Assembly: GCA_963769885.1 (NCBI GenBank)
Contig: CAVYNH010000007.1
Location: 64,001 to 128,000 of the forward strand
Reading direction: 5' to 3'
DNA length: 64,000 bases
DNA from: Methanobacteriota archaeon
Lineage (GTDB): Archaea; Thermoplasmatota; E2; DHVEG-1
Shown here: in pieces, positions 1 through 64,000 of the stretch
How positions within the stretch are numbered: position 1 is the first letter of the stretch
How the letters are laid out: each line of letters opens with the position of its first letter
Translations under genes and position numbers: made by a program
Notes under the pieces: generated by a model
The model's database searches: none
Told to the model about the DNA's origin: nothing
What the model saw: only the letters and a program-made list of their open reading frames with translations

Positions 1-220
1 CTGGGAAGGCAATCCCTTCAGTTCTCACCGTGGCTACAATGATCCCACCGCGTGATCCATACACACCCATCACATTATCCCAGACGATGCCCTTCCCCGC
101 CTGCTGTGGGGCGGCGGTGCTATGTGTTCTTGTGGTTGCGAGGACGGTGCTCGCGGGTAAAATCATGAGCGCTGCAGTGAGTAAGACTACGGCCTCTCGT
201 AATATCTTTTTCTTATTCAT
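1..220 (-). CDS. Secreted protein, N-terminal part (runs off window)
   Basis: ATG at 220 with GGAGGAG RBS; reads MNKKKILREAVVLLTAALMILPASTVLA (signal peptide); not in ORF track. Confidence 0.7.
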   Translation of the reverse strand, partial: MNKKKILREAVVLLTAALMILPASTVLATTRTHSTAAPQQAGKGIVWDNVMGVYGSRGGIIVATVRTEGIAFP

Positions 221-571
221 GGATAAATTCCTCCTCCGAAGTTATTGATAATTAAACCAGAGGTTCCTTAAAAATATATGCTTGTTGTTTTAAAATTGAT
301 ATTTAAAGATTGTGTTACGGTGTGTCAATTGTCCATGATTGTCACGCTTGCCAGCGATCAGGCTTATATGTCTATGTGTGGTACGAAATTTTTTCCAATC
401 GCGGCTTGTGGGTCCCATCTTCTTTCCATCTTTTCTCTTTCTCCAGTGTTGGTTAAAATTCCTTCAATTCGTGAAATTCTTCTCAATAATTATTGCGCGC
501 TGTGGTCTGGAAATAAAGAGAATACGCCCAAATCGGGTATTTTTGCAAAAGGCTAGACGGCCTGTTGTTAT

Positions 572-1270
572 CAGTAGCGGCCGGGAATACTGCGTGGTCT
601 GAACCGCAGTGAAGACCCGCAGATGAGAGGCCGCTCGTCGTCTTTTTCTCACAACACTCGTTACATTTTTTGTCGCGGCGGGCAGGCGTCCGCCTGCCCC
701 TTTACCGCGCGACAGGAGTACAAAAACTTATGGAGAGTGTATCGAGCGGCAGCTCTAAAAAGGTTGCGGGTGACACCCGCAACAACTGGGTGACCATGAT
801 GTTCCCGACACACAAAAGGTACCGGAACTTCCGAAAACAAAGCCACATCGACACCTGCACCCAGGCGTTCCACGACCTGGAACGCCTTGGGTTCGAGTTC
901 GGCGAATTCGGATTCGCCGAAACCCATGTACATCTCCAGGTCAACGTTCCCAAGCGGTACTCCATTGAAACCGCTGAGATTATTCTCAAGTCTTACACCT
1001 CCCGGAGAATGTTCCAGGCTCACCCCGGGTTCCACAAACGCTACCCCCGCGGGGGATTCTGGAGCGGGTACGAGCACCACGAGTCCACCGGATTGACCAG
1101 CCTTGATGAATCCTCAGCCTACCTACGCGATCAGCAACACCATCACAACGTGACCATCATCGACAACCGACAACAACGCCTGACCGCCGAGTGAGATACG
1201 GCAATGCCCAAGAGGGCTTGCCGAGGAACGAAGGCGGAACGGGGTCATAGGGGCGCAGCCCCTATTTCAT
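572..1270 (+). mobile_element. IS200/IS605-family element (tnpA only), copy 1, 699 bp
   Basis: Four copies share ends TTAT|CAGTAGCGG...CCCCTATTTCAT; terminal hairpins; no terminal inverted repeats or target duplication. Confidence 0.95.
730..1194 (+). CDS. tnpA: Y1 HUH transposase TnpA
   Basis: HVH HUH motif, FWS.GY, catalytic YxxxQ (AYLRDQ); AGGAG RBS before ATG 730. Confidence 0.95.
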   Translation: MESVSSGSSKKVAGDTRNNWVTMMFPTHKRYRNFRKQSHIDTCTQAFHDLERLGFEFGEFGFAETHVHLQVNVPKRYSIETAEIILKSYTSRRMFQAHPGFHKRYPRGGFWSGYEHHESTGLTSLDESSAYLRDQQHHHNVTIIDNRQQRLTAE

Positions 1271-1387
1271 TCACTCCCTTGCTTTGGATTTTTTCATTTA
1301 TAAGACTGGTTTCGCATAAAATATTAATATCATTTCTGTCTTTATAAGCATAAAATTCAAGGACAAAATGTCGGGGGTTACTGTAGA

Positions 1388-2440
1388 ATGAAGGAAATAA
1401 AAGTCCTTGGCGCTGGCCCCGCTGGCTTAACGGCAGCCATCAATTTGGCAAAAGAGGGATATCAAGTCACAATCTTTGAGAAAGAAAAAGAATGCGGAAT
1501 GCGTTTTAACGGTGATTTCCAAGGCATCGAAAATTGGTCATCCCAAGTCGATGTATTAGACGATTTGAATCTCATGAATATAAAGACCAACTTTTACTTT
1601 GACCCAATTAGGAACTGCGAGATTTATGATCCAGATCTTAAAAAAAGAGAAATCAGGTTCAACAAACCTGCGCTCTATATGGTAAGACGAGGCGATATGA
1701 CGGAAAGTCTGGATCTTGGGTTAAAAGAGCAAGCACTAGCGCGAGGAGTCAAAATCGTTTTCAACAAAAAAGCTACACAAGAAGAAGCGGATATCATTGC
1801 AGGCGGACCAATGGGACCAGTTAAGATAGACGGGATAGCACGAGGAATTGTATTTGACACAGAAATGGAAGACACATTATTATTGATTATTGATGATAAT
1901 ATTGCGCCAAAGGGCTATGCATATCTAGTGATTAAACATGGAAAAGGCTGCCTGACAACTGTTTTATTCAAAAATTTTAAGGATGCAAAAATATATTTTG
2001 ATAGGGCATTTGAGCGATTCTGCAAAATAAAAAGTCTGAGTATAACTAATAGGAAAGATTTTGGTGGTATCGGAAATTTTTTTCTTAGGAAAAACTACGA
2101 AGATAATGGCAAGCTAATTGTTGGTGAGGCTGCTGGATTGCAAGATTTTTTATTTGGTTTTGGCATGAGATATGCAATTACCTCAGGATATTTAGCCGCG
2201 AAAAGTATCGTGGAAAACACAAGCTACGATACTTTAATAAAACAACAATTAGGCACTCAACTAAGAATATCTATTTCAAACAGATTTTTGTTCAACTTGT
2301 TGGGCAATAGAGGCTACAAGGCGCTGTTAAAAAGGGGACAGGAAATCGATCAGCCTCTGGAAAGAATCCGTCAGCAGTATGCCCCCTCTCTTATGAAAGA
2401 ATTGATTCTGCCAATTGGAAGAATTGCTTTTAACAAATAG
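1388..2440 (+). CDS. FAD-dependent oxidoreductase, geranylgeranyl reductase-like
   Basis: GAGPAG Rossmann motif; VGEAAG...GFGM motif. Confidence 0.8.
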   Translation: MKEIKVLGAGPAGLTAAINLAKEGYQVTIFEKEKECGMRFNGDFQGIENWSSQVDVLDDLNLMNIKTNFYFDPIRNCEIYDPDLKKREIRFNKPALYMVRRGDMTESLDLGLKEQALARGVKIVFNKKATQEEADIIAGGPMGPVKIDGIARGIVFDTEMEDTLLLIIDDNIAPKGYAYLVIKHGKGCLTTVLFKNFKDAKIYFDRAFERFCKIKSLSITNRKDFGGIGNFFLRKNYEDNGKLIVGEAAGLQDFLFGFGMRYAITSGYLAAKSIVENTSYDTLIKQQLGTQLRISISNRFLFNLLGNRGYKALLKRGQEIDQPLERIRQQYAPSLMKELILPIGRIAFNK

Positions 2441-2482
2441 GCAAGGCAGGTAGGGAAGTAACCGTCTCAACGCTTTTTGTAT

Positions 2483-2610
2483 CGACAGCGACTGAGTAAT
2501 CGGCGCGGTCTGAACCGCAGTGAAGACCCGCAGATGACAGGCCGCGCGTTATCTTTTTCACGCAACACTCGAGACTCGTTTTTTGCCGTGGCAGGTGAAC
2601 AAAAACCTAC
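2483..2610 (+). mobile_element. Degenerate left-end remnant of the IS200 element
   Basis: GGTCTGAACCGCAGTGAAGACCCGCAGATGA matches the IS left end; no tnpA follows. Confidence 0.8.
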
Positions 2611-2669
2611 CTCATTCCCGCCGCTTAGAAAAAAATTTTTTCACTTCTGCCTCATATGAAGAATTATTT

Positions 2670-3852
2670 CTAGTTGTCTCTGAGATGTTCTCCTGAGAGA
2701 ATATCCTCTTCGAGCAGCGCCTTCTTCTCTGTGGGAGCCGTATAGTCAAACTCCCGGAGCGCGAAGCCCCACTGGCTCTCTACCGTCTTCTTCATGGAAT
2801 CCGAGTAGGTGTAGTGGTCGGTGTGGATTGTCTTCTGGGTGGTCAAATATTCTTTGAAAACCGGCTCTACTTGGGTGTAGCCTGCGATGTTGAATTTGTA
2901 GTAGAGACTATGGACGGTCCGCAGAGGCTGTCTGATGAATGTCTCGTACCGCACTTCAGCCAGATTCTCCTTGGGGATTCGGTCCTTGTCCTGAAGGTAT
3001 TTCTTGGTCATCTGCGCGCAGAGTGCGACCATGTGCGGCTCTACCTCCCTCCAGGGCGGCGGGGTCTGCACGCAATAAAGGGGGATGACCTTGATGATGA
3101 ACTTCTTCATCGACATGTAGAGATCGTACGGGTTCCGGTAGCAGTAGATGAATTTCGCGTCCGGGAACATCTCGAGCAGGTGGGGGATTTTCCCGGTGTT
3201 GTCCTGGTTTTTAAGGATGAGTTGTTTCCCGTGATGGTACATGGTTATTTTCTTCAGAAGCCGCAGATAGGTCTGTTTCCAGTCCTCGATGGTCTGCGGT
3301 GAGGCGTGGTCCATGCAGACGTAGTCGTTGTAGTGCTGCATGTTCTTGGGGAAGCACCAGCCGTGGTAGTAGGAATAGGGTGAGAGAGATCCCATCGCGT
3401 AGATGTCTTCTTGGGGGAGGTCGGCGGAGAGGTCGCCGTCGTCCATGGGCCGTTTGCTGGGCAGGCTTTTGACGACGATGGGTTTGAAGAATTTTTCGCC
3501 GCTGATGAAGATGGAGGGGGATGAGAGTCTGGTAGGTAGAGAAGTAGCCGAATTGGGGGTCTCGGGTGAGGATGTTGTGCAGGTAGGTAGTGCCGGTGCG
3601 CTAGTGGCCGATGATGAAGATCGGGTCTTTCGTAATCGAGGTGTGGGCGATAGGTTTGTCGTATGCAGCTCGTTCTCTGAGGTAGAAGGGGACCATAAGG
3701 CTACTCAGGGCGAGGCTGTAGGTGAAGCGGGCGGCGTAGCGCGGGCTGATGTTAAAGCGGTTTTGTGCGAGGATTCGGAAAAGGTTGGGGAGGGTATAGC
3801 CGGCGAGCGGGGTGTAGGTGACCACCGTGTTCTTGGTGAGGTCGAATTCCAT
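2670..3852 (-). pseudogene. Sulfotransferase family protein, interrupted by in-frame TAG and +1 frameshift
   Basis: PIFIIGH*RTGTTYLH PAPS-binding motif with TAG (3601-3603) at the usual Trp; extra C in a C5 run near 3518; C-terminal part has LKN, YRNP and RYE motifs. Confidence 0.8.
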
Positions 3853-4224
3853 CTGACACGCGGGTAGTCCTTGGAGGTATATAAGTGATATGATGGAGGC
3901 ATCAGCCTGAGGTTTCCTTCAGGCGGCCGGCAATGGACTCGTTGAATGAGGGAAGAACGGCGGTTTCTAGAAGGATGCAGACGTCGTGAGCTGGGGAGTG
4001 GTGAACCTGATGGTATCCGCCGTCGTCCTCCGGCCCTGAAGAACCACCGGAAAACGATTCGGGGTGAGACCCGAGTTTTCGCTCGCGTCAGTCGTAGTAT
4101 TCAGTGTAGCACCGCTGTCAATTCCTTCTGAGACTCTTCCTTCAGATTGTTCGATGACTTAATATAAAGTCGTCTCAGGCGACTCCATCGGGATGGGAGC
4201 TTCTCGGTGTCGCCTGGAAAATAA

Positions 4225-5160
4225 TTACATGACGAGGGTAATGTCAAGTTTCATTGCCAATTCTTTGTACCGATTCCGTATCGTGACCTCGGTCACCCCA
4301 GCGACGTCTGCGACCTCACGCTGGGTCCGGCGTTCTCCGCACAGTACCGAGGCGATGTACATCGAGGCTGCCGCAAGGCCGGTCGGCCCGCGTCCACTCG
4401 TCAATTCATGATTCGCGGCACGCTCAAGAATCTCCAGGGTCTTGGTTTGAACGCCGTTGCTGAGTTTGAGCACACTGCAGAACCGGGCGATGTAATCCTT
4501 TGGTATGGTCGGCATGAGCCTAAGTTCCAGCTCCCGGGAGACAAAGCGGTAGTTCCGACCGATTTCCTTGCGGGGCAACCGCGTGGCCAGGCTCACTTCA
4601 TCAAGCGTGCGGGGAACGTGGCATTGCCGGCATGCGGCATAGAGCGATGCGGCCGTGATCCCTTCGATGCTCCGGCCTCGGACAAGGTTCTTGAAGGCGG
4701 CTTTCCGGTAGATCATCGCCGCGGTTTCGCGAACGGACCGAGGAAGCCCCATCCCTGAAGAATAGCGGTCGATCTCGGTCAAGGCGAGGGCGAGATTCCT
4801 CTCTGTGGCATCGCTGATTCGGATCCGCCGCTGCCATTTTCGGAGACGATAGAGCTGGGCCCGGCTTCGTGCAGGGATGCGCCTCCCGTAGGCGTCTCGG
4901 TTGGTCCATCCGATGGTCGTGCTGAGTCCCTTGTCATGCATGGTGTAGGACATCGGGGCCCCGGTCCGAGAACGCTTCTCGCGTTGTTCGCTGTCAAACG
5001 CCCGCCATTCTGGGCCATGGTCGATGATGTCTGAATCAAGGACGAGCCCGCAATTCCCGCACACCAGTTCAGCCCGAGAGTAATCGCTTCTCAGATGTCC
5101 GCTCCCGCAATCAGGACAGCTGATGATCTCTTCTATTGCATGTTTGGTCTTTTTCTTCAA
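4225..5160 (-). CDS. tfb: Transcription initiation factor IIB (TFB), paralog 1
   Basis: CPDC/CGNC Zn ribbon, GPEWRAF, two cyclin repeats, [13 protein letters not shown]; start at TTG 5160 inferred by comparison with paralog 2. Confidence 0.95.
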
Positions 5161-5712
5161 GGCGTTTATCCTGATGCAGGTATCAATGGGCCATGCATGG
5201 TTCCCGGAGGTCTTGGATGCGTAGAAAAAAAACACAAGCATCTCACACGATTGCTATGAGAAAACCACGGTTTCTTCTCTGCCTATAAGTAATACCGGTT
5301 TCCTCCTTTATATGACTTTGTCTCTTTGGATGTGTATTGCACATGGTGTCTTGGACCCTTTCTGTAATAAAAGTCAAATACTTGGGTTGATGAAAAGCTG
5401 GGTTTGCGAGCGTCGGATGCATTGTTCACTGGCGAAGCGGCAGGATCTGGGCTGAAGGCGAGGAGAACAAGGAAACAACGTTTCACTTCCTTCTCTTTCG
5501 ACTTCAAATAAGGCAAAATGAAAAATAATTTGAGATATGAAATCAACTCCAAGTTTTTCCTTAACAACGCATCCTCAGAACCCCGTCGCCTTGCAGCGCA
5601 TACTGCATCCTGGATCCGTTTCTCTGAGCGGTTAGGCAGTGGCACTGTTTCATTTTTTACTAACAAATAAAGATGCTGACTTAACAATAACCGAGTGTGC
5701 ATCCATTCTTAT

Positions 5713-6405
5713 CAGTAGCGGCCGGGAATACTGCGCGGTCTGAACAACAGTGAAGACCCGCGGATGAAAGGCCGCTCGTCGTCTTTTTCTCAAAACACAC
5801 GTTACGTTTTTTGTCGCGGCGGGCAGGCGTCCGCCTGCCCCTTTACCGCGCGACAGGAGATCAAAAACTTATGGATGATGTATCGAGCGGTAGCTCTAAA
5901 AAGGTTGCGGGTGACACCCGCAACAACTGGGTGACCCTGATGTTTGTGACCAAGAACCGCTACAACTGCTTCAGGAAACAAAGCCACATCGACACCTGCA
6001 GCCAGGCGTTCCATGACCTAGAACGCCATGGGTTCGGCGAACTCGGGTTCGCCGAAGACCATGTCCACCTCCAGGTCAACGTCCCGAAACGGTACTCCCT
6101 CCAAGCCGCTGAGACCATGCTGAAATCCCACAGTGCTAAGAGGATGTTCGAGGTGCACCCCGGGTTCCGCAAACGCTACCCGCGTGGTGGATTCTGGAGC
6201 GGGTACGAGCACCACGAGTCCACCGGGTTGACCAGCCTTGATGAATCCTCAGCCTACCTACGCGATCAGCAACACCATCACAACGTGACCATCATCGACG
6301 ACCGACAACGGCGCCTGACCGCCGAGTGAGATACGGCAATGCCCAAGAGGGCTTGCCGAGGAACGAAGGCGGAACGGGGTCATAGGGGCGAAGCCCCTAT
6401 TTCAT
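5713..6405 (+). mobile_element. IS200 element copy 2 (divergent isoform, 693 bp)
   Basis: Same TTAT| left and TTTCAT right ends; divergent middle with a 6-bp deletion. Confidence 0.95.
5871..6329 (+). CDS. tnpA: Y1 HUH transposase TnpA
   Basis: DHVHL, FWSGY and AYLRDQ motifs. Confidence 0.93.
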   Translation: MDDVSSGSSKKVAGDTRNNWVTLMFVTKNRYNCFRKQSHIDTCSQAFHDLERHGFGELGFAEDHVHLQVNVPKRYSLQAAETMLKSHSAKRMFEVHPGFRKRYPRGGFWSGYEHHESTGLTSLDESSAYLRDQQHHHNVTIIDDRQRRLTAE

Positions 6406-6430
6406 TTTACTATCATCCACATATTTTCAT

Positions 6431-6898
6431 TCATCGAACAATCAACACTTGTGATGAGGCATGACGAGACACCTTTTCACATACGCTCCCCAGCAATATA
6501 TGATCAAGTCCGGTCATCCCTTTACAGCCCATCACGATAAGATCATCTTTTTTCCCTTCCTTGATGATAGCCTCTTCGGGGAATCCTTCGACGAGTTTCT
6601 TACTTACGGACACACCTGCTGATTTTCCCATTTTTGCCACATCGTCAAGGACTTCTTTTCCTTGTTTTGTTAAAATGGCTTCCCATGAGAGTGACACGTC
6701 ATCATAGGGGATCGTTCTAGTTAAACGAGGAGTATCTACAACATAGAGGGCGACAATTCCCACTCCGTTTAATTTAGCCAAGGAGATCGCTTTCTTCACC
6801 GCCTTGGTTGCATAACTTGATCCATCAACAGCTACGATAATACGGTGGAAATCTTCACTGCGCTTTTTTTCAACATGCCCTTTTTTCACATCAATCAC
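6431..6898 (-). CDS. Universal stress protein (USP)
   Basis: IIVAVDGS; LIVMGCKG...LLGSV. Confidence 0.92.
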   Translation of the reverse strand: MIDVKKGHVEKKRSEDFHRIIVAVDGSSYATKAVKKAISLAKLNGVGIVALYVVDTPRLTRTIPYDDVSLSWEAILTKQGKEVLDDVAKMGKSAGVSVSKKLVEGFPEEAIIKEGKKDDLIVMGCKGMTGLDHILLGSVCEKVSRHASSQVLIVR

Positions 6899-6950
6899 CT
6901 ATTGCACTTTAGTTTTCACTACTGACAATACAAATTCCCAACAATTTCTT

Positions 6951-7057
6951 CTTTAAAAACATATCCTAAAAACCGTATACAAGACAGAGGATACTGCGTC
7001 CAAGATCCGTTTCCCTGGACATTCAAGCAGTGACACAGGATTGGGCTCGTGATTGGC
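6951..7057. repeat. R repeat 1: 27-bp TATA-like motif plus IS200-left-end-like hairpin
   Basis: CTTTAAAAACATATCC...GATACTGCGTCCAAGATCCGTTTCC...CAAGCAGTGACAC. Confidence 0.85.
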
Positions 7058-7091
7058 TGCTGAATTTGTGAATAAAAAAACCAATGATTAT

Positions 7092-7337
7092 TTATTCATC
7101 AGGATTAGAGTATTGTTTGCCAAAGTCATCTTTTTGTTTTTGTGTTTTATCAACGATCTTAGCTTTAGGGTCATCAAATTCGTTGCCACATTTCATACAT
7201 ATATATTTTGGTGTCTTTCTTCTTCTAATATAAATCTGAATACTTTCACATTTTGGGCACACTGCAATAAAATCCTTTGCTATTTGACGATATTTATCAT
7301 GTGATCGTTCAGCGAATTTATCTTTTTCTTTTATCAA
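7092..7337 (-). CDS. Small Zn-ribbon protein
   Basis: CPKC and CMKC motifs; start uncertain. Confidence 0.7.
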   Translation of the reverse strand: MIKEKDKFAERSHDKYRQIAKDFIAVCPKCESIQIYIRRRKTPKYICMKCGNEFDDPKAKIVDKTQKQKDDFGKQYSNPDE

Positions 7338-7394
7338 AATTTAATCGCCGATGTTGATATTTTTCGTATCCTTATAAAGGCATCTATATGGGTG

Positions 7395-7452
7395 GCGTCC
7401 TAAATCCGTTTCCCTTGGCGGTCAAGCAAGTAACACGGTTTTTGTGATTGGC
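7395..7452. repeat. R repeat 2 (hairpin core)
   Basis: GCGTCCTAAATCCGTTTCCCTTGGCGGTCAAGCAAGTAACACGG. Confidence 0.8.
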
Positions 7453-7545
7453 ATGCCCTGGCCATTTCATTGAAGGCTCTGTTGAATCAAGATGTGTTGA
7501 AAACATGGATTGTTGAATTATGGTTGATAAGGACAGTATACGCAT

Positions 7546-7650
7546 TCATTCATAGGAAACATGTTTTTGTTTTCTCTTTCTCCTCTGTTCCTTTCTTTCC
7601 TTCTTTGTTAAAGGCTTCGATTTCTTTTCCGGAGATATATCTTTACTCAT
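7546..7650 (-). CDS. 34-aa Lys/Arg-rich peptide
   Basis: MSKDISPEKKSKPLTKKERKEQRRKRKQKHVSYE; GGAAGGTGA RBS and TTTTTAAA TATA box upstream. Confidence 0.6.
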   Translation of the reverse strand: MSKDISPEKKSKPLTKKERKEQRRKRKQKHVSYE

Positions 7651-7746
7651 GTCACCTTCCTCCTTTTTCCAAAAACAATTCCTTCTTTAAAAACCTATAC
7701 CTCTTATATGGGTTTTTTCTGAGGCATCCACCTGACCCTTTACGGG

Positions 7747-7998
7747 CTATACTTCTATTGCATGCATCAATGCTTCTTCGGGTGTTATCTCTTTGATCCG
7801 CTCTTCTTTCACCCATCTATTGAATGTGGATTCTTCTATAGGAAATTCAAAATCCCTTTTATCATTGAAAATTCGTAGACTATAGACACCCCTATTTTTC
7901 CCTCTTTCAAACTCATATAATACTGCAAATGTGAGAGTTATTTTGTCTCTTAATTGAAATTCGTAATAATGCCCAACTTTAAGTTGTAAATTTGACAT
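7747..7998 (-). CDS. Hypothetical protein
   Basis: Open frame with protein-like composition; TATA-like motif near 8040. Confidence 0.6.
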   Translation of the reverse strand: MSNLQLKVGHYYEFQLRDKITLTFAVLYEFERGKNRGVYSLRIFNDKRDFEFPIEESTFNRWVKEERIKEITPEEALMHAIEV

Positions 7999-8072
7999 CA
8001 GATGTCTCTCTCAAATTACAAATTCAAAACATCTCTTTCTTTAAAAATCTACCCTTGTCCCTCTTCCAAGAA

Positions 8073-8172
8073 ATGAATTGCCCGGCTTTCCCCCGGAGGA
8101 AGAAAACGCCTGAGGACGTATTACGATTCAGCTCCGGGCGATTCATCCCCAAACTAAGGCATGGGGATTTCT
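8073..8172. mobile_element. Putative MITE or end of an IS605/IS1341-like element
   Basis: Inverted repeat ATGAATTGCCCGG/CCGGGCGATTCAT plus a CCCCA...TGGGG hairpin matching 49948-49979 (28/32). Confidence 0.5.
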
Positions 8173-8546
8173 TGCTTAAGGGACGCTTAAAGAAAGAATG
8201 TAAGGGATGAGGGCTGGATGAGGAGAGGGTTTATGTCCTATTAATGGGATACACTCTTAAAAAGAGGACCCATCATCCCTAGTGTCTTCTTTTCGTTGTG
8301 GTCATTGTTAGCTTGAATTTTTTTTCAAGTCCCTATCAATTTCCGATGTCAGTAATGCATAACAGTATTTAAATGTATGTACAAAATGAGTAATCATGTG
8401 CAAATTGTAATTATTTTTATTTAAGAAATCATACTTTTACTTATACATGAACACTGCCTGTGCAGCATCATTGTTATATACTAGTTAAATACTATTGTGT
8501 AGGTATATTAAAAAATAAGTAACTAATACAAGGGAGGTTGACACCT

Positions 8547-8720
8547 ATGGTGAAACGAACAACAATCAGTCTTTCAACAGAAGAAATCAAAGAATTGAGG
8601 ACGTTAGCAAAAAAAGAACATAGGCCCATTAGCCGTCAGATTGTATACATGATGGAGTACTATAAAAAAAATAGTGAGAATACCATCGTAAAAAAAACCA
8701 TTAATTACCATCCTCAGTAA
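8547..8720 (+). CDS. Ribbon-helix-helix (CopG/Arc-like) protein
   Basis: KRTTISLS...ELRTLAKKEHRPISRQI pattern; GGAGG RBS. Confidence 0.7.
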   Translation: MVKRTTISLSTEEIKELRTLAKKEHRPISRQIVYMMEYYKKNSENTIVKKTINYHPQ

Positions 8721-8893
8721 AGGGAAGAAAGAATTTCTTTGGAGAGGGTGATGAATCCTTTCTGGCTTAATTTCTTGCTCGACGTGTAAATCTGTTTTTG
8801 ACTTTTCCTCAGATGCTGGCCTATTTCGCGAATTTCAGTCGTGCCTGAAGCAAGTTCGCTGAGGATCCGGAGCTCTTTTTAAGAAAACCGCAA
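8712..8893 (-). pseudogene. Truncated winged-HTH protein fragment
   Basis: KELRILSELASGTTEIREIGQHLRKSQKQIYTSSKKLSQKGFI; 5' end disrupted. Confidence 0.45.
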
Positions 8894-8945
8894 ATTCCGA
8901 AAATATGAGAATTACTTGTATATCTTTCTCATTTTTTCGGAAATC

Positions 8946-9075
8946 TTACGCCCGCATCGAGATACTGTCACCGAGATAGCGCTATATTCATGGACTCTTC
9001 TTCTGTTGAGGATTTTTAGGTGCGAGTTTTCGAATCGTGTTTTGGTACTTGGAAACAGCCATGGAATCTGGCAAT
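8946..9075 (-). repeat. tRNA-Arg 3'-end repeat (att-like) plus type-A arm
   Basis: TTACGCCCGCATCGAGAT matches 24885-24902 at 17/18; arm shared with 10112 and 21691. Confidence 0.85.
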
Positions 9076-9330
9076 TTAGTTACTCATGTTTTACGGTAAT
9101 CGCTGTAAAAAAGAAAAGAAAAAAAAGAGGAAGGGAGGATTAAATAGTTCTTTTGTTCTGGTGAAGAACGATATCCAAACCCCTCTCCGTTCTACGTTAT
9201 TTCAGATCTTGCTATCCTATCCATCTTCCTCCTATTTAGAGTATCTTATTTTCTTTAATCTCTGATAGGAATGTTTAAGTAGTTCCTTGTATAATACATA
9301 TACATATGCAATTGCATGAGATGATGTATT

Positions 9331-9477
9331 ATGATAAGAATGACGTTTTCAATTTCTAACAACCTGAAAAAAAAACTCGATTCCAAACCGGATGTCAATT
9401 GGCCTGAAGTCTTGAAGGAAAGACTCAAGAAGAGAGTAGAACTCTTGGAAAAACTGCATGAACAAGGAGAAATTTAA
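9331..9477 (+). CDS. RHH-type antitoxin-like protein 1 (48 aa)
   Basis: MIRMTFSISNNLKKKLDSKPDVNWPEVLKE; below ORF-track size cutoff. Confidence 0.7.
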   Translation: MIRMTFSISNNLKKKLDSKPDVNWPEVLKERLKKRVELLEKLHEQGEI

Positions 9478-9478
9478 T

Positions 9479-9781
9479 ATGGCATGCATTACAATTTCTG
9501 TTGATAAAACATTTAAAAATAGACTCCATCAATTTTCCTGGATAAATTGGTCTGAAATTGCAAGAGAAGAACTGCTGAAACGATATCTCTTTGAAAAATA
9601 CATGAAAACAGGAGAACTATCCAAAGACGAGGAACGATTCTGCGACCAGATCGATTGGCACCCTGTCGATGAACTTCCGATAAAAAAAGAATTCATTAAA
9701 AAGATAGGGGAAATTCGAAAAGGAGCATCCTCAAAACCAATGAAACCGGATCAAGTCAAGCAGTGGCTTCAGGAGCTATGA
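9479..9781 (+). CDS. RHH-type antitoxin-like protein 2
   Basis: MACITISVDKTFKNRL...INWSEIAREE; overlaps toxin start. Confidence 0.75.
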   Translation: MACITISVDKTFKNRLHQFSWINWSEIAREELLKRYLFEKYMKTGELSKDEERFCDQIDWHPVDELPIKKEFIKKIGEIRKGASSKPMKPDQVKQWLQEL

Positions 9782-10053
9782 GCTTCGCCATCATTATCTC
9801 TAATGAGTTGAAGAAGACATTGGTGACGATGAAAAGGAAGGACCAAAGGATGTTTCAAATGGTGAGTAAGAAAATAGTGCAAATTGCGTCCTCGGATTCT
9901 CTTGCCATCCAACATTACAAGAATCTACGCAGCCCGTTGAACGACTATAAACGCGTTCATATAGGAAGCTATGTCCTTCTCTTCCGAGTCCAAGCAGAGC
10001 ACATCATCTTTGAAGCACTTGAACACCACGATCAAGTCTATCAAATGAAATAG
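9778..10053 (+). CDS. RelE/ParE/YafQ-family toxin
   Basis: YKNLRSPLNDYKRVHIGSYVLLF...HHDQVY. Confidence 0.85.
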   Translation: MSFAIIISNELKKTLVTMKRKDQRMFQMVSKKIVQIASSDSLAIQHYKNLRSPLNDYKRVHIGSYVLLFRVQAEHIIFEALEHHDQVYQMK

Positions 10054-10230
10054 GGACTTTGCCCCTATGACGCCTTTGCCTTTATTTCTTTTCTTTGCTG
10101 GTTTTGATTAGGATACTGTCACCGAGATAGCGCTACATTCATGTGATCTTCTTCTGTTGGGAATTTTATGGCATGGGTTTTCGAATCGTGTTTTTGTAGT
10201 TGGAAACAGTAATGGAATCTGCCAACGAAG
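10045..10230. repeat. Inverted IS200 right end fused to type-A arm
   Basis: ATGAAATAGGGACTTTGCCCCTATGAC then GATACTGTCACCGAGATAGCGCTACATTCAT; same composite at 21622. Confidence 0.8.
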
Positions 10231-10376
10231 ACGAGTTTTAAGGAAACAGGATCCACCCATTTCATTAAATGTAATTCCTCTCTCTTAGGATTATGAATCA
10301 GGCTAATTAGTACTATATAGAGTTGACGGTACAATGTCGAAATTAATTTATAGATTGGTATCTATTGAGAGAGTAG

Positions 10377-11424
10377 ATGTTCTCTCTAGAAAAAAGGTGG
10401 GAACACAATAGAAGCATGAAGGCACCGCATACTTTTATTATGTACACACGTGTCCTGAGACTTCAAGGTGCTGCAGCAACTGCCTCCGCGGTTCTCATTG
10501 GTGCTTTACTCATGGGGCAACGAGACTTTGCCTCTCTGTTCGTTCTCTTTATTTTAGGGGTTCTCGCACATATTTTCATCTTTGTTTTCAATGAGTATGT
10601 TGATGTTCAGGTCGATGCAATATCTGCTGATCTTAAGGGGAAACCTCTTGTCAGTGGCGCGGTTTCACGACGTAATGCCCTTGTAATCGCGCTGATTGTT
10701 TTGGCATTAACGTACGTGCTCAGTACCCGTCTTTTTCTCAGAATACCCTTTGTTATTCCTTACATTAGGACTCCTCTGCGGTAGTATCTATGATTTATTT
10801 GGGAAAAAAATACTTTTTGCAGATGTTTTTATTGCAGGATCTTGTTTCTTCATTGTATTATTTGGTGCGAGTACTGTCTCTATCTCGTTTACATCCTTTG
10901 TGTATCTTGTTTCGCTTGCCTGTTTCTTCCACATTTTGTTTAACAATGCTGTTGAGGGTGGATTAAAAGATATAGATCACGATGCTCTTGCTGGTGCGAA
11001 AACAACAGCAACGCGATTACAGGTGAAGATTGTTGATGGGAAACTCGTGGTGACAAAACGGTTCGCTGCGTTCGCGTACCTCTGTAAGCTCTTTTATCTC
11101 AGTTTAGTTTTTTTGGTGAGTCTCCTCCCTGAGGTTTCCTTCTGGAATTCTACCGTATCTTTTTTAGCGCAGATATTTTTGGTCTTTCTACTCGCTGTAG
11201 TTGTTGTCACTTTGTATCGGTTTTGGCATCCCCCTGAATTTAACAGGAAGCATTTAATCAAGGTATTTGGGATACATGAGATCGCAGCATATGCCCTTGG
11301 CCCTATCGTTCTCCTTCCAGTGATAGGGATCTCTTTGACTCTGCTGCTTCTTGTTCTACCAGTAGTTTGGTTTTTCCTGGTGAACCTTTGCCTTTATGGA
11401 CATCCTCTGTATCCTCAGGTGTAA
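10377..11424 (+). CDS. UbiA-family prenyltransferase (+1 frameshift near 10727, probably an artefact)
   Basis: NEYVDVQVD and KDIDHD Asp-rich motifs, KPLVSG; two ORFs join by removing one C. Confidence 0.85.
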
Positions 11425-11521
11425 ATTCAAAAGATAGATGAAATAAGAACGGATCCCTATTTTATTAGATAGAATCTCACAAAAAATTTGTAATATTTCC
11501 GAGTTTATTAGTTATATCTTA

Positions 11522-11640
11522 TACGCCCGCATCGGGACCTAGCGCTAATTCTATAGTGCCCAACAGGAGAAAATAAACTCAAAAACCAGACGGCCTTGAT
11601 CGCCAAGACTCTACAACGACGGACAGTACATAAAACTAAC
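11522..11640 (-). repeat. tRNA-Arg 3'-end repeat plus type-B arm
   Basis: TACGCCCGCATCGGGA then CCTAGCGCTAATTCTATAGTGCCCAACAGGAG, shared with 17955. Confidence 0.85.
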
Positions 11641-11757
11641 TCATTCGTAAGGTTATTGACGGTCAGAAGTTGTCCCCGTTGGACTTTGGCGTAAACATTC
11701 AACCATGGTCCGATAATCATTCAAAATTGATTGATGGCTTGAGAATTTTACAGACAT

Positions 11758-11824
11758 CACCTAGCAAAGGATACTACGTCCTAGATCCGTTTCCGTGGCT
11801 CGGTCAAGCAGTGACACGGTTTTG
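11758..11824. repeat. R repeat 3
   Basis: ACAT|CACCTAGCAAAGGATACTACGTCCTAGATCCGTTTCC...GGTCAAGCAGTGACACGG. Confidence 0.85.
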
Positions 11825-11854
11825 AATCATATTTTTTGTGTTGAAAAGTTCCAT

Positions 11855-11878
11855 GGGTTCAAATCCCTTACCCTGCAC
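11855..11878 (+). repeat. tRNA 3'-end-like fragment (probably tRNA-Leu), copy 1
   Basis: GGGTTCAAATCCCTTACCCTGCAC resembles T-arm plus acceptor strand. Confidence 0.6.
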
Positions 11879-11930
11879 TAAAAGACAAAATCAAGCTTAT
11901 TTTTAGTAAAGAAACCCATTTTATTTGCTC

Positions 11931-12717
11931 TCAATTTATTGAATGAGCCTTGGTTTTGATTTTTTCGAGTGCCAATCCATAAATCGAGATTGTGAATAAA
12001 GGTATATGAAGAATAGCCACCCAAACTGGATATCCTGAAATTATCAAGGGGCCACTCAGGTTTAGAAGACCGAAATAGACGCCTACAATGCAGAGAAAGC
12101 GGTATGCTGGTTTGTAGATATTAGGATAGGTACAAGGTCAAAATATAAATCATTACTGGTGCTGTAAAACAGAAGGCAAGTCCATATTCAGATGTCAAGA
12201 AGAGTATTGGATTAAAGTCTGGTTGTCCAAGTATCGTCATCGGAACCCAAAATGCTAAAATCGCCAAGGGCACTGCCCAAAACCTCCACTTTTCTAGCTC
12301 CACTAACGCAAATTCGTTCTCATGCTGGAAGATTGCTGGAATCCATAAGATGCCTACAAGGAGTATCTGTAACAGGTTATTGAATATAATCACAAACCCG
12401 AACTGTTGATTGACAGTTATGTTCTGTGCAAATGCTATAAACACAAAATTGACTGTAAGATACACATAAAAATATTTCACTACTTTCGTGTTGAGTTTCC
12501 AAAGAAGAATCACAAGGACTAGAGTGGCAAGATGAAAAGCGGGCGCAAGCCAAAGATATGGCGTAAGCGATTCTCTAAGGACTAGTCCCATAAGTTCTCC
12601 TACTTGCCCGTATGTCATTGGTTTGCTCGTATATGGTGGAACAAAAAGAGGGATCAGAAAAAGAAGTAAGTAGAACCACCATTTTGACGTAATCCTTCGT
12701 AGAGCAAACGGTAGCAT
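11931..12717 (-). CDS. Multi-pass membrane protein (+1 frameshift near 12130)
   Basis: Hydrophobic ORF continues as YPNIYKPAYRFLCIVG...IN* after removing one C. Confidence 0.75.
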
Positions 12718-12768
12718 GTTGTTTTAGTATGACATATTTCGTATATAAAAGCATGAATTACTGAAATA

Positions 12769-12790
12769 GGTTCAAATCCTTCCCCTGCAC
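12769..12790 (+). repeat. tRNA 3'-end-like fragment, copy 2
   Basis: GGTTCAAATCCTTCCCCTGCAC, direct repeat of 11855. Confidence 0.6.
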
Positions 12791-12791
12791 A

Positions 12792-12889
12792 TAAAAACAT
12801 ATCCTTAGAACCCGATCACCGAGCAGTAGATACTGCTTCCGAGATCCGTTTCCCTGGGCGGTCTAGCAGTGACACGATTCTATTGTGAT
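12792..12889. repeat. R repeat 4
   Basis: AAAAACATATCCTTAGAACCCGAT|CACC...GATACTGCTTCCGAGATCCGTTTCCCTGGGCGGTCTAGCAGTGACACG. Confidence 0.85.
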
Positions 12890-12934
12890 CTACTACAATA
12901 TTTTGAATAAAAAATCAAGAGATTATTTTCTTAT

Positions 12935-13633
12935 CAGTAGCGGCCGGGAATACTGCGTGGTCTGAACCGCAGTGAAGACCCGCAGATGAGAGGCCGCTCG
13001 TCGTCTTTTTCTCACAACACTCGTTACATTTTTTGTCGCGGCGGGCAGGCGTCCGCCTGCCCCTTTACCGCGCGACAGGAGTACAAAAACTTATGGAGAG
13101 TGTATCGAGCGGCAGCTCTAAAAAGGTTGCGGGTGACACCCGCAACAACTGGGTGACCATGATGTTCCCGACACACAAAAGGTACCGGAACTTCCGAAAA
13201 CAAAGCCACATCGACACCTGCACCCAGGCGTTCCACGACCTGGAACGCCTTGGGTTCGAGTTCGGCGAATTCGGATTCGCCGAAACCCATGTACATCTCC
13301 AGGTCAACGTTCCCAAGCGGTACTCCATTGAAACCGCTGAGATTATTCTCAAGTCTTACACCTCCCGGAGAATGTTCCAGGCTCACCCCGGGTTCCACAA
13401 ACGCTACCCCCGCGGGGGATTCTGGAGCGGGTACGAGCACCATGAATCCACCGGATTGACCAGCCTTGATGAATCCTCAGCCTACCTGCGCGATCAGCAA
13501 CGACATCACAACATGACTATTATCGACGACCGACAACAACGCCTGACCGCCGAGTGAGATACGGCAATGCCCAAGAGGGCTTGCCGAGGAACGAAGGCGG
13601 AACGGGGTCATAGGGGCGCAGCCCCTATTTCAT
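12935..13633 (+). mobile_element. IS200 element copy 3
   Basis: Near-identical to copy 1; inserted in the 3' end of the Zn-finger gene. Confidence 0.95.
13093..13557 (+). CDS. tnpA: Y1 HUH transposase TnpA
   Basis: Same motifs as copy 1. Confidence 0.95.
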   Translation: MESVSSGSSKKVAGDTRNNWVTMMFPTHKRYRNFRKQSHIDTCTQAFHDLERLGFEFGEFGFAETHVHLQVNVPKRYSIETAEIILKSYTSRRMFQAHPGFHKRYPRGGFWSGYEHHESTGLTSLDESSAYLRDQQRHHNMTIIDDRQQRLTAE

Positions 13634-13936
13634 TCTTGGATCGTTACACTCTGGACAATTAACATTTCCAGTACCATCGCATTCAGGGCAATCTTCGATT
13701 CTAGTACCATCACAGATTGGGCACTCTCTCTTTCCTCCACCACCGCAAGCGGAGCAAATTTTAGGTCTATCACCGTTTGGGTTATCATATGGATCCTCTC
13801 CAGTACCTTTGCAAATTATACAATCAGTCAATCCAGTACCATTACAATCAATACATTCTTCTTTTCCAGAACCGCCACATTTTGGACACACTATTGTTCC
13901 AACACCATCACAACATGAACACTTTTTTTCTGTCAT
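13625..13936 (-). CDS. DnaJ-type CxxCxGxG zinc-finger protein
   Basis: Multiple CxxCxGxG repeats; last codons supplied by the IS. Confidence 0.8.
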   Translation of the reverse strand: MTEKKCSCCDGVGTIVCPKCGGSGKEECIDCNGTGLTDCIICKGTGEDPYDNPNGDRPKICSACGGGGKRECPICDGTRIEDCPECDGTGNVNCPECNDPRMK

Positions 13937-13944
13937 AATATGTA

Positions 13945-14319
13945 CTATTTCACAACGAGTTTTTTCACTAATTCCATTACTCTGTTGTGTCGAGTTTCCT
14001 CGATTTCTAAAATACTTTTTTTCAACCAATTCCGCCAATCTTTTTTATCTTTCCATAAATGCAGAAAAACAATGGGAATATCGTTCCGTTTGTATATCTC
14101 CTCCCGATATACATAATCGAATTTATCAGATCCACAAACCTCTAAATACAAATTTAATGCAGGAAGGTAAAAATCAGGTATCCACACCCTCGGGCGTTTC
14201 TTTTCATCATAAAGGAAAACAGGCTGTTGATAATACCAATCCAAACCCATTTCATTCAAATAACCGGCGACTACAATCTCGCTTTTGTGCATGTCGTTGT
14301 AAAATTCCTTTCCTGGCAT
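13945..14319 (-). CDS. PD-(D/E)XK-superfamily endonuclease-like protein
   Basis: SE...YL...IPDFYLP...YLEVCG motif. Confidence 0.7.
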   Translation of the reverse strand: MPGKEFYNDMHKSEIVVAGYLNEMGLDWYYQQPVFLYDEKKRPRVWIPDFYLPALNLYLEVCGSDKFDYVYREEIYKRNDIPIVFLHLWKDKKDWRNWLKKSILEIEETRHNRVMELVKKLVVK

Positions 14320-14456
14320 TTATTTCTCTTCTCCTTATTATAAGTGATAAAATGTGGATTATTAACTCTTTGGGAGGTCTTGGATTTGGGCAATAAACAA
14401 ACACATGATTATTTAGTCCATGATTCAAATTATTTCTCAATACTTTTTATTCCTGC

Positions 14457-14493
14457 CCCATTTCCATGGATCGGTCAAGCAGTGACACGTTTT
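14457..14493. repeat. R repeat 5 (3' half)
   Basis: CCATTTCCATGGATCGGTCAAGCAGTGACACGTTTT. Confidence 0.75.
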
Positions 14494-14552
14494 GTAACTC
14501 ATGATTTATGTGCGAAATCAAATGATAAAAAAAAGGGAGATGGATAGGACGT

Positions 14553-16349
14553 CTACCCTCCATCGACAAGTTCGAGCTCCCACTGCGCATTCCCACCCAT
14601 GACCATATCCTTGGTGATCCAACATTCATTCAGGAATGCATGACCATTCGTGAATTTACATGCGGCGAGGAACTCGATCTGATCGGCAAACAACCGGGAC
14701 GTGAGGATCACCCTCACATTATGCATATTACAGATAATCCCATCATAAATGAACTCCACACCCGGTCCCCTCGATCCGTTTACATACGAGTAATTCTCAA
14801 TAGTCACCCATTCCTTCGTTGGCTGAATCCGTTGAGGGAAGAAATCCAAAAAGAACAATGCCCGATCTCGCCATTCCTGTTTTACTTTGAAATCAACGTT
14901 ATAAGATAAATTCATGATTCTGTAGGTGCATACAAAGGTGACGCTCGCTTTCCCGAGTCCATGCACTGGCCGTATCTGGATTGTCGCATTCTCCCCGGGG
15001 CCTAAGGTGCCGATGGTTCCATTTTTCAATTTTGGAGAGAACAGATTTGCTGTTGCATTCATTACCCACGAGATGTTTTCCGCTGTCCCATTCCCTCTAT
15101 TCGTCAACTCGACGGAAAGGCTGCCCAGACCGCCTTTGATGTTGATGAGATCAAGGATTGGTAGGTTTTGTTGTGCAGTAGTGGACCCAAAACAATACAC
15201 CTTCCCATCACCGGATCCTACGTAGACTTTTCCGTTGGCAACCGCAGGAGAGGACGACACATAATTGTCCGTGGTGTAGTTCCAGATGAGTCCGCCGGTC
15301 GAAGCATCCAGACAATACACCTTATTATCAGGATCATTGGATCCTATGTAGACTTTTCCGTCGGCAACCGCAGGAGAAGACGACACATAAGAGCCTGTAG
15401 TGTAGTTCCAGATGAATCCGCCGGTCAAAGCATCCAGACAACACACATTCCAACTATATAATCCCACGTAGACTTTTCCGCCAGCAACCGCAGGAGAAGA
15501 GTACACTATATCACTGTTGGTGCAACATGCCCAGATGAATCCGCCGGTCGTCGCATTCAAACAATACACAAACCCATTATTTGATCCCACGTAGACTTTC
15601 CCAGTGGCAACCGCAGGAGAAGATTCCACCCAAGAGTTTATGGGGTAGCTCCAGATGAGTCCGCCGGTCGAAGCATCCAGACAAAGCACCTCTAACCAAA
15701 ATCCGATGTAGACTTTTCCGTCAGCAACCGCAGGGGAAGAAGTTACCCAATAGCCTGTGGTGTAGTTCCAGATGAGTCCGCCGGTCGACGCATCCAGACA
15801 ATACACAGTCCCATCCCAGGATCCTACGTAGACTTTTCCGTCAGCAACCGCAGGAGAAGAACGCACTTCATCACCGGTGGTGAAGTTCCAGATGAATCCG
15901 CCGGTCGTCGCATTCAAACAATACACATTCGCATCATCGCATCCGACATAGACTTTCCCGTCAGCAACCGCAGGAGAAGATTTCACCCCACGGCCTGTGA
16001 TGTAGCTCCAGATGAGTCCGCCGGTCGGCGCATCCAGACAATACACAGTCCCATCATATGATCCTATGTAGACTTTTCCGTCGGCAACCGCAGGAGAAGA
16101 AAGCACTTCATCACCGGTGGTGTAGCTCCAAAGACTATTATTTGTATCTGGCCCAAGAGATGTTGAATAGCGAGAATGACTCAGGTCATGCCCAAACATC
16201 GGCCACCAATCAGTATCAAGTGGAGCAGGTCGATGCTCGTTCAGTTGAGGTGTATCATTCTTTTGACGTATCTCTCCAGTGATACTCGGGAGACCAACGG
16301 TCGTCATCAACAGCATACACACAAACATACCAAGTATCTTTTTTTTCAT
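14553..16349 (-). CDS. Secreted PQQ-like (BamB-type) beta-propeller protein
   Basis: Signal peptide, WPMFGHD, eight SSPAVAxGKVYxG repeats. Confidence 0.9.
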   Translation of the reverse strand: MKKKILGMFVCMLLMTTVGLPSITGEIRQKNDTPQLNEHRPAPLDTDWWPMFGHDLSHSRYSTSLGPDTNNSLWSYTTGDEVLSSPAVADGKVYIGSYDGTVYCLDAPTGGLIWSYITGRGVKSSPAVADGKVYVGCDDANVYCLNATTGGFIWNFTTGDEVRSSPAVADGKVYVGSWDGTVYCLDASTGGLIWNYTTGYWVTSSPAVADGKVYIGFWLEVLCLDASTGGLIWSYPINSWVESSPAVATGKVYVGSNNGFVYCLNATTGGFIWACCTNSDIVYSSPAVAGGKVYVGLYSWNVCCLDALTGGFIWNYTTGSYVSSSPAVADGKVYIGSNDPDNKVYCLDASTGGLIWNYTTDNYVSSSPAVANGKVYVGSGDGKVYCFGSTTAQQNLPILDLINIKGGLGSLSVELTNRGNGTAENISWVMNATANLFSPKLKNGTIGTLGPGENATIQIRPVHGLGKASVTFVCTYRIMNLSYNVDFKVKQEWRDRALFFLDFFPQRIQPTKEWVTIENYSYVNGSRGPGVEFIYDGIICNMHNVRVILTSRLFADQIEFLAACKFTNGHAFLNECWITKDMVMGGNAQWELELVDGG

Positions 16350-16399
16350 GTTCCTTTCACTCCCCAAAATACAAACTTTGTAAGAGTTGATATCCTCTG

Positions 16400-16490
16400 G
16401 ATTCATTTAAATGTTTTCAGGCAATAAAATCTGCAATAAAGGAATGAATGCTTGTATTACTTCTTTAAAAACATATTCTTAGAATCTCAT
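16400..16490 (-). promoter_or_regulatory. Shared ~90-bp upstream region ending in the 27-bp motif, without hairpin
   Basis: Similar to 19891-19982; ends CTTTAAAAACATATTCTTAGAATCTCAT. Confidence 0.65.
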
Positions 16491-16596
16491 GTTTTGTGTA
16501 AATCGACGATAAAAAGATGGGATTTTTAGTACCCCAGTAGGTGTCGTAGAATTGGGAACGCATGTGGGAACAAAAAAAAGAAAAGAGGTTGGAGTA

Positions 16597-17589
16597 TTAG
16601 GTTACTCCAAGAACGTAAAACAGAAGAATTTTCCCTGTCGCTGTCTTTTCTTTATCAGATACTCTTGCGGTAATGCTGATAGGACCAAGTCCAAGGAATA
16701 GCCCTGTTGAGACTGTTTTTGGTTCTCCCATTGGGATGTCAATGGTCCCATTCGCTGTTGTATTTACTAGTCCAAGGATGCCGCCTTTCACTTGAAGCTG
16801 CCATGCAACACCAGTGGCATCTGCATCCCCGATGTTCGTGATGACTGCTTTCACTCCAATGCCTCCGGTGATGTTAATCTGATAATCGGGTTTTGGTGTA
16901 TAGGTCAGGTTGAAGGCAAGATTGTGAGCTAGGCTTGCACCATTTTGTAACGCATTGAGGTTACCTTGTGGAGATGTCATCCATAAAAACGAGCTGAGAT
17001 TTTGCGAAGCATTGCTTTGTATTGAAAGCCAACCATTTGTTAAATACACACTTGGAATAGTTGCTTCGAAATAGTACATGGGCCATCCATTATATAGCAA
17101 TCCTGTGTTTGTGTAGGTTGGTACTACATTATAAAATGGTGATGGTGGAACCACTGCACCTGGTGCACCAGCATTATTTTGGTAGAATATGATATCGAAT
17201 GTCATTCCATCTGGAACGCCTTGATACCATCCAGAATTCCAGATCCAGGTTAGTCCCCACCAGTGCACATCATCAATTGTCACATTATTTATACCCCAGA
17301 AGTCTTCTTGACATAGCCATGCCAAATTTTTCGCGGATGTATAGGCAGCCCAAGATTCATTTGGTAGATACGGCATCTGAGAAAATATTACATTTCCTCC
17401 TGACGTCGGCTGAATAATTTTTCCTGATGGTTGTAGATTACTGTTTATTCCCATAGAAGTTATTCCATTATTCGTCATAGACGCGACTGCGGGAATAGCA
17501 GTAGCTATCATCAGCATGCATACAAATATTCCAATTAGTTTTTTTTCCTCCTTCAATTTACTACTACAAACCAGGCTTGTCTTTCTCAT
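16597..17589 (-). CDS. Secreted protein
   Basis: IGIFVCMLMIA signal peptide; C-terminal GGIGV...GKILLFYV domain; start uncertain. Confidence 0.8.
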   Translation of the reverse strand: MRKTSLVCSSKLKEEKKLIGIFVCMLMIATAIPAVASMTNNGITSMGINSNLQPSGKIIQPTSGGNVIFSQMPYLPNESWAAYTSAKNLAWLCQEDFWGINNVTIDDVHWWGLTWIWNSGWYQGVPDGMTFDIIFYQNNAGAPGAVVPPSPFYNVVPTYTNTGLLYNGWPMYYFEATIPSVYLTNGWLSIQSNASQNLSSFLWMTSPQGNLNALQNGASLAHNLAFNLTYTPKPDYQINITGGIGVKAVITNIGDADATGVAWQLQVKGGILGLVNTTANGTIDIPMGEPKTVSTGLFLGLGPISITARVSDKEKTATGKILLFYVLGVT

Positions 17590-17676
17590 TCTTTTCCGTA
17601 TAAAAAGCCTGTTCCTCCTTAGCTAGTGCTATTAGTTATCATTATTTAAATGTTTGGAATAGAAAAAAATTCTTCT

Positions 17677-17761
17677 TTTTAAAAACATATCCTTAGAAAC
17701 CTATTACAAAATAGGAGATATTGCATCCTAGATTCGCTTCCCTTGGCGGTCAAGCACACGC
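17677..17761. repeat. R repeat 6
   Basis: TTTAAAAACATATCCTTAGAAACCTAT...GATATTGCATCCTAGATTCGCTTCCCTTGGCGGTCAAGCA. Confidence 0.85.
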
Positions 17762-17954
17762 ATCAATCCTTCTGAGGATTGCACACAGACCATGCAGAGC
17801 CACAATCCCCCTTGGTTGGTTGGGCATATGCGTACCAAGAAGAAGATAACGCGTCCTCGTTTTTTATCATCAATGTTAATAATTATACATGAAAAAAGAG
17901 ACGGTGGTTCACGGTCTGGAGGTGGAGGTTGGCGATGGAAAAGGAGCGTTTTTT

Positions 17955-18068
17955 CGTCCGCATCGGGACCTGGCGCTAATTCTATAGTGCCCAACAGGAG
18001 AAAACACCCTCAAAAACCAGACGGCCATGACCGTCAGAACTCTACAACGACCGGCACTACATAATACT
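17955..18068 (-). repeat. tRNA-Arg 3'-end repeat plus type-B arm
   Basis: CGTCCGCATCGGGA then CCTGGCGCTAATTCTATAGTGCCCAACAGGAG. Confidence 0.85.
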
Positions 18069-18148
18069 ATCGCTCACAACTATTCCTATTGTGAGAACCA
18101 GCCTATTTTTACCTAATACCTTTTGCATCTTGCTTTTCCCCCTTAAAC

Positions 18149-19855
18149 TTATATCAATCTATTGCAAAGAGCAATAATAAATCGTAAGCCAATCAGTCCG
18201 TGATACTCCTTTGAGATCGTGACCCTCTCCCCATGAAGATAGGTGATGAAACTGAAGGGGATGAATGTCACTACTCTGGTTTTCACCGCCTCAAACGCCG
18301 TGTACTTTCCTTGACTGGAGAGGTTGGTGATCTTGCCGAAGATGAACACTGGCTGGAACTTTTCAACCGTAATGTTCTGAGTGATACTATCTTCTGCGCC
18401 AGCATTGTCTCTCACGGTCAACGTGACATTGTATGTCCCCGAAGCTAGATAGTCATGCGTCACGATTTCTCCTATTCCTGGAGTGCCATCGCCGAAATTC
18501 CAAACCCAAGAAGAGATATTCCCATCAGGATCATAGGAGGATGATGCATTAAAGGTTACAGAAAGATTTTCAGCAGAAAAGGTGAAATTTGCTATCGGCG
18601 GTTGATTTTCACTTTTTATTTTTATCAACTAGACATCCCTTTCTCCCAATCCATATGATTTTGTGTACCCTGCAATTAGATACCCTTTATCTATGGTCTG
18701 TATTACTGACCATCCTAAATCCTCATTTGGTCCTCCTAAGGTTTCATTCCATAGTTCATCACCCATAGCATCAGTTTTTATCAACCATACATCACTACTA
18801 CCTTTACCATAGGATTCCGTATATCCTGTGATAATATATCCACCATCCAGGGCCTGTCGAACAGAATATGCACCATCATTCAGAACCCCGCCAAAGGTTT
18901 TATTCCATAGCATATTCCCGTTTGCGTCTGTTTTGATTAGCCAAGCATCGTATGAACCTGCACCAAATGAGTTTGTATATCCTGCAATAATATATCCTCC
19001 ATCGGTTGTCTGCTGACCCGATAGTGCTAATTCATCGTTTATTCCTCCAAAGGTTTTACTCCACTGTAAACTCCCATTGCTATCAGTTTTAATAAGCCAC
19101 ATATCAAGGGGTCCAGCACCAAAACCGGTAAATCCAACAATAATGTACCCGCCATCAGCGGTCCGATGAACTGAACGTGCTTGTTCATTGTCTGCTGGTC
19201 CTCCAAAGGTTCTAAACCACTGCTCATTTCCATTAGCATCTGTTTTTAGAAGCAAAACATCAGCACCACCAGCACTGTTCCAATTGGTCCATCCTGCGAT
19301 AATATAACCACCATCTATGGTTTGTTCACCACACTCTGCTGTATCCCAAAGAACCCCCCTCCACCAAATCTTATCCCATTGTGTTATACCATTACCATCT
19401 GTTTTAATCAACAGAACACCAGCAGGACCTACAGGAGTCACAAAAGTGTTCCCTATAATGATATATCCTCCATCGGTTGTCTGCTGAACCGCCCATGCTT
19501 CATCCATGTTTGCCCATCCGAAGGTTTTATTCCACTGTTCAACCCCGTTAGAATCTATTTTTAGGAGAAAAACATCAAAATCACCAGCACCAAACGAGAG
19601 AGTTTTTCCTGTGGCGATATACCCTCCATCTGATGTCTGTTGTACGGAATATGCCGAATCATCGCTTACTCCACCCCAGATAATGTTCCATTCCGCTATG
19701 GGGCCATCTAAAGGCACTGCTGTTTGAGTAGTAAAAGAGCTGAAAACCCCTCTATTTTTCGCCCTAATATCACTAACACTTGATACGACACTCGCTCCCA
19801 CCATTAAAACGATAATTCCACAAACCACGCCCTTGTTCACCCAACTCGTTTGCAT
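18149..19855 (-). pseudogene. Secreted beta-propeller (QQTxDGGYII repeats) plus PKD domain, in-frame TAG at 18629
   Basis: DV*LIK where other repeats read DVWLIK; PKD domain (WNFGDG) follows in frame. Confidence 0.8.
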
Positions 19856-19890
19856 GAAAACCGATTCCTCCTTGGCAGTTGTTATCCTAT

Positions 19891-19982
19891 AGATTCATTT
19901 AAATGTTTTCAGACGATAAAATCTGCAACAAAGGGACGAACTCTTATATTACTATTTTAAAAACATATTCTTAGAAACCAAT
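19891..19982 (-). promoter_or_regulatory. Shared upstream region with the 27-bp motif, without hairpin
   Basis: Ends TTTAAAAACATATTCTTAGAAACCAAT. Confidence 0.65.
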
Positions 19983-20011
19983 GTATTATGTTAATCGATA
20001 ACTGTACTGAA

Positions 20012-20115
20012 ATGAAATAAGGGCTTTGCCCGTATATCTTGTTTCGCCCTCGTTCCTTACATCTACGAGTCTTACGCTGTCGCTTCAGATCGCGTAATAT
20101 TCCCCGCCACTATTG
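20012..20115 (-). mobile_element. 104-bp MITE derived from the IS200 element
   Basis: Minus strand reads left end CAATAGTGGCGGGGAATA...AGATG joined to right end AGGAACGAGGGCG...CCCTTATTTCAT. Confidence 0.85.
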
Positions 20116-20235
20116 ATATAAAATAACTGGATGAAAAAAGTTTGAGTTTGAAAAGTTATTGGGATAATAATTTAAATTATGATGATATTAGAAAAATCAT
20201 CAAAGTATCCTTACAAAATTTAAAAGAGGAATAAA

Positions 20236-21615
20236 ATGAATTCAACGGAAGAACAAGACCTTGTTAAGGTATTAGGACAACTGATTTCAAAGATAAAAAA
20301 GGAGATATTCGATGTTCGTTCCAAGGGGATGATAAAGCCAGAAGAAGAATTATACTATCGTTGGAAGATAGATAAATTTCAGTATACGAAGAATGGTGTG
20401 ACGGAATCCTCCGCTCATGCAGAACCTATCATGAAAAAATCTTGGTGGAGGGCTGCTCTAATGATTGAGGAATCTATCAAAAAATCTCATGAATATTTTC
20501 TTGCTGTAGAGGTTTTAAGTAAAATTTTTCATGGAAGAAATACAATAACTCATGACCTCGATTGTTTATTAAGAAAGGTAATCTCATTGTATTTAGAAGA
20601 AACAGCATTTAATGAAACGTATTTTGATGTTCTAATTTCAAATTTTTTAAAAGAGATTAAAGAGGAACCATTAAGATATATGGCAGAAGTCGAACTCAAC
20701 GGAATAGTACTTATTCCAGAGAAGATTGAATATAAAATTGGAGATACAGATGTCGCCCTACGTCAAACTAAAATTGAAGATCTTGAAAAGGAATTTCCTG
20801 CCAATAGGATAGCTGGCCAACCTTTCTTAAGAACGCCTTCGGCAATTCTTAATTTGGAGTTTCTTGGACAAGGAGACAATGAATTACAAATAAAAATCTT
20901 GCAGACAATTGCAGTGCTTCGACTCTTCAAAGTTGGAAGCGTGAAAACCCTCTCATACTGTATGCATTCAGACTCCATCACAAATCTTATGGCCTCTACG
21001 ATTCATACTGCCGTAGATTCAGAAAGAGCTTTAGAAATAAGCCAAATCATAAATGAAGATGAACAAAAATTGAAAAGATTTTGGCAGATAATGATTAAAG
21101 CTCTGCCATCTAATTTTTACACGTTTGAAGATATAAAGATAGATTATATCACCATTGCGTACAAACGTTATTGCGATGCGTTATTGCAAAATGGTTCTAT
21201 AGAACGAAGGATCGCCAATGCAGTGATGGGTCTAGAGAGTCTTTTTCTGAAAGGTGGGGAAATCCAGGAGTTACTTTACCGCCTGAGTATAAGGGTCTCC
21301 AAAATATTCAATTATTTAGAATATGATTATTGCAAAGTAAAAGAGGTAGTAGAAGAAGCCTACAAGGTGAGGAATCTTTTTGTTCACGGCAGCTATTTGT
21401 CGTACAATGAAAAAAAGAAATTGAATAGCAAATTTGGCGATGCTAGAAAGTTGTTACTGTCACTGCTCGACTATTTACGGATATCTATACTGGTCATGAT
21501 ATTAGTCAAAATGGAGAAGGAAGAATTTCTCGATTTAATCGATGATAGCTTAGTTGACAAAGGGAAAGACAATCAATTAAATAATATCCTCAATACCGCT
21601 AGAAATGTTATCTAA
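20236..21615 (+). CDS. HEPN-domain protein (ApeA/Apea-like C-terminus)
   Basis: GLESLF...ELLYRLSIRV...AYKVRNLFVHG (RxxxxH). Confidence 0.75.
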   Translation: MNSTEEQDLVKVLGQLISKIKKEIFDVRSKGMIKPEEELYYRWKIDKFQYTKNGVTESSAHAEPIMKKSWWRAALMIEESIKKSHEYFLAVEVLSKIFHGRNTITHDLDCLLRKVISLYLEETAFNETYFDVLISNFLKEIKEEPLRYMAEVELNGIVLIPEKIEYKIGDTDVALRQTKIEDLEKEFPANRIAGQPFLRTPSAILNLEFLGQGDNELQIKILQTIAVLRLFKVGSVKTLSYCMHSDSITNLMASTIHTAVDSERALEISQIINEDEQKLKRFWQIMIKALPSNFYTFEDIKIDYITIAYKRYCDALLQNGSIERRIANAVMGLESLFLKGGEIQELLYRLSIRVSKIFNYLEYDYCKVKEVVEEAYKVRNLFVHGSYLSYNEKKKLNSKFGDARKLLLSLLDYLRISILVMILVKMEKEEFLDLIDDSLVDKGKDNQLNNILNTARNVI

Positions 21616-21621
21616 GTAACA

Positions 21622-21812
21622 ATGAAATAGGGGCTTTGCCCCTATCACCCCATTCCGCCTTTATACCTTTCCTCTGCTGGTCCTTCTCGGGATACTGTCA
21701 CCGAGATAGCGCTACATTCATGGACTCTTCTTCTGTTGTGGATTTTTAGGTGTGGATTTTCGAATCGTGTTTTTGTACTATGAAACAGCCAATGAATCTG
21801 TCAACGAAGATT
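21622..21812. repeat. Inverted IS200 right end fused to type-A arm
   Basis: ATGAAATAGGGGCTTTGCCCCTATCACCCCATTCCGCCTT then TCGGGATACTGTCACCGAGATAGCGC. Confidence 0.85.
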
Positions 21813-21915
21813 TGATAACAGAAAAGGCCTAGTTCATAATTCTACCAGGAGAGAACACGTAGCATAAAAATGGGAATTATGAATCAAGCCCAGACAAAAA
21901 GAAAGAAAAAGAGAT

Positions 21916-21972
21916 TTACTTCTTTTTCTTTGTTGTTTTCTTCTTCGTTGCTTTTTTTGTTTTTGTAGCCAT
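21916..21972 (-). CDS. 18-aa lysine-rich micropeptide
   Basis: MATKTKKATKKKTTKKKK with GAGGAG RBS. Confidence 0.5.
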   Translation of the reverse strand: MATKTKKATKKKTTKKKK

Positions 21973-22087
21973 GATTTTTTTCATCTCCTCTTCTAAACTT
22001 ATGAATGGAGAGATTGATTAAATACTTTGTTCAATTATTTGTTAAAATTTCTATGAAAATAGCCAACAAAAAGGATATGGGGCAATA

Positions 22088-22468
22088 TTATCTATTTTTG
22101 ATGATATTTTTAAGTGCCGATATATCATTTTTAATGCTTTTAACTTCTTTTAATTTTTCCTGTTCGAAGGCTTTTAATATTTCAGATAAATCCGTGGTGG
22201 TTTTATAGATATGAACTGGTCTGCCTTTCCCCTCCTTTTTAAGATCCCGCTTTTTTACCCATCCTCTTCTGCGTAGTTCCTGCATCGCTATGCTCACCTC
22301 AGGTTGACGCATATCTGTCCCCTGTTCAACATCAGCAAATTTATATTCATCAAATCGTGAAGCGTATAATAACGTTTTAGCAAGATTTTTCGGCATCCCT
22401 AACCTAACGAATAATTGAATAGCTTTACCATCATCGGTGTCTAACATATACACATTTTTTTGTTTCAT
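22088..22468 (-). CDS. Archaeal winged-HTH transcriptional regulator
   Basis: MRQPEVSIAMQELRRRGWV...GKGRPVHIY. Confidence 0.85.
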   Translation of the reverse strand: MKQKNVYMLDTDDGKAIQLFVRLGMPKNLAKTLLYASRFDEYKFADVEQGTDMRQPEVSIAMQELRRRGWVKKRDLKKEGKGRPVHIYKTTTDLSEILKAFEQEKLKEVKSIKNDISALKNIIKNR

Positions 22469-22684
22469 ATTTTCCACCTCCTCATATTTCATACCATATA
22501 ACATTTAATCACTTATAAGACCAGCCATCAATTGAAAACAAGGAACCATTCATATACAAAGATGCGAAAAAACAGATTCCACAGCCAGCATACTATGAGA
22601 GTATCATTTTAATAGAAATACTTGTTCTTTGTTTTGCCACCTAGAAACTGTGACACTTCACTATTTAACGGAAAGTGATACTAT

Positions 22685-23236
22685 ATGATAGAAATAAAAG
22701 TACAAAATATTGTAGCATCTACATCTTTTGCAGATAAGTTAGATCTTGATGTGATAGCACAATCATTGAAAGAAGCTGAATATGAGCCAGAGCAGTTTCC
22801 TGGGCTCGTGTATCGGTTGAGTAGTCCGAAAACCGCTACCCTTCTATTTAGAAGTGGGAAGGCGAACTGTACTGGTGCAAAGAATATTGAAGACGTCAAA
22901 ACCACTATTAATATCATTGCGGAAAAACTGAAGATGCTGGGTGTTGAGGTCTATAAAGACTTTGGGATCGTCATTCAGAATATTGTAGCCACAGCTGATC
23001 TTGGGGGAGATCTTAATCTTAGCGAAGTAGCTATATCTCTTGGTTTAGAAAATGTGGAATATGAACCTGAGCAGTTCCCCGGACTGGTCTATAGGATAAA
23101 AGAACCTAGGGTAGCTATGCTTTTGTTCGGTTCTGGCAAAATAGTCTGTGCAGGTGCAAGAAAGATGGAAGATGTGTCATTAGCAGTTGATAAATTATCA
23201 AAAGAGCTCACGTCATTGGGGCTTCTCCATAAGTAA
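22685..23236 (+). CDS. tbp: TATA-box-binding protein
   Basis: Two NIVA...YEPEQFPGLVYR...F.SGK repeats. Confidence 0.97.
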   Translation: MIEIKVQNIVASTSFADKLDLDVIAQSLKEAEYEPEQFPGLVYRLSSPKTATLLFRSGKANCTGAKNIEDVKTTINIIAEKLKMLGVEVYKDFGIVIQNIVATADLGGDLNLSEVAISLGLENVEYEPEQFPGLVYRIKEPRVAMLLFGSGKIVCAGARKMEDVSLAVDKLSKELTSLGLLHK

Positions 23237-23382
23237 AACCTCTCTCGTAATATATGGGGCAACGAAAAAAACCAATCTGTTAACGTGAGAGACGTTCTTT
23301 TCCATAAGAAAATCCTCAAAACTCCTACGAACGAGTATTTATATTACTCAACTGATAAGTTAGAGAATATCAGGGATTTGTT

Positions 23383-24319
23383 TTGGTTAAAAAAGAAAAA
23401 CAGAAAATAGAAGAAATCGTTCAATGCCCTGAATGTGGGAGTACCCATCTCAGTAAAGATTACTCTCGGGCGGAATTAGTTTGTAGAAATTGCGGACTTA
23501 TTCTTGATGAGGATATCATTGACCATGGCCCAGAATGGCGTGCATTTGATAGCGAACAGCGGGAAAAACGAGCTCGAACTGGAGCACCAATGACGTACAC
23601 CATTCATGATAAAGGACTCAGTACCGATGATAGGATGGAAAAACAGAGATTCCTATGGGAAGTCAATTCCAACGAGAAATAGAGCACAAATCTATCGTTT
23701 GAGAAAATGGGCACGGCGCATTCGGATTAGCAATTCAACAGAGAGAAACCTTGCTATTGCATTTTCTGAGCTTGACAGAATGGCATCAGGCATGGGCCTC
23801 CCAAGAACGGTAAGAGAGACCGCTGCTATGATTTATAGAAAAGCAGCATTGAAAAAATTGGTCCGTGGTAGAAGCATAGAAGGTGTTACCACCGCAGCAT
23901 TGTATGCAGCATGCCGGCAGTGCCATGTGCCACGTACACTTGATGAAATAAGTAACATAGCACATATATCCAGGAAAGAGATCGGAAGGACCTACAGATA
24001 TGTCTCTCGTGAATTAGGATTAAAATTGTTGCCGACGTCACCAGAGGATTATATTTCAAGGTTCTGCAGTGAACTGAAATGTAGTGGCGATGTACGAGCG
24101 AAGACCTTGGAGATCTTACAAGAAGCTGCACACCGAGAACTTACTAGTGGACGTGGCCCAACTGGTATGGCAGCAGCCTCTCTTTATATTGCATCGGTAC
24201 TTTGTGGTGAACGGAGAACACAACACGAGGTAGCAGAAGTCGCAGGCGTCACCGAGGTTACTATTCGAAATCGCTACAAGGAACTCACAAATAAACTAGA
24301 TATAGGCATTGCCCTGTAA
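23383..24319 (+). CDS. tfb: TFB paralog 2 (+1 frameshift near 23625, probably an artefact)
   Basis: Zn ribbon and GPEWRAF in the first ORF, cyclin repeats in the second; HDKGLSTMIGW restored by removing one C. Confidence 0.93.
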
Positions 24320-24338
24320 GTTTCATCGTTTGCCCTAT

Positions 24339-24668
24339 TTATTCTTCTTTTTTAGTTGTTAAAATTATTTCTATTGAAGACACATTGGAGATTCTGCCTT
24401 CTTCATTGGTAACACTTTCAGTACCGATTTTTATTTCTTTAATTTTTGCGTCTTTGATAAATCTGTTTCTCACGATTTCTGCAGCATCTACCGCTGTACT
24501 AATCGCCCTGCCTCTCGCTTTAATAATAACCTCATCCGAACCACTAGTGTTAAATTGTGTTACTATTGCAAGCACATAGCTCATCGGAGGTTTGTGTCCA
24601 ACATAGATTACGTTTTCATCTGGTCTTCTTTTTTCAGCTGTTCCCGCTTCTGTTGTTTCTTCTACCAT
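24339..24668 (-). CDS. albA: DNA/RNA-binding protein Alba
   Basis: [14 protein letters not shown]...[12 protein letters not shown]...VSSIEI. Confidence 0.95.
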
Positions 24669-24710
24669 AATTTTTTCCCGCTCAAACCTACAATTTAATA
24701 ACATCTCATT

Positions 24711-24785
24711 CTTTAATAACATACCCTGAGAAACCCATCACATAGCAGGGAATACTGCGTCCTAGGCCCGTTTCCGCGGCTCCGT
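24711..24785. repeat. R repeat 7
   Basis: CTTTAATAACATACCCTGAGAAACCCAT|CACATAGCAGGGAATACTGCGTCCTAGGCCCGTTTCC. Confidence 0.8.
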
Positions 24786-24819
24786 TTTCAACAAAAAAGG
24801 ATTAATCATGATTCTACAT

Positions 24820-24864
24820 GTCTACACCACAGTTCGAACCACGCAGTATTCCTAGCCGCTATTG
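24820..24864 (-). mobile_element. Isolated IS200 left end
   Basis: Minus strand TTAT|CAATAGCGGCTAGGAATACTGCGTGGTTCGAAC. Confidence 0.8.
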
Positions 24865-24887
24865 ATAAAAATGTCACACTAGATTTA

Positions 24888-24961
24888 CGCCCGCATCGGG
24901 ATTCGAACCCGAGTCTTAGGCTCCGCAGGCCCATAGGATGTCCAAGCTACCCCATGCGGGC
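24888..24961 (-). tRNA. tRNA-Arg(GCG)
   Basis: GCCCGCA/TGCGGGC acceptor stem, CTGCGGA anticodon loop, GGTTCGAATCC T-arm. Confidence 0.95.
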
Positions 24962-25123
24962 AAGACGCACCCTTCGCAGCCGATTTTAGCGTCAAGTCAG
25001 GGACCTTTCTTGACAAATCGGTGACGGAGAGTTTTCTGTGCAGTAATCATATATCATATTATAAGCCTTGGGAGGTCTCTCGCAGACTTCGTTCTGCTCG
25101 GCACGAACGCTTCGAACAACCCC

Positions 25124-25642
25124 TCAGCGTTTAAGGACATCCACCATCGCCACCCGCTCCAACACAAGATCACCACACTGACTCGGGGTAACAGTGGCGA
25201 CCTCCTGGTCGCTGATCCCGAACCGACGCAACGTCTCCCGATCCCCCTCAAGCACCGCATCGTCGCGCACAAACCCAAGACAAGAAAGCAAGTCAGTGAC
25301 CACGACCTCGAGGCTGTCTGAGCGATCCTCCTCTGTACCAACCACGATCGCAAAAGCAGTCGTCCCCGGTTTCACCCCCATCTTCCCTAGCGCCTTCTGA
25401 ATCTGCGGCTCCCCCGAGGCATACAACAGGGTCTCCAACCCCACCGACCCCGTCGCATTCGTCCCCTCAGCGAACGAACGCACGGCATGGTCATAGGCGG
25501 ACAGCAGATGCAGCCTGCCATACACTAAAGAGGCATCCATGACCTGAATCACGACATGATGCCGGGCCGCGACCTCCTGCACCCGTGCGAGAAAACCAGC
25601 AACGTCTCGCAGATTCCCACGGGCGCCGAAGACCTCCCTCAT
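25124..25642 (-). CDS. cgi121: KEOPS complex subunit Cgi121
   Basis: ETLLYASGEPQIQKALGKMGV; LVLERVA C-terminus. Confidence 0.88.
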   Translation of the reverse strand: MREVFGARGNLRDVAGFLARVQEVAARHHVVIQVMDASLVYGRLHLLSAYDHAVRSFAEGTNATGSVGLETLLYASGEPQIQKALGKMGVKPGTTAFAIVVGTEEDRSDSLEVVVTDLLSCLGFVRDDAVLEGDRETLRRFGISDQEVATVTPSQCGDLVLERVAMVDVLKR

Positions 25643-27810
25643 GCGCGCCTCGCCTTCAACACCATATCACCCTTTCCCGCCTCCTCCCCCAGCTGTTTCT
25701 TGATGCTGACGGCCACGGCCTTGCCGATTCCCTTGATCTTCGCGAGTCGCTCCTCAGGGATACCGCGCAGCGAGTTCACCGTCGGGAACCCCGCGTTGTA
25801 TAACGCACGGGCACGCACCCTCCCGATGCCCTTGAACGTCACCAAATTCAAGAGTTCCTCCTTGCAACCATGCTGCACCCGCGTGATCAAATCGTTCAGG
25901 CTTGAGACCGCGGAGAACTCGTACATCCGGGCGAACTCCCGTAACGCATGCAGCAGCCACTCCGCGACCTCCACGACCGTATGCACATCACCCGGCCAGA
26001 CATTGTACTTCGTGACCAAGGAATCGAGGGGTACCTCCTCGATCCAGTCGTTCAGAAGGAACGCGGTCTTCAGGTCGCTGAGGAACCATTCGTACTCCGT
26101 GCTCCCCCGCTTGGGGACATCCACGAGCAATTCATCCCCGATATGCTCCAGCTTCTCCTCGACCCACGCATCCGACCCACGCATGTACAACGACCGGAGG
26201 TCCGGCGTCGAGCAAATCGCATGTAGGAACCCGAGCACCCCCGCATCACGCCCCCGCACGTGCCCGAGCGCGTCTTTCAGGCGGACCGCGGAGAGCGGAT
26301 CCACGTACAACGACGTCGTCTGTGTCCCAAACGCCGTTGGGATGAACCCCGCCCGCACCGGCTCCACAAACTGGTTCTCCTTGAGGAAATCCAGTGCGGT
26401 CCGGACCTCCTGCTCGATCGTCGTCGGATCCGCCTGGTACGCATAGAAGGTGCTGTGGATGAACTTGATGATGCCCTCAAGGTCCTTGACGAACCCGGTG
26501 GACAGCGCCGCGAGCAGATGCATCCGCATCGCCGGTTGCGTCCCCAGCTTCGAATAAATCGGCTCCGTATCTGCTAGGATATAGTTCGCGAAGATTGCTT
26601 CCTGCTGCCCGCTGTCCTTGGCGATGGTGATCGCCTCGCCGACGGTATCATAGCGAGGTCGGCCCGCACGGCCCGCCTGCTGCTTGTACTCCAGAATCGG
26701 GATGGGCACCATCCCGAAGTTCATGTCGTACCGCCACAGGTCCCGGATGATGACCGTCCGCGCCGGGAGGTTCACCCCGGCCGCGAGGGTCGGCGTCGCC
26801 ACGATGCACTTGATGACCCGGTTCTTGAATCCCTGTTCGACAGCACGCCGCTGACTAAGTTCCAGGCCAGCATGGTGAAACGCCACGCCCTGCTGCATGC
26901 ATGCGGACAGCGACTCGTCAGGAGCGACGAGCTCGCCTTGGGCTTTCCTCATGGACCCGACGAGCGCCTTCGACGCTTTTCTCTCCGCTTCCGTGAGTAT
27001 CGGCTCGATGAGCGAGGCGAGACGCTGGGCGACCGACACCGTAGATTTCCGGTTATTGACGAACACCAGCGATTGCCCCCCGTCACGCAATGCATACTCC
27101 ACAAGCATGTCGAGCGACTGTTTGGCGTCGCCGGCGACAGGCTTCTTCGAGCCGTCATCAAACCGGATAAACTTCTTGAAATAGACGCCTTCGTGAAGCG
27201 TCACAGGACGCCAGTCCGACTGGATTAGGTCTGCGCCCAGCCAGTCCGCGAGTTCCACCGCGTTCTTGATTGTCGCAGACAAGGCGATCAATTGAGTCTT
27301 GGGGTTCAATGCCTTGAAGCGGGAGATGATGACTTCCAGCGTCGGCCCCCGAGAAGGATCGTGGATCAGATGGATTTCGTCGATGACCAGGACGCGGACT
27401 TGGTCGACCCAGGTGAGTCCATGGCGGAGCAGCGAGTCCGCCTTTTCCGAGGTGCAGACGATGATGTCGTACTTCCCAAGCCGTTTATCCGATTCGTCAA
27501 GGTCTCCTGTGGAGATGCCGATTTTAAGACCCAAGGGTTCGAACGCCTGCAAGTCTTCATATTTCTCTCGGGCGAGCGCACGGAGAGGGACAACGTAGAG
27601 GGCCTTGCCGCCCTCAGCCAGCAGCCGATGGATAATGGCGAGATACGCGACCAGGCTTTTTCCGGCGGCGGTCGGCACCGCGAGGATGACGTTCTTTTTC
27701 GCAAAGACCTTGGGGAGTGCCTGGGCTTGGGGTGGGTAGAACTCGTCGATGCCCTGCTCGACGAGAATCTTCTGGACAGGAGGCGGAAGAATGGTATCAG
27801 CGGGTCGCAT
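25639..27810 (-). CDS. hel308: Ski2-like helicase Hel308
   Basis: PTAAGKS, DEIH, SAT, HHAGL, TLAAGVNLPA, GRAGRP, C-terminal HhH. Confidence 0.95.
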   Translation of the reverse strand: MRPADTILPPPVQKILVEQGIDEFYPPQAQALPKVFAKKNVILAVPTAAGKSLVAYLAIIHRLLAEGGKALYVVPLRALAREKYEDLQAFEPLGLKIGISTGDLDESDKRLGKYDIIVCTSEKADSLLRHGLTWVDQVRVLVIDEIHLIHDPSRGPTLEVIISRFKALNPKTQLIALSATIKNAVELADWLGADLIQSDWRPVTLHEGVYFKKFIRFDDGSKKPVAGDAKQSLDMLVEYALRDGGQSLVFVNNRKSTVSVAQRLASLIEPILTEAERKASKALVGSMRKAQGELVAPDESLSACMQQGVAFHHAGLELSQRRAVEQGFKNRVIKCIVATPTLAAGVNLPARTVIIRDLWRYDMNFGMVPIPILEYKQQAGRAGRPRYDTVGEAITIAKDSGQQEAIFANYILADTEPIYSKLGTQPAMRMHLLAALSTGFVKDLEGIIKFIHSTFYAYQADPTTIEQEVRTALDFLKENQFVEPVRAGFIPTAFGTQTTSLYVDPLSAVRLKDALGHVRGRDAGVLGFLHAICSTPDLRSLYMRGSDAWVEEKLEHIGDELLVDVPKRGSTEYEWFLSDLKTAFLLNDWIEEVPLDSLVTKYNVWPGDVHTVVEVAEWLLHALREFARMYEFSAVSSLNDLITRVQHGCKEELLNLVTFKGIGRVRARALYNAGFPTVNSLRGIPEERLAKIKGIGKAVAVSIKKQLGEEAGKGDMVLKARRA

Positions 27811-27958
27811 AAGGATACTTTGACATCGAAAATGAGGTTATAAAACAATGAGTAGGGGGCCAAAAACACGCGCTCCATAAGGAGGGGGCAGGCCTTCCCC
27901 TCGGACCCAAAGACATTATAATGCACCGCTGGATACTCTGTCCAAAGACCAGCATCTG

Positions 27959-28273
27959 GTGAACGCTATGGGCCGCCGGCAGACGATGATGGAGAAATAC
28001 AAGATTCAGATGAAAGCCTATCGGAAGAAGCGGATGAAGGCGGACAGCACCCCGTTCTCCGGCGCCCAGGAGAGCGTCTACGTCATGGACTCGTTGAACC
28101 CGGAGAAGCGCATCAAGGTTATGATTAAGAAGACCGTGACGCGGAACCAGCGTCAGGTGATCGACAGCCTCGCCTGCCCGGAGTGCGGCGCGGACATGTA
28201 CTGGGATAACAACTGGGAGGCGTTCATCTGCACGAAGCATGGGAAGCGCGCGATCTACGAGCTCGCCCCCTGA
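27959..28273 (+). CDS. Hypothetical protein with C-terminal Zn ribbon
   Basis: CPECG...CTKH; start uncertain. Confidence 0.7.
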   Translation: MNAMGRRQTMMEKYKIQMKAYRKKRMKADSTPFSGAQESVYVMDSLNPEKRIKVMIKKTVTRNQRQVIDSLACPECGADMYWDNNWEAFICTKHGKRAIYELAP

Positions 28274-28472
28274 AATCTGTTCATCACGGCTCTCCTCTTG
28301 TTTGATTGGTCATTGATTGTATTCGCGGATCGTTTTGAAGCGGAAAGAGAAGTACGCATACAGAGACATCAACCCAACCTACGATTTCATACTTGCCGCA
28401 GACCGAAACCAAGGTTTTTCCTCGGAAACGTTCAGTATTCTTTATCTATATCTAATTCTATAAGGGGGGCTT

Positions 28473-28736
28473 GTGATCGCTATGGTCGAAGAAAAAATCG
28501 GCAGCATTGAGCATTTCTTCACCAATCTCAGCGTCGCCGCCATCAAAGTAACCAGCGGCGAACTTAAAATCGGTGACACCATCCACATCGTCGGCGCAAC
28601 CACCGACGTGACCCAAAAAATCGAGCGCATGGAGATCAACCGGTCACCGATCCTGGTCGCCAAACCCGGCGACGACATCGGCATCAAGGTCACCGGCCGC
28701 GTCCGCGAAGGCGACATCGTCTACAAAGTCCCATAG
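28473..28736 (+). CDS. Translation elongation factor domain-II-like small protein
   Basis: IEHFF...GELKIGDTIHI...GDDIGIKV. Confidence 0.8.
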   Translation: MIAMVEEKIGSIEHFFTNLSVAAIKVTSGELKIGDTIHIVGATTDVTQKIERMEINRSPILVAKPGDDIGIKVTGRVREGDIVYKVP

Positions 28737-28748
28737 GTGAACACCCCC

Positions 28749-29135
28749 ATGAAGGAATTGGCAGAAGTCAGAACCCTAAAAGTCAACCGCTACATCCTCA
28801 TCGACGAGGAGCCCTGCAAGATCCTCAGCATCTCCACTTCCAAGCCAGGGAAGCACGGTGAGGCCAAGGCCCGCATCGAAGCCATCGGCATCTTCGACGA
28901 AACGAAACGCAGCGTCGTCCACCCTGTCAAGCACAAGGTCGGCGTCCCCATGATCGACAAACGCAACGCCCAGATCCTCTCCCTTCAGGGAACCGACGTC
29001 GTCCAGCTCATGGACCTGGAGACCTACGAGACCTTCGAGATGCCCATCCCCGAGGACCTCAAAGGCCAGCTCGAGCCTGGAAAAGAAATCTTATACATGA
29101 CCGCGATGGGGAAACGCAAGATCACCCGCGCCTAA
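28749..29135 (+). CDS. eif5a: Translation factor aIF-5A
   Basis: [10 protein letters not shown] hypusine loop. Confidence 0.97.
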
Positions 29136-29188
29136 CACCATCACAAACCATCACAGGAAAAACCCGAGTACATGGGATCTGAGGCCGC

Positions 29189-30061
29189 ATGAATTTTCCC
29201 AATTACTACGCTGACGCAGAGGCGGACCGAGCCGCCGCACAGTTCGTCATCCTCGGCGTGCCCTACGAGAAGACCTCCACCTTCCGCCACGGGGCAGACC
29301 AGGCCCCCCGAGAGATCCGCCAGGCGAGCTGGAACTTCGAACAATTCGACCTCTACAGCGGCGTCACCTTCCCCAACCTCGACGTCCACGACGCCGGCGA
29401 CCTCGACGTGAAAACCCTCTCCACCAAGGCCCTCTACGCCCTCCTCCGAGACACCACCGCCACCCTGCTCCAAGACCACAAGATCCCGATCTCCTTGGGG
29501 GGAGACCATTCTATCACGCCCGGCATCGTCGCTGCCTTCCCCAACGACATCGCAGTCCTCTCCCTGGATGCCCACCTGGACTACCGCACCTCCTACAAGA
29601 AAGACCCCTACAACCACGCATGCGTCATGCGCCGCGTCGCCGACCACATCCCCGTCCAGAACCTCGCGATCCTCGGAATCAGATCCGCCGAGGAACAAGA
29701 ATACGCGGATGCCCGCGCCCACGGGCTCTACTTCAAAGACGCCTTCACCATACGAGACCAAGGAATCCAAAAGACAATCCAAGACGCGAAAACCCACTTC
29801 GGCAACAGGCAGCTCTACCTGACCCTGGACATCGACGTCATCGACCCCGCGTACGCCCCCGGGACGAGCACCCCAGAGCCGTTCGGATTAACCCCGCTCG
29901 ACGTTCTTCAGCTCATCGAAGCCTTCGCCCCACGCATCATCGGCATGGACCTCGTCGAGGTCTGCCCCCCCTACGACCAGGGGGGTACAGCGATCCTCGC
30001 CGCGAAGCTCATCCGCCTCAGTCTCAGCCTCATCTCCCGGGAGAGGAAAGGATTAGGTTAA
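29189..30061 (+). CDS. speB: Agmatinase
   Basis: GGDHS, DAHLD, DIDVIDP, STPEPFG; adjacent to aIF-5A. Confidence 0.93.
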   Translation: MNFPNYYADAEADRAAAQFVILGVPYEKTSTFRHGADQAPREIRQASWNFEQFDLYSGVTFPNLDVHDAGDLDVKTLSTKALYALLRDTTATLLQDHKIPISLGGDHSITPGIVAAFPNDIAVLSLDAHLDYRTSYKKDPYNHACVMRRVADHIPVQNLAILGIRSAEEQEYADARAHGLYFKDAFTIRDQGIQKTIQDAKTHFGNRQLYLTLDIDVIDPAYAPGTSTPEPFGLTPLDVLQLIEAFAPRIIGMDLVEVCPPYDQGGTAILAAKLIRLSLSLISRERKGLG

Positions 30062-30088
30062 TATAGAACCGAGCGTTTCCACAGGCTC

Positions 30089-31204
30089 ATGAAAAAGGAA
30101 ACCGTTGCCTTAATCGCGTTGATCGTCATCGTTCTCGGATCCCTTACCGTCTTCGTGGTCGGGACGAACACAACCCTGTTCACCGATCTCTTTTCCCAAA
30201 AGCAGACCGTCGCGGTCGGCGACTGCGTGAACGTCAGCTACATCGGCCGGTATGCCTCCAACCACACCGTCTTCGACTCCTCCTACAAAGACTCTACGAA
30301 CAAAACCGGGGACTCGCCCTTGAACATCTTCGTCAGCTATGACAAGAACGCCACCGCCCCGAAATCCGGCTACACCCAGAACATGATCAAAGGATTCATG
30401 GACGGCCTCATCGGCATGACGGAGGGACAGACCAAAACCATCGGACCCATAGCCCCCAAGGACGCCTACGGGGAAAAACTCGTCACCGGCGTTCGAATTA
30501 AGACGCCGATCCTCTTTTACTCATACCACAACATCACCCTGAATGAGACGTTTGAGGTCACGAACATCACAAACAGCAATCTCACCCTGCAATGGCTGGA
30601 CCCGCCCCATCTGGGGAACTTCACCATGACCGAGGGCGTCATCATGGGCGAAAAAGAAATGCTCCAATCGATGAATCCCTTCGAGATGCTCCCGCCCTAC
30701 TTCCTCTGGGAGAACGCCTCCCGGGTCGTGAATGTCACCAACGAGTCCGTGACCGTCAACGTCACCCCCTACCAGTTCACCAACAATTCCTCGAAATGCG
30801 AGATCTTCATGGTCGGCGAGAACTACGGGTTTGTATTCCCGAACGCCACAACCCTCACCTGGACGAACTCCACCATTAATCTCACCAGCACTCCCAAAAA
30901 AGGGACGAACTACGTCATGCTCCTGCAGGGAATCCAATTCAACATCACGGTGGGGAACATCAGCGGTGCCAACTATAACGTGACGATCTCTCAAGGGGAC
31001 ATGAATCAGACCCTGGCCATGAACAAGACCTTCGTCTTCAACCGCACCCTCGTCCTGCGCCGCAACTATGTCTTGCCAATGGCCTATGCCCCCTACATGA
31101 TTGGCAACGAGATCAAAGCGGCCGGCTACAGCATCGACCACCTTGCCGGAGAATCTTTGATCTTCGAAGTCACTGTTGACAAAATCTACAAGACGTCCTC
31201 TTAG
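30089..31204 (+). CDS. Membrane-anchored FKBP-type peptidyl-prolyl isomerase with large insertion
   Basis: GDCVNVSYIG...FDSS...GFMDGLIGM...AYG; C-terminal HLAGESLIFEV. Confidence 0.85.
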   Translation: MKKETVALIALIVIVLGSLTVFVVGTNTTLFTDLFSQKQTVAVGDCVNVSYIGRYASNHTVFDSSYKDSTNKTGDSPLNIFVSYDKNATAPKSGYTQNMIKGFMDGLIGMTEGQTKTIGPIAPKDAYGEKLVTGVRIKTPILFYSYHNITLNETFEVTNITNSNLTLQWLDPPHLGNFTMTEGVIMGEKEMLQSMNPFEMLPPYFLWENASRVVNVTNESVTVNVTPYQFTNNSSKCEIFMVGENYGFVFPNATTLTWTNSTINLTSTPKKGTNYVMLLQGIQFNITVGNISGANYNVTISQGDMNQTLAMNKTFVFNRTLVLRRNYVLPMAYAPYMIGNEIKAAGYSIDHLAGESLIFEVTVDKIYKTSS

Positions 31205-32589
31205 ACCGACAACTGTTTGGAGATCTGTCGTTCGACTAGCGACAGAAACTCCTCCTCTTTTCCTTTTGGTATCGTCGCGCCCGCCGCGATGTTATGCCCT
31301 CCGCCGACGCCATGGACGGTCTCCGCCGCGGTTTTCAATGCGGCTGAGAGATCCAGGCCGCGGTCCACGAGCACCTGCGTCGTCCGGGCTGAAACCTTGA
31401 TGTCCCCGTTCTCGGTGCAGGCGAACCCCAGCAGCGGAAGGCTTGCATCGACCTCCTCGCTGTTGAGCATCATGTTGGTGACGATGCCGATGATGGTGTC
31501 CCGTATACCGTCGCCGGCATGGAAGAACTGAACGTACTTGCGTTTCTGGATCTTTTCCTCCCGGGCGTACTGCAGGCCTTCGACGAGGTTGAGGCGGTGG
31601 CCGCGGAGTAGATTGAGTGCCTTGCCGAGCCATTCATCCCTGTCCCCGAGGCAGACCTGCAGGCCGACTTCTTCCTGGCCGTAGCGGGCGGTGGAGTTCA
31701 AGAGGGTGGCGAACTCCTTGGCGTCGTGCAGCTCCGTGCCGACCTCTTCCTGGGGGAGGAGGTAAGTTTCGCCGATGAGCCGCAGCGCGATGCGGTGGCC
31801 GAATCCCTTGCCGAGGAGCATCTGGGTGAGTGCGGACACGATGCGTTGTTTCTCCCAGGGTTCGAGGTGGATCCAGCGGCGTTGTTCGTCCCCGTCTGTC
31901 AATCTGATTTGGAGGTCTTGGAGGAAGGTCGTGCAGGCTTCTTCTCGGCCGGTGAGGCCGGGGATGAACGGGTCGTTGGCGAACTGCAGGAGTTTGGGCA
32001 GTGGTCGGGTCTCTTTCCCGAAGAATCGGAGGTCTTGGCGGACTTGTAGCTGGTTGAGGCTGACGGCTTGTTGGATGAGGTCTCGGTTGAGGCCTCTGAG
32101 TTCGCAGTAGCGGCGGTCTTGGAGGTCGCCGACGGCGCCGATGATCGCGAGACTGGCGAGGTCTGCATTCTGCGGGCTGATGGCGTGGGAGACGAGGAAG
32201 GTGGCGCCGGCGCCGGAGAGTTCGTAGGAGCCGTCGTGGCCGAAGAGGTGGGGGTTGAGGTGGTGGGGGGCGTCGGTATCTGGGGTGCAGGCGTGGTGGT
32301 CGGTGATGATTTTGGTGATGGTGGGGTATTGGGTGGCGATGGTGCTGCCTAGATCGGTGAACCAGACGAGGTCGTGGTTTTGGTCGGCGAGGCGGTCCAT
32401 GGTGGGGGCGTCGATTTGTTTGATGCATTCGATGGTGGTGTCTTTGCCGAGTCGTCTGGTGGTTTGGAGGGCGATGGCGCCGGCGGTGATGCCGTCGGCG
32501 TCGACGTGGGTAACGATGTGGACGGAGCCGGCTTTTTTGATGGTTTCGGCAAGCTGTCGGCTGCGTGTGAGTATGTCGGTTCCTCCCAT
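31201..32589 (-). CDS. RecJ-like DHH/DHHA1 phosphoesterase
   Basis: HVDADG, TDHH, GGGHNIAAG. Confidence 0.92.
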   Translation of the reverse strand: MGGTDILTRSRQLAETIKKAGSVHIVTHVDADGITAGAIALQTTRRLGKDTTIECIKQIDAPTMDRLADQNHDLVWFTDLGSTIATQYPTITKIITDHHACTPDTDAPHHLNPHLFGHDGSYELSGAGATFLVSHAISPQNADLASLAIIGAVGDLQDRRYCELRGLNRDLIQQAVSLNQLQVRQDLRFFGKETRPLPKLLQFANDPFIPGLTGREEACTTFLQDLQIRLTDGDEQRRWIHLEPWEKQRIVSALTQMLLGKGFGHRIALRLIGETYLLPQEEVGTELHDAKEFATLLNSTARYGQEEVGLQVCLGDRDEWLGKALNLLRGHRLNLVEGLQYAREEKIQKRKYVQFFHAGDGIRDTIIGIVTNMMLNSEEVDASLPLLGFACTENGDIKVSARTTQVLVDRGLDLSAALKTAAETVHGVGGGHNIAAGATIPKGKEEEFLSLVERQISKQLSV

Positions 32590-32783
32590 GTGGTGTTTGC
32601 CATCCCTGCCTGATTTTTTTTGTATTGTGTCGGCGGGATTAAATAGCGTGATGTCTTTTTCTAGCTTTGCATGACGCTGATGGTTTGGGGTGGGTGGTCT
32701 CCTGGGGGTTCTCCGAGGTATGGTTCGGAATGCATAAAAAGGGGGAGTGTTTTCTGTGGTGTCAGGTTTGAGAGGCGAGAGGA

Positions 32784-33002
32784 GTGCTTCTGAAGAAGAA
32801 GGTGTTTGAGGAAGGGTCGATTAAGATTATTGTTGATTATGAGAAGTGTCAGGGTCATGGGGAGTGTGTGACCGCGTGTCCGGTGGATGTGTTTGCGGTG
32901 GAGGGTGGGAAGGCGGTGGCGCGGCATTTGCAGGATTGTATTGAGTGTTGTGCGTGTGTGAATGCGTGTGCGAATTGCGCGATTGAGCATAGTTCCTGTT
33001 GA
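32784..33002 (+). CDS. 4Fe-4S ferredoxin
   Basis: CQGHGECVTACP and CIECCACVNAC; GAGGAG RBS. Confidence 0.9.
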   Translation: MLLKKKVFEEGSIKIIVDYEKCQGHGECVTACPVDVFAVEGGKAVARHLQDCIECCACVNACANCAIEHSSC

Positions 33003-33043
33003 GTCGGTTGTCTTGGGTTGAGTCGTGGGAGTTGGTGGTTGTC

Positions 33044-33466
33044 ATGGTGTCGAATCCGGTTGATGTGCGTGTTGTGACGTCGTGGAAGCCTGAGGAGATC
33101 GTCGCGTTGTATAAAGCGGCGGGGTGGTGGAAGGAGTGGTATGATCCGGCGGGGGTCCCGATGTTGATTCTGAAGAGTTTTGTGTTTGCGGTCGCGGTCG
33201 ATACCGTGAGTGGGAAGGCGGTGGGGATGGGTCGGGTGCTGTCTGATGGGGTGTCGGATGGGTATATTCAGGATGTCGTGGTGTTGCCGGAGTATCGGCA
33301 TCGTGAGGTGGGGAAGCAGGTGATTGAGGCGTTGGTGCAGGCGTGTCTGTCTCGTGGGGTGACGTGGATTGGGCTGGTGGCGGTGCCCGGGAGTGTGCCG
33401 TTCTATGAGGAGTGCGGGTTTCGTCCGATGCTGGGGCATACGCCGATGTTGTATGGGTCTGGGTGA
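33044..33466 (+). CDS. GNAT acetyltransferase
   Basis: YIQDVVVLPEYRHREVG...FYEECGF. Confidence 0.9.
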   Translation: MVSNPVDVRVVTSWKPEEIVALYKAAGWWKEWYDPAGVPMLILKSFVFAVAVDTVSGKAVGMGRVLSDGVSDGYIQDVVVLPEYRHREVGKQVIEALVQACLSRGVTWIGLVAVPGSVPFYEECGFRPMLGHTPMLYGSG

Positions 33467-33478
33467 TGGGCTCTGAGG

Positions 33479-34405
33479 GTGTCGTTGTCTGATTTTCATC
33501 GGATCGGGCTTGAGGATAAGGCGTTGTTTGATGGGTTCGCGGCGCGGTTCCCGGTGACGCATAGCGGGAATGTGTTTACGACGATGGTGTGTTGGCAGGA
33601 GTTCGTGCAGTATTCCGTGGCCGTCGTCCGGGATCATCTGGTGGTGTTGGCGCGGTATGATCCGGAGGTGACGGTGCGGCCGCCGGTGGGGGCGCCGGAT
33701 GATGGACTCATGGATGAGGTGATCCGCCTGGCGGTGGGGGAGGGGGCGCACCTGGGGTACGTCGAGGCGCCGGTGAAGGACCGCGTGGCTGCTCGGTATC
33801 CTGGGTTGCCGTTTGTGGAGGACCGGGATTATGCGGATTATGTGTACAAGACCGTGGATCTGGCGACGCTGCCGGGGACACGGTACGCGAAGATCCGCAA
33901 TCGGCTCAATAAGTTCACGAACAGTACGCCGTATACCGTGACGCCGATTGACGAGGGGTCGATTGCGGATTTGGAGGAGTTCCTGCACCGGTGGTGTCTG
34001 TGGAAGGATTGCGCGTCGGACCCGTATCTGGAGCATGAGCGGAAGGCGATGGTGTTTGCGATCCAGCATTTCTTTGAGCTGGGGCTGGCCGGGCTTGCCT
34101 TACGGGTCAAGGGTGAGATTGAGGCGATCTCGATCTTCGAGCAGATGAACGACAACACGGTGGTCGTGCATTTCGAGAAGGGCAGCCCGAACTATGACGG
34201 GGTGTACAAGGCGATCAACATGGAGACGGCGCGGTACGTGCAGTCCCATGCGGTGTACCTAGACCGGGAGGAGGACATCGGCCTACCGGGGCTGCGGAAG
34301 GCGAAAGAGTCATACCATCCGGACCATCTGGTCAGGGTCTGGCACGCGGAGCACGGGGCGCTTTCTCGGCTGGTGCATCCATCGTCTGGGCCAGGTCCTG
34401 GATAA
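33479..34405 (+). CDS. DUF2156 / phosphatidylglycerol lysyltransferase-like domain protein
   Basis: DYVY...KIRNRLNKF; VHFEKG...REEDIGLPGLRKAKESYHP. Confidence 0.88.
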   Translation: MSLSDFHRIGLEDKALFDGFAARFPVTHSGNVFTTMVCWQEFVQYSVAVVRDHLVVLARYDPEVTVRPPVGAPDDGLMDEVIRLAVGEGAHLGYVEAPVKDRVAARYPGLPFVEDRDYADYVYKTVDLATLPGTRYAKIRNRLNKFTNSTPYTVTPIDEGSIADLEEFLHRWCLWKDCASDPYLEHERKAMVFAIQHFFELGLAGLALRVKGEIEAISIFEQMNDNTVVVHFEKGSPNYDGVYKAINMETARYVQSHAVYLDREEDIGLPGLRKAKESYHPDHLVRVWHAEHGALSRLVHPSSGPGPG

Positions 34406-34679
34406 GGCGGCAGATGCGACAGGTCTCGACCGCAGACGAGCTGTCGTTCATAATCCGGGCTGCTGAAATCAGGATTTCTTGTTGAATCGTAACGGTGAAG
34501 ACGAGGTTATGTCCCCGCTTTTTCGAGAGGTACTGGCAGACGGCGGCCGGGGTGACCCCGAGTTTTTCTGCGGCGTCGCGCTGGTTAAGACCATGATCAT
34601 TAATCAAAGAAATTGCGAAGGCGCGCCGGATCGCGGGGAGCCGGTCCCACAGCATGATCTCGCAGGGCGTCAGCCGCAT
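34332..34679 (-). CDS. HTH transcriptional regulator
   Basis: PCE...LPAIR...QRDAAEKLGVTPAAVCQYLSKKRG. Confidence 0.85.
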   Translation of the reverse strand: MRLTPCEIMLWDRLPAIRRAFAISLINDHGLNQRDAAEKLGVTPAAVCQYLSKKRGHNLVFTVTIQQEILISAARIMNDSSSAVETCRICRLIQDLAQTMDAPAEKAPRAPRARP

Positions 34680-34847
34680 ATTCCTGTAAACTTGTTCTAA
34701 TTATATTAAATTAACGATTGTTAAAATCAATGCGAATAAAAGTCAATGCCAGGACTTGAGTCCATCGTGAAAAAGTCGTTTATTACACGGCTCGTCCGAT
34801 AAACGTATTAATTGCTTCCTTCATTTCTTTATCTGGTGGACATCCAG

Positions 34848-35291
34848 ATGAACAATCGGCTCATAGTTCTTGGCATGCTTCTGATGATTCTATGTTTAAG
34901 CACACCTCTCCAGGCCGAACCAACCAAAGAAATCGACAGGGGCGCCGTCACAATCCATTTCTACCGCGATATGGACAACGACAGTGTCTACGATCCAGGC
35001 GAACCAAGTCCGCCCTTCTTCTTCGTCCTGCTCATAACCCATCAGGTCAACCTCAGTGCCCTCGCCGTTAGATTCAGAATTATCGGACCCAGAGGCACAG
35101 TCACGTTTCACCGTCTCCCCTACCCCGCCAGATACCGCCTTATTGCACAGTTCGTCAATAACCCCATAGGCATCTATACCGAAGAATGGACCTACGACGG
35201 CCTCCTAGAACTCAGCGAAGAACTCATCGGCACCAGACTCAACCTCCCCGTAGAATACCATTTCACCCCCATGCAGACTCACCAAAAATAG
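34848..35291 (+). CDS. Hypothetical secreted protein
   Basis: Signal peptide; DMDNDSVYDPGE Ca-loop-like motif. Confidence 0.65.
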   Translation: MNNRLIVLGMLLMILCLSTPLQAEPTKEIDRGAVTIHFYRDMDNDSVYDPGEPSPPFFFVLLITHQVNLSALAVRFRIIGPRGTVTFHRLPYPARYRLIAQFVNNPIGIYTEEWTYDGLLELSEELIGTRLNLPVEYHFTPMQTHQK

Positions 35292-35377
35292 CAAGGAGTA
35301 AATACATTCAAACCTAAACCAATCTCCTGATGCACGAATTTATAGCCCATAAACCGATTACACTCACCTAAGAAACC

Positions 35378-36286
35378 ATGCCGGACCTCACCACCCACTT
35401 AGGCTCACTTACTCTTAGAAACCCCACGATCCTGGCCTCCGGCATCATGGACGAAGACGCAGGCAGCATCCGCCGTATGATCACCAGCGGCGCCGGCGCC
35501 ATCGTCACCAAATCCATCGGCCTCACACCGCGAGACGGCTACCCCAACCCCACCGTCACCGAAACCCCCCACGGCCTCCTCAACGCCATGGGCCTCCCCA
35601 ACCCCGGCATCAAAGACTTCGCAGAGGAACTCGACCGCCTCCACCCCGCTCCCGTCCCCCTCATCGCCAGCATCTACGGCAAAGACCCCGACGAGTTCCG
35701 CACCCTTGCCCGCCGCATGGAACAGCATCACGCCGACGCCCTCGAACTCAACCTCAGCTGCCCCCACGCTAAATCCTACGGCATGGAGATCGGCATGGAC
35801 CCCCAGGTCCTCAGCGAGATCACCACGGCCGTTACTTCCACGGCCCGCATCCCCGTCTTCGTCAAACTCACCCCCAATGTCCCCGACATCGTCACCCTCG
35901 CCCAGGCGGCCCAGGACGCCCATGCCGCCGGCATCGTCGCCATCAACACCCTCCGCGGCATGAGCATCGACCTCGAAGTCCGCCGCCCCATCCTCGCCAA
36001 CCGCATCGGCGGCTACTCTGGGGCCGCCATCAAACCCATCGGCGTCCGCTGCGTCTACGAAATCGCCCAACACGTTACTATCCCGATCATTGGCGTCGGC
36101 GGAATCACCACAGGGGCGGATGCCGTCGAATACATCATGGCTGGCGCCACCGCCGTCCAGATCGGCACCGCCGTCTACCTCCGCGGACCCACCGTCTTCT
36201 CACAAATCACCGCGGAAATCGGACAATGGATGACTCAGCATCACATCAAAAACCTCACCGAGATCAGAGGGGCGGCGATTCCATGA
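35378..36286 (+). CDS. pyrD: Dihydroorotate dehydrogenase B, catalytic subunit
   Basis: LNAMGLPNPG, ELNLSCPH, VKLTPN, GGYSG. Confidence 0.96.
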   Translation: MPDLTTHLGSLTLRNPTILASGIMDEDAGSIRRMITSGAGAIVTKSIGLTPRDGYPNPTVTETPHGLLNAMGLPNPGIKDFAEELDRLHPAPVPLIASIYGKDPDEFRTLARRMEQHHADALELNLSCPHAKSYGMEIGMDPQVLSEITTAVTSTARIPVFVKLTPNVPDIVTLAQAAQDAHAAGIVAINTLRGMSIDLEVRRPILANRIGGYSGAAIKPIGVRCVYEIAQHVTIPIIGVGGITTGADAVEYIMAGATAVQIGTAVYLRGPTVFSQITAEIGQWMTQHHIKNLTEIRGAAIP

Positions 36287-37062
36287 ACAGCCCACGGATC
36301 ACCACGATTCGCGCCACCAAACAAGAAACCCGTAGCGTCACGACCCTGACCTTCTCCGATTCCCAACCCATCATCCCAGGCCAGTTCTACATGATCTGGA
36401 TCCCCGGGGTTGACGAGGTCCCCATGAGCGTCTCTTTGATCTATGACAGCCTGAAAGGGATCACCTTCCGCAAGGTCGGCGACGCCACCGCCGCCCTCGC
36501 ATCTTTGAAGAAAGGAGACCGGATCGGCCTGCGCGGCCCCTACGGCAACGGCTTCTCCCTCGAGGGGAGACGCCCCCTATTCATCGCCGGCGGCACCGGC
36601 GGAGCAATGCTCGCCCCCGCCATCGAACACCTCCAGAAAAAGAAAAGAAAAACAACCGTCATCATTGGCGCAAAGACCAAAGACGATCTCTTCTTCGAAC
36701 AACGACTCGCGAAAACTGGGGCCACAGTCCTCGTGACAACCGATAACGGAACCAAAGGCTACCACGGCTACGCCTCAGACCTCGCGAAGGACCTGCTCTC
36801 ACAACCCGGCTTCGACGCGGTCTACACTTGCGGGCCCGAGCCCATGATGAAGACTCTGCTGTCTGTCTGCAAAGACATCCGGTTCGAGGCCTCCCTGGAA
36901 CGCTACATGAAATGTGCGATTGGCCTTTGCGGTCAATGCTGCATCGGGGATGGTGTACGCGTCTGTGCCGATGGCCCGATTTTTGACGGCGAAACCCTGA
37001 AAAAAATCCCGGACTTTGGGACGTTCAAACGTGACGCCGCAGGCAAAAAACAATACTTCTAA
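36283..37062 (+). CDS. pyrK: Dihydroorotate dehydrogenase electron-transfer subunit
   Basis: RGPYGNGF, CGPEPM, MKCAIGLCGQC...CADGP. Confidence 0.95.
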   Translation: MNSPRITTIRATKQETRSVTTLTFSDSQPIIPGQFYMIWIPGVDEVPMSVSLIYDSLKGITFRKVGDATAALASLKKGDRIGLRGPYGNGFSLEGRRPLFIAGGTGGAMLAPAIEHLQKKKRKTTVIIGAKTKDDLFFEQRLAKTGATVLVTTDNGTKGYHGYASDLAKDLLSQPGFDAVYTCGPEPMMKTLLSVCKDIRFEASLERYMKCAIGLCGQCCIGDGVRVCADGPIFDGETLKKIPDFGTFKRDAAGKKQYF

Positions 37063-37086
37063 GAACCACATCTGAAGAGTCCAATC

Positions 37087-37506
37087 ATGAGCGTGTTCAC
37101 CACTGAACTCCGCATCAAAACACAAGGAGAAAACACCATTCTAGACATCACCGAGAAGGTGCAATCTGCAGTAAGGCAATCAAAGATCCAAAACGGCATC
37201 GCCAACATTTTCGTGATCGGATCGACAGGCGCACTCACAACGGTGGAATACGAACCAGGACTCCTCAAGGACATCCCAGAGGCCCTCGATCGCCTCATCC
37301 CCCGGGACATCCCGTATGCGCACCAGGAGACGTGGCACGACGACAATGGACATTCCCACGTCCGCGCAAGCCTCATCGGACCTAACCTAACCGTCCCGAT
37401 CCGAAATGGCGAAGCCATCCACGGTACCTGGCAGCAGATCGTCTTCCTCGAGTTGGACACCAGACCACGCGACCGCCATCTCCTCCTCACCATCATCGGA
37501 GAATAG
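37087..37506 (+). CDS. yjbQ: YjbQ/UPF0047 family protein
   Basis: DNGHSH, GTWQQIVFLELD. Confidence 0.9.
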   Translation: MSVFTTELRIKTQGENTILDITEKVQSAVRQSKIQNGIANIFVIGSTGALTTVEYEPGLLKDIPEALDRLIPRDIPYAHQETWHDDNGHSHVRASLIGPNLTVPIRNGEAIHGTWQQIVFLELDTRPRDRHLLLTIIGE

Positions 37507-37621
37507 CCTCTTTAAATATTAACCCGGACATAAGGAACTTCCTCTCCTGAAAAACCCACAAGAAGATTAGGAAGAGCAATATTATATAACTCTTCTCGAT
37601 ATTAGTTATAATGGGGAATTA

Positions 37622-39430
37622 ATGATGAAATACAAGCCGTGGCACAAAAAACCTCAGGTTTTTACCCTAGCAATCGTCGGAATACTTCTCTCAGCTGGAA
37701 TCGTACTTGGATTACCAACACCCATCCTAAACCATACGCAGCACACCATCCTGAATGCGCCGCTCAATGCAGAACTATGGAACAAGACGTATGGCGGCAG
37801 TAACATCGACATCGGTTACTCAGTCAAACAAACAAGCGACAACGGCTACATCATCGCCGGATACACCCGATCCTATGGCGCCAACGGCCACAACGTCTGG
37901 TTGATCAAGACCGACGCTCAAGGAACCATGCAATGGAACAAGACCTTCGGCGGCAGCAGCGATGACGAGGCACAATGCGTCGCACAAACCACCGACGGTG
38001 GCTACATCATCACCGGATTCACGAAGTCGCTTGGAGCTGGCGGCAAAGACCTCTGGCTCATCAAGACTAATGCCTCCGGGAACGAGATCTGGGATAAATT
38101 CTGGGGCGGTACTTCAGACGACGCTGGAACCTGCGTCCTACAGACAACCGACGGCGGCTACATTATCTCCGGTTACACTTCGTCCTACGGCGCTGGCAGC
38201 GTCGATGCCTGGCTCATCAAGACTAATGCCTCCGGGAACCAGGTCTGGGCGAAGACCTACGGTGGCTTAAGCTCAGACGGAGCATACTGGGTGGTCCAAA
38301 CCTCCGATGGCTATGCCCTGACTGGTTGGACCTATTCCTACTCTGTGGACCCGATCGGCGACGCCTGGCTGGTGAAAACCGACCTGAACGGCAACCAGCT
38401 CTGGTACGTCACCTATGGCGGCAATGACGTGGATCGCGGCTACTGCCTCGATTACACCACAGATGGGGGATACATCATCACTGGGTATACCGCAAGCATG
38501 GGCGCGGGCCTAGATGATATGCTGCTCATCAAGACCTATGCCAACGGCACTCAACAATGGCTGAAGACCTTCGGCGGAACTGGCAGAGACTACGGCAACG
38601 CGGTCGTACAGACCAAGACCGATGGCTATATCATTGCAGGCTACACCCTCTCTTATGGAGCGGGTAGCGAGGATGTCTGGGTCGTCAAGACCGACGCTGT
38701 AGGCAACCAGGAATGGTCCCAGACCTTCGGAGGAACCTATTCAGATGAAGGATGGAGCATCCAGCAGACTTCGGATTGGTCGTTCATCGTCGCCGGATTT
38801 ACCCTCTCCCACGGGGCAGGCGTCCATGATGTCTGGCTTATTAAGATCGCGGGAGACACTGTGCCGCCGCTCGAGGTCGACGCTGGCGGTCCTTATTCCG
38901 GAATGATGGGCGTCCCTGTCGAGTTTACCGGAAATGTGAGTGGCGGCATCCCACCGTATCAATACCACTGGGACTTCGGCGATGGGAACACCTCTGAAGA
39001 GCTCTCACCGAGCCATGTCTACGCCGCCGCGGGCTCTTACCAAGCGAATTTCAGCGTGGTCGATAGTAACGGGAGCATTGCAAGCGATACCGCGTCTGTC
39101 ACTATTCTCGCGGATACAACATCACCGGCGATAGCTATTATTCAGCCGTTAGCACACTCGTTGTACTTGAAAGGTAAGCGGCTGCTGCCGTTTCCCATCA
39201 CGCTTTGCATCGGTGCTGTGATTGTCACTGTGACTGCTTCTGATAACGAGTCCGGGGTCGCGTCGGTCGCCTTCTCGCTCAATGGAGTCGTGAAGTCAAC
39301 GGATATCGAGCCTCCGTATGAGTGGACCTGGGAGGGTCCGGCCTTTGGGAGGTTCACGCTTGGGGTTGAGGCGAGGGATAATGCTGGGAACAACGCGTCC
39401 TTACTGCCGACCGTCTGGCGGTTCTTCTAA
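37622..39430 (+). CDS. Secreted beta-propeller with PKD and Ig-like domains
   Basis: QTxDGGYII repeats; WDFGDG. Confidence 0.88.
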   Translation: MMKYKPWHKKPQVFTLAIVGILLSAGIVLGLPTPILNHTQHTILNAPLNAELWNKTYGGSNIDIGYSVKQTSDNGYIIAGYTRSYGANGHNVWLIKTDAQGTMQWNKTFGGSSDDEAQCVAQTTDGGYIITGFTKSLGAGGKDLWLIKTNASGNEIWDKFWGGTSDDAGTCVLQTTDGGYIISGYTSSYGAGSVDAWLIKTNASGNQVWAKTYGGLSSDGAYWVVQTSDGYALTGWTYSYSVDPIGDAWLVKTDLNGNQLWYVTYGGNDVDRGYCLDYTTDGGYIITGYTASMGAGLDDMLLIKTYANGTQQWLKTFGGTGRDYGNAVVQTKTDGYIIAGYTLSYGAGSEDVWVVKTDAVGNQEWSQTFGGTYSDEGWSIQQTSDWSFIVAGFTLSHGAGVHDVWLIKIAGDTVPPLEVDAGGPYSGMMGVPVEFTGNVSGGIPPYQYHWDFGDGNTSEELSPSHVYAAAGSYQANFSVVDSNGSIASDTASVTILADTTSPAIAIIQPLAHSLYLKGKRLLPFPITLCIGAVIVTVTASDNESGVASVAFSLNGVVKSTDIEPPYEWTWEGPAFGRFTLGVEARDNAGNNASLLPTVWRFF

Positions 39431-39445
39431 GATGATCAGTATCCT

Positions 39446-40876
39446 CTAATGCCAGAGGAATGCGGTCAGGTCCATCCGCTGCCAGTCGTTGTAGTCGTTG
39501 AAGGGACGTGAGCCGTCTGAGTAGTCCACGGTGTAGTACATGTACCCGTAGTTCATGCAGCTCTTGTACGGCCGATTGTACCACCAGCCGAGCTGCCAGG
39601 GCGCGCCGCTGTGACTGTCATGGCCGGGGATTGGGTTGAAATCCAGGGTATGGCCCATCTCGTGCATGTAGGCGCTGGCGTACACGGTGGCTTTATCCAA
39701 GTACGGGATTTTCGCCTTCTTCTCCATGAGGATGCTGGAGATCTGGTAGGAGTCTGATCCGAGCATGCACCCGCCGATGAGGGAGTAATTGTAGATGAGG
39801 AGGCCGTAGTGGAAGATGCCTCTGCGCCAGCTGGTCAGGCCGTCGTGCAGGAAGTAATGTTGGTAGATTGCGTCGACTTCGTTATGGCTCGTGCTAGCGT
39901 CGAAGGGGATCATGTCTGATCCGGTGCCGGGCCAGGAGCCGTCGTCGAGGTGGTAGCGGACGTTGTAGCGGTCGTAGGCCGTGTAGAGCATCTCCTTGGA
40001 TTCCGCGGGCATGATGCTTTCTTCGCCGTTCGGGCCGGTGGCCATCTGGTCGAGTTCGACGAAGAGGTCTTTGGCGAAGGGGTCAGATCCCCACTGGCTC
40101 GTGAGGTATTCTTTGCGGTTGCTGAGGCCGTCGTTGTCTGGGTCAAGGGAGCTGTGGGCCTCGGCGCTCATGGGGTTGTAGCCCCAGCGCCATTCCCAGG
40201 TGAAGGGGACATTGTCGTGGTCGGTGTCGTCAAGGGTGTTGTTGACGGTCGGGTCGGTACTGTATTGGTTGACCTCGATCCAGTAGGGGGCGCCGTCGTT
40301 GTCGTAGTCGTTCTGGGTGATGGTGAACCAGAGTTCGGCGTCGCGTCGTCCGCCGTAGATGGTGCCGTCGTCGCAGCCGTTGAGTCGTCCGTAGCCGCTG
40401 GGGTCGCCGAGATGGTCGTCGCCGGTCCATTGGCCTGTTGCGATGCTGTAGGTCATGGTGGCGTCGTCGGCTTGGTTTCCGATGTCGCAGAGGACGTCGC
40501 CGAGCGCGCTGTGGTCCCAGAGTTGGATGGTGACGGTGACGAATTCTTGGTCGTCGGGGACGTTGACGGTGGCGGAGAAATTCGGAGCGTAGATGTATCT
40601 CTGGTCGGTGTAGACGGGGCTGGTGAAGAGTTCGCCGTTGATGGTGATCTTGACGTAGAGGCTTGGGTTTTTGCCGCGTTCGATGAATTCTTCGCGGTGG
40701 ACTTGAACGTCTTTTTTGTCCAAGGCGCGGATCTTTTGGATAGTGACGGTCACGCTGACATCCACGAGCGGATCGAGGTCCTCCAGCGGTGCCGCCTTCC
40801 GGATGGAGGTGATTCCGAGGGTGCTCGTGAGGAGTCCGAAGATGACTAAGAGACAGAGATGCTTGATTGTTTTCAT
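39446..40876 (-). CDS. Secreted protein with HExxH zinc-peptidase motif and Ca-binding repeats
   Basis: MHEMGHTL, SCMNY Met-turn, DxDxDG loops. Confidence 0.75.
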   Translation of the reverse strand: MKTIKHLCLLVIFGLLTSTLGITSIRKAAPLEDLDPLVDVSVTVTIQKIRALDKKDVQVHREEFIERGKNPSLYVKITINGELFTSPVYTDQRYIYAPNFSATVNVPDDQEFVTVTIQLWDHSALGDVLCDIGNQADDATMTYSIATGQWTGDDHLGDPSGYGRLNGCDDGTIYGGRRDAELWFTITQNDYDNDGAPYWIEVNQYSTDPTVNNTLDDTDHDNVPFTWEWRWGYNPMSAEAHSSLDPDNDGLSNRKEYLTSQWGSDPFAKDLFVELDQMATGPNGEESIMPAESKEMLYTAYDRYNVRYHLDDGSWPGTGSDMIPFDASTSHNEVDAIYQHYFLHDGLTSWRRGIFHYGLLIYNYSLIGGCMLGSDSYQISSILMEKKAKIPYLDKATVYASAYMHEMGHTLDFNPIPGHDSHSGAPWQLGWWYNRPYKSCMNYGYMYYTVDYSDGSRPFNDYNDWQRMDLTAFLWH

Positions 40877-41020
40877 AGGAAATCCCCCTTTTTGGTTCTT
40901 TTATAAGCGTCCCTGGTTATAACTTTTTGCCTTTCATCGGATGCCTTTGGGTAGGAGTCGGGGATGCTCAAGGATGGATTCTGTCTCTTGGTTCTAGAGG
41001 AGGGCGGCGAGGATTTTTAT

Positions 41021-41719
41021 CAGTAGCGGCCGGGAATACTGCGTGGTCTGAACCGCAGTGAAGACCCGCAGATGAGAGGCCGCTCGTCGTCTTTTTCTCA
41101 CAACACTCGTTACATTTTTTGTCGCGGCGGGCAGGCGTCCGCCTGCCCCTTTACCGCGCGACAGGAGTACAAAAACTTATGGAGAGTGTATCGAGCGGCA
41201 GCTCTAAAAAGGTTGCGGGTGACACCCGCAACAACTGGGTGACCATGATGTTCCCGACACACAAAAGGTACCGGAACTTCCGAAAACAAAGCCACATCGA
41301 CACCTGCACCCAGACGTTCCACGACCTGGAACGCCTTGGGTTCGAGTTCGGCGAATTCGGATTCGCCGAAACCCATGTACATCTCCAGGTCAACGTTCCC
41401 AAGCGGTACTCCATTGAAACCGCTGAGATTATTCTCAAGTCTTACACCTCCCGGAGAATGTTCCAGGCTCACCCCGGGTTCCACAAACGCTACCCCCGCG
41501 GGGGATTCTGGAGCGGGTACGAGCACCACGAGTCCACCGGATTGACCAGCCTTGATGAATCCTCAGCCTACCTACGCGATCAGCAACACCATCACAACGT
41601 GACCATCATCGACAACCGACAACAACGCCTGACCGCCGAGTGAGATACGGCAATGCCCAAGAGGGCTTGCCGAGGAACGAAGGCGGAACGGGGTCATAGG
41701 GGCGCAGCCCCTATTTCAT
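41021..41719 (+). mobile_element. IS200 element copy 4
   Basis: Near-identical to copy 1; inserted in the 3' end of the radical SAM gene. Confidence 0.95.
41179..41643 (+). CDS. tnpA: Y1 HUH transposase TnpA
   Basis: Same motifs as copy 1. Confidence 0.95.
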   Translation: MESVSSGSSKKVAGDTRNNWVTMMFPTHKRYRNFRKQSHIDTCTQTFHDLERLGFEFGEFGFAETHVHLQVNVPKRYSIETAEIILKSYTSRRMFQAHPGFHKRYPRGGFWSGYEHHESTGLTSLDESSAYLRDQQHHHNVTIIDNRQQRLTAE

Positions 41720-43078
41720 TAGGGTCGGGTCGCGGCGTCGCAGGGACCGGTAGGCGGCTCTGAAGAGGTAATGAGGGCGCAGGTAGAAGGCGTGGGTGGC
41801 GCGTCGGCCGATGCTGGCGAGGCGGGCGGCGGTGAACGGGCTGAGGTTTCGACCGGCGTCCGCCAGGATGTACGGGTCGTCATCCTCGGCGATGGTGCCG
41901 TGTTTGACGGCTTCGTCCCAGAGGTCGGAGCCGGTTTGGTAGGCGAGGGTCCGGTAATAGACGATATCGAGGGGCAGGCTGGCCGCGAAGCGAGTGGTTT
42001 GGCGGATGTGATCGGCGGTCTCGTGAGGTGCGCCGAGGATGAAGCTTCCCCAGGTGATGAACCCCATCTCTGCGGCGAGGGCGACTGCGTTGCTGCTCTG
42101 CTGCAGAGTGATGCGTTTGCGGTAGTAGTCGAGTATCTGCTGGGAGCCGGATTCCAGACCGTAAGAGATGAACCTGACGCCGGCTCGTCTCATCTTCTGG
42201 TAGAGGCCGCGGTCTGCGGTGTCGACGCGGGCGCCGAAGATGTAGAGGCTCCGGATCACGCCGTCGGCGATGATGCCGTCGAGGATCTGGGCCGTCCGTT
42301 TGAGGTCCGCGAGGAAGTTGCTGTCCTCGATAAGGACTGAGCCGTAGGTGGCGGGGAGATCGCGGAACTCACCGATGACGTTGTCCGAGGATCGTTTCCG
42401 GTAGGCGGGGCTGTGGACATGGGTCGTGCAGAACCGGCAGTGGAAGGGGCAGCCTCGACTGGTGAGCATGGAGGTGAAGCGGGGCTTCGTCAGGTAGACG
42501 CCGTTGAAGCGGCCGTAGTCGTAGCCGGCGACGAGGTGGCGGGCGGGGTACGGGAGGGAATCGAGGTTGCGATTCTCGATGGCGGGGGGCCCGGACTTGA
42601 CCTGGTCGTGGTCCCGATAGGAGATGCCGGGGACGGCAGCGAGGGGCCGCTGGCCCGCGAGGGCACAGAGGACGTCGTTTATGAGGAACTCGGCTTCGCC
42701 GTTGATGCTGATCTGCGCGGCGGGGATCTCCTGCAGGACGTGCTCAGGTCTGATCCTACAGTGTGGTCCTTGCAAGATGACGGGGAGGCCGGCGTCGTTG
42801 TCCCGGATGAAGCCGGCGAGATCCCGGGAGGCATCCACGTTCCCTGGCATGACGCTGAGGATGACGGCGTCGCTTCCCGTCAGGGCACGACGGGTCGCCT
42901 CCAATGGGTGATGCTCGCAGGCGAAATCCAAGACCTTCGCTGTATGACCGGCCTGCTCGAGGACTCCAGCGACATAGAGCAGATCCATCGGAGGGGAGAA
43001 GGGGGACCGCATCCTCCGCGGTGTAGTCCGCTGGAACATCGTAACCCCCTGCGTGGTTCGAATCAGGAGAAACCGCAT
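41711..43078 (-). CDS. B12-binding-domain radical SAM protein
   Basis: TSRGCPFHCRFC, GLESGS, N-terminal cobalamin-binding-type domain. Confidence 0.92.
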   Translation of the reverse strand: MRFLLIRTTQGVTMFQRTTPRRMRSPFSPPMDLLYVAGVLEQAGHTAKVLDFACEHHPLEATRRALTGSDAVILSVMPGNVDASRDLAGFIRDNDAGLPVILQGPHCRIRPEHVLQEIPAAQISINGEAEFLINDVLCALAGQRPLAAVPGISYRDHDQVKSGPPAIENRNLDSLPYPARHLVAGYDYGRFNGVYLTKPRFTSMLTSRGCPFHCRFCTTHVHSPAYRKRSSDNVIGEFRDLPATYGSVLIEDSNFLADLKRTAQILDGIIADGVIRSLYIFGARVDTADRGLYQKMRRAGVRFISYGLESGSQQILDYYRKRITLQQSSNAVALAAEMGFITWGSFILGAPHETADHIRQTTRFAASLPLDIVYYRTLAYQTGSDLWDEAVKHGTIAEDDDPYILADAGRNLSPFTAARLASIGRRATHAFYLRPHYLFRAAYRSLRRRDPTLMK

Positions 43079-43210
43079 CGCTGCCTCTACTGGTCTCATA
43101 CCACCAAGCGTTCAAAAACCTTCCTGGGAGCCCGAGAAATGGACACCACTCATCAAACAAGACATAAATAAACAAAAAGCCAACACCACGCCTAGAACCC
43201 AGAGTTAACC

Positions 43211-45748
43211 ATGGAGGACCCACGGATGACCTTACATACAAGCCGAACCAACCCCATCACCCGACCACTCACCACCCTCACCCTCACCATCCTCATGCTC
43301 ACCACGACGCTCGCCACGATCCCCGTCGGCGCCCGCGTCAGCGACCTCCACCTCCTCTACCCCCGCGGCGGCGAGACCATCATCGGCACCATCGACGTCA
43401 CCTTCACCGTCACCACCGAACCAGGCGCCCCCGGCAACAAGATCGCCGTCTCCTACAGCGCCTACGAAGCCGCAGGACCCTGGATCCTCATCACCGAACT
43501 GGACGACCTCGATGACCATGCACCCACCTACACCGTCCCCTGGACCACCACCCCACTCCACGACGGCGCCACCTACCAACTCCAGATCGCCGCCATCTAC
43601 CCCAACAACAGGACCATCTACCTCTCCACCACCTCCAGCGACTTCACCATCGCCCACCAAGATACCAACCTCCCCCCCGACATGCCCAAACCACTCGCCC
43701 CCACCGACGCCCAAACCGACGTCCCCACGAACACTACCCTCACCTGGTTCTGCACCGACCCCAACATCGGCGACACCCTCACCTACACCATCTCCTTCGG
43801 CGCCACCACCCCCCCACCCGTCATCCAGAAACAAACCACCACCAGCTACACCCCGCCTGCCCTCCTCTACGGCACCACCTACTACTGGCAGATTACCGCC
43901 ACCGACGCTGCCAATGCCAGCACCACCGGCCCCATCTGGAGCTTCACCACGCATCCCAACAAGCCCCCTCTACAACCAGACGCCCCCACCCCAGCGGACA
44001 ACACCACACACACAAACACCGACCTCACCTTCGCCTGGACCGCCACAGATCCCGATAACGACCCTCTTACCTACGACGTCTACCTCGGCGCCACCAGCCT
44101 TGACCTGGTGAGCGCGAACCAGACCACGACTTCCTACACCCCCAACTCTCTCGATTACGGCGCCTCCTACACCTGGCAGATTGTCGCCTGGGACATCCAT
44201 GGGTTCTCAACCCCCGGCCCGCGCTGGACCTTCACCATCCTGCCCTTCAACAACCAACCTGATGCGCCAGTCGACCCCTCCCCCGCGGACATGACAGCAG
44301 GAATACCCATAAGAACAAACCTCACCTGGACCGGGTTCGACCCCGACGGCGACCTCCTCACCTACGACGTGTACTTCGGGACCAGCGAGCCTCTCCCTCT
44401 CGTCGCTGCCAACTTCACGATCACGACCTATGCCCTGCCTTGCCTCGATTATGGGACCTATTACCTTTGGCGGATTGTGGCGTGGGACACCCGCGATGCC
44501 TCGTGTTCAAGCCCGACATGGTCTTTTACGACGCATCAAAACCAGCCACCAAGCGTCCCCAGCAACCCGACCCCGGCAGATACCGCGGCCAACGTCAAAC
44601 AGGCTGTGAGCCTCAGCTGGACGAGCATCGATCCCGACGCTGATGATACCCTCAGCTTTAACGTGTATTTCGGGACTTCCACCTCGCCCCCGCTTGTCGC
44701 GCGGAACCTGACCGGACTCAGCTACAATCCAGGCCCGCTTGTCTATGGCACCCACTACTACTGGCGTATCGTCGCCTGGGACTCCCATGGATTCTCGACC
44801 CCGGGCCCGCTCTGGTCGTTTACGCTGGAGCCGCAGCGACATTATGGAGGCGGAGCCGGCGCCGTCTCTCAAGCGCCGACCGCCGAAGCCAACGGCCCGT
44901 ATACTGCCATCGTTGGCATGCCGATTCGTTTCAACGCATCGGGCAGCCATGATAACGACGAGGGAGGATCCTCGATCGTGAAGTACGAATGGAAGTTCTC
45001 CACCCAAGACTCCTGGAGGACCCTCACGACGACGCCGACCTTTTCGTACCTGCAGTCGGGCGATTTCACCGTTACGCTCAGAATCACTGACGACGAAGGG
45101 CAGACGGCGACAGACACCGCAGCCGTCCACATCTCCCCGACGTCTCTCACCCCTGCCATCAGCGGCCCGTCGACTGGACGAATACACACCGGCTACGAAT
45201 TCATCCTCAGCACCACACCAAATGATCAGACCACGATGCACTACCATATCGACTGGGGCGACGGTCTCAGCGAAGACATCGATGGCCAACCCGCGGGTGA
45301 AACCATGGTGAGCCATACTTGGACGACGGCCCATCCCTACATGATTCAAGTCACGGTCAAAGACGACGTGACATCGGGCTCAGTCTCGAGGCAATTCCTG
45401 GTCGATTCGATCCTCGTCGCTAGCTTCGGCGCTCTCCTCGACCTCAACGACGACGCAAGCTACGACGTTTTTGACAATTTGAACGGAGTCCAGACCGCAG
45501 TCCAACAGCATACGCCTGGAGACTACACCATCGATGTGGACGGAAACGGCGCTCCGGACTACCTCTTCAACACCAATGACGGTTCACTGACCGCACTCAG
45601 CGCGGTAGACGCCCCAGGCTGGCAGCAGGCCATCCTGTTCTGGGGGATCATTATCATCCTCCTTATCAGTATAGCCTCATCAATAATCCTTCTGACCCTG
45701 AAAGGGAGGAAAAGGCGACGGCATTCAACTCAAAAACAGACAGAATAA
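43211..45748 (+). CDS. Cell-surface protein with FN3-like repeats, PKD domains and C-terminal anchor
   Basis: Four DPD.D.L.Y.VYFG...YYW.I repeats; TM segment followed by a basic tail. Confidence 0.88.
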   Translation: MEDPRMTLHTSRTNPITRPLTTLTLTILMLTTTLATIPVGARVSDLHLLYPRGGETIIGTIDVTFTVTTEPGAPGNKIAVSYSAYEAAGPWILITELDDLDDHAPTYTVPWTTTPLHDGATYQLQIAAIYPNNRTIYLSTTSSDFTIAHQDTNLPPDMPKPLAPTDAQTDVPTNTTLTWFCTDPNIGDTLTYTISFGATTPPPVIQKQTTTSYTPPALLYGTTYYWQITATDAANASTTGPIWSFTTHPNKPPLQPDAPTPADNTTHTNTDLTFAWTATDPDNDPLTYDVYLGATSLDLVSANQTTTSYTPNSLDYGASYTWQIVAWDIHGFSTPGPRWTFTILPFNNQPDAPVDPSPADMTAGIPIRTNLTWTGFDPDGDLLTYDVYFGTSEPLPLVAANFTITTYALPCLDYGTYYLWRIVAWDTRDASCSSPTWSFTTHQNQPPSVPSNPTPADTAANVKQAVSLSWTSIDPDADDTLSFNVYFGTSTSPPLVARNLTGLSYNPGPLVYGTHYYWRIVAWDSHGFSTPGPLWSFTLEPQRHYGGGAGAVSQAPTAEANGPYTAIVGMPIRFNASGSHDNDEGGSSIVKYEWKFSTQDSWRTLTTTPTFSYLQSGDFTVTLRITDDEGQTATDTAAVHISPTSLTPAISGPSTGRIHTGYEFILSTTPNDQTTMHYHIDWGDGLSEDIDGQPAGETMVSHTWTTAHPYMIQVTVKDDVTSGSVSRQFLVDSILVASFGALLDLNDDASYDVFDNLNGVQTAVQQHTPGDYTIDVDGNGAPDYLFNTNDGSLTALSAVDAPGWQQAILFWGIIIILLISIASSIILLTLKGRKRRRHSTQKQTE

Positions 45749-45777
45749 GATTACACCCAAGGAGCCACTCCATCTTC

Positions 45778-45900
45778 ATGATCATCTGTCCGTACTGCAA
45801 ACAGCCATTGAAATTCAATGAGAATGAAGAAGTCATCCACCATGTCTGTACCGACGGATTTTCCTACTACATCCTCAAAAAAGAAAAAACAAAAAAGTAG
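45778..45900 (+). CDS. 40-aa putative metal-binding peptide
   Basis: MIICPYCKQPL...HVCTDG; AGGAG upstream. Confidence 0.5.
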   Translation: MIICPYCKQPLKFNENEEVIHHVCTDGFSYYILKKEKTKK

Positions 45901-46101
45901 ATGCGTTGTTCGCTTCGAATCCCCTTTTCCTGAGAGCCGCCAGAGGGATGCCTGATTCCTACTTCATAGTCTGCTTGAAAAAGCAGAAAATTCTTCCGAA
46001 CCATCGGCGACGCAGACACAAACACCGTGATCAACTACGTCAAAAATCATCGCTTCCAACAAACTACCCTCGACGGGTTTCCAGTAGCAGCCTAATCCCC
46101 C

Positions 46102-46136
46102 GGAAGCCCCGGCATTTATGCCGAGGAGGATGTCGC
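46102..46136 (+). mobile_element. Orphan IS605/IS1341-type right-end-like hairpin
   Basis: GGAAGCCCCGGCATTTATGCCGAGGAGGATGTC resembles tnpB-element right ends. Confidence 0.5.
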
Positions 46137-46429
46137 TATTCTGTATTAGTTTAGTTTAGGAAGGTTGGAGGTATTTTTTAAGCTCCGGGAGAGGCACAGT
46201 TCGCGTCTGAGCAGGTTTGTTAACTCCTCAGACATGTTTTTTCCTTGCAGTCGTCAGGTTGCAGGCACGGAGGCGATACGCTGATAATTCTCCAGTCCCC
46301 GCATGGACCGGAAGGCGCCGATGATCTTGCTTATGATCGCATGCTCGCGGATCGCCTGCTCCGCAAGGGTGCTCGTTGGCTGCATCCCCGGAAAGAGGAG
46401 GCAGGTATGCCAGCTGCCCAGCCCTTTTG

Positions 46430-49400
46430 TTAGACAGTACGGCGTTTTCTGAGGATCGCTAGTATCACAAGAATGATACCGATACTGATGATGCAGGCGA
46501 TGATGATGATGGTTATAGTATGCCAGGGGAATGCTGCTGGTTCTTCTGGTGGATTGATGAAATACGTGGATGTTGAGGTCAGGATGTGTCCGCTCTCATC
46601 AGATGCTGTGATTGTTAAAATATAGGTTCCGCGTCCTAGGTCATATGCGGGGGTGAAGGTATAGTTTTTATGATCTGTGGTCGTGAGTTGGTTCACAATG
46701 TTGATTCCACCGATGGTCGCTGTGCTGATTGTCACAGGGTTGTAGTAGGCGATATAGATGGTTGGTCTGGTGATGGTAAAGGTTGTTCCATCAGCTGGTT
46801 GGAAGCTGGGTGGAAGGATGTCATAGTTGAAGATGAAGCGGTATTGTGTTGCAGCGTCATCAAGGACGTAGATTTTCCCGTTTTCACGCCAGATTTTATC
46901 TGATGGGATGGTTCTACCGTCAGATGTTTTCACTATAAGAGTATAGTCAGGGTATATGTCTGGTGGGAATTGATCGGTGATTTCGATGTACACCCAGTTG
47001 TTTTTCTCAACGCTGATGACAACTGTCACGGTTTCCAGTGTTGTGTCAATGATGGTGTCTTCAATAACTCCGATCTGAGGAGTGACCAGAATGATAGTGT
47101 TTGCGTCTGTGTCCCAGAAGAACTCAGGGATACTGTCGTTGTCTGTTGATATCAAAAAGCAGGAATGCCCGTCAATGAGGAAGATATCGTGGATCTGCCT
47201 GAGGACGCCGTGAGGATCAACAAAGATGTCAACGCGACCGTCACCATTTGAGTCACGTGCGTAGAACGGCGTACTCAAAGAAAGATTGAACTGACTGTTC
47301 ACCTCAGTCATCACCGCTGCTGACGCATAGATGATTATCTCCTGCGGTAATGTACCACCGCCATGGTAGTGACCGCTACTGGTGCGCTTTGTGGTGGCGT
47401 GTGCACTTGCATTCTCATCAGACCACTGAACGAGCAGAGGGGTCGTCCAATTTGTGAAACTCCACGCCTGATAGTAATAGGTTACCCCCATGGAGAGGTT
47501 GGTATGCTCGACCATGGTTCCTGTGTCGTTGTAGATCATGATCCCCTGGCCCTGCTCCCAGACCTCGCTGGTTTGGTTGTACTCGATGTAGGTACGGTTC
47601 GCTCCATCTCCCTTGCTCCATGAGAGAAAAATCGCTGATGTGGAGTTGGCCTGCGCAGAAAAGCCATCTGGTGCCTTGGGTTTCGTGAGGAATGTCGTTT
47701 CAGTCCCATTGCTGAGGCCGATGGAATTGTTTGCCCATGCTCGGGCATAATACAGTTGTCCCGCGGTGAGGCCGCTTGCGTTATAGCTGAAGGTGTCGCC
47801 GGGGGAAACAACGCCGATGGAGTGATTGTTCGCATACAGTGTCCCGGAGTCGGTGTCGTACCAGAAGCCGCAGGTTGTGGATGCTGAACCGTTCTGCATA
47901 AGGAAGCCGTTGAGTGTCGCGTTGGTTGATTTCACACCGGTTGTGGTGTTTGTTGTCACCGTTGGTGATGCCTGTGCTGTTTTGTTTGCTTGGGCGTAGG
48001 CGTCTGAGTACTGGCTGAGTGAGCCCCAAGAGGAGTATTCCCATACACGGTAGTACCAGGTGTCTCCTGCTGTTAAGCCTGTGTTATTTGTGCTGGAGCC
48101 TGTGTTGTTGTAGCCGAATGTTCCATCGGTGACCGATGACGGGTAGCTTCCTTTCTTTCCACGTAGAACGCTTTGGTTGTATCCTGTTCCATGTGTCCAG
48201 GATATCGTCTGTTGTCCGCTGCCTGAATTGGTGATGGTAAGTCCTGTTGGCGGGTTTGGTTTCGTGAGGAATGTCGTTTCAGTCCCATTGCTGAGGCCAG
48301 CGGAATTGTTTGCCCATGTCTGACAGAAATACAGCTGTCCCGCAGTAAGACCACTTGCATTATAACTGAACGTGTCGCCCTGGGAAACAACGCCGACGGA
48401 ATGATTATTCGCATACGGTGCACCAGAATCGGTGTCGTACCAGAAGCCGCAGGTGGTCTGCACGCCACCATCGTCGCTGAGATACCCCCATAGTGTCGCG
48501 TTGGTTGATTTCACGCCGGTTGAGGCGTTCGTGGTTACTACTGGCCACCAGTCCGCTTCCCCGCCGAAGCGAGGGTAATCGGCGCCGTCATCGATGAACC
48601 ACGTCTCATCCACCCATAGTGCTTTTGTCTGGATGTCCCATCCGGCATTACTAAAGGTTGAGAACGTCTGCATTTCGGCGGTTGTTTTCCCGACGGCGTT
48701 CCCTGTGGTCGTTGTCTGACCGGAGGTGTTCTTATCAAAGAAGTTCCCGACATCGGCGTAGTTCCCCCCCGTGGTCTGCGCCCCCACAAACCCTTTACTT
48801 GTTGGGTCGGTCGACCCTGCGTAATGGACGCTCCCTATTGAATAGGAATTCAATATGCTTCCTTTATTGTTATATCCGGCAAAACCCCCTATATTTACAG
48901 CGGCCCCAGAGGACCGTGTCGCACTCCCGGTCGCATAGCAATCAGAGATAGTGACAGAATAATAGGAACCATCATGGATACCAACAAGCCCCCCTACCAG
49001 AAGTTTTCCAGTCACGTTTCCCGTGGCATAGGAACGTTCGATGGACCCATCGTTGTATCCGACCAGCCCCCCTATATAACCGGTGCTGCCTGTTCCGGTC
49101 ACCTTTCCCGTGGCATAGGAATCTTCGATGGACCCATCGTTCATTGCAATGAGCCCGCCCACATAGTCTAATCCGGTCACCTGTACTGCGGCATGGCAAC
49201 GTACGATGGAGCCTGAAGTATAACTCCATCCAACTAAACCGCCAGCATCGTAATCTGCTGTGTGGGTCACATTCCCCGTGACATAGGAATTTATGACGGA
49301 CCCGAAAAGCATTCCAACGAGTCCCGCTGCATCACTTTTTCCTTTGACATTGACATTGATGAGACCGAGGTTCTTTACCGTCCCTGCTGCTTTTATGTAG

Positions 49401-49798
49401 CCGAAAAACGCTTGATAAGTTGTGGCGCTTCGGTTGATGAAGAGATGGGAGATGGTGTGGTTGTTTCCATTTAATGTGCCTGCAAAACCTGATGGATAAC
49501 TGCCAATCCGAAGCCAGCCTGAGCCTGTCGTGTTTCCTGTCTTGTTCGCAGGATTAAGATAATCCCCATCATTCTGGAAATCCAAATCGTTCATCAAACT
49601 GAAGTTTTTATCAAGGTGGTAGCGGATGTTCCACAAATGCTCAATCTTTGTGACCTGATACGGGTCGCCTGCCGTGCCGGAGCCGCCATCAAACTGGTCC
49701 GCTCTCACGATGCCTCCGTTCGGCAACAGCGGAAACACGGCAATCATCAGCAAAAAAAGAATGCTTATTGACACTACTTTTTTACGCATATTTTTCAT
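46430..49798 (-). CDS. Cell-surface protein with GLUG repeats, FN3 domains and C-terminal anchor
   Basis: GGSGTAGDPY, VGGLVG repeats, TM segment plus RKRR tail. Confidence 0.88.
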   Translation of the reverse strand: MKNMRKKVVSISILFLLMIAVFPLLPNGGIVRADQFDGGSGTAGDPYQVTKIEHLWNIRYHLDKNFSLMNDLDFQNDGDYLNPANKTGNTTGSGWLRIGSYPSGFAGTLNGNNHTISHLFINRSATTYQAFFGYIKAAGTVKNLGLINVNVKGKSDAAGLVGMLFGSVINSYVTGNVTHTADYDAGGLVGWSYTSGSIVRCHAAVQVTGLDYVGGLIAMNDGSIEDSYATGKVTGTGSTGYIGGLVGYNDGSIERSYATGNVTGKLLVGGLVGIHDGSYYSVTISDCYATGSATRSSGAAVNIGGFAGYNNKGSILNSYSIGSVHYAGSTDPTSKGFVGAQTTGGNYADVGNFFDKNTSGQTTTTGNAVGKTTAEMQTFSTFSNAGWDIQTKALWVDETWFIDDGADYPRFGGEADWWPVVTTNASTGVKSTNATLWGYLSDDGGVQTTCGFWYDTDSGAPYANNHSVGVVSQGDTFSYNASGLTAGQLYFCQTWANNSAGLSNGTETTFLTKPNPPTGLTITNSGSGQQTISWTHGTGYNQSVLRGKKGSYPSSVTDGTFGYNNTGSSTNNTGLTAGDTWYYRVWEYSSWGSLSQYSDAYAQANKTAQASPTVTTNTTTGVKSTNATLNGFLMQNGSASTTCGFWYDTDSGTLYANNHSIGVVSPGDTFSYNASGLTAGQLYYARAWANNSIGLSNGTETTFLTKPKAPDGFSAQANSTSAIFLSWSKGDGANRTYIEYNQTSEVWEQGQGIMIYNDTGTMVEHTNLSMGVTYYYQAWSFTNWTTPLLVQWSDENASAHATTKRTSSGHYHGGGTLPQEIIIYASAAVMTEVNSQFNLSLSTPFYARDSNGDGRVDIFVDPHGVLRQIHDIFLIDGHSCFLISTDNDSIPEFFWDTDANTIILVTPQIGVIEDTIIDTTLETVTVVISVEKNNWVYIEITDQFPPDIYPDYTLIVKTSDGRTIPSDKIWRENGKIYVLDDAATQYRFIFNYDILPPSFQPADGTTFTITRPTIYIAYYNPVTISTATIGGINIVNQLTTTDHKNYTFTPAYDLGRGTYILTITASDESGHILTSTSTYFINPPEEPAAFPWHTITIIIIACIISIGIILVILAILRKRRTV

Positions 49799-49947
49799 AT
49801 TTCTCTTTCTCCATATTTCACCAGGATACACCCCTCTACGGCAGTTTCCATTACACAAGAACCCACGTTATCTCACCACCATCGGAGATAATAACGACCA
49901 CCACACAACAATAAAACAAATATACTCTTTTAACCGTTTCCTGGAAG

Positions 49948-49979
49948 AGAAATCCCCATGCTTCAGCGTGGGGATGAAT
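49948..49979. repeat. Hairpin repeat matching 8141-8172
   Basis: AGAAATCCCCATGCTTCAGCGTGGGGATGAAT. Confidence 0.55.
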
Positions 49980-50014
49980 TAAGGGGTCATCAACAGGAGA
50001 AAAAAAGTTCCGGA

Positions 50015-50088
50015 AGCCGCTGAAGGGATTTGAACCCTCGACCTATTCCTTACCAAGGAATCGCGCTACCAGGCTGAGCCACAGCGGC
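50015..50088 (-). tRNA. tRNA-Thr(GGT)
   Basis: GCCGCTG/CAGCGGC acceptor stem, TTGGTAA anticodon loop, GGTTCAAATCC T-arm. Confidence 0.95.
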
Positions 50089-50185
50089 AAACAACCACCC
50101 ACAATATCAAGGAGGGGTATTTTACTCTTTCTTTGGCGGAAAGCCTCCAAGAAACAGCAAAGAATCGACTAAAGATAGTTTCGTC

Positions 50186-50806
50186 TCACGCCAGAATGAT
50201 GACCGGATTGGCAAACGCCGTCGGGGTCCGGAAGTCAATGGGCCCCCAGGCTCCGCTCTCAGGGATGATATCACCGATGATCGTGACACCTTCCCCAATC
50301 CCTCCAAAACACGCCGTGGTATTCACCGCCAGCATCACGTTATCCCCCCGGTTGATCACCGGCTGCGCCGCCGAACAGGAGCCATCCGTATCCGTCAATA
50401 CGATCACCCCATACTCCGCTCCCGTCGAGGGAAAAGCCGCCTCCGAAAACACATCCCTCGTCCCCATGACCGCATCGACAAGGTCAGACGCGTTGAACGT
50501 CAACACGCACTTCGTCGCTGTGTCCGAGATCTCAATCGTCAGTCGGTTCAAACCCACCTGGAGGCTCCCCGGTTGCGGCGTAATCACCATCACTATCTTA
50601 TCGATCGCCCCGGAGGTATTATGTCCCTGAATGGTTACAATCTTGACTCCCGTCGAGACCTCCGTAATCGTCTGCTCTGCTGAGGTCTTCGACTGCGCCT
50701 GAAGCTGCTGGCTCGTCTGATAAATCGCAAACGCCGCCATCCCCACCAGCAAGACCACGGCGATAAACACAATCAGCATCCCAATGCCAACGGCCGCTCT
50801 ATCCAA
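50186..50806 (-). CDS. Archaellin-like protein
   Basis: RA|AVGIGMLIVFIA class III signal; LQAQS...EVST; INRGD; start uncertain. Confidence 0.85.
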   Translation of the reverse strand: MDRAAVGIGMLIVFIAVVLLVGMAAFAIYQTSQQLQAQSKTSAEQTITEVSTGVKIVTIQGHNTSGAIDKIVMVITPQPGSLQVGLNRLTIEISDTATKCVLTFNASDLVDAVMGTRDVFSEAAFPSTGAEYGVIVLTDTDGSCSAAQPVINRGDNVMLAVNTTACFGGIGEGVTIIGDIIPESGAWGPIDFRTPTAFANPVIILA

Positions 50807-50958
50807 AGCACTCCGCGGAATATGAATCCCCTCGTCTACTAGGTACCCTCAAAGTAAAGAATCACCAAGGTACTATTTGAGCATTATTCCCCCCAATAAA
50901 TATGGGTTGAAGGCGAATCTTTTTCAGGGAGAACAGGATTGAGGACCACCGTGGAACC

Positions 50959-51837
50959 ATGCCGCTCATCGACCTCCCCGACGTCCAATCCAGCCAAGCC
51001 CCCAGCCGCTTCAAACTCACCAGAGTCGGCGTCGCCGGCGTCAGACGACAAATCCCAATCAAACGCCCAAACAAAACCACGCTCACCCAACTCAACGTCA
51101 CCATGGACCTCTTCGTCGACCTCCCTGCCACCCAAAAAGGCAGCCACATGAGCCGCAACCTCGAACTCATCGCCAAACTCATCGACACCAACATCCAAAC
51201 CCCAGTTCCCGACCTCGAAACCTTCTGCGCCAACACCGCCGCCCTCCTCCTCACCAAACACGAATACGCCACCTTCTCCGAAGTCAAAGCCCAAGCCGAA
51301 TACTTCTACGACGTCCAATACCCCTCCGGCCAACAAGGCACCGAACCCTGCACCCTCATCGCCGAGGCCCGCATGACCCGCGGCGGCAGCCTCCGCAAAC
51401 TCATCGGCGTCCGCGTCCTCGGTATGACCGCCTGCCCCTGCGCCATGGAAGTCGTCCGCACCATCAGCGACCGCACCACAGACTCCCCCGCCCCCACCCA
51501 CAACCAACGCAACATCGGCACCCTCATGATCGAAGTCCCCAGCAACCACACCCTCGTCGACGCCGACAACCTCATCACCATCGTCCAAGACTCCTTCAGC
51601 TCACCCACCTACAGCCTCCTCAAACGACGCCAAGAGGCCGAACTCGTCCTCCGCGCCCACGAGAAACCCAAGTTCGTCGAAGACGTCGTCCGCGACATGC
51701 TCAAAAAAGTCCTCGACACCTACAAGCACCTCCCCGACGAAGTCCTCGTCATCGCCTGCAGCGAAAGCGAAGAATCCATCCACAAACACAACGCCTACGC
51801 CGAACGCATCACCACCCTCGGAGAACTCCGCAAATAA
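50959..51837 (+). CDS. mptA: GTP cyclohydrolase MptA (FolE2 family)
   Basis: LPDVQ, KGSHMSR, TACPC, HNQR, FVED, ESIH. Confidence 0.93.
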   Translation: MPLIDLPDVQSSQAPSRFKLTRVGVAGVRRQIPIKRPNKTTLTQLNVTMDLFVDLPATQKGSHMSRNLELIAKLIDTNIQTPVPDLETFCANTAALLLTKHEYATFSEVKAQAEYFYDVQYPSGQQGTEPCTLIAEARMTRGGSLRKLIGVRVLGMTACPCAMEVVRTISDRTTDSPAPTHNQRNIGTLMIEVPSNHTLVDADNLITIVQDSFSSPTYSLLKRRQEAELVLRAHEKPKFVEDVVRDMLKKVLDTYKHLPDEVLVIACSESEESIHKHNAYAERITTLGELRK

Positions 51838-51913
51838 CAAAACCAGCTCCAACCCTTTTTTCTGAGATTCCCTGAAAAAAAGCTTAAAAACCCGGTTCTG
51901 GTATCCCTTTGGC

Positions 51914-53035
51914 ATGCCAAAATATCAGATTGCAATCCTCCCCGGGGACGGCATCGGCAAAGACGTCATGGACGCCGCCAAGATCGTCCTCGACACCATG
52001 GCCCTCGACGCCGAGTACCGCCCCGGCGACATCGGCTGGGACTGCTGGCGCACCGAAGGCAACCCCCTCCCCGACCGCACCAAACAACTCCTCAAAGAGA
52101 CCGACTGCTGCCTCTTCGGCGCCATCACCTCAAAACCCAACGCCGACGCCCAAAAAGAACTCCGCCCCGACCTCCAAGGCAAAGGCATCGTCTACCAAAG
52201 CCCCATCGTCCAGCTCCGCCAAGAATTCAACCTCCACACCAACATCAGGCCCTGCAAGGCCTACCCCGGCAACCCGCTCAACTATCGTGATGATATCGAC
52301 CTCGTCGTCTTCCGGGAGAACACCGAGGACCTCTACACCGGCGTCGAATTCCGCCCCGTCCCCCAACCCGTCTTCGACGCCCTCATGACCCATAAGAAGA
52401 TGAAAGCCTTCGCTAAGACGCCACTAGATGAGATGGCGATCTCCTGCCGGATCATCACCAAAAAAGCGTCGCACAACATCATCAAAAACGCCTTCGAGTA
52501 CGCCGCAAAGCACAACCGTAGATCCGTCACCCTCGTCGAGAAACCCAACGTCCTCCGCGAAACCAGCGGCATGATGCTCGAAGAAGGCCGCAAAATCGCC
52601 TCATCCTACCCCTCAATTCCCTTCAAGGAAGTCAACGTCGACGCCATGTGCATGTGGCTCGTCAAAAACCCCCAGGACTACGACATCCTTGTCGCCTCGA
52701 ACATGTTCGGCGACATCATCTCAGACCTCGCCGCCCAACTCGTCGGCGGCCTTGGATTCGCCTCCAGCGGCAACATCGGAGACACCTACGCCGTCTTCGA
52801 ACCAACCCACGGCTCAGCTCCCAAGTACGCCGGCCGGTACAAGGTCAACCCCATGGCCATGCTCCTTACTGTCAAACTGATGCTGGAGTGGCTCGGCGAG
52901 AAAAAACACGCCACAAACCTCGAAGCAGCGGTCGCCCAGGTCATCAAGGATGGAAAAGTCAGGACCTACGACATGGGCGGCAAGAGCAGCACCCTTGACG
53001 TCGCCAGAGAAGTCGCCGCGAAACTCAACCAATAG
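51914..53035 (+). CDS. Isocitrate/isopropylmalate/homoisocitrate dehydrogenase family protein
   Basis: [29 protein letters not shown]. Confidence 0.93.
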
Positions 53036-53109
53036 GAAAACCGGGGGCTTCCACTTATTTCTTCAAAAGCCATTAAGGAAAAAACTGTTTAATTAAAAAA
53101 GGGGAAAAA

Positions 53110-53129
53110 GGTCTAGGTGCACCTAGACC
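53110..53129. terminator. Perfect 20-bp palindrome between convergent genes
   Basis: GGTCTAGGTGCACCTAGACC. Confidence 0.5.
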
Positions 53130-53174
53130 CGCGCCGCGAAAGAAAGAAAAGGGGTGAAAGAGTAGATGTTCCCT

Positions 53175-53510
53175 TTACACGTCCAGATATCCATCGAAGT
53201 GGGCCATCACAAAGTGTGGGCCGACCCATCCGATGAAGTCATTCGGGAGCTCAATTCTTTGGAGCAGGTGGAGATTTCCGCTCTTGCGCTGTCCGATGTT
53301 GTGGGTGGTGTAGTGGACAAGGACTGCACGGAATTCAATGGTGTGACCGCCGTTTACGAAGTGGCGAAGGCAGATGATCCCGACCATCTGTGTTCCACCG
53401 ATGATGGCTGTTGGTTGGTCGTTCGAGTGGTTCGTGGCGCCTGCTGCTATGGGAATCAGGCTTGTCATCAGCATGCACGTCAGGATAGCTATTAATTTTT
53501 TAGCGTTCAT
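53175..53510 (-). CDS. Small secreted protein
   Basis: MNAKKLIAILTCMLM signal peptide. Confidence 0.7.
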   Translation of the reverse strand: MNAKKLIAILTCMLMTSLIPIAAGATNHSNDQPTAIIGGTQMVGIICLRHFVNGGHTIEFRAVLVHYTTHNIGQRKSGNLHLLQRIELPNDFIGWVGPHFVMAHFDGYLDV

Positions 53511-53773
53511 ATTTTTCCCCATTTCCTTAATATCCCATATAATATTTAAATTTTTTGCCATTTTAGCTCCTGGTCGCCTCTGGGACTCACTTTCCAGGGT
53601 TCAACAACAGGAGGCCCATAATGCCTTATTTTAATAAAGTGTTTTTATAAAAAACATTATTTAGAACCCGGTTTTATCGTCTGGGGCATTCAATCGCCGC
53701 CGTGAAACGGGCCAGCAAGGCAGAAGGCCAGTCGCCCGTTGTGTGCTGTTGTTTGATATTATCTTTATTAGGA

Positions 53774-54362
53774 TTATATAGTGCTTAAGGAGGTGGCGAT
53801 GCGGGAGAGCTTGTCTTCTGATCGGTGGAGGATCTCGTTGGCGAGATTGATAAGGAGGGAGAGGTAGTCGTTTGTACAATAGAGAATCCCGTTGTTTCCG
53901 ATAGGGGCGTCGAGGCGTTCGGTGCTGGCGATTTCGACGATGATGCGTTTTCCGAGGGAGCGGATGGCGGAGTTTTTAAACCCGGCGGCGTTGGCGGCTT
54001 TGATGAGCCGCTCTGCTCCTTGGAGGGAGTCAGCGCCGGCGTGGATGATAGGAGATTGCCCGAGGATCCAGAGGACGCCGGTCGTTGCCTTTTGAGTACC
54101 TAGTTTTCACTTCGTCCAGGGTTGTGGGCTGATGCCAGCATCCGAGGAAGTCGGCGTGTTGTTTGTCTCCAAGGCGGGGGATTTGGAGGAGGAGGATACG
54201 GCCGGCGCAGCTGCTGAGGGTGTAATAGCCAGGGAGGCTGTTGATCTGGGTGAGGATGGGGAGGATTTGGGTGTCGACGTCGCCGGTGGTGCAGGCGGTG
54301 GTGAGGGCGGCGAGGGCGCGTTCTTTGGCGTCGAGGAACTCTTTTACTTCCTGGGGCGTCAT
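53774..54362 (-). CDS. tyw3: tRNA wybutosine methyltransferase TYW3/Taw3 (+1 frameshift near 54098)
   Basis: YYTLSSCAGRI; second frame PIIH...AGFKNSAI...VEIASTERLDAP. Confidence 0.88.
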
Positions 54363-54368
54363 GGCTGA

Positions 54369-55523
54369 TTACCGTCCTTGGCGGAGGGTGCGGCGGAGGT
54401 TGACGCCGCGTCTGCGCAGCTCCGTCTGCATGGGTGGGAAGGGAACGATTTCTTCTGGGCAGAAGACGCCGGGGGTGTTGATGGTGCCGTGGTGGAGGAG
54501 TTGGGCGGTGATAGAGACGGGGTAGCCTGTGGTGCGCATCATGGCGGATATCCCGTGGTGCGTGTCGCAGTAGTCGATGAGTGTATAGTCGAGCCGTGTG
54601 GGGTGTCCGTTTTTGGTTCCTTCTCCGAGGACTTTTAAAAGGACGACGTCGTCGCCTTCAGTGGGGAGGTGCTGTTTGAGAAGGGTGATGAGGACCGCTC
54701 TGGGGGCGATGGTGGCGTGGCCGATGGCAAGAGGCTTGATATCGGCGAGGCCGAGGTCGAGGAGGGTTTTTATCCTGTCGCAGTGGCCGGGGTAGCGGAT
54801 GGTCTTATAGTCGAGGTGCTGAATCCTAGTTTTGTAGGTGGTGGGGAGGATGGAGCAGCCGCCGGAGGTGAGGAAGGCTTCCATGCGGCCATAGGGTGGG
54901 GGGAAGTGGATGGGTTCCAGCTCGGTCATGGAGGGTTTGGTGAGGATGCGGCCGTGATCGAGGACGAGGGCGTCTTCGACGTATTCGTTGATGAGGCCGT
55001 CGGGGGAGAAGACGAGTTGGTAGTTGAGGGGCGGGCGGGGGTGGACCGGGAGGCCGCCGACTCTGAGTTTGACGCTAGAGACGGTGTCGAGGGTGTCGAC
55101 GATGTCGCGGGTGATGATGGAGACGAGGCCGGGGGCGAGGCCGCTGTCGGGGATGACGGTGACCTTGTGGTTGATGGCGTCGTGGTGCATGGCGCGTTCG
55201 GCGGCGACGATGTCGTTGTTGCCGCCGAGGTCGATGAAGTGGGTGGCGGTGGCGATGGCTGCTTTGGCGAGTGCGGCGTTGTGGTAGTAGGGGACGGCGG
55301 AGACGGCGATGTCGACGTTCTTGAAGGCTGAGGTGATTTGGGTGGGGCTGGCGGCGTCGAGGGTGGTGTAGTCAACGGTGGTGTCTTTGAGGAGTTTTTT
55401 GGCTTGGGTGAGGGTGTGGGGGTCTTTGTCCGCGAGGAGGATTCTGGTGAACTGGGAGTGTGTGGCGAGGTCGTAGGTGATGGCGCGGCCCATCATGCCG
55501 GCGCCGAGGACGAGGATGTCGAT
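54369..55523 (-). CDS. Saccharopine/lysine dehydrogenase family protein
   Basis: DILVLGAGMMG, DSGLAPG, VGGLP, YKTIRYPGH; no canonical start codon before the Rossmann strand. Confidence 0.88.
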   Translation of the reverse strand: MDILVLGAGMMGRAITYDLATHSQFTRILLADKDPHTLTQAKKLLKDTTVDYTTLDAASPTQITSAFKNVDIAVSAVPYYHNAALAKAAIATATHFIDLGGNNDIVAAERAMHHDAINHKVTVIPDSGLAPGLVSIITRDIVDTLDTVSSVKLRVGGLPVHPRPPLNYQLVFSPDGLINEYVEDALVLDHGRILTKPSMTELEPIHFPPPYGRMEAFLTSGGCSILPTTYKTRIQHLDYKTIRYPGHCDRIKTLLDLGLADIKPLAIGHATIAPRAVLITLLKQHLPTEGDDVVLLKVLGEGTKNGHPTRLDYTLIDYCDTHHGISAMMRTTGYPVSITAQLLHHGTINTPGVFCPEEIVPFPPMQTELRRRGVNLRRTLRQGR

Positions 55524-55669
55524 GGGGATCGGGGCTCCTTATGGTGGTTTTTTTGCGGTGAATCGGGGTCGTGGGTTATTAAATCTGTGGAGGACAGTGG
55601 TGGAGGCGTATCAGTTTAATAGTTTGGTGTTGTTACCGGAACCGGACTCCTTTCGGGAGAGGGCGTGTC

Positions 55670-56965
55670 ATGAACTCTAGTACGCTTTGGGACCCTAAGC
55701 ATGAGGCGTTATCGTCTGAAGATTTATTGAAGTTACAGACCCAGCGGTTCAAGGCGCTGGTGGCTCGGGTGTATCAATCGAATCAGTATTATCGGAAGCG
55801 GCTGAATGATGCGAAGGTCAAGCCGACTGGGATCTCGTCTCTGAGGGATATTGGGAGGATCCCGTTGTTGACGAAGCAGGATTTGCGGACGTATTATCCG
55901 TTCGGGCTGGTGTGTACGCCGTTGGATGATATCGTGGAGGTGCATGCGTCGTCGGGGACAACGGGGAAGCCAGTCGTCGGGCCGTACACTCGGAATGACC
56001 TGGAGTTGTGGGCTGAGGTGATGGCGCGGTCGCTGTATGCGAACGGGGTGCGGAAGTCTGATGTGTTGCAGAATGCGTACGGCTATGGGTTCTTCACGGG
56101 GGCGCATGGGTTCGAGCGGGGGGCCGAGCGGATCGGGGCCATGGTCCTGACGATTGGCTCGGGGAACACGGACCGGCAGATTGACGTTCTTCGGGATTTC
56201 AAGAGCACGGTGCTGGCGTGTACCCCATCGTATGCCTTGCATATCGCGGAGGTCGCAGAGGAGAAAGGCCTTGATCCCGCGGAGGATTTCAGTCTGCGGT
56301 TGGGCGCGTTTGGGGCGGAGTCCTGGAGCGACAGTATCCGTAAGAGCGTCGAGGACCGCTGGCATATCACCGCGTGCGAACACTATGGCCTCACGGAGAT
56401 CATCGGGCCTGGCGTCGTCTCGGAGTGCTCGGAGCGTCATCTGCATATCAACGCGGATTATTTCTACCCGGAGATCATCGACCCGAACACGGGTGAGGCC
56501 CTGGAGTACGGGACTGAGGGGGAGCTGGTGTTCACGACGTTGACGAAGGAGGCGTTCCCGGCGCTTCGGTTCCGGACCCGGGACCTGGCGATGATCTCGG
56601 ATGAGACCTGTTCCTGTGGGCGGACGCTGCCGATCATGTCGCGGATTAAGGGCCGTAGCGATGATATGATGAAGGTGAAGGGCGTCATCGTGTTCCCGTC
56701 ACAGATTGAGGCCGCGCTCATGGTCACGCCGGGCGTCAGCGACAACTACCAGATCATCAAGAAGAAACAGGGCGACATGTATTCGTTGTCAGTCGAGGTG
56801 GAACCGACAGAGGAACGTTATAGAGAGGGTCACCTGGATGAGTTGGAGAAGCGGGCGGAGGCCGAGATCTACCGGATCCTGAACCTGCATGTCCCTGTTC
56901 AAGCCATTGTCCCCAAATCAATCCCGCGCAGCACCGGGAAGGCAAAAAGAGTGATAGAACGGTAG
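55670..56965 (+). CDS. paaK: Phenylacetate-CoA ligase family protein
   Basis: HASSGTTGKP, YGLTEIIGPG, RFRTRD, GRSDDM. Confidence 0.9.
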   Translation: MNSSTLWDPKHEALSSEDLLKLQTQRFKALVARVYQSNQYYRKRLNDAKVKPTGISSLRDIGRIPLLTKQDLRTYYPFGLVCTPLDDIVEVHASSGTTGKPVVGPYTRNDLELWAEVMARSLYANGVRKSDVLQNAYGYGFFTGAHGFERGAERIGAMVLTIGSGNTDRQIDVLRDFKSTVLACTPSYALHIAEVAEEKGLDPAEDFSLRLGAFGAESWSDSIRKSVEDRWHITACEHYGLTEIIGPGVVSECSERHLHINADYFYPEIIDPNTGEALEYGTEGELVFTTLTKEAFPALRFRTRDLAMISDETCSCGRTLPIMSRIKGRSDDMMKVKGVIVFPSQIEAALMVTPGVSDNYQIIKKKQGDMYSLSVEVEPTEERYREGHLDELEKRAEAEIYRILNLHVPVQAIVPKSIPRSTGKAKRVIER

Positions 56966-56974
56966 CCTAGAGTG

Positions 56975-58180
56975 CTACCGTCGTTTTACTGCCAGCCACA
57001 GGATCAAGCAGATGAGTAGTGCTCCAAGGACTGCGGCTATGGGCACGATTCCTCCGGCGAATGGGAAGAGGATTGGGAAGACGACTGGGAGGACTGCTGC
57101 CCCAATATTGCTGATGGAGACGTAGAGGCTTGCTGCGATGCCGACGTTGGCCTCGGTGACCCCAGGTTCGGTCTCCTGGCTGTAGAGTGCCAGCGGCCAG
57201 GATGCCTGAAGGCAGAGTCCGAAGAAAAACGCGGCGATGAGGACAAGCAGCCAGCTCATGTCTGTTATGTGGAGGTAGTACATCAGGATCCAAAATATAA
57301 TTGCTCCAATAATCACTGAGATGGTGACTCTCTTCAGCCCGACGCGCTTCATGATGAACGGTGCGGCGAACGCTCCGATAGCACAGCCATACAGCAAGGT
57401 CCCGGCGATGTACCCTCCTGTCGCTCCGGGGTACAGGAAGTGGGTGAAGGCGGAGATGACCAGGGTGATGCCGACGACGAAGAAACCGATGAAGGGGTAG
57501 AGGTAGGCGTTGCGCTGACCGAAGACGTTACGCATGCCTTCTGCGAACTTCATCTTGACGACGGTGGGGCGTTCCTCCGGTGGCGTCGCTGGGTGGTCTT
57601 TCGCTGCGACGACCCAGAGCAGGAAGCTGATGACCGCGAGGATGCCGAAGATGAGATAGCCGGTATACCCCGGTTGTGGTTCATTGTTGATGCCGATGAG
57701 GAGAGGCATGGCAAGGGAGCCGGTACCGAACCCGATGAACAATCCAGAGGCTGCAATACCAACTGAGAGGCCTGATGACTTCGCTGGGAACCAGCGCAGC
57801 ATCTGTGGTGCCAAGGCGACGAGGATCCAGGCGAGACCGATACCGGCGATGATGCTGGTCAGCATCAGTGACTCGAAACTCGTGAGCAACCAGGGGCGGA
57901 TGCCGAAGCCGATGGCCATGAAGAGCGCGCCGATGGTAATCGAGAGCTTCGGTCCTCGTTGGTCAATGAGTCGGCCGGCGGGCCAGGCGAAGAAGACAAC
58001 GAACATCCCGATCAAGGATATGAGCAGATGTGCTTCCCAGTCGGGAACATGGAACAATCCTTCATATCGGGTCAACATAGGGGACAGGGCGAACCAGTTC
58101 GCCCCGTACGCGAAGATCACTAGCCAGAAGAGGGCGACAACCACCCATCGGTAGGAATAGACTTTTTGCTCCATACGCAC
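56975..58180 (-). CDS. MFS transporter
   Basis: About 12 TM segments; GRLIDQRGPK motif A. Confidence 0.9.
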   Translation of the reverse strand: MRMEQKVYSYRWVVVALFWLVIFAYGANWFALSPMLTRYEGLFHVPDWEAHLLISLIGMFVVFFAWPAGRLIDQRGPKLSITIGALFMAIGFGIRPWLLTSFESLMLTSIIAGIGLAWILVALAPQMLRWFPAKSSGLSVGIAASGLFIGFGTGSLAMPLLIGINNEPQPGYTGYLIFGILAVISFLLWVVAAKDHPATPPEERPTVVKMKFAEGMRNVFGQRNAYLYPFIGFFVVGITLVISAFTHFLYPGATGGYIAGTLLYGCAIGAFAAPFIMKRVGLKRVTISVIIGAIIFWILMYYLHITDMSWLLVLIAAFFFGLCLQASWPLALYSQETEPGVTEANVGIAASLYVSISNIGAAVLPVVFPILFPFAGGIVPIAAVLGALLICLILWLAVKRR

Positions 58181-58257
58181 AAATCCTCTCCGCCCGATGG
58201 TAACATGTTACTCTATTAAAGCTTGTCTAAATGGTCGATGAACCCTGGTAGGTTATT

Positions 58258-59376
58258 CTAGTAGGGATTCTTTGCCGGGTGCCAGTCGAAGTTAATCCAT
58301 CTTTTCCCATGGATTATCATGGGTCCTGAGCCGTCCCAAGAGTCCCAATAGTTACGAGCCCAGCGTGAGCCTATGGTATCCATGAAATAGGCATCCATGC
58401 CGTTCTTGAAGAAGTTATTTTTTGTGACAGACGCCAGAAAAGATCCAACAAAGAGAATGCCTGTTTGATTGCATTCTGAAATCGAGTTGGCAGTAATGGA
58501 AGTCGACAAAGCTGAAAGCAAATTGATGCCATTCCGACAATGGGAAATATTGTTGCCCGAGATCAAATTAAAACCACCAACCCAAATAGCAATACCATCA
58601 ACAAACTTTGTTATGGTATTCCCAACGATTCTATTTGATGAAAACGCTTGATCTATGCCCTGACTAATATTGAGGCCCCCTGGATGAGTTGCATTAGCGA
58701 TAATATTTCCTTCAATCAGACAATGGCAACCTTGTGTATAGATTCCCTCAAATGCCGGATAGAGAATGGTGTTCCCACGGATGGTCGATAATGTTAGAAA
58801 AGAGTCAATCCCAATTGCCGTCCTGTTTGTATATCCCGGGGTACCGACTGACATGATCGTATTCCCGGAGATGATGGAGTGAAAGGTCAATGCCTGCACG
58901 ATGCCCGTCCTAGTGTTGATGAAGGTATTATTTGAGATGTTGACGTTCGATGATTTCTGAATATGAATGCCAGAATCAAATTCATTGAGGCTGCAGTTCC
59001 TGATCGTGAACCCGGAGACGCGGACCCCGTTCGTGCCATAGATATAGAGGACGTCTGAGCTTCCACCGCCTCCCATCCCGTCGATGACCGTGGTCTCCTT
59101 ATCCTCGCCGATGAGGCGAATCGACTTGTCGATGACGATGTTTTTTTCGTAGTACGGTGATGAGTCATTGTAAACGAAGACGGTGTCCCCCGCGGCAGCG
59201 TCAAGGACCGCGTCTGTGATGTTACTGTAATTCCCAGGCCCAGAGCCTCCAACGTAGAGGATGACTCCCGAAGTCCCGCGCGCTTGTTGCGACGATACCG
59301 GAACTGCCATACTCAAACAGCATAGGACGGCGACAAGGAAACGGACTCTTTTCCCGTTATCTCTTTCCATTTTCAA
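58258..59376 (-). CDS. Secreted right-handed beta-helix (NosD-like) protein
   Basis: LYVGGSGPGNYSNI, ISGNTI repeats, FDWHPAK C-terminus. Confidence 0.88.
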   Translation of the reverse strand: MKMERDNGKRVRFLVAVLCCLSMAVPVSSQQARGTSGVILYVGGSGPGNYSNITDAVLDAAAGDTVFVYNDSSPYYEKNIVIDKSIRLIGEDKETTVIDGMGGGGSSDVLYIYGTNGVRVSGFTIRNCSLNEFDSGIHIQKSSNVNISNNTFINTRTGIVQALTFHSIISGNTIMSVGTPGYTNRTAIGIDSFLTLSTIRGNTILYPAFEGIYTQGCHCLIEGNIIANATHPGGLNISQGIDQAFSSNRIVGNTITKFVDGIAIWVGGFNLISGNNISHCRNGINLLSALSTSITANSISECNQTGILFVGSFLASVTKNNFFKNGMDAYFMDTIGSRWARNYWDSWDGSGPMIIHGKRWINFDWHPAKNPY

Positions 59377-59725
59377 CCCCCGTTAAAGAACAAAGACTTG
59401 ATGAGATATTTAATATTAATGGCAAAGGGGATTAAAAGAACGAGGAAAAGGGGACGCCCGAAGAGAGCGCCACGCGGACACCAAATGCCCACGCGCGCAG
59501 CTCCCACAGAAGGCCAGGCACCGGCGCCAAACGCCGCCGCCCGCCCACCGGGCAATGATACTATTTGTCACTCCCCCTATTTATAGCTTGTCCCGCCAAC
59601 TCCCACCCCATTAAAAACACCAGGGTACCAGAAACCCTATAACACCACAACAACTACCACCACACTGCCTCTATCCAAAGAGAATCGGTGACTATGATGA
59701 TCCGATTTGACGACATAGAGGTACA

Positions 59726-59757
59726 GAGAAGCCCCTGGCACCCTACCGGGGCTTCTC
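59726..59757. other. Strong intergenic hairpin
   Basis: GAGAAGCCCC...GGGGCTTCTC. Confidence 0.5.
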
Positions 59758-59833
59758 CCCATATACTAATATTTTCAAAAAAAATTTAAATAAACCCATT
59801 TATATTCGCTCGCTCGTCTGGGAGAAAAAGCAA

Positions 59834-60316
59834 ATGGGAGGAAATCGAGCCCGTCGTTTGTGGTCTTCAAACGAGGACGCGGTGTCCGAAGAGTACACCG
59901 CACTGCCTGCCCTCTGCACGGTCGTCATCGGCCTGGCGCTGTTTTTCCTTCTCCTCGCGCACGCATACACTGCGTCACAGGCCCAAAGCGAGACGATCCG
60001 CACCTACCACACGGCAGAGCTCCTCACGGAAAAACTCCTCGACCCTGCCAACGCCTTCATGCTGCCGGGGGGCATCCTCGACATTGCCTCCTTCGCTGAC
60101 GCAGCCGAGCCCCCCCGACTCCGGCAGGAATATTCCCCCTCAGGGTTCGATTTCCTCATCCGTCTCACCTACAACCACACCGCCATCACCCTCCCCGCCA
60201 ACGCCACCATCCCACAGACCTACATCGCCGCCTCACGCACCCTCCCCGTCGCCCTCAGCGACGCCCAGACCGTCCCCGGCACCCTCACCGTCCTCCTCTG
60301 GAGACGGCCCGCATGA
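59834..60316 (+). CDS. Pilin-like membrane-anchored protein
   Basis: EDA|VSEEYTALP class III-like signal plus TM helix; C-terminal LTVLLW. Confidence 0.65.
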   Translation: MGGNRARRLWSSNEDAVSEEYTALPALCTVVIGLALFFLLLAHAYTASQAQSETIRTYHTAELLTEKLLDPANAFMLPGGILDIASFADAAEPPRLRQEYSPSGFDFLIRLTYNHTAITLPANATIPQTYIAASRTLPVALSDAQTVPGTLTVLLWRRPA

Positions 60317-61614
60317 CCCGCCACAGCGACAACCTGGCCCTCTCCCTGCTCTACGACACCCTCCTCTTCGCGGTCATGGTCAGCCTCTCCGCCGCCGTCC
60401 TCCTCCCCGCCCTCACCGACCCACACGCCCCCCTCGCTTCACTGGAAAAACACCGCGAGCTTGACGTGGACGATACCCTCCACACCCTCCTCGCCACCCG
60501 CCTCGACAACTTCTCCTACGCCTTCCTCGGCACCATCACCGACCACGTCGCCGACACCCTCGGCATCAACACCAGCTCGCAGGGCCTCTACGCCGAACTG
60601 CGCGCCTGGACCCTCGCCAACACCCCCCGCCACGAGACCTACGCCGCCCTCATCGCCGAAGACCTCACCAGCCAGCTGCGCATCCCCACCGGACCCACCA
60701 GCAACCTCAGACTCAACATCCTCACCGAAGACTACGACACCAGCCTACAGACCGCCCTCACCCACGACCTCAACCTTCGTCTCCAAGGACGCTACCACTA
60801 CAACCTCACCGCCCGCTGGCATCCCATCACCGGCCTCGCCCTCGGCGGCGACCTTACCGTCGGCCCCCCACCACCCCACCAGACCAGCCACGTCGCCACC
60901 CGCCACATCGCCGTTCCCCTCGCCCCCGCCATCCGCATCCACAACACCACCATCACCCTCACCCACCACGCCCTCGCCCACCAGCTTGACCTCATCAACC
61001 TCAGCAGCAACACCACCATCCCCCAGATCTCCAACCTCACCACCATCCTCAACGCCTACCTCCACCACACACCTCCCTACACCACCCGCCCACCAGCCGC
61101 AGACGCCATCACCGAAAACCTCACCAGCCTCCTCGACGCCTTCCTCATCGATGGCATCCACACCACCAACACCACCATCCTCCCCGGCATCGCCAACGTC
61201 ACCCTCGACGCCCTCCTCGCCCGCCTCACACAAGCCGCGACCAACACCAGCCTCAACGATACCCTCGGCGCCCTCACCGGCACCCTCAACCACATCCTCA
61301 CCGGACTTGCCAACACCACCGCACCACTCACCTCCGGACTCCTCGCCCCCCTCACCACCAGCCTCACTCACCTCCTCAACCAGACCGCCAACCTCCCGAT
61401 TCTGCTCACGACCGCGAAAGCCTGGATCCTGAACCAGACCCGCGCCGCCGCCCACCAGCTCCTCGCCCCCGCCATCACCACTCTCACCGACACCCTCCTC
61501 GAAGCCACCGACGGCCTCCACACCCTCACATTCCTCCTCAACCAGTGGCTCCTCGACCGCCTCGCGATCCAGACCGCCACCATCACCCTCACCCTCTGGA
61601 CCACACACCCATGA
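60313..61614 (+). CDS. Pilin-like membrane-anchored protein
   Basis: DNLA|LSLLYDTLLF N-terminus; C-terminal ITLTLW; ATGA overlap with upstream gene. Confidence 0.7.
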   Translation: MTRHSDNLALSLLYDTLLFAVMVSLSAAVLLPALTDPHAPLASLEKHRELDVDDTLHTLLATRLDNFSYAFLGTITDHVADTLGINTSSQGLYAELRAWTLANTPRHETYAALIAEDLTSQLRIPTGPTSNLRLNILTEDYDTSLQTALTHDLNLRLQGRYHYNLTARWHPITGLALGGDLTVGPPPPHQTSHVATRHIAVPLAPAIRIHNTTITLTHHALAHQLDLINLSSNTTIPQISNLTTILNAYLHHTPPYTTRPPAADAITENLTSLLDAFLIDGIHTTNTTILPGIANVTLDALLARLTQAATNTSLNDTLGALTGTLNHILTGLANTTAPLTSGLLAPLTTSLTHLLNQTANLPILLTTAKAWILNQTRAAAHQLLAPAITTLTDTLLEATDGLHTLTFLLNQWLLDRLAIQTATITLTLWTTHP

Positions 61615-64000
61615 CCCTGAGAACCGACACCACCGCCCGCATCCCCTTCGCCATCCTCGGCATCTTCCTGCTCCTCGCCAGCAGCACCGCCTCCCTCCTC
61701 CTCATCCACCACCACACCCAGACCATCCCCCCCGCCGCCACCATCCTCGACCTCAACGCGATCACTAGACTCCGCCAGACCGCCGAAGCCGACCTCGCCA
61801 CCGCCCTCAACCGCATCGCCACCCAAGCCCTCACCCGCATCGGCCGCACCCCCGTCACCCACCCCCTCAAGGGCACCGCAGACACGGTCCTCTACGACCG
61901 CCTTCGCCACGCCATCCTCCCCAACCTCACCCAATACCTCCTCGCCCAGTACACCGACGACACCCACACCGACGGCACCTACGCCCTCAACATCCCCCTC
62001 ACCAACGACACCCCCACCCTCACCCCCGACCAGATCACCGTCACCACCCACCCCCTCACCCTCCACCGCACCACCATCCCCTACCTCGGACCACCGCCCA
62101 CAACCACCTCCCCCGCCTACCTCACCGCCACCCTCCCTCTCACCTTCATCCTCACCATCCACCACCACCCAACAAACCACACCGAACACGCCACCATCAC
62201 CACCCTCATCACCAGCCGTTACCCCCTCCTCGACCGCCTCACCACCGACTACCAAACCAGCCTCAGTGCCACCCCCGGCCCCCTCTGGACCTTCACGACC
62301 ACCACCGCCATCCTCTACACCCAACTCCGCGCCTGGAAACACCACCCCGCAGGAAACCCCGCAAACATCGTCGACAACCACCACCTCGCCCTCCTCCTCA
62401 ACGCCGGCCTCCAACTCACCACTGCCCTCACCTACCACAGCACCGACCCCCTCGCCCTCCTCAGCCTCCTCAGCCACACCAAAACCACCCTCGCCCAACC
62501 CGACCCCACCCCCCTCCAAGCCTTCAACCAACAAACCACCCCTACCGGCGCCACCTACCCCACCACCACCATCACCCACGACACCGCCAACCTAGACGCC
62601 GGCGACCCCACCAACACCACCATCCCCACCGGACCACCCCTCACCCTCACCGACATCGCCGACCCCATCCTCCACACCACCACCGCCCTCACCCTCCACT
62701 ACCACCGCCCACCCCACGACACCACCACCGACACCATCCCCTACGACACCCACACCGCACAGCATATCACCGACTCCCTCACCACCCACCACGCCCAAGG
62801 CTGGACCCTCACCACCATCACCAAAACACAGACAAACAACCAAACCACCGCCGCCGCTCTCCAAACCCTCGCCGCCACCATCTACCGCGACCAGATGCAC
62901 CTCCTCGTCGCCCGCCGCACCCAGATCGCCTACCACACCAACCCACCCGGCCCCCCCTGGCACGACGGCCCCCTCGGCCCCTGGACCCCCGCCCGCCTCC
63001 TCCCCGGCCCCAAACACATCACTATTCCCCCCAAAGGCACCGTCACCCCTGGCGCCGCTCTCGCCGACGAACACTACACCGTCACCTACCACCGCACCCA
63101 CAGCTACTGGAACACCACCGGCAACACCACCCAATGGGACAACCGCACCGACACCCTCACCGAAAACATCACCCTCACCACCATCCTCGACTGGACTAGC
63201 CTTATAACCAATACCCATGACGACATCACCGACATCCTCTACCACAACACCACCCTCGCCGACCCCAACCTCCACGACACCCTTACTACCTACCAAACCA
63301 CGCACCCCGACAGCCAATCAGAAAAACAACACCTCATCACCACCCGCAACAACACCGGCACCACCAGCCTCACCACCACCATCAACGGCACCATCCCCCC
63401 TTGGGTCATCCCAGAAACCTGGCACGCCCTCAACGACATCCTCTACACCCTCCAAACCCTCACCACCAACTGCAACGCCACCACCTACCCTTACCCCCCG
63501 ACCCTCATCGACCATGCAATCACAGACCTCACCACGCAACTCACCGACCATCTTCAAGAAATCCTCAACTACCGCCACTACCACCCTGGAACAGCCTACC
63601 TCAGCGTCGGTAAAAAAACCGTGTACTACGCCCGCGTCTGGTTCCTCGCCACCCTCAACGCCACCCTCAGCCAAACGCGCACCATCCTCCAAGAAAAACT
63701 CAACGACGCCATCACCAACGCCATCCCCACGACAAGCAACTACACTGCTGCCACCATCAACGACGCCCTCACCAACACCACCGACGCCCTCAAAGAAAAA
63801 TTCACGATCCCCTTCGCCACACCCATGAGCCTCACCAACACCCAGCAACCCGCATGGAACGAACCCATCCTTCTCGCCATCGACCAAACCCCCGACTACC
63901 TCAACCCCTACCAACCCATCAGATCAGGGACCGAAGAGACCTGGACCCTAAAACTACGCAACCGCTGCGTCTTTGGTCTTACCGGGCTACCGATCCTGCC
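61611..64000 (+). CDS. Large membrane-anchored protein with class III-like signal (partial)
   Basis: MTLRTDTTA|RIPFAILGIFLLL; frame appears open to the window end. Confidence 0.75.
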   Translation, partial: MTLRTDTTARIPFAILGIFLLLASSTASLLLIHHHTQTIPPAATILDLNAITRLRQTAEADLATALNRIATQALTRIGRTPVTHPLKGTADTVLYDRLRHAILPNLTQYLLAQYTDDTHTDGTYALNIPLTNDTPTLTPDQITVTTHPLTLHRTTIPYLGPPPTTTSPAYLTATLPLTFILTIHHHPTNHTEHATITTLITSRYPLLDRLTTDYQTSLSATPGPLWTFTTTTAILYTQLRAWKHHPAGNPANIVDNHHLALLLNAGLQLTTALTYHSTDPLALLSLLSHTKTTLAQPDPTPLQAFNQQTTPTGATYPTTTITHDTANLDAGDPTNTTIPTGPPLTLTDIADPILHTTTALTLHYHRPPHDTTTDTIPYDTHTAQHITDSLTTHHAQGWTLTTITKTQTNNQTTAAALQTLAATIYRDQMHLLVARRTQIAYHTNPPGPPWHDGPLGPWTPARLLPGPKHITIPPKGTVTPGAALADEHYTVTYHRTHSYWNTTGNTTQWDNRTDTLTENITLTTILDWTSLITNTHDDITDILYHNTTLADPNLHDTLTTYQTTHPDSQSEKQHLITTRNNTGTTSLTTTINGTIPPWVIPETWHALNDILYTLQTLTTNCNATTYPYPPTLIDHAITDLTTQLTDHLQEILNYRHYHPGTAYLSVGKKTVYYARVWFLATLNATLSQTRTILQEKLNDAITNAIPTTSNYTAATINDALTNTTDALKEKFTIPFATPMSLTNTQQPAWNEPILLAIDQTPDYLNPYQPIRSGTEETWTLKLRNRCVFGLTGLPIL

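Follow-up and report, generated by a model that had tools for sequence, protein, structure and literature searches.

Possible decayed PATE-like mini-elements in promoter-like spacers of an archaeal low-GC island

In a 64,000-nt stretch of DNA from an uncultured Thermoplasmatota-type archaeon (the window), we characterized a repeat that recurs between accessory genes. The repeat consists of three parts, L, R1 and R2. The reading we favor, with confidence a little above even, is that R1 is a gene-less, non-autonomous IS200/IS605 (PATE-like) element that inserted at a fixed point of spacers made of L and R2, and that its copies are now relics. On this reading, R1 would be a further family of IS200/IS605 derivatives that lack genes, from a so far uncultured archaeal lineage.

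The repeat itself is real, far above chance expectation. Searching the 2.09-Mb assembly with a profile built from the copies gave eight matches (E 1.6e-25 to 2.8e-9), starting in the window at positions 5560, 6952, 7365, 11739, 12791, 14419, 17678 and 24712. The next-best match in the assembly, on contig C1, had an E of 0.003, and elsewhere only fragments were found, with fragments of the module on contigs C1, C4 and C6. All seven copies in the preliminary description were recovered, and an eighth was added near 5600. Its statements that the repeat has a single orientation and is missing from the core half also held (8/8 matches on the + strand, none at 25-64 kb of the window). The eight co-oriented copies span 19 kb of a low-GC island whose right border is a tRNA-Arg(GCG) gene (24887-24962, - strand). 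They are 43-82% identical (mean 64%), and three of them (near 14457, 17717 and 24751) are truncated. Given this divergence, the consensus written in the preliminary description matches just one copy at ≤3 mismatches, although the recurrence it reported is genuine.

Composition of the intergenic junction

The 100-nt repeat covers two parts of the three-part intergenic junction L-R1-R2. L is a 27-30-nt promoter-like box with CAT at its 3´ end, R1 is a ~72-nt insert ending in TCAT, and R2 resembles a terminator, its minus strand carrying a T-run. Joined to each other, L and R2 form a ~58-nt spacer that, read on the minus strand, presents a T-run past one gene and, ahead of the following gene, an A/T box located 25-115 nt from the start codon. 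Judged from position only, L plus R2 would be a terminator-plus-promoter-like spacer common to unrelated, co-oriented accessory genes.

All of the R1 copies sit 3´ of an L-like box, and all features described here are on the + strand unless otherwise stated. Copy 1 (5587-5654), the one missed in the preliminary description, shares its terminal heptamer with the IS right end and follows a degenerate L (5560-5586, from the profile match and alignments). For copy 2 (6979-7049), in which the inner stem is broken, L (6949-6978) is upstream of a minus-strand USP gene (6431-6898). Copy 3 (7384-7440) extends to 7471 through a tail of 31 nt that contains a small palindrome and terminates much like the IS right end, and its degenerate L (7358-7383) is upstream of a minus-strand Zn-ribbon gene (7092-7337). 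Copy 4 (11758-11830) is full length with the TCAT end and follows an L-like remnant (11741-11757) upstream of a minus-strand 70-aa ORF (11508-11720), while copy 5 (12817-12888), the best consensus match, follows an L (12790-12816) that abuts a tRNA-like 3´ fragment (12769-12790) upstream of a minus-strand 198-aa ORF (12121-12717). Copy 6, occupying 14456-14534 with its R2, is 5´-truncated (14456-14502, TCAT end) and runs into R2 at 14503-14534. Copies 7 (17705-17756) and 8 (24739-24784) are 3´-truncated; their L boxes lie upstream of a minus-strand 330-aa ORF (16597-17589) and of the minus-strand Alba gene, respectively, the former L (17675-17704) being a perfect match to the consensus and the latter occupying 24709-24738. 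Of the names previously given to the neighboring genes, USP, Zn ribbon and Alba were confirmed by Pfam, whereas "nuclease", "membrane" and "secreted" had no Pfam support.

L and R2 also are found directly joined, which identifies R1 as an insert placed at a fixed point. Such empty junctions occur in the window at 16461-16516, upstream of a minus-strand beta-propeller gene (14553-16406), and at 19953-20002, where L is joined to an R2-like piece upstream of a minus-strand 408-aa ORF (18629-19855), as well as in the congeneric genome G001 (C54:14008 and C54:19305). Conversely, R1 with its TCAT end precedes R2 at the copy near 14457, at C1:45790 and C1:47770 of the same assembly, and at C54:18004, C15:100745 and C15:96520 of G001. 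R1 has its own defined start, after CAT, and its own defined end, TCAT. What distinguishes filled from empty spacers is the presence of R1 exactly behind CAT, and just this trinucleotide recurs at both junctions, making a 3-nt duplication formally possible.

These junctions might instead never have harbored a mobile element, if segmental duplication and gene conversion within the island had multiplied one ancestral L-R1-R2 upstream region together with genes, and the empty sites were deletions. The L-bearing genes starting near 16400 and 19850 do have ~60 nt of additional upstream similarity in common, which suggests duplication, and all copies are clustered and diverged. However, the flanking genes are mostly unrelated, module fragments also are found on C1, C4 and C6, and deletions would not be expected to remove an identical 72 nt and leave CAT-R2 at four sites in two genomes. 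We therefore consider this explanation quite improbable.

We think it very unlikely that R1 encodes a small RNA or serves as a cis-regulatory piece, with a ~65-nt transcript per copy, even though most copies end in a T-run and the A/T box of L, on the + strand, precedes the R1 start by ~27 nt. Rfam gave no match, three copies are truncated, R1 is the least conserved part of the junction between orthologues, and the empty spacers retain L without an RNA-like insert. Nor was there a signal of covariation or of fold energy. The bulged hairpin of the preliminary description can be drawn, with 10 pairs and 84.5% of cells pairing, but R1 folds were no more stable than those of shuffled sequence (z-scores -1.5 to +0.4), and the covariance analysis proposed at that time yielded a single double-sided change, no better than shuffles.

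Relationship to the resident IS200-type element

The genome carries a 700-bp IS200-type element in nine copies with an intact Y1 HUH TnpA. Seven of these copies are 98-100% identical and retain an intact Y1 transposase, left-end/right-end miniatures also are found in the genome, and Y1 genes are located in nine plus two IS copies. The resident element is a possible active partner for R1. Two of its copies have an R1 copy as a close left-hand neighbor, at 46-58 nt: an older one (5713-6406, 87.6% identity) 58 nt from copy 1 and the young reference copy with its Y1 HUH transposase gene (12935-13634) 46 nt from copy 5. A fragment of an IS left end of this type (24838-24868, - strand) lies 19 nt downstream of the tRNA-Arg gene.

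The likeness between R1 and the IS left end is one of layout. In 26 of 32 related IS left ends, the order is TTAT, the cut, 13-14 nt, AATA and a CTGCG foot; in six of ten copies of R1 it is NNAT, the cut, 12 nt, GATA and a CTGC foot, and the hairpin foot CTGC/GCAG is common to the two. The first base of the guide is A in the IS, with T in the target, versus G in R1, with mostly C in the target, and copy 8 is the sole R1 copy with the IS-type guide tetranucleotide. In two relatives of the IS, guide and target have changed together (AATG with TTAC, AATT with TTAA). The predicted R1 target matches the guide at positions 1, 3 and 4 only. That guide and flank differ together between the IS (AATA with TTAT) and R1 (GATA with mostly C-AT) would extend the IS608 guide rule to this archaeal lineage.

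The previously reported mirroring of the IS left end by the foot of the repeat stands as a layout but did not reach significance when searched for with a profile: R1 was missed by one made from 40 IS left ends (best match E 0.98), and no copy of the IS right-end hairpin was found in R1. At the level of sequence, the likeness is a short motif plus a layout, from which homology is not demonstrable. The proposed link to an HUH transposase likewise held with respect to design, in the type of cut site, the guide tetranucleotide 5´ of a hairpin and the foot, but not with respect to a cassette array. The two ends of R1 are not reverse complements, there is no clear target duplication, and a single orientation is seen; together with the IS-left-end layout, the lack of inverted ends and of a clear target duplication leads to the PATE-like reading.

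In the mechanism we envisage, a Y1 HUH TnpA supplied in trans would have moved R1 as single-stranded DNA, cutting after a flank tetranucleotide that matches the guide, and R1 would have landed directly after the CAT of a spacer, producing filled and empty spacers. R1 would be co-oriented because all of its target spacers are, and the array-like appearance would stem from the spacers rather than from R1. The present copies would be immobile and free of selection. A 4-nt target cannot account for an L-like box before all R1 copies, so that the occurrence of every copy at one position of one spacer type calls either for recognition of more than four nucleotides or for spread of L-R1-R2 as a unit by duplication or recombination.

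Decay and gene-order change between congeneric genomes

Three R1 copies are shared with G001. Between orthologous copies, R1 is 77-78% identical and the neighboring gene is 92% identical, and the sequence comparison suggests that R1 copies evolve about neutrally and are decaying. Copy 2 has its orthologue on C15 of G001, and copy 4 is 92% identical to a C54 copy with other neighbors. The block with the Alba gene is 95% identical in G001, the match being lost exactly at the final base of L, after CAT. At the locus of copy 3, the 31-nt tail is replaced in G001 by 715 nt that include a small gene. No clean orthologous pair of filled and empty sites was found between the two congeneric genomes, nor were near-identical R1 copies or a strain-specific insertion; mobility thus is inferred rather than demonstrated.

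The preliminary description had interpreted the repeat as an integron-like or REP-like array in which a TnpA moves single-gene cassettes. If true, this would be a new way to collect genes, an integron analogue run by an IS200-family transposase for genes with their own promoter. An HUH transposase using successive left-end-type sites of R1 would move R1-R2-gene-L units and generate an array of promoter-equipped cassettes. Gene-order breaks between the two genomes coincide with the junction modules at all three shared copies, the block at 6944-7698 of the window sits in a different island in G001, several copies have single-gene spacing (405-1628 nt), and two left-end cuts are chemically conceivable. 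Differences in gene content at junctions are seen between the two congeneric genomes, but some breakpoints lie within L or within R1, which fits ordinary recombination between repeats. In addition, R1 has its own 3´ end and looks like a simple insertion into intact spacers, its copies are old, decayed, sometimes truncated and approximately neutral, and no cassette has a right-end hairpin as partner. No R1-bounded unit has been duplicated, although the IS copies are young. The hairpin likewise shows no covariation, the copies are clustered and number eight rather than hundreds, and the setting is not of the RAYT type. The array as described is not supported. The evidence is mostly against the cassette reading, which we regard as distinctly improbable, and a specific exchanger, in which TnpA would cut after CAT at two successive R1 sites and single-stranded circles of R1-R2-gene-L would re-insert after another CAT, as highly improbable. 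There is no sign of a working gene-cassette machine, and a cassette role is unlikely.

A second route to gene movement would be a tyrosine recombinase stacking integrative elements at tRNA-Arg, leaving the junctions as scars or sites with R1 inside an attachment-type site. The island does abut tRNA-Arg and contains short copies of the tRNA 3´ end (8948-8959 and 11523-11537), as does G001, in which a 5.3-kb island flanked by a 16-bp direct repeat ends in L. The genome also encodes eight tyrosine recombinases (PF00589). However, the nearest is ~39 kb past the window end and PF00589 gave no match in the window, bearing out the earlier statement that no tyrosine integrase is present there. Moreover, R1 contains no tRNA sequence, the tRNA-end fragments are joined to another repeat family, and reading the junction sequence revealed no dyad around a 6-8-nt spacer that would be convincing. 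On balance, we consider a recombinase origin of the junctions unlikely.

Comparison with known systems

Integrons, including the archaeal ones (Ghaly et al., 2022; PMC9668308), also present co-oriented accessory genes with a recurring folded site between them and a gene content that differs between relatives at these sites. In contrast to integrons, no IntI or tyrosine recombinase is nearby, and the site is 5´ of each gene and carries a promoter-like box, whereas attC lies at the 3´ end of each mostly promoterless cassette. The repeat here also is an insertion into a spacer rather than a hybrid recombination site, and has no supported attC-type paired-arm structure. REP/BIME sequences and their RAYTs are similar in that a single short hairpin, a putative one in R1, comes after a conserved tetranucleotide and the presumed partner is a Y1 HUH enzyme. 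REPs, however, number tens to hundreds of dispersed copies that often form inverted pairs flanking a RAYT gene present once, whereas the eight copies here are clustered and co-oriented and the Y1 genes are in multi-copy IS elements.

With the IS200 group of the IS200/IS605 family (IS608 and ISDra2 as mechanistic models; PMC5027513), R1 has several features in common: the insertion point lies 3´ of a particular tetra- or pentanucleotide, the guide tetranucleotide stands directly 5´ of a subterminal hairpin (putative in R1), and the process is strand- and orientation-specific. R1 differs in having neither a gene nor the right-end hairpin of the resident IS, and its recognition by TnpA is putative.

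PATEs, palindrome-associated transposable elements first described from Haloquadratum walsbyi, are gene-less IS200/IS605-type derivatives (PMC3119063). R1 departs from them in having only eight copies in one 19-kb island, each occupying the same site within a single type of spacer, with one hairpin rather than one per end, a likeness to the partner IS limited to the guide-plus-foot motif, and no strain-specific insertion seen. Like R1, PATEs are too short for a transposase gene, lack inverted terminal repeats and show no clear duplication of the target (PMC3119063). PATEs and R1 also have in common a near-terminal palindrome, which in R1 is a putative hairpin, a 5´ junction flanked by a short oligonucleotide of fixed sequence, heterogeneous and often truncated copies, and a location within another repeated unit, as is often the case for mobile elements in the H. 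walsbyi genome.

Composition and setting of the repeat

The window covers positions 64001-128000 of contig C7 in the archaeal assembly (2.09 Mb, 7 contigs). The repeats lie in a low-GC island, with 35-45% G+C at window 5.5-24.8 kb compared to 55-66% in the remainder. The island border is a tRNA-Arg(GCG) gene (24887-24962, minus strand), the sole match in an Rfam search. Archaeal TFB, TBP, Alba and Hel308-type helicase genes are present in the window; an exact-protein look-up with the island TBP returned no match. A profile search with the repeat copies gave eight matches, all on the + strand from 5560 to 24802 (E 1.6e-25 to 2.8e-9), recovering the seven copies listed in the preliminary description and an eighth near 5600; the best further match in the whole assembly, on contig C1, had E 0.003. 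Because the copies of the repeat core, R1, are only 43-82% identical, the consensus written at that stage matched just one copy with up to three mismatches.

Comparison of the flanks among copies revealed a composite of three parts: L, a 27-30 nt A/T box plus ~20 conserved bases with a terminal CAT; R1, ~72 nt, which begins directly after this CAT and ends in TCAT; and R2, ~28 nt, with an A-run at its end on the + strand. Part coordinates were taken from alignments and BLAST rows, and the R1 copy ends at 7049 and 12888 are approximate. Besides filled spacers (L-R1-R2), there are empty ones in which L runs straight into R2: two in the window (16461-16516, 19953-20002) and two in the only same-genus genome compared, G001 (C54:14008, and C54:19305 upstream of the Alba gene). 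R2 stands behind every intact R1 3´ end (the window 14457 copy, two partial C1 copies, and G001 C54:18004, C15:100745 and C15:96520). Since L occurs without R1, with R2 directly attached, and R2 follows intact R1, R1 is an insert at a fixed L|R2 point.

Searching for L with up to 5 mismatches in 24 nt gave 11 matches in the genome, compared to 0 in a reversed-sequence control; six of these are in the island and most others in low-GC patches. Viewed from the minus strand, the spacer presents a T-run followed by an A/T box, and candidate start codons for the gene that follows come 25-115 nt later. Judged by position only, L|R2 would be a terminator-plus-promoter-like spacer.

A covariance-model scan for R1 detected three more copies in G001 and none in the 59 other family or class relatives (60 searched including G001), and the model found no R1-like end at 80 loci with relatives of the resident IS transposase. 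None of eight loci returned by a metagenome scan for the R1 two-block pattern fit the R1 model, and two viral-contig pattern scans, one with L and one with the R1 3´ part, gave chance matches only. A ~400-nt AT-rich stretch upstream of a hypA-like gene (L114, C6:425560-425960) holds, in opposite orientation, an L box fused to the R1 3´ part and an R2-like piece; it is missing from the corresponding place in G001.

Relation to the resident IS200-type elements

The preliminary description proposed that a Y1 HUH transposase (TnpA) moves gene cassettes headed by hairpins resembling the left end of the resident IS. That element, the 700-bp IS200-type IS#1, has four copies in the window and nine in the genome, seven of them at 98-100% identity, and every copy encodes a 174-aa protein with a Y1 transposase domain and HUH motif, whose closest relatives are in Thermoplasmatota MAGs. 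IS#1 inserts after TTAT, and at its end a hairpin precedes a fixed heptamer; miniatures joining its left and right ends are found on C4. A further gene-less miniature (right plus left end; 19990-20125, minus strand) directly adjoins the empty junction at 19953-20002.

Of 40 left ends collected for this IS family in other archaea, 36 could be anchored on the hairpin foot; 32 of these carry AATA immediately 5´ of the foot, and 26 of the 32 have TTAT 13-14 nt upstream. Guide and target change jointly in two relatives (L088 and L096, with the pairs AATG with TTAC and AATT with TTAA), the same pairing logic as that established for IS608 (PMC5027513). In the family left end (loci L029-L108), a T-run follows a nested hairpin that is strongly conserved.

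R1 parallels this layout: NNAT, the cut, 12 nt, GATA in six of ten copies, then a hairpin with the IS-type CTGC/GCAG foot. The flank is mostly C-AT, with the exact predicted CTAT at one copy. The likeness of the R1 foot to the IS left end, stated earlier, therefore holds at the level of design, but homology is not demonstrable: a profile from the 40 left ends recovers all IS copies and fragments in the genome and not R1, whose best score (E 0.98) is at the tRNA-adjacent copy, and R1 lacks the right-end hairpin of the IS. The consensus allows the bulged hairpin to be drawn, with 84.5% of cells pairing across 11 sequences, but the hairpin has neither covariation nor energy support. The compensatory changes named earlier as a check amount to a single double-sided change, from C-G to A-T in one of the G001 copies, a number that shuffles reach equally often. 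Single-strand DNA fold energies of R1 copies are ordinary (z -1.5 to +0.4), compared to z -3.4 for the resident IS left end.

Two IS#1 copies each have an R1 copy close by on their left in the same orientation, with a gap of 58 nt for the IS at 5713-6406 and 46 nt for that at 12935-13634. The spacer sequences differ, and the insertions are therefore independent; such proximity would arise by chance about twice in a million by our arithmetic (nine IS starts, 2.09 Mb), which hints that the same enzyme is attracted to R1 junctions. Near another IS copy, at a distance of 265 nt, is a third R1 fragment (C7:179552-179569, minus strand). A second IS200-type element of 617 bp, with a canonical Y1 transposase (98 bits) and two identical copies (C1:45113-45729 and C6 about 39.3-39.9 kb), was considered as the parent of R1 and rejected given unrelated ends; a fragment of its left-end hairpin is in the island at 8138-8178 and also beside tRNA-Arg in G001.

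Besides R1, the island is rich in IS ends, tRNA 3´-end fragments and a 150-nt repeat. This 150-nt repeat (8961-9070, 10111-10231 and 21662-21810, minus strand) has an end joined to a tRNA-Arg 3´ fragment or an IS right end and is present in at least two copies in G001. Short copies of the tRNA-Arg 3´ end are at 8948-8959 and 11523-11537, and a T-loop-plus-acceptor fragment of a different tRNA (12769-12790) abuts an L box. These fragments resemble traces left by successive integration events at tRNA genes; R1 itself, tried as a tRNA-derived att site, has nothing in common with tRNA-Arg. The region of 9763-10053 and 10377-11424 contains a ParE-like toxin ORF with an upstream small ORF, as well as a UbiA prenyltransferase gene that a frameshift has probably broken into two overlapping ORFs. 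Elsewhere, 60000-64000 shows extreme strand asymmetry (GC skew -0.54 to -0.63, 62-66% G+C) over + strand coding sequence that is C/A-rich and very repetitive.

Gene turnover and age of the copies

Gene order was expected to shuffle at repeat boundaries, and several breaks between the two genomes do fall at junctions, but others fall inside L (7694) or R1 (7440). The block at 6944-7698, made up of L-R1, the Zn-ribbon gene, a second L-R1 and the next ORF, has an 87% identical counterpart in G001, where it is within a different island of 5.3 kb (C15:96440-101758; L017/L018) between core genes adjacent in this genome (C7:155.7-155.9 kb). That island is flanked by a 16-bp imperfect direct repeat, starts near a 5´-truncated R1 and ends on the right exactly at an L box; its two large genes are glycoside-hydrolase-like, and with no recombinase present we rejected a casposon or integrase there. 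The left neighbor of the shared block is a USP gene here and a glycoside-hydrolase-like gene in G001, and behind its second R1 are 31 nt here compared to 715 nt with a small gene in G001, both segments terminating in the IS-type heptamer.

The TBP-TFB-Alba block (21680-24738) is 95% identical in G001, with the match stopping exactly after the CAT of L, and the R1 copy at 11758-11830 shares 92% identity with G001 C54:18004 but has different neighbors on both sides. The TBP-TFB-Alba block, a 3.1-kb low-GC stretch that also includes an ScpB-like gene and whose TFB is N-terminally short, has another context in G001; in the window it has a minus-strand IS right end on one side (21621-21661) and a left-end fragment of the IS, likewise on the minus strand, on the other (24838-24868). 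With two genomes compared, turnover at the repeats is partly upheld and may reflect site-specific exchange or ordinary recombination among repeats.

R1 copies are decayed. Three are truncated, one (14456-14502) lacking its 5´ half and two (17705-17756 and 24739-24784) the 3´ part. Between orthologous blocks, R1 is the least conserved segment (77% and 78% identity, compared to 83-89% for L, 86% for R2 and 92% for the Zn-ribbon gene). By its sequence, R1 thus resembles a relic rather than a site in use.

Origin of R1 and comparison with known systems

The cassette array driven by an HUH transposase, which would account for breaks at junctions, is unlikely: no right-end partner accompanies the cassettes, R1 already has two ends of its own, and none of this is young. 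L, considered as the right end of cassette transposons, has no hairpin with an IS foot as read from the sequence. The suggested integron-like array fails on recombinase and site position, in both of which it differs from archaeal integrons (PMC9668308), and a REP-like array falls short on copy number and distribution, in which R1 differs from REP/RAYT systems.

We lean towards R1 being a non-autonomous IS200/IS605-type element resembling PATEs, the gene-less elements of this type (PMC3119063). R1 would have inserted after the CAT of the shared L|R2 spacer, mobilized in trans by a Y1 TnpA presumably acting on single-stranded DNA, with L as putative promoter and R2 as putative terminator for minus-strand genes; the copies are now decaying. 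Every R1 stands behind an L-like box, though thousands of sites would match a target of 4 nt; this pattern may reflect extended target recognition, spread of whole junctions by recombination, or one mobile repeat inserting into another, as is common in Haloquadratum (PMC3119063).

Follow-up and report, generated by a model that had tools for sequence, protein, structure and literature searches.

A recently transferred cassette of TBP, TFB, Alba and MreA-like genes in an archaeal tRNA-Arg island, with relic IS200 ends beside it

We describe a compact cassette encoding Alba, TFB, TBP, an MreA/TrmBL2-like regulator and a K-rich micro-ORF, which is foreign in composition to the archaeal genome that carries it, was recently transferred, and lies between two IS200 ends that are both relics (Table 1). 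The window analysed is a stretch of 64,000 nt of contig CAVYNH010000007.1 (contig C7) from a MAG of a Methanobacteriota archaeon (GCA_963769885.1, here G000; 55% GC), for which a congeneric MAG, G001, served as the main comparison genome; coordinates are window positions unless prefixed with C7. In our best reading, to which we assign a probability of roughly 55%, the cassette is an integrase-less, att-bounded unit carrying a set of paralogs typical of its lineage, which the 55%-GC genus lately received from a low-GC relative, and the IS200 relics are secondary debris, later additions from a family that is very active in the surrounding island and did not mobilise the cassette. A preliminary description of the window had proposed a mobile alternative transcription-initiation kit, possibly a non-autonomous cargo transposon. 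The genes are indeed extra copies, foreign and recently acquired, but the IS200 cargo transposon is not supported, and the kit is incomplete in this genome because its tfb gene is frameshifted.

Table 1. Features of the cassette, its borders and the neighbouring island (window positions; a dot marks features given without strand).
Feature	Positions	Strand	Details
Core TFB paralog	4225..5241	-	58% GC; G001 ortholog at same locus
IS200 right-end relic	21621..21661	-	Matches last ~40-50 nt of right end; ends TTTCATT at 21621
Degenerate tRNA-Arg 3' remnant	21680..21693	-	ATCCCGAGAAGGAC; in the other copies of repeat A a clear tRNA end stands here
Repeat A	21694..21830	-	Arm common to several island units; other copies 8964-9080, 10088-10303
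Shared block	21880..24735	.	~97% identity to G001; 82-92% to cassettes in other genera and metagenomes
K-rich micro-ORF	21916..21984	-	22 aa (MKKIMATKTKKATKKKTTKKKK); kept only in the three closest cassettes
MreA-family wHTH regulator	22088..22504	-	TrmB-like, sensor-less; NCBIfam NF053756
tbp paralog	22685..23236	+	Intact, 183 aa; Pfam PF00352, 7e-60
tfb paralog	23383..24319	+	Zn ribbon (PF08271) plus two cyclin repeats (PF00382)
alba, cassette-type paralog	24339..24671	-	35% GC; PF01918 and TIGR00285
Foldback	24736..24866	.	133 bp; left-end relic plus inverted left-end-like arm (right part of repeat D7)
IS200 left-end relic	24812..24868	-	~55 nt homologous; TTAT target at 24865-24868
tRNA-Arg(GCG)	24887..24962	-	ARAGORN, Rfam; att core of island: 3' end, ATCCCGATGCGGGCG

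The gene calls of the cassette were confirmed by Pfam and NCBIfam. The TBP is full length, with two repeats and 199 bits against PF00352 (above the gathering score), while the Alba protein reaches 134.6 bits against a cut-off of 88. The wHTH protein matches NF053756 at 114 bits (cut-off 100) over model positions 3-110 of 110; a PDB sequence search and a scan against viral contigs returned no match for it. Its closest known counterparts are MreA of Methanosarcina acetivorans and TrmBL2 of Thermococcales (PMC3419521). It shares with them its small size, the TrmB family and the lack of a sensor domain, and it passes the NCBIfam MreA model, but the match is at family level only, and the cassette gene differs in being multi-copy, in its repeated linkage to alba, tbp and tfb, and in a pN/pS of ~1 between G000 and G001. 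The G000 tfb gene holds all TFB domains, yet not in one open frame: a 1-nt insertion (an extra C at 23624/5), which the preliminary description does not contain, splits the frame relative to the unbroken 313-aa ortholog of G001 that served as reference. This frameshift may be an assembly error; taken as it stands, it points to a cassette gene set that is decaying or incomplete. Programmed frameshifting was also considered, and was rejected since the G001 gene is colinear and intact.

The AT-richness of the module relative to core genes, remarked on from the start, is clear: its GC content of 38% lies 17 points under that of the genome, whereas G000's own TBP, TFB, Alba and wHTH copies elsewhere have a host-like 55-63%. 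The genome holds 3 TBP, 4 TFB and 4-5 Alba paralogs, so the cassette copies are not the sole ones. A count of paralogs with trees had been suggested as a check, and in the TBP and Alba trees the cassette copies group with extra or cassette-type paralogs, apart from the core genes of G000. The second, GC-richer TFB pointed out earlier at 4225 shares 75% protein identity with the cassette TFB. The latter is about equidistant (78-82% identity) from the main TFB of each genome in the order, which indicates an old paralog line and rules out a recent duplicate of G000's own gene. Cassettes of this kind, combining Alba, an optional TFB and TBP, and an MreA-family regulator, recur with variable make-up at about 65 of 160 related loci; the relatives are in Thermoplasmatota MAGs, and the paralog set is typical of Thermoplasmatota related to MBG-D-type MAGs. 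Many of them are located among housekeeping genes with conserved synteny, and the cassette family is therefore mostly chromosomal and not an element. A Thermoprofundales genomics paper (PMC6461988) makes no mention of TBP, TFB, Alba or transposases.

The recent transfer of the block is apparent from its comparison with G001. The block, present once in the G000 genome, shares ~97% identity with its G001 counterpart, including intergenic DNA and synonymous sites (pS 0.04-0.16), whereas identity is 74-79% in the flanking core DNA (30 kb) and 76.5% at the core TBP locus. The pN/pS values of TBP, TFB and Alba between the two genomes are 0.1-0.37. The nearest copies after that of G001 are 88-92% identical at the nucleotide level and occupy 38-40% GC loci in another genus. 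The islands of the two MAGs are flanked by the same core genes, and their high-identity sharing consists of the block and a 356-nt piece only. The position of the block within the island differs: in G001 it lies 5.5 kb from the tRNA gene, beyond the original tRNA flank. Its boundary near 24735 is seen again in unrelated metagenome contigs.

Extra copies of TBP and TFB are thought to enable alternative promoter programmes in archaea, and have been studied mostly in haloarchaea. Close counterparts are the additional TBP and TFB genes that Halobacterium sp. NRC-1 carries on its pNRC100/pNRC200 replicons (PMC2121645), and TFB expansions (PMC3261711). In NRC-1, as in G000, accessory DNA that is rich in IS and horizontally mobile adds general transcription factor genes to the chromosomal core copies, and alternative TBP-TFB pairings have been proposed. 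Unlike those genes, the ones described here are joined with Alba and an MreA-type regulator in a single 2.9-kb cassette, are chromosomal, in a tRNA-linked island of a Thermoplasmatota MAG and not on a megaplasmid, and include a broken tfb. The cassette unites TBP and TFB with two chromatin/regulatory proteins, recurs in a sediment lineage that is uncultured and abundant worldwide, and carries direct sequence evidence of recent between-genus transfer. If it works as a unit, basal transcription specificity would be horizontally exchangeable in the manner of an accessory trait.

The island in which the block resides (18 kb, ~7000-24886) adjoins the 3' end of the tRNA-Arg gene, has a GC content of 35-45% against 55% for the genome, and varies in content between G000 and G001. 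With no more than 2 mismatches allowed, the window yields three matches to the tRNA 3' end (the tRNA itself, 8946 and 11521) where 0.07 are expected; a further, more degenerate fragment is present at 17952. On one side the block adjoins the tRNA gene, and on the other its border is formed by repeat A and a tRNA remnant: the same repeat of ~190 nt closes the block in both genomes, with a degenerate fragment of the tRNA-Arg 3' end after it. Repeat A has 3 copies in G000 and 2 in G001, where two direct copies bracket the block. The remnant agrees with the tRNA end at 10 of 14 positions and is persuasive only via alignment with the other copies of repeat A, whose tRNA ends match at 16/17 positions (at 8946 in G000) and 15/17 (in G001). 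The G001 sequence right after the tRNA corresponds to positions 8054-8172 of G000, beyond the last scar. A search for an empty site yielded a weak by-eye likeness between the G001 flank after TTAT and the G000 flank after the IS200 right end, which BLAST did not recover. The integrase expected of a tRNA-integrated element was not found at the island, as the profile PF00589 had no match in C7:64000-90000 and tblastn with six G000 integrases had none in the 160 related loci or the G001 contig.

tRNA genes are integration hotspots, known for tandem accretion of integrative elements and for integrase-less, att-flanked remnants; examples are the cis-mobilisable elements of streptococcal ICEs and archaeal tRNA-targeting integrated elements. 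The G000 island resembles these in adjoining the tRNA 3' end, in the direct repeats of that end at successive internal borders, in its foreign composition and species-dependent content, and in having units without an integrase; it differs in that no integrase was seen nearby, that the unit has a strongly decayed distal repeat, and that the G001 arrangement needs extra rearrangements. In our preferred reading, integration at tRNA-Arg(GCG) would have left an array of scars that lacks an integrase, and the unit would be its tRNA-proximal member, bordered on one side by the tRNA 3' end and on the other by repeat A with a decayed copy of this end. The unit, non-autonomous and att-flanked, may owe its place to site-specific recombination, provided in trans, at the att site of the tRNA, or alternatively to recombination between copies of repeat A. 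It would provide an alternative TBP/TFB pair with two chromatin/regulatory proteins; we infer the recombination mechanism, as we do any effect on promoter use. Counting against this are the missing integrase, the decay of the distal att remnant, the relatives in housekeeping contexts and the arrangement in G001: with the block 5.5 kb from the tRNA there, simple serial integration does not account for the two genomes together unless rearrangements are added. Going one step further, we tentatively suggest that the island might be an accretion array resembling an integron and made up of small cassettes without integrases, each ending in a conserved arm (repeat A or the D12 repeat) and a tRNA-end core; the Alba-TFB-TBP-MreA unit would be one exchangeable cassette, bringing a ready-made alternative set for transcription initiation and chromatin from one genus of sediment Thermoplasmatota to another, and IS200 would exploit the same hairpin-rich junctions.

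The IS200 ends beside the cassette can be compared with four intact copies in the window (572-1271, 5713-6406, 12935-13634 and 41021-41720); intact IS200 begins after TTAT with CAGTAGCGGCCGGGAATACTGCG and terminates in ATAGGGGCGCAGCCCCTATTTCATT. Y1_Tnp has 12 matches in the genome, among them at least 8 full IS200 copies encoding TnpA, and the cognate TnpA is thus present in trans to the relic ends. As first described, homologous minus-strand left and right ends enclose the alba, tfb, tbp and wHTH genes and the K-rich ORF, and TTAT precedes the left-end relic as it does the left end of all intact copies. The right-end relic lies downstream on the same strand, adjoins the stop codon of a 459-aa ORF, and keeps a perfect 8-bp terminal hairpin (ATAGGGGC-AAA-GCCCCTAT). 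In the left-end relic the subterminal (nested) hairpin, by which TnpA would recognise it, has been destroyed, a further point absent from the preliminary description: its fold reaches only -2.6 kcal/mol (z +1.3; equalled by 187 of 200 shuffles), whereas an intact left end folds at -17.7 kcal/mol (z -3.7). The relic is part of a G000-specific foldback (z -3.8) that occupies the gap between the shared block and TTAT, and both relics are outside the block common to G001 and the metagenome cassettes. Breakpoints at these ends had been proposed as a check in relatives; the cassette is present in G001 and others, but when IS200 ends were looked for at the borders of the G001 copy and other related cassettes, none were found at either. 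In one metagenome contig, alba is adjoined by an IS200 right end and not by a left end, which fits an insertion preference and not a composite element. The bracketing of the cassette is statistically unremarkable: the island contains minus-strand right-end relics at 10044, 20011 and 21621 and left-end relics at 20119 and 24868, and three intact IS200 lie in the window's first 14 kb, one within the island and two just outside. The preliminary description had itself cautioned that the ends are degenerate and their pairing perhaps coincidental. A mini element of ~109 nt with a left and a right end is present at 20011-20119, and a right-end relic recurs together with repeat A at 10044.

We consider it improbable that the ends at 24868 and 21621 bound a 3.2-kb non-autonomous IS200/IS605 cargo transposon, moved by TnpA in trans through single-strand peel-and-paste, whose excision would leave a right-end to left-end joint reading TTTCATT followed by CAATAGCGG. 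Such an element would account for the true homology of the relics, which share a strand and are correctly ordered, to resident IS200 ends, for the family TTAT target 5' of the left end, and for the fact that, past the tRNA, G000 and G001 cease to be homologous exactly at TTAT; the intact right hairpin, the TnpA-encoding copies in the genome and the mini element at 20011-20119 would suit it as well. The homologous ends, the TTAT target, the intact right hairpin and the cognate TnpA are features shared with the PATE-like non-autonomous derivatives of IS200/IS605 and the IS608 single-strand transposition mechanism (PMC3597680, PMC7290912, PMC10055086). Unlike those derivatives, however, the cassette has lost its left hairpin, exists as a single copy, and has its ends outside the conserved block and absent from G001, and a 3.2-kb four-gene cargo would be unusual for the family. 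The left-end relic moreover has a nearer partner in the foldback arm than in the right end 3.2 kb off, the unit of right-end relic and repeat A at 10044 lacks a cognate left end, the metagenome contig has only the right end at alba, and neither a second G000 copy with both ends nor a relative bounded by them was found. Look-alike IS ends flanking a cargo can mislead, and it was hairpin integrity and the comparison with a near-identical copy that decided the question here.

Plain homologous recombination via repeat A copies, the alba upstream region and the tRNA/TFB flanks, by which a relative's DNA replaced or joined that of the island, with neither site-specific nor transposition machinery and with the tRNA-like remnants as older, unrelated scars, is a possible if doubtful alternative to the att-bounded unit. 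It agrees with the shared flanking core genes, the restriction of high similarity to the block and 356 nt, the differing position of the block, the three and two copies of repeat A (bracketing the block in G001) and the failure to find a recombinase; it explains less well that the block ends at a junction of repeat A and tRNA remnant in both genomes, and that the ~24735 boundary recurs in unrelated metagenome contigs, which suggests a discrete unit and not arbitrary crossover points. That the genes are a vertical paralog cluster of the genus, kept AT-rich and conserved by selection or gene conversion, is very unlikely: both species carry the block at the same tRNA-Arg to TFB locus and related cassettes of other lineages are found in conserved housekeeping contexts, but 97% identity extending to intergenic and synonymous sites is not matched by the neighbouring core genes, the core paralogs match the genome in GC where the block does not, and the block occupies different positions in the two islands. 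We see equally little chance of an assembly or binning artefact, in which the low-GC stretch would be foreign to the organism. Both genomes are MAGs, and contig C1 of G000 opens with a 9.7-kb near-perfect inverted duplication that itself looks like an assembly artefact; in each of two independent assemblies, however, the block is embedded in a long contig and has syntenic core genes to its left and right.

Some further observations concern the island at large. An Rfam scan of window positions 1-30000 found the tRNA alone, and no viral or defence hallmark emerged from PHROGs or PADLOC among the island ORFs, beyond weak nuclease-like matches for 13945-14319. Repeats D7, A and D12 were also considered as genome-wide MITEs, which was ruled out, as every copy is located at window positions ~5500-24800, in or beside the island.

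The block carrying alba, tfb, tbp, a winged-helix regulator gene and a lysine-rich micro-ORF (21880-24735, about 2.86 kb) is shared with a congeneric genome (G001) at 97% identity, intergenic DNA included; between G001 and the source genome (G000), identity is 74-79% for the syntenic flanking genes (30 kb) and 76.5% for the core TBP locus. Synonymous divergence in the block is 0.04-0.16. TBP, TFB and Alba, with pN/pS values of 0.1-0.37, are under purifying selection, and the value for the regulator is about 1 (13 nonsynonymous against 3 synonymous differences). Outside G001, the nearest copies among 108 genomes of the family lie in another genus, at 84-92% nucleotide identity and in loci of 38-40% GC. 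In lower-GC lineages the GC content of the cassette is close to that of its flanks. We favor, at a probability of roughly 0.55, a reading in which a tRNA-Arg accretion hotspot houses an integrase-less, att-bounded unit, with the cassette as its recently acquired cargo.

The gene calls of the preliminary description were confirmed, including that of the winged-helix protein, which matches the MreA model; MreA is a TrmB-family regulator without the sensor domain, and has been compared with the chromatin protein TrmBL2 (PMC3419521). Compared with the G001 gene, which is intact at 313 aa, the source genome's tfb has a single surplus C at 23624/5 and is divided between two frames; the cause is either a real frameshift or an error of assembly. 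The lysine-rich ORF is present in the three closest cassettes only, where changes preserve lysine.

The source assembly (7 contigs, 2.09 Mb, 55% GC), in which the window is positions 64001-128000 of contig C7, contains 3 TBP, 4 TFB and 4-5 Alba genes, and the module genes have 35-45% GC versus 54-63% for the core copies. The TBP set includes, on contig C6 (G000:C6:157836-158936), a tandem pair conserved across the order, in which one TBP is divergent (about 33% identity) and the other canonical. Most of the order's genomes that were searched keep this pair, with a stop codon inside the divergent gene in some relatives. Because both Alba copies on contig C1 lie within a near-perfect inverted duplication of 9.7 kb at the contig start, they may be a single gene. 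That duplication (G000:C1:1-19446; 98.9% identity, low GC, with a cassette-type alba inside) may be an artefact of long-read assembly, or else a genuine palindrome. In trees, the module TBP and its G001 copy fall among extra solo TBPs, apart from the core clade, and the module Alba groups inside a clade of cassette-linked Albas, separate from the core Alba. Identity between the module TFB and the main TFB is 78-82% for each genome of the order; the module TFB is therefore an old paralog line.

The cassette and its IS200 relics form the tRNA-proximal 3.2 kb of an island of 35-45% GC (from about 7000 to 24886) that abuts the 3' end of tRNA-Arg(GCG). The window is significantly enriched in tRNA-end fragments, and each of three extra tRNA-Arg 3'-end fragments adjoins a conserved arm, either repeat A or the D12 repeat. 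These junctions look like serial integration scars without an integrase, and none was found in the island. Copies of repeats A, D7 and D12 occur only in the island and close beside it, and the G001 DNA immediately downstream of the tRNA matches 8054-8172 of the window, past the last scar. Next to the block, both genomes have repeat A and, beyond it, a tRNA-Arg-like remnant (ATCCCGAGAAGGAC in G000, ATCCCGATACGGACG in G001); the repeat A copy at 8946 has the tRNA-Arg-like sequence ATCTCGATGCGGGCGTAA.

Features of the island and its flanks (window positions)
Feature	Position	Strand	Remark
D7 repeat	5562-5650, 6953-7043, 11756-11824, 12792-12880, 17680-17756, 24714-24803		77-90 nt
tRNA-Arg 3'-end fragments	8946-8963, 11521-11538, 17952-17969
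ParE-type toxin and upstream partner ORF	9458-10053	+	between two repeat A copies
UbiA-family prenyltransferase	10377-11424	+	two overlapping ORFs
D12 repeat	11539-11638, 17970-18069		100 nt
Mini element	20011-20119	-	~109 nt, PATE-like
459-aa ORF	20236-21615	+
IS200 right-end relic	21661-21621	-	matches intact right end
Repeat A	21694-21830	-
Lysine-rich ORF	21916-21984	-	22 aa
Winged-helix protein	22088-22504	-	NCBIfam MreA, 114 bits (cut-off 100)
TBP	22685-23236	+	call confirmed
TFB	23383-24319	+	Zn ribbon, two cyclin repeats; call confirmed
Alba	24339-24671	-	call confirmed
Foldback	24736-24866		133 bp
IS200 left-end relic	24868-24812	-	about 55 nt matching intact left end
tRNA-Arg(GCG)	24887-24962	-

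A serious rival, which we rate as possible at perhaps one chance in four, is that plain homologous recombination acted through copies of repeat A. Homology fades through repeat A at one limit of the block, and the G001 block is bracketed by two direct copies of this repeat. The alba-side limit, at about 24735, coincides with the exact start of a G000-specific foldback, and in metagenome contigs the block has the same limits (about 21892, about 24732). It had also been proposed that IS200 left and right ends enclose the module as a mobile cargo transposon. The ends themselves are real, since both minus-strand sequences match those of intact copies, where TTAT precedes the left end and the right end closes with a hairpin and then TTTCATT. 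In an intact left end a nested hairpin forms (-17.7 kcal/mol, z -3.7). The relic has lost this structure (-2.6 kcal/mol; 187 of 200 shuffled sequences fold no less stably) and serves instead as the outer arm of the foldback, paired with an inverted left-end-like arm (-24 kcal/mol, z -3.8). In the right-end relic the terminal hairpin is intact, and this end also occurs joined to repeat A at 10044. The mini element consists solely of degenerate IS200 left and right ends and further solo ends lie on contig C4, so that a co-oriented pair a few kb apart is unsurprising. Mobilization by these ends is improbable, and in the favored reading the relics are secondary.

Using the regulator protein as query against genome and metagenome contigs, we retrieved 160 loci, Thermoplasmatota/Thermoplasmatales MAGs (among them SG8-52-3 and SM1-50) included. 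About 65 of these show linkage of the regulator with Alba, TBP and/or TFB, in the combinations Alba-TFB-TBP-regulator, Alba-TBP-regulator, Alba-TFB-regulator, Alba-regulator and TBP-regulator. Since many relatives occupy conserved housekeeping contexts (for example with M24 peptidase, SHMT, dCMP deaminase, peroxiredoxin, HtrA or pyridine-nucleotide disulphide oxidoreductase genes), no tyrosine integrase was found near the 160 loci with the six integrases of the source genome as queries and the regulator search gave no matches to viral contigs, the family is mostly chromosomal, with G000 and G001 as holders of a transferred copy. tRNA genes (Ser, Gly, Pro, Arg) adjoin some relatives. In one metagenomic four-gene cassette (L141, Ga0315277_10055538), an IS200 of the resident family (positions 1-207; right end 90% identical) lies 125 nt upstream of alba, which suggests repeated targeting of this spot. 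The G001 island (L032:6264-9944) encodes, between tRNA and cassette, a 1226-aa clostripain (C11) protein with InlB B-repeat and PKD domains.

The D7 copies, including partial ones at 7406 and 14458, all share one strand and lie within the island or next to it, a short distance upstream of minus-strand genes (among them those for the core TFB and Usp), and the right part of D7 resembles the IS200 left end (GGAATACTGCGT). The 459-aa ORF, with 5 nt between its stop codon and the right-end relic, matched no family in Pfam, NCBIfam, PHROGs or PADLOC and has an R-x4-H motif (RNLFVH) that recalls HEPN. The split prenyltransferase is probably a pseudogene, and the stop codon of the ParE-type toxin falls within the right-end relic at 10044.
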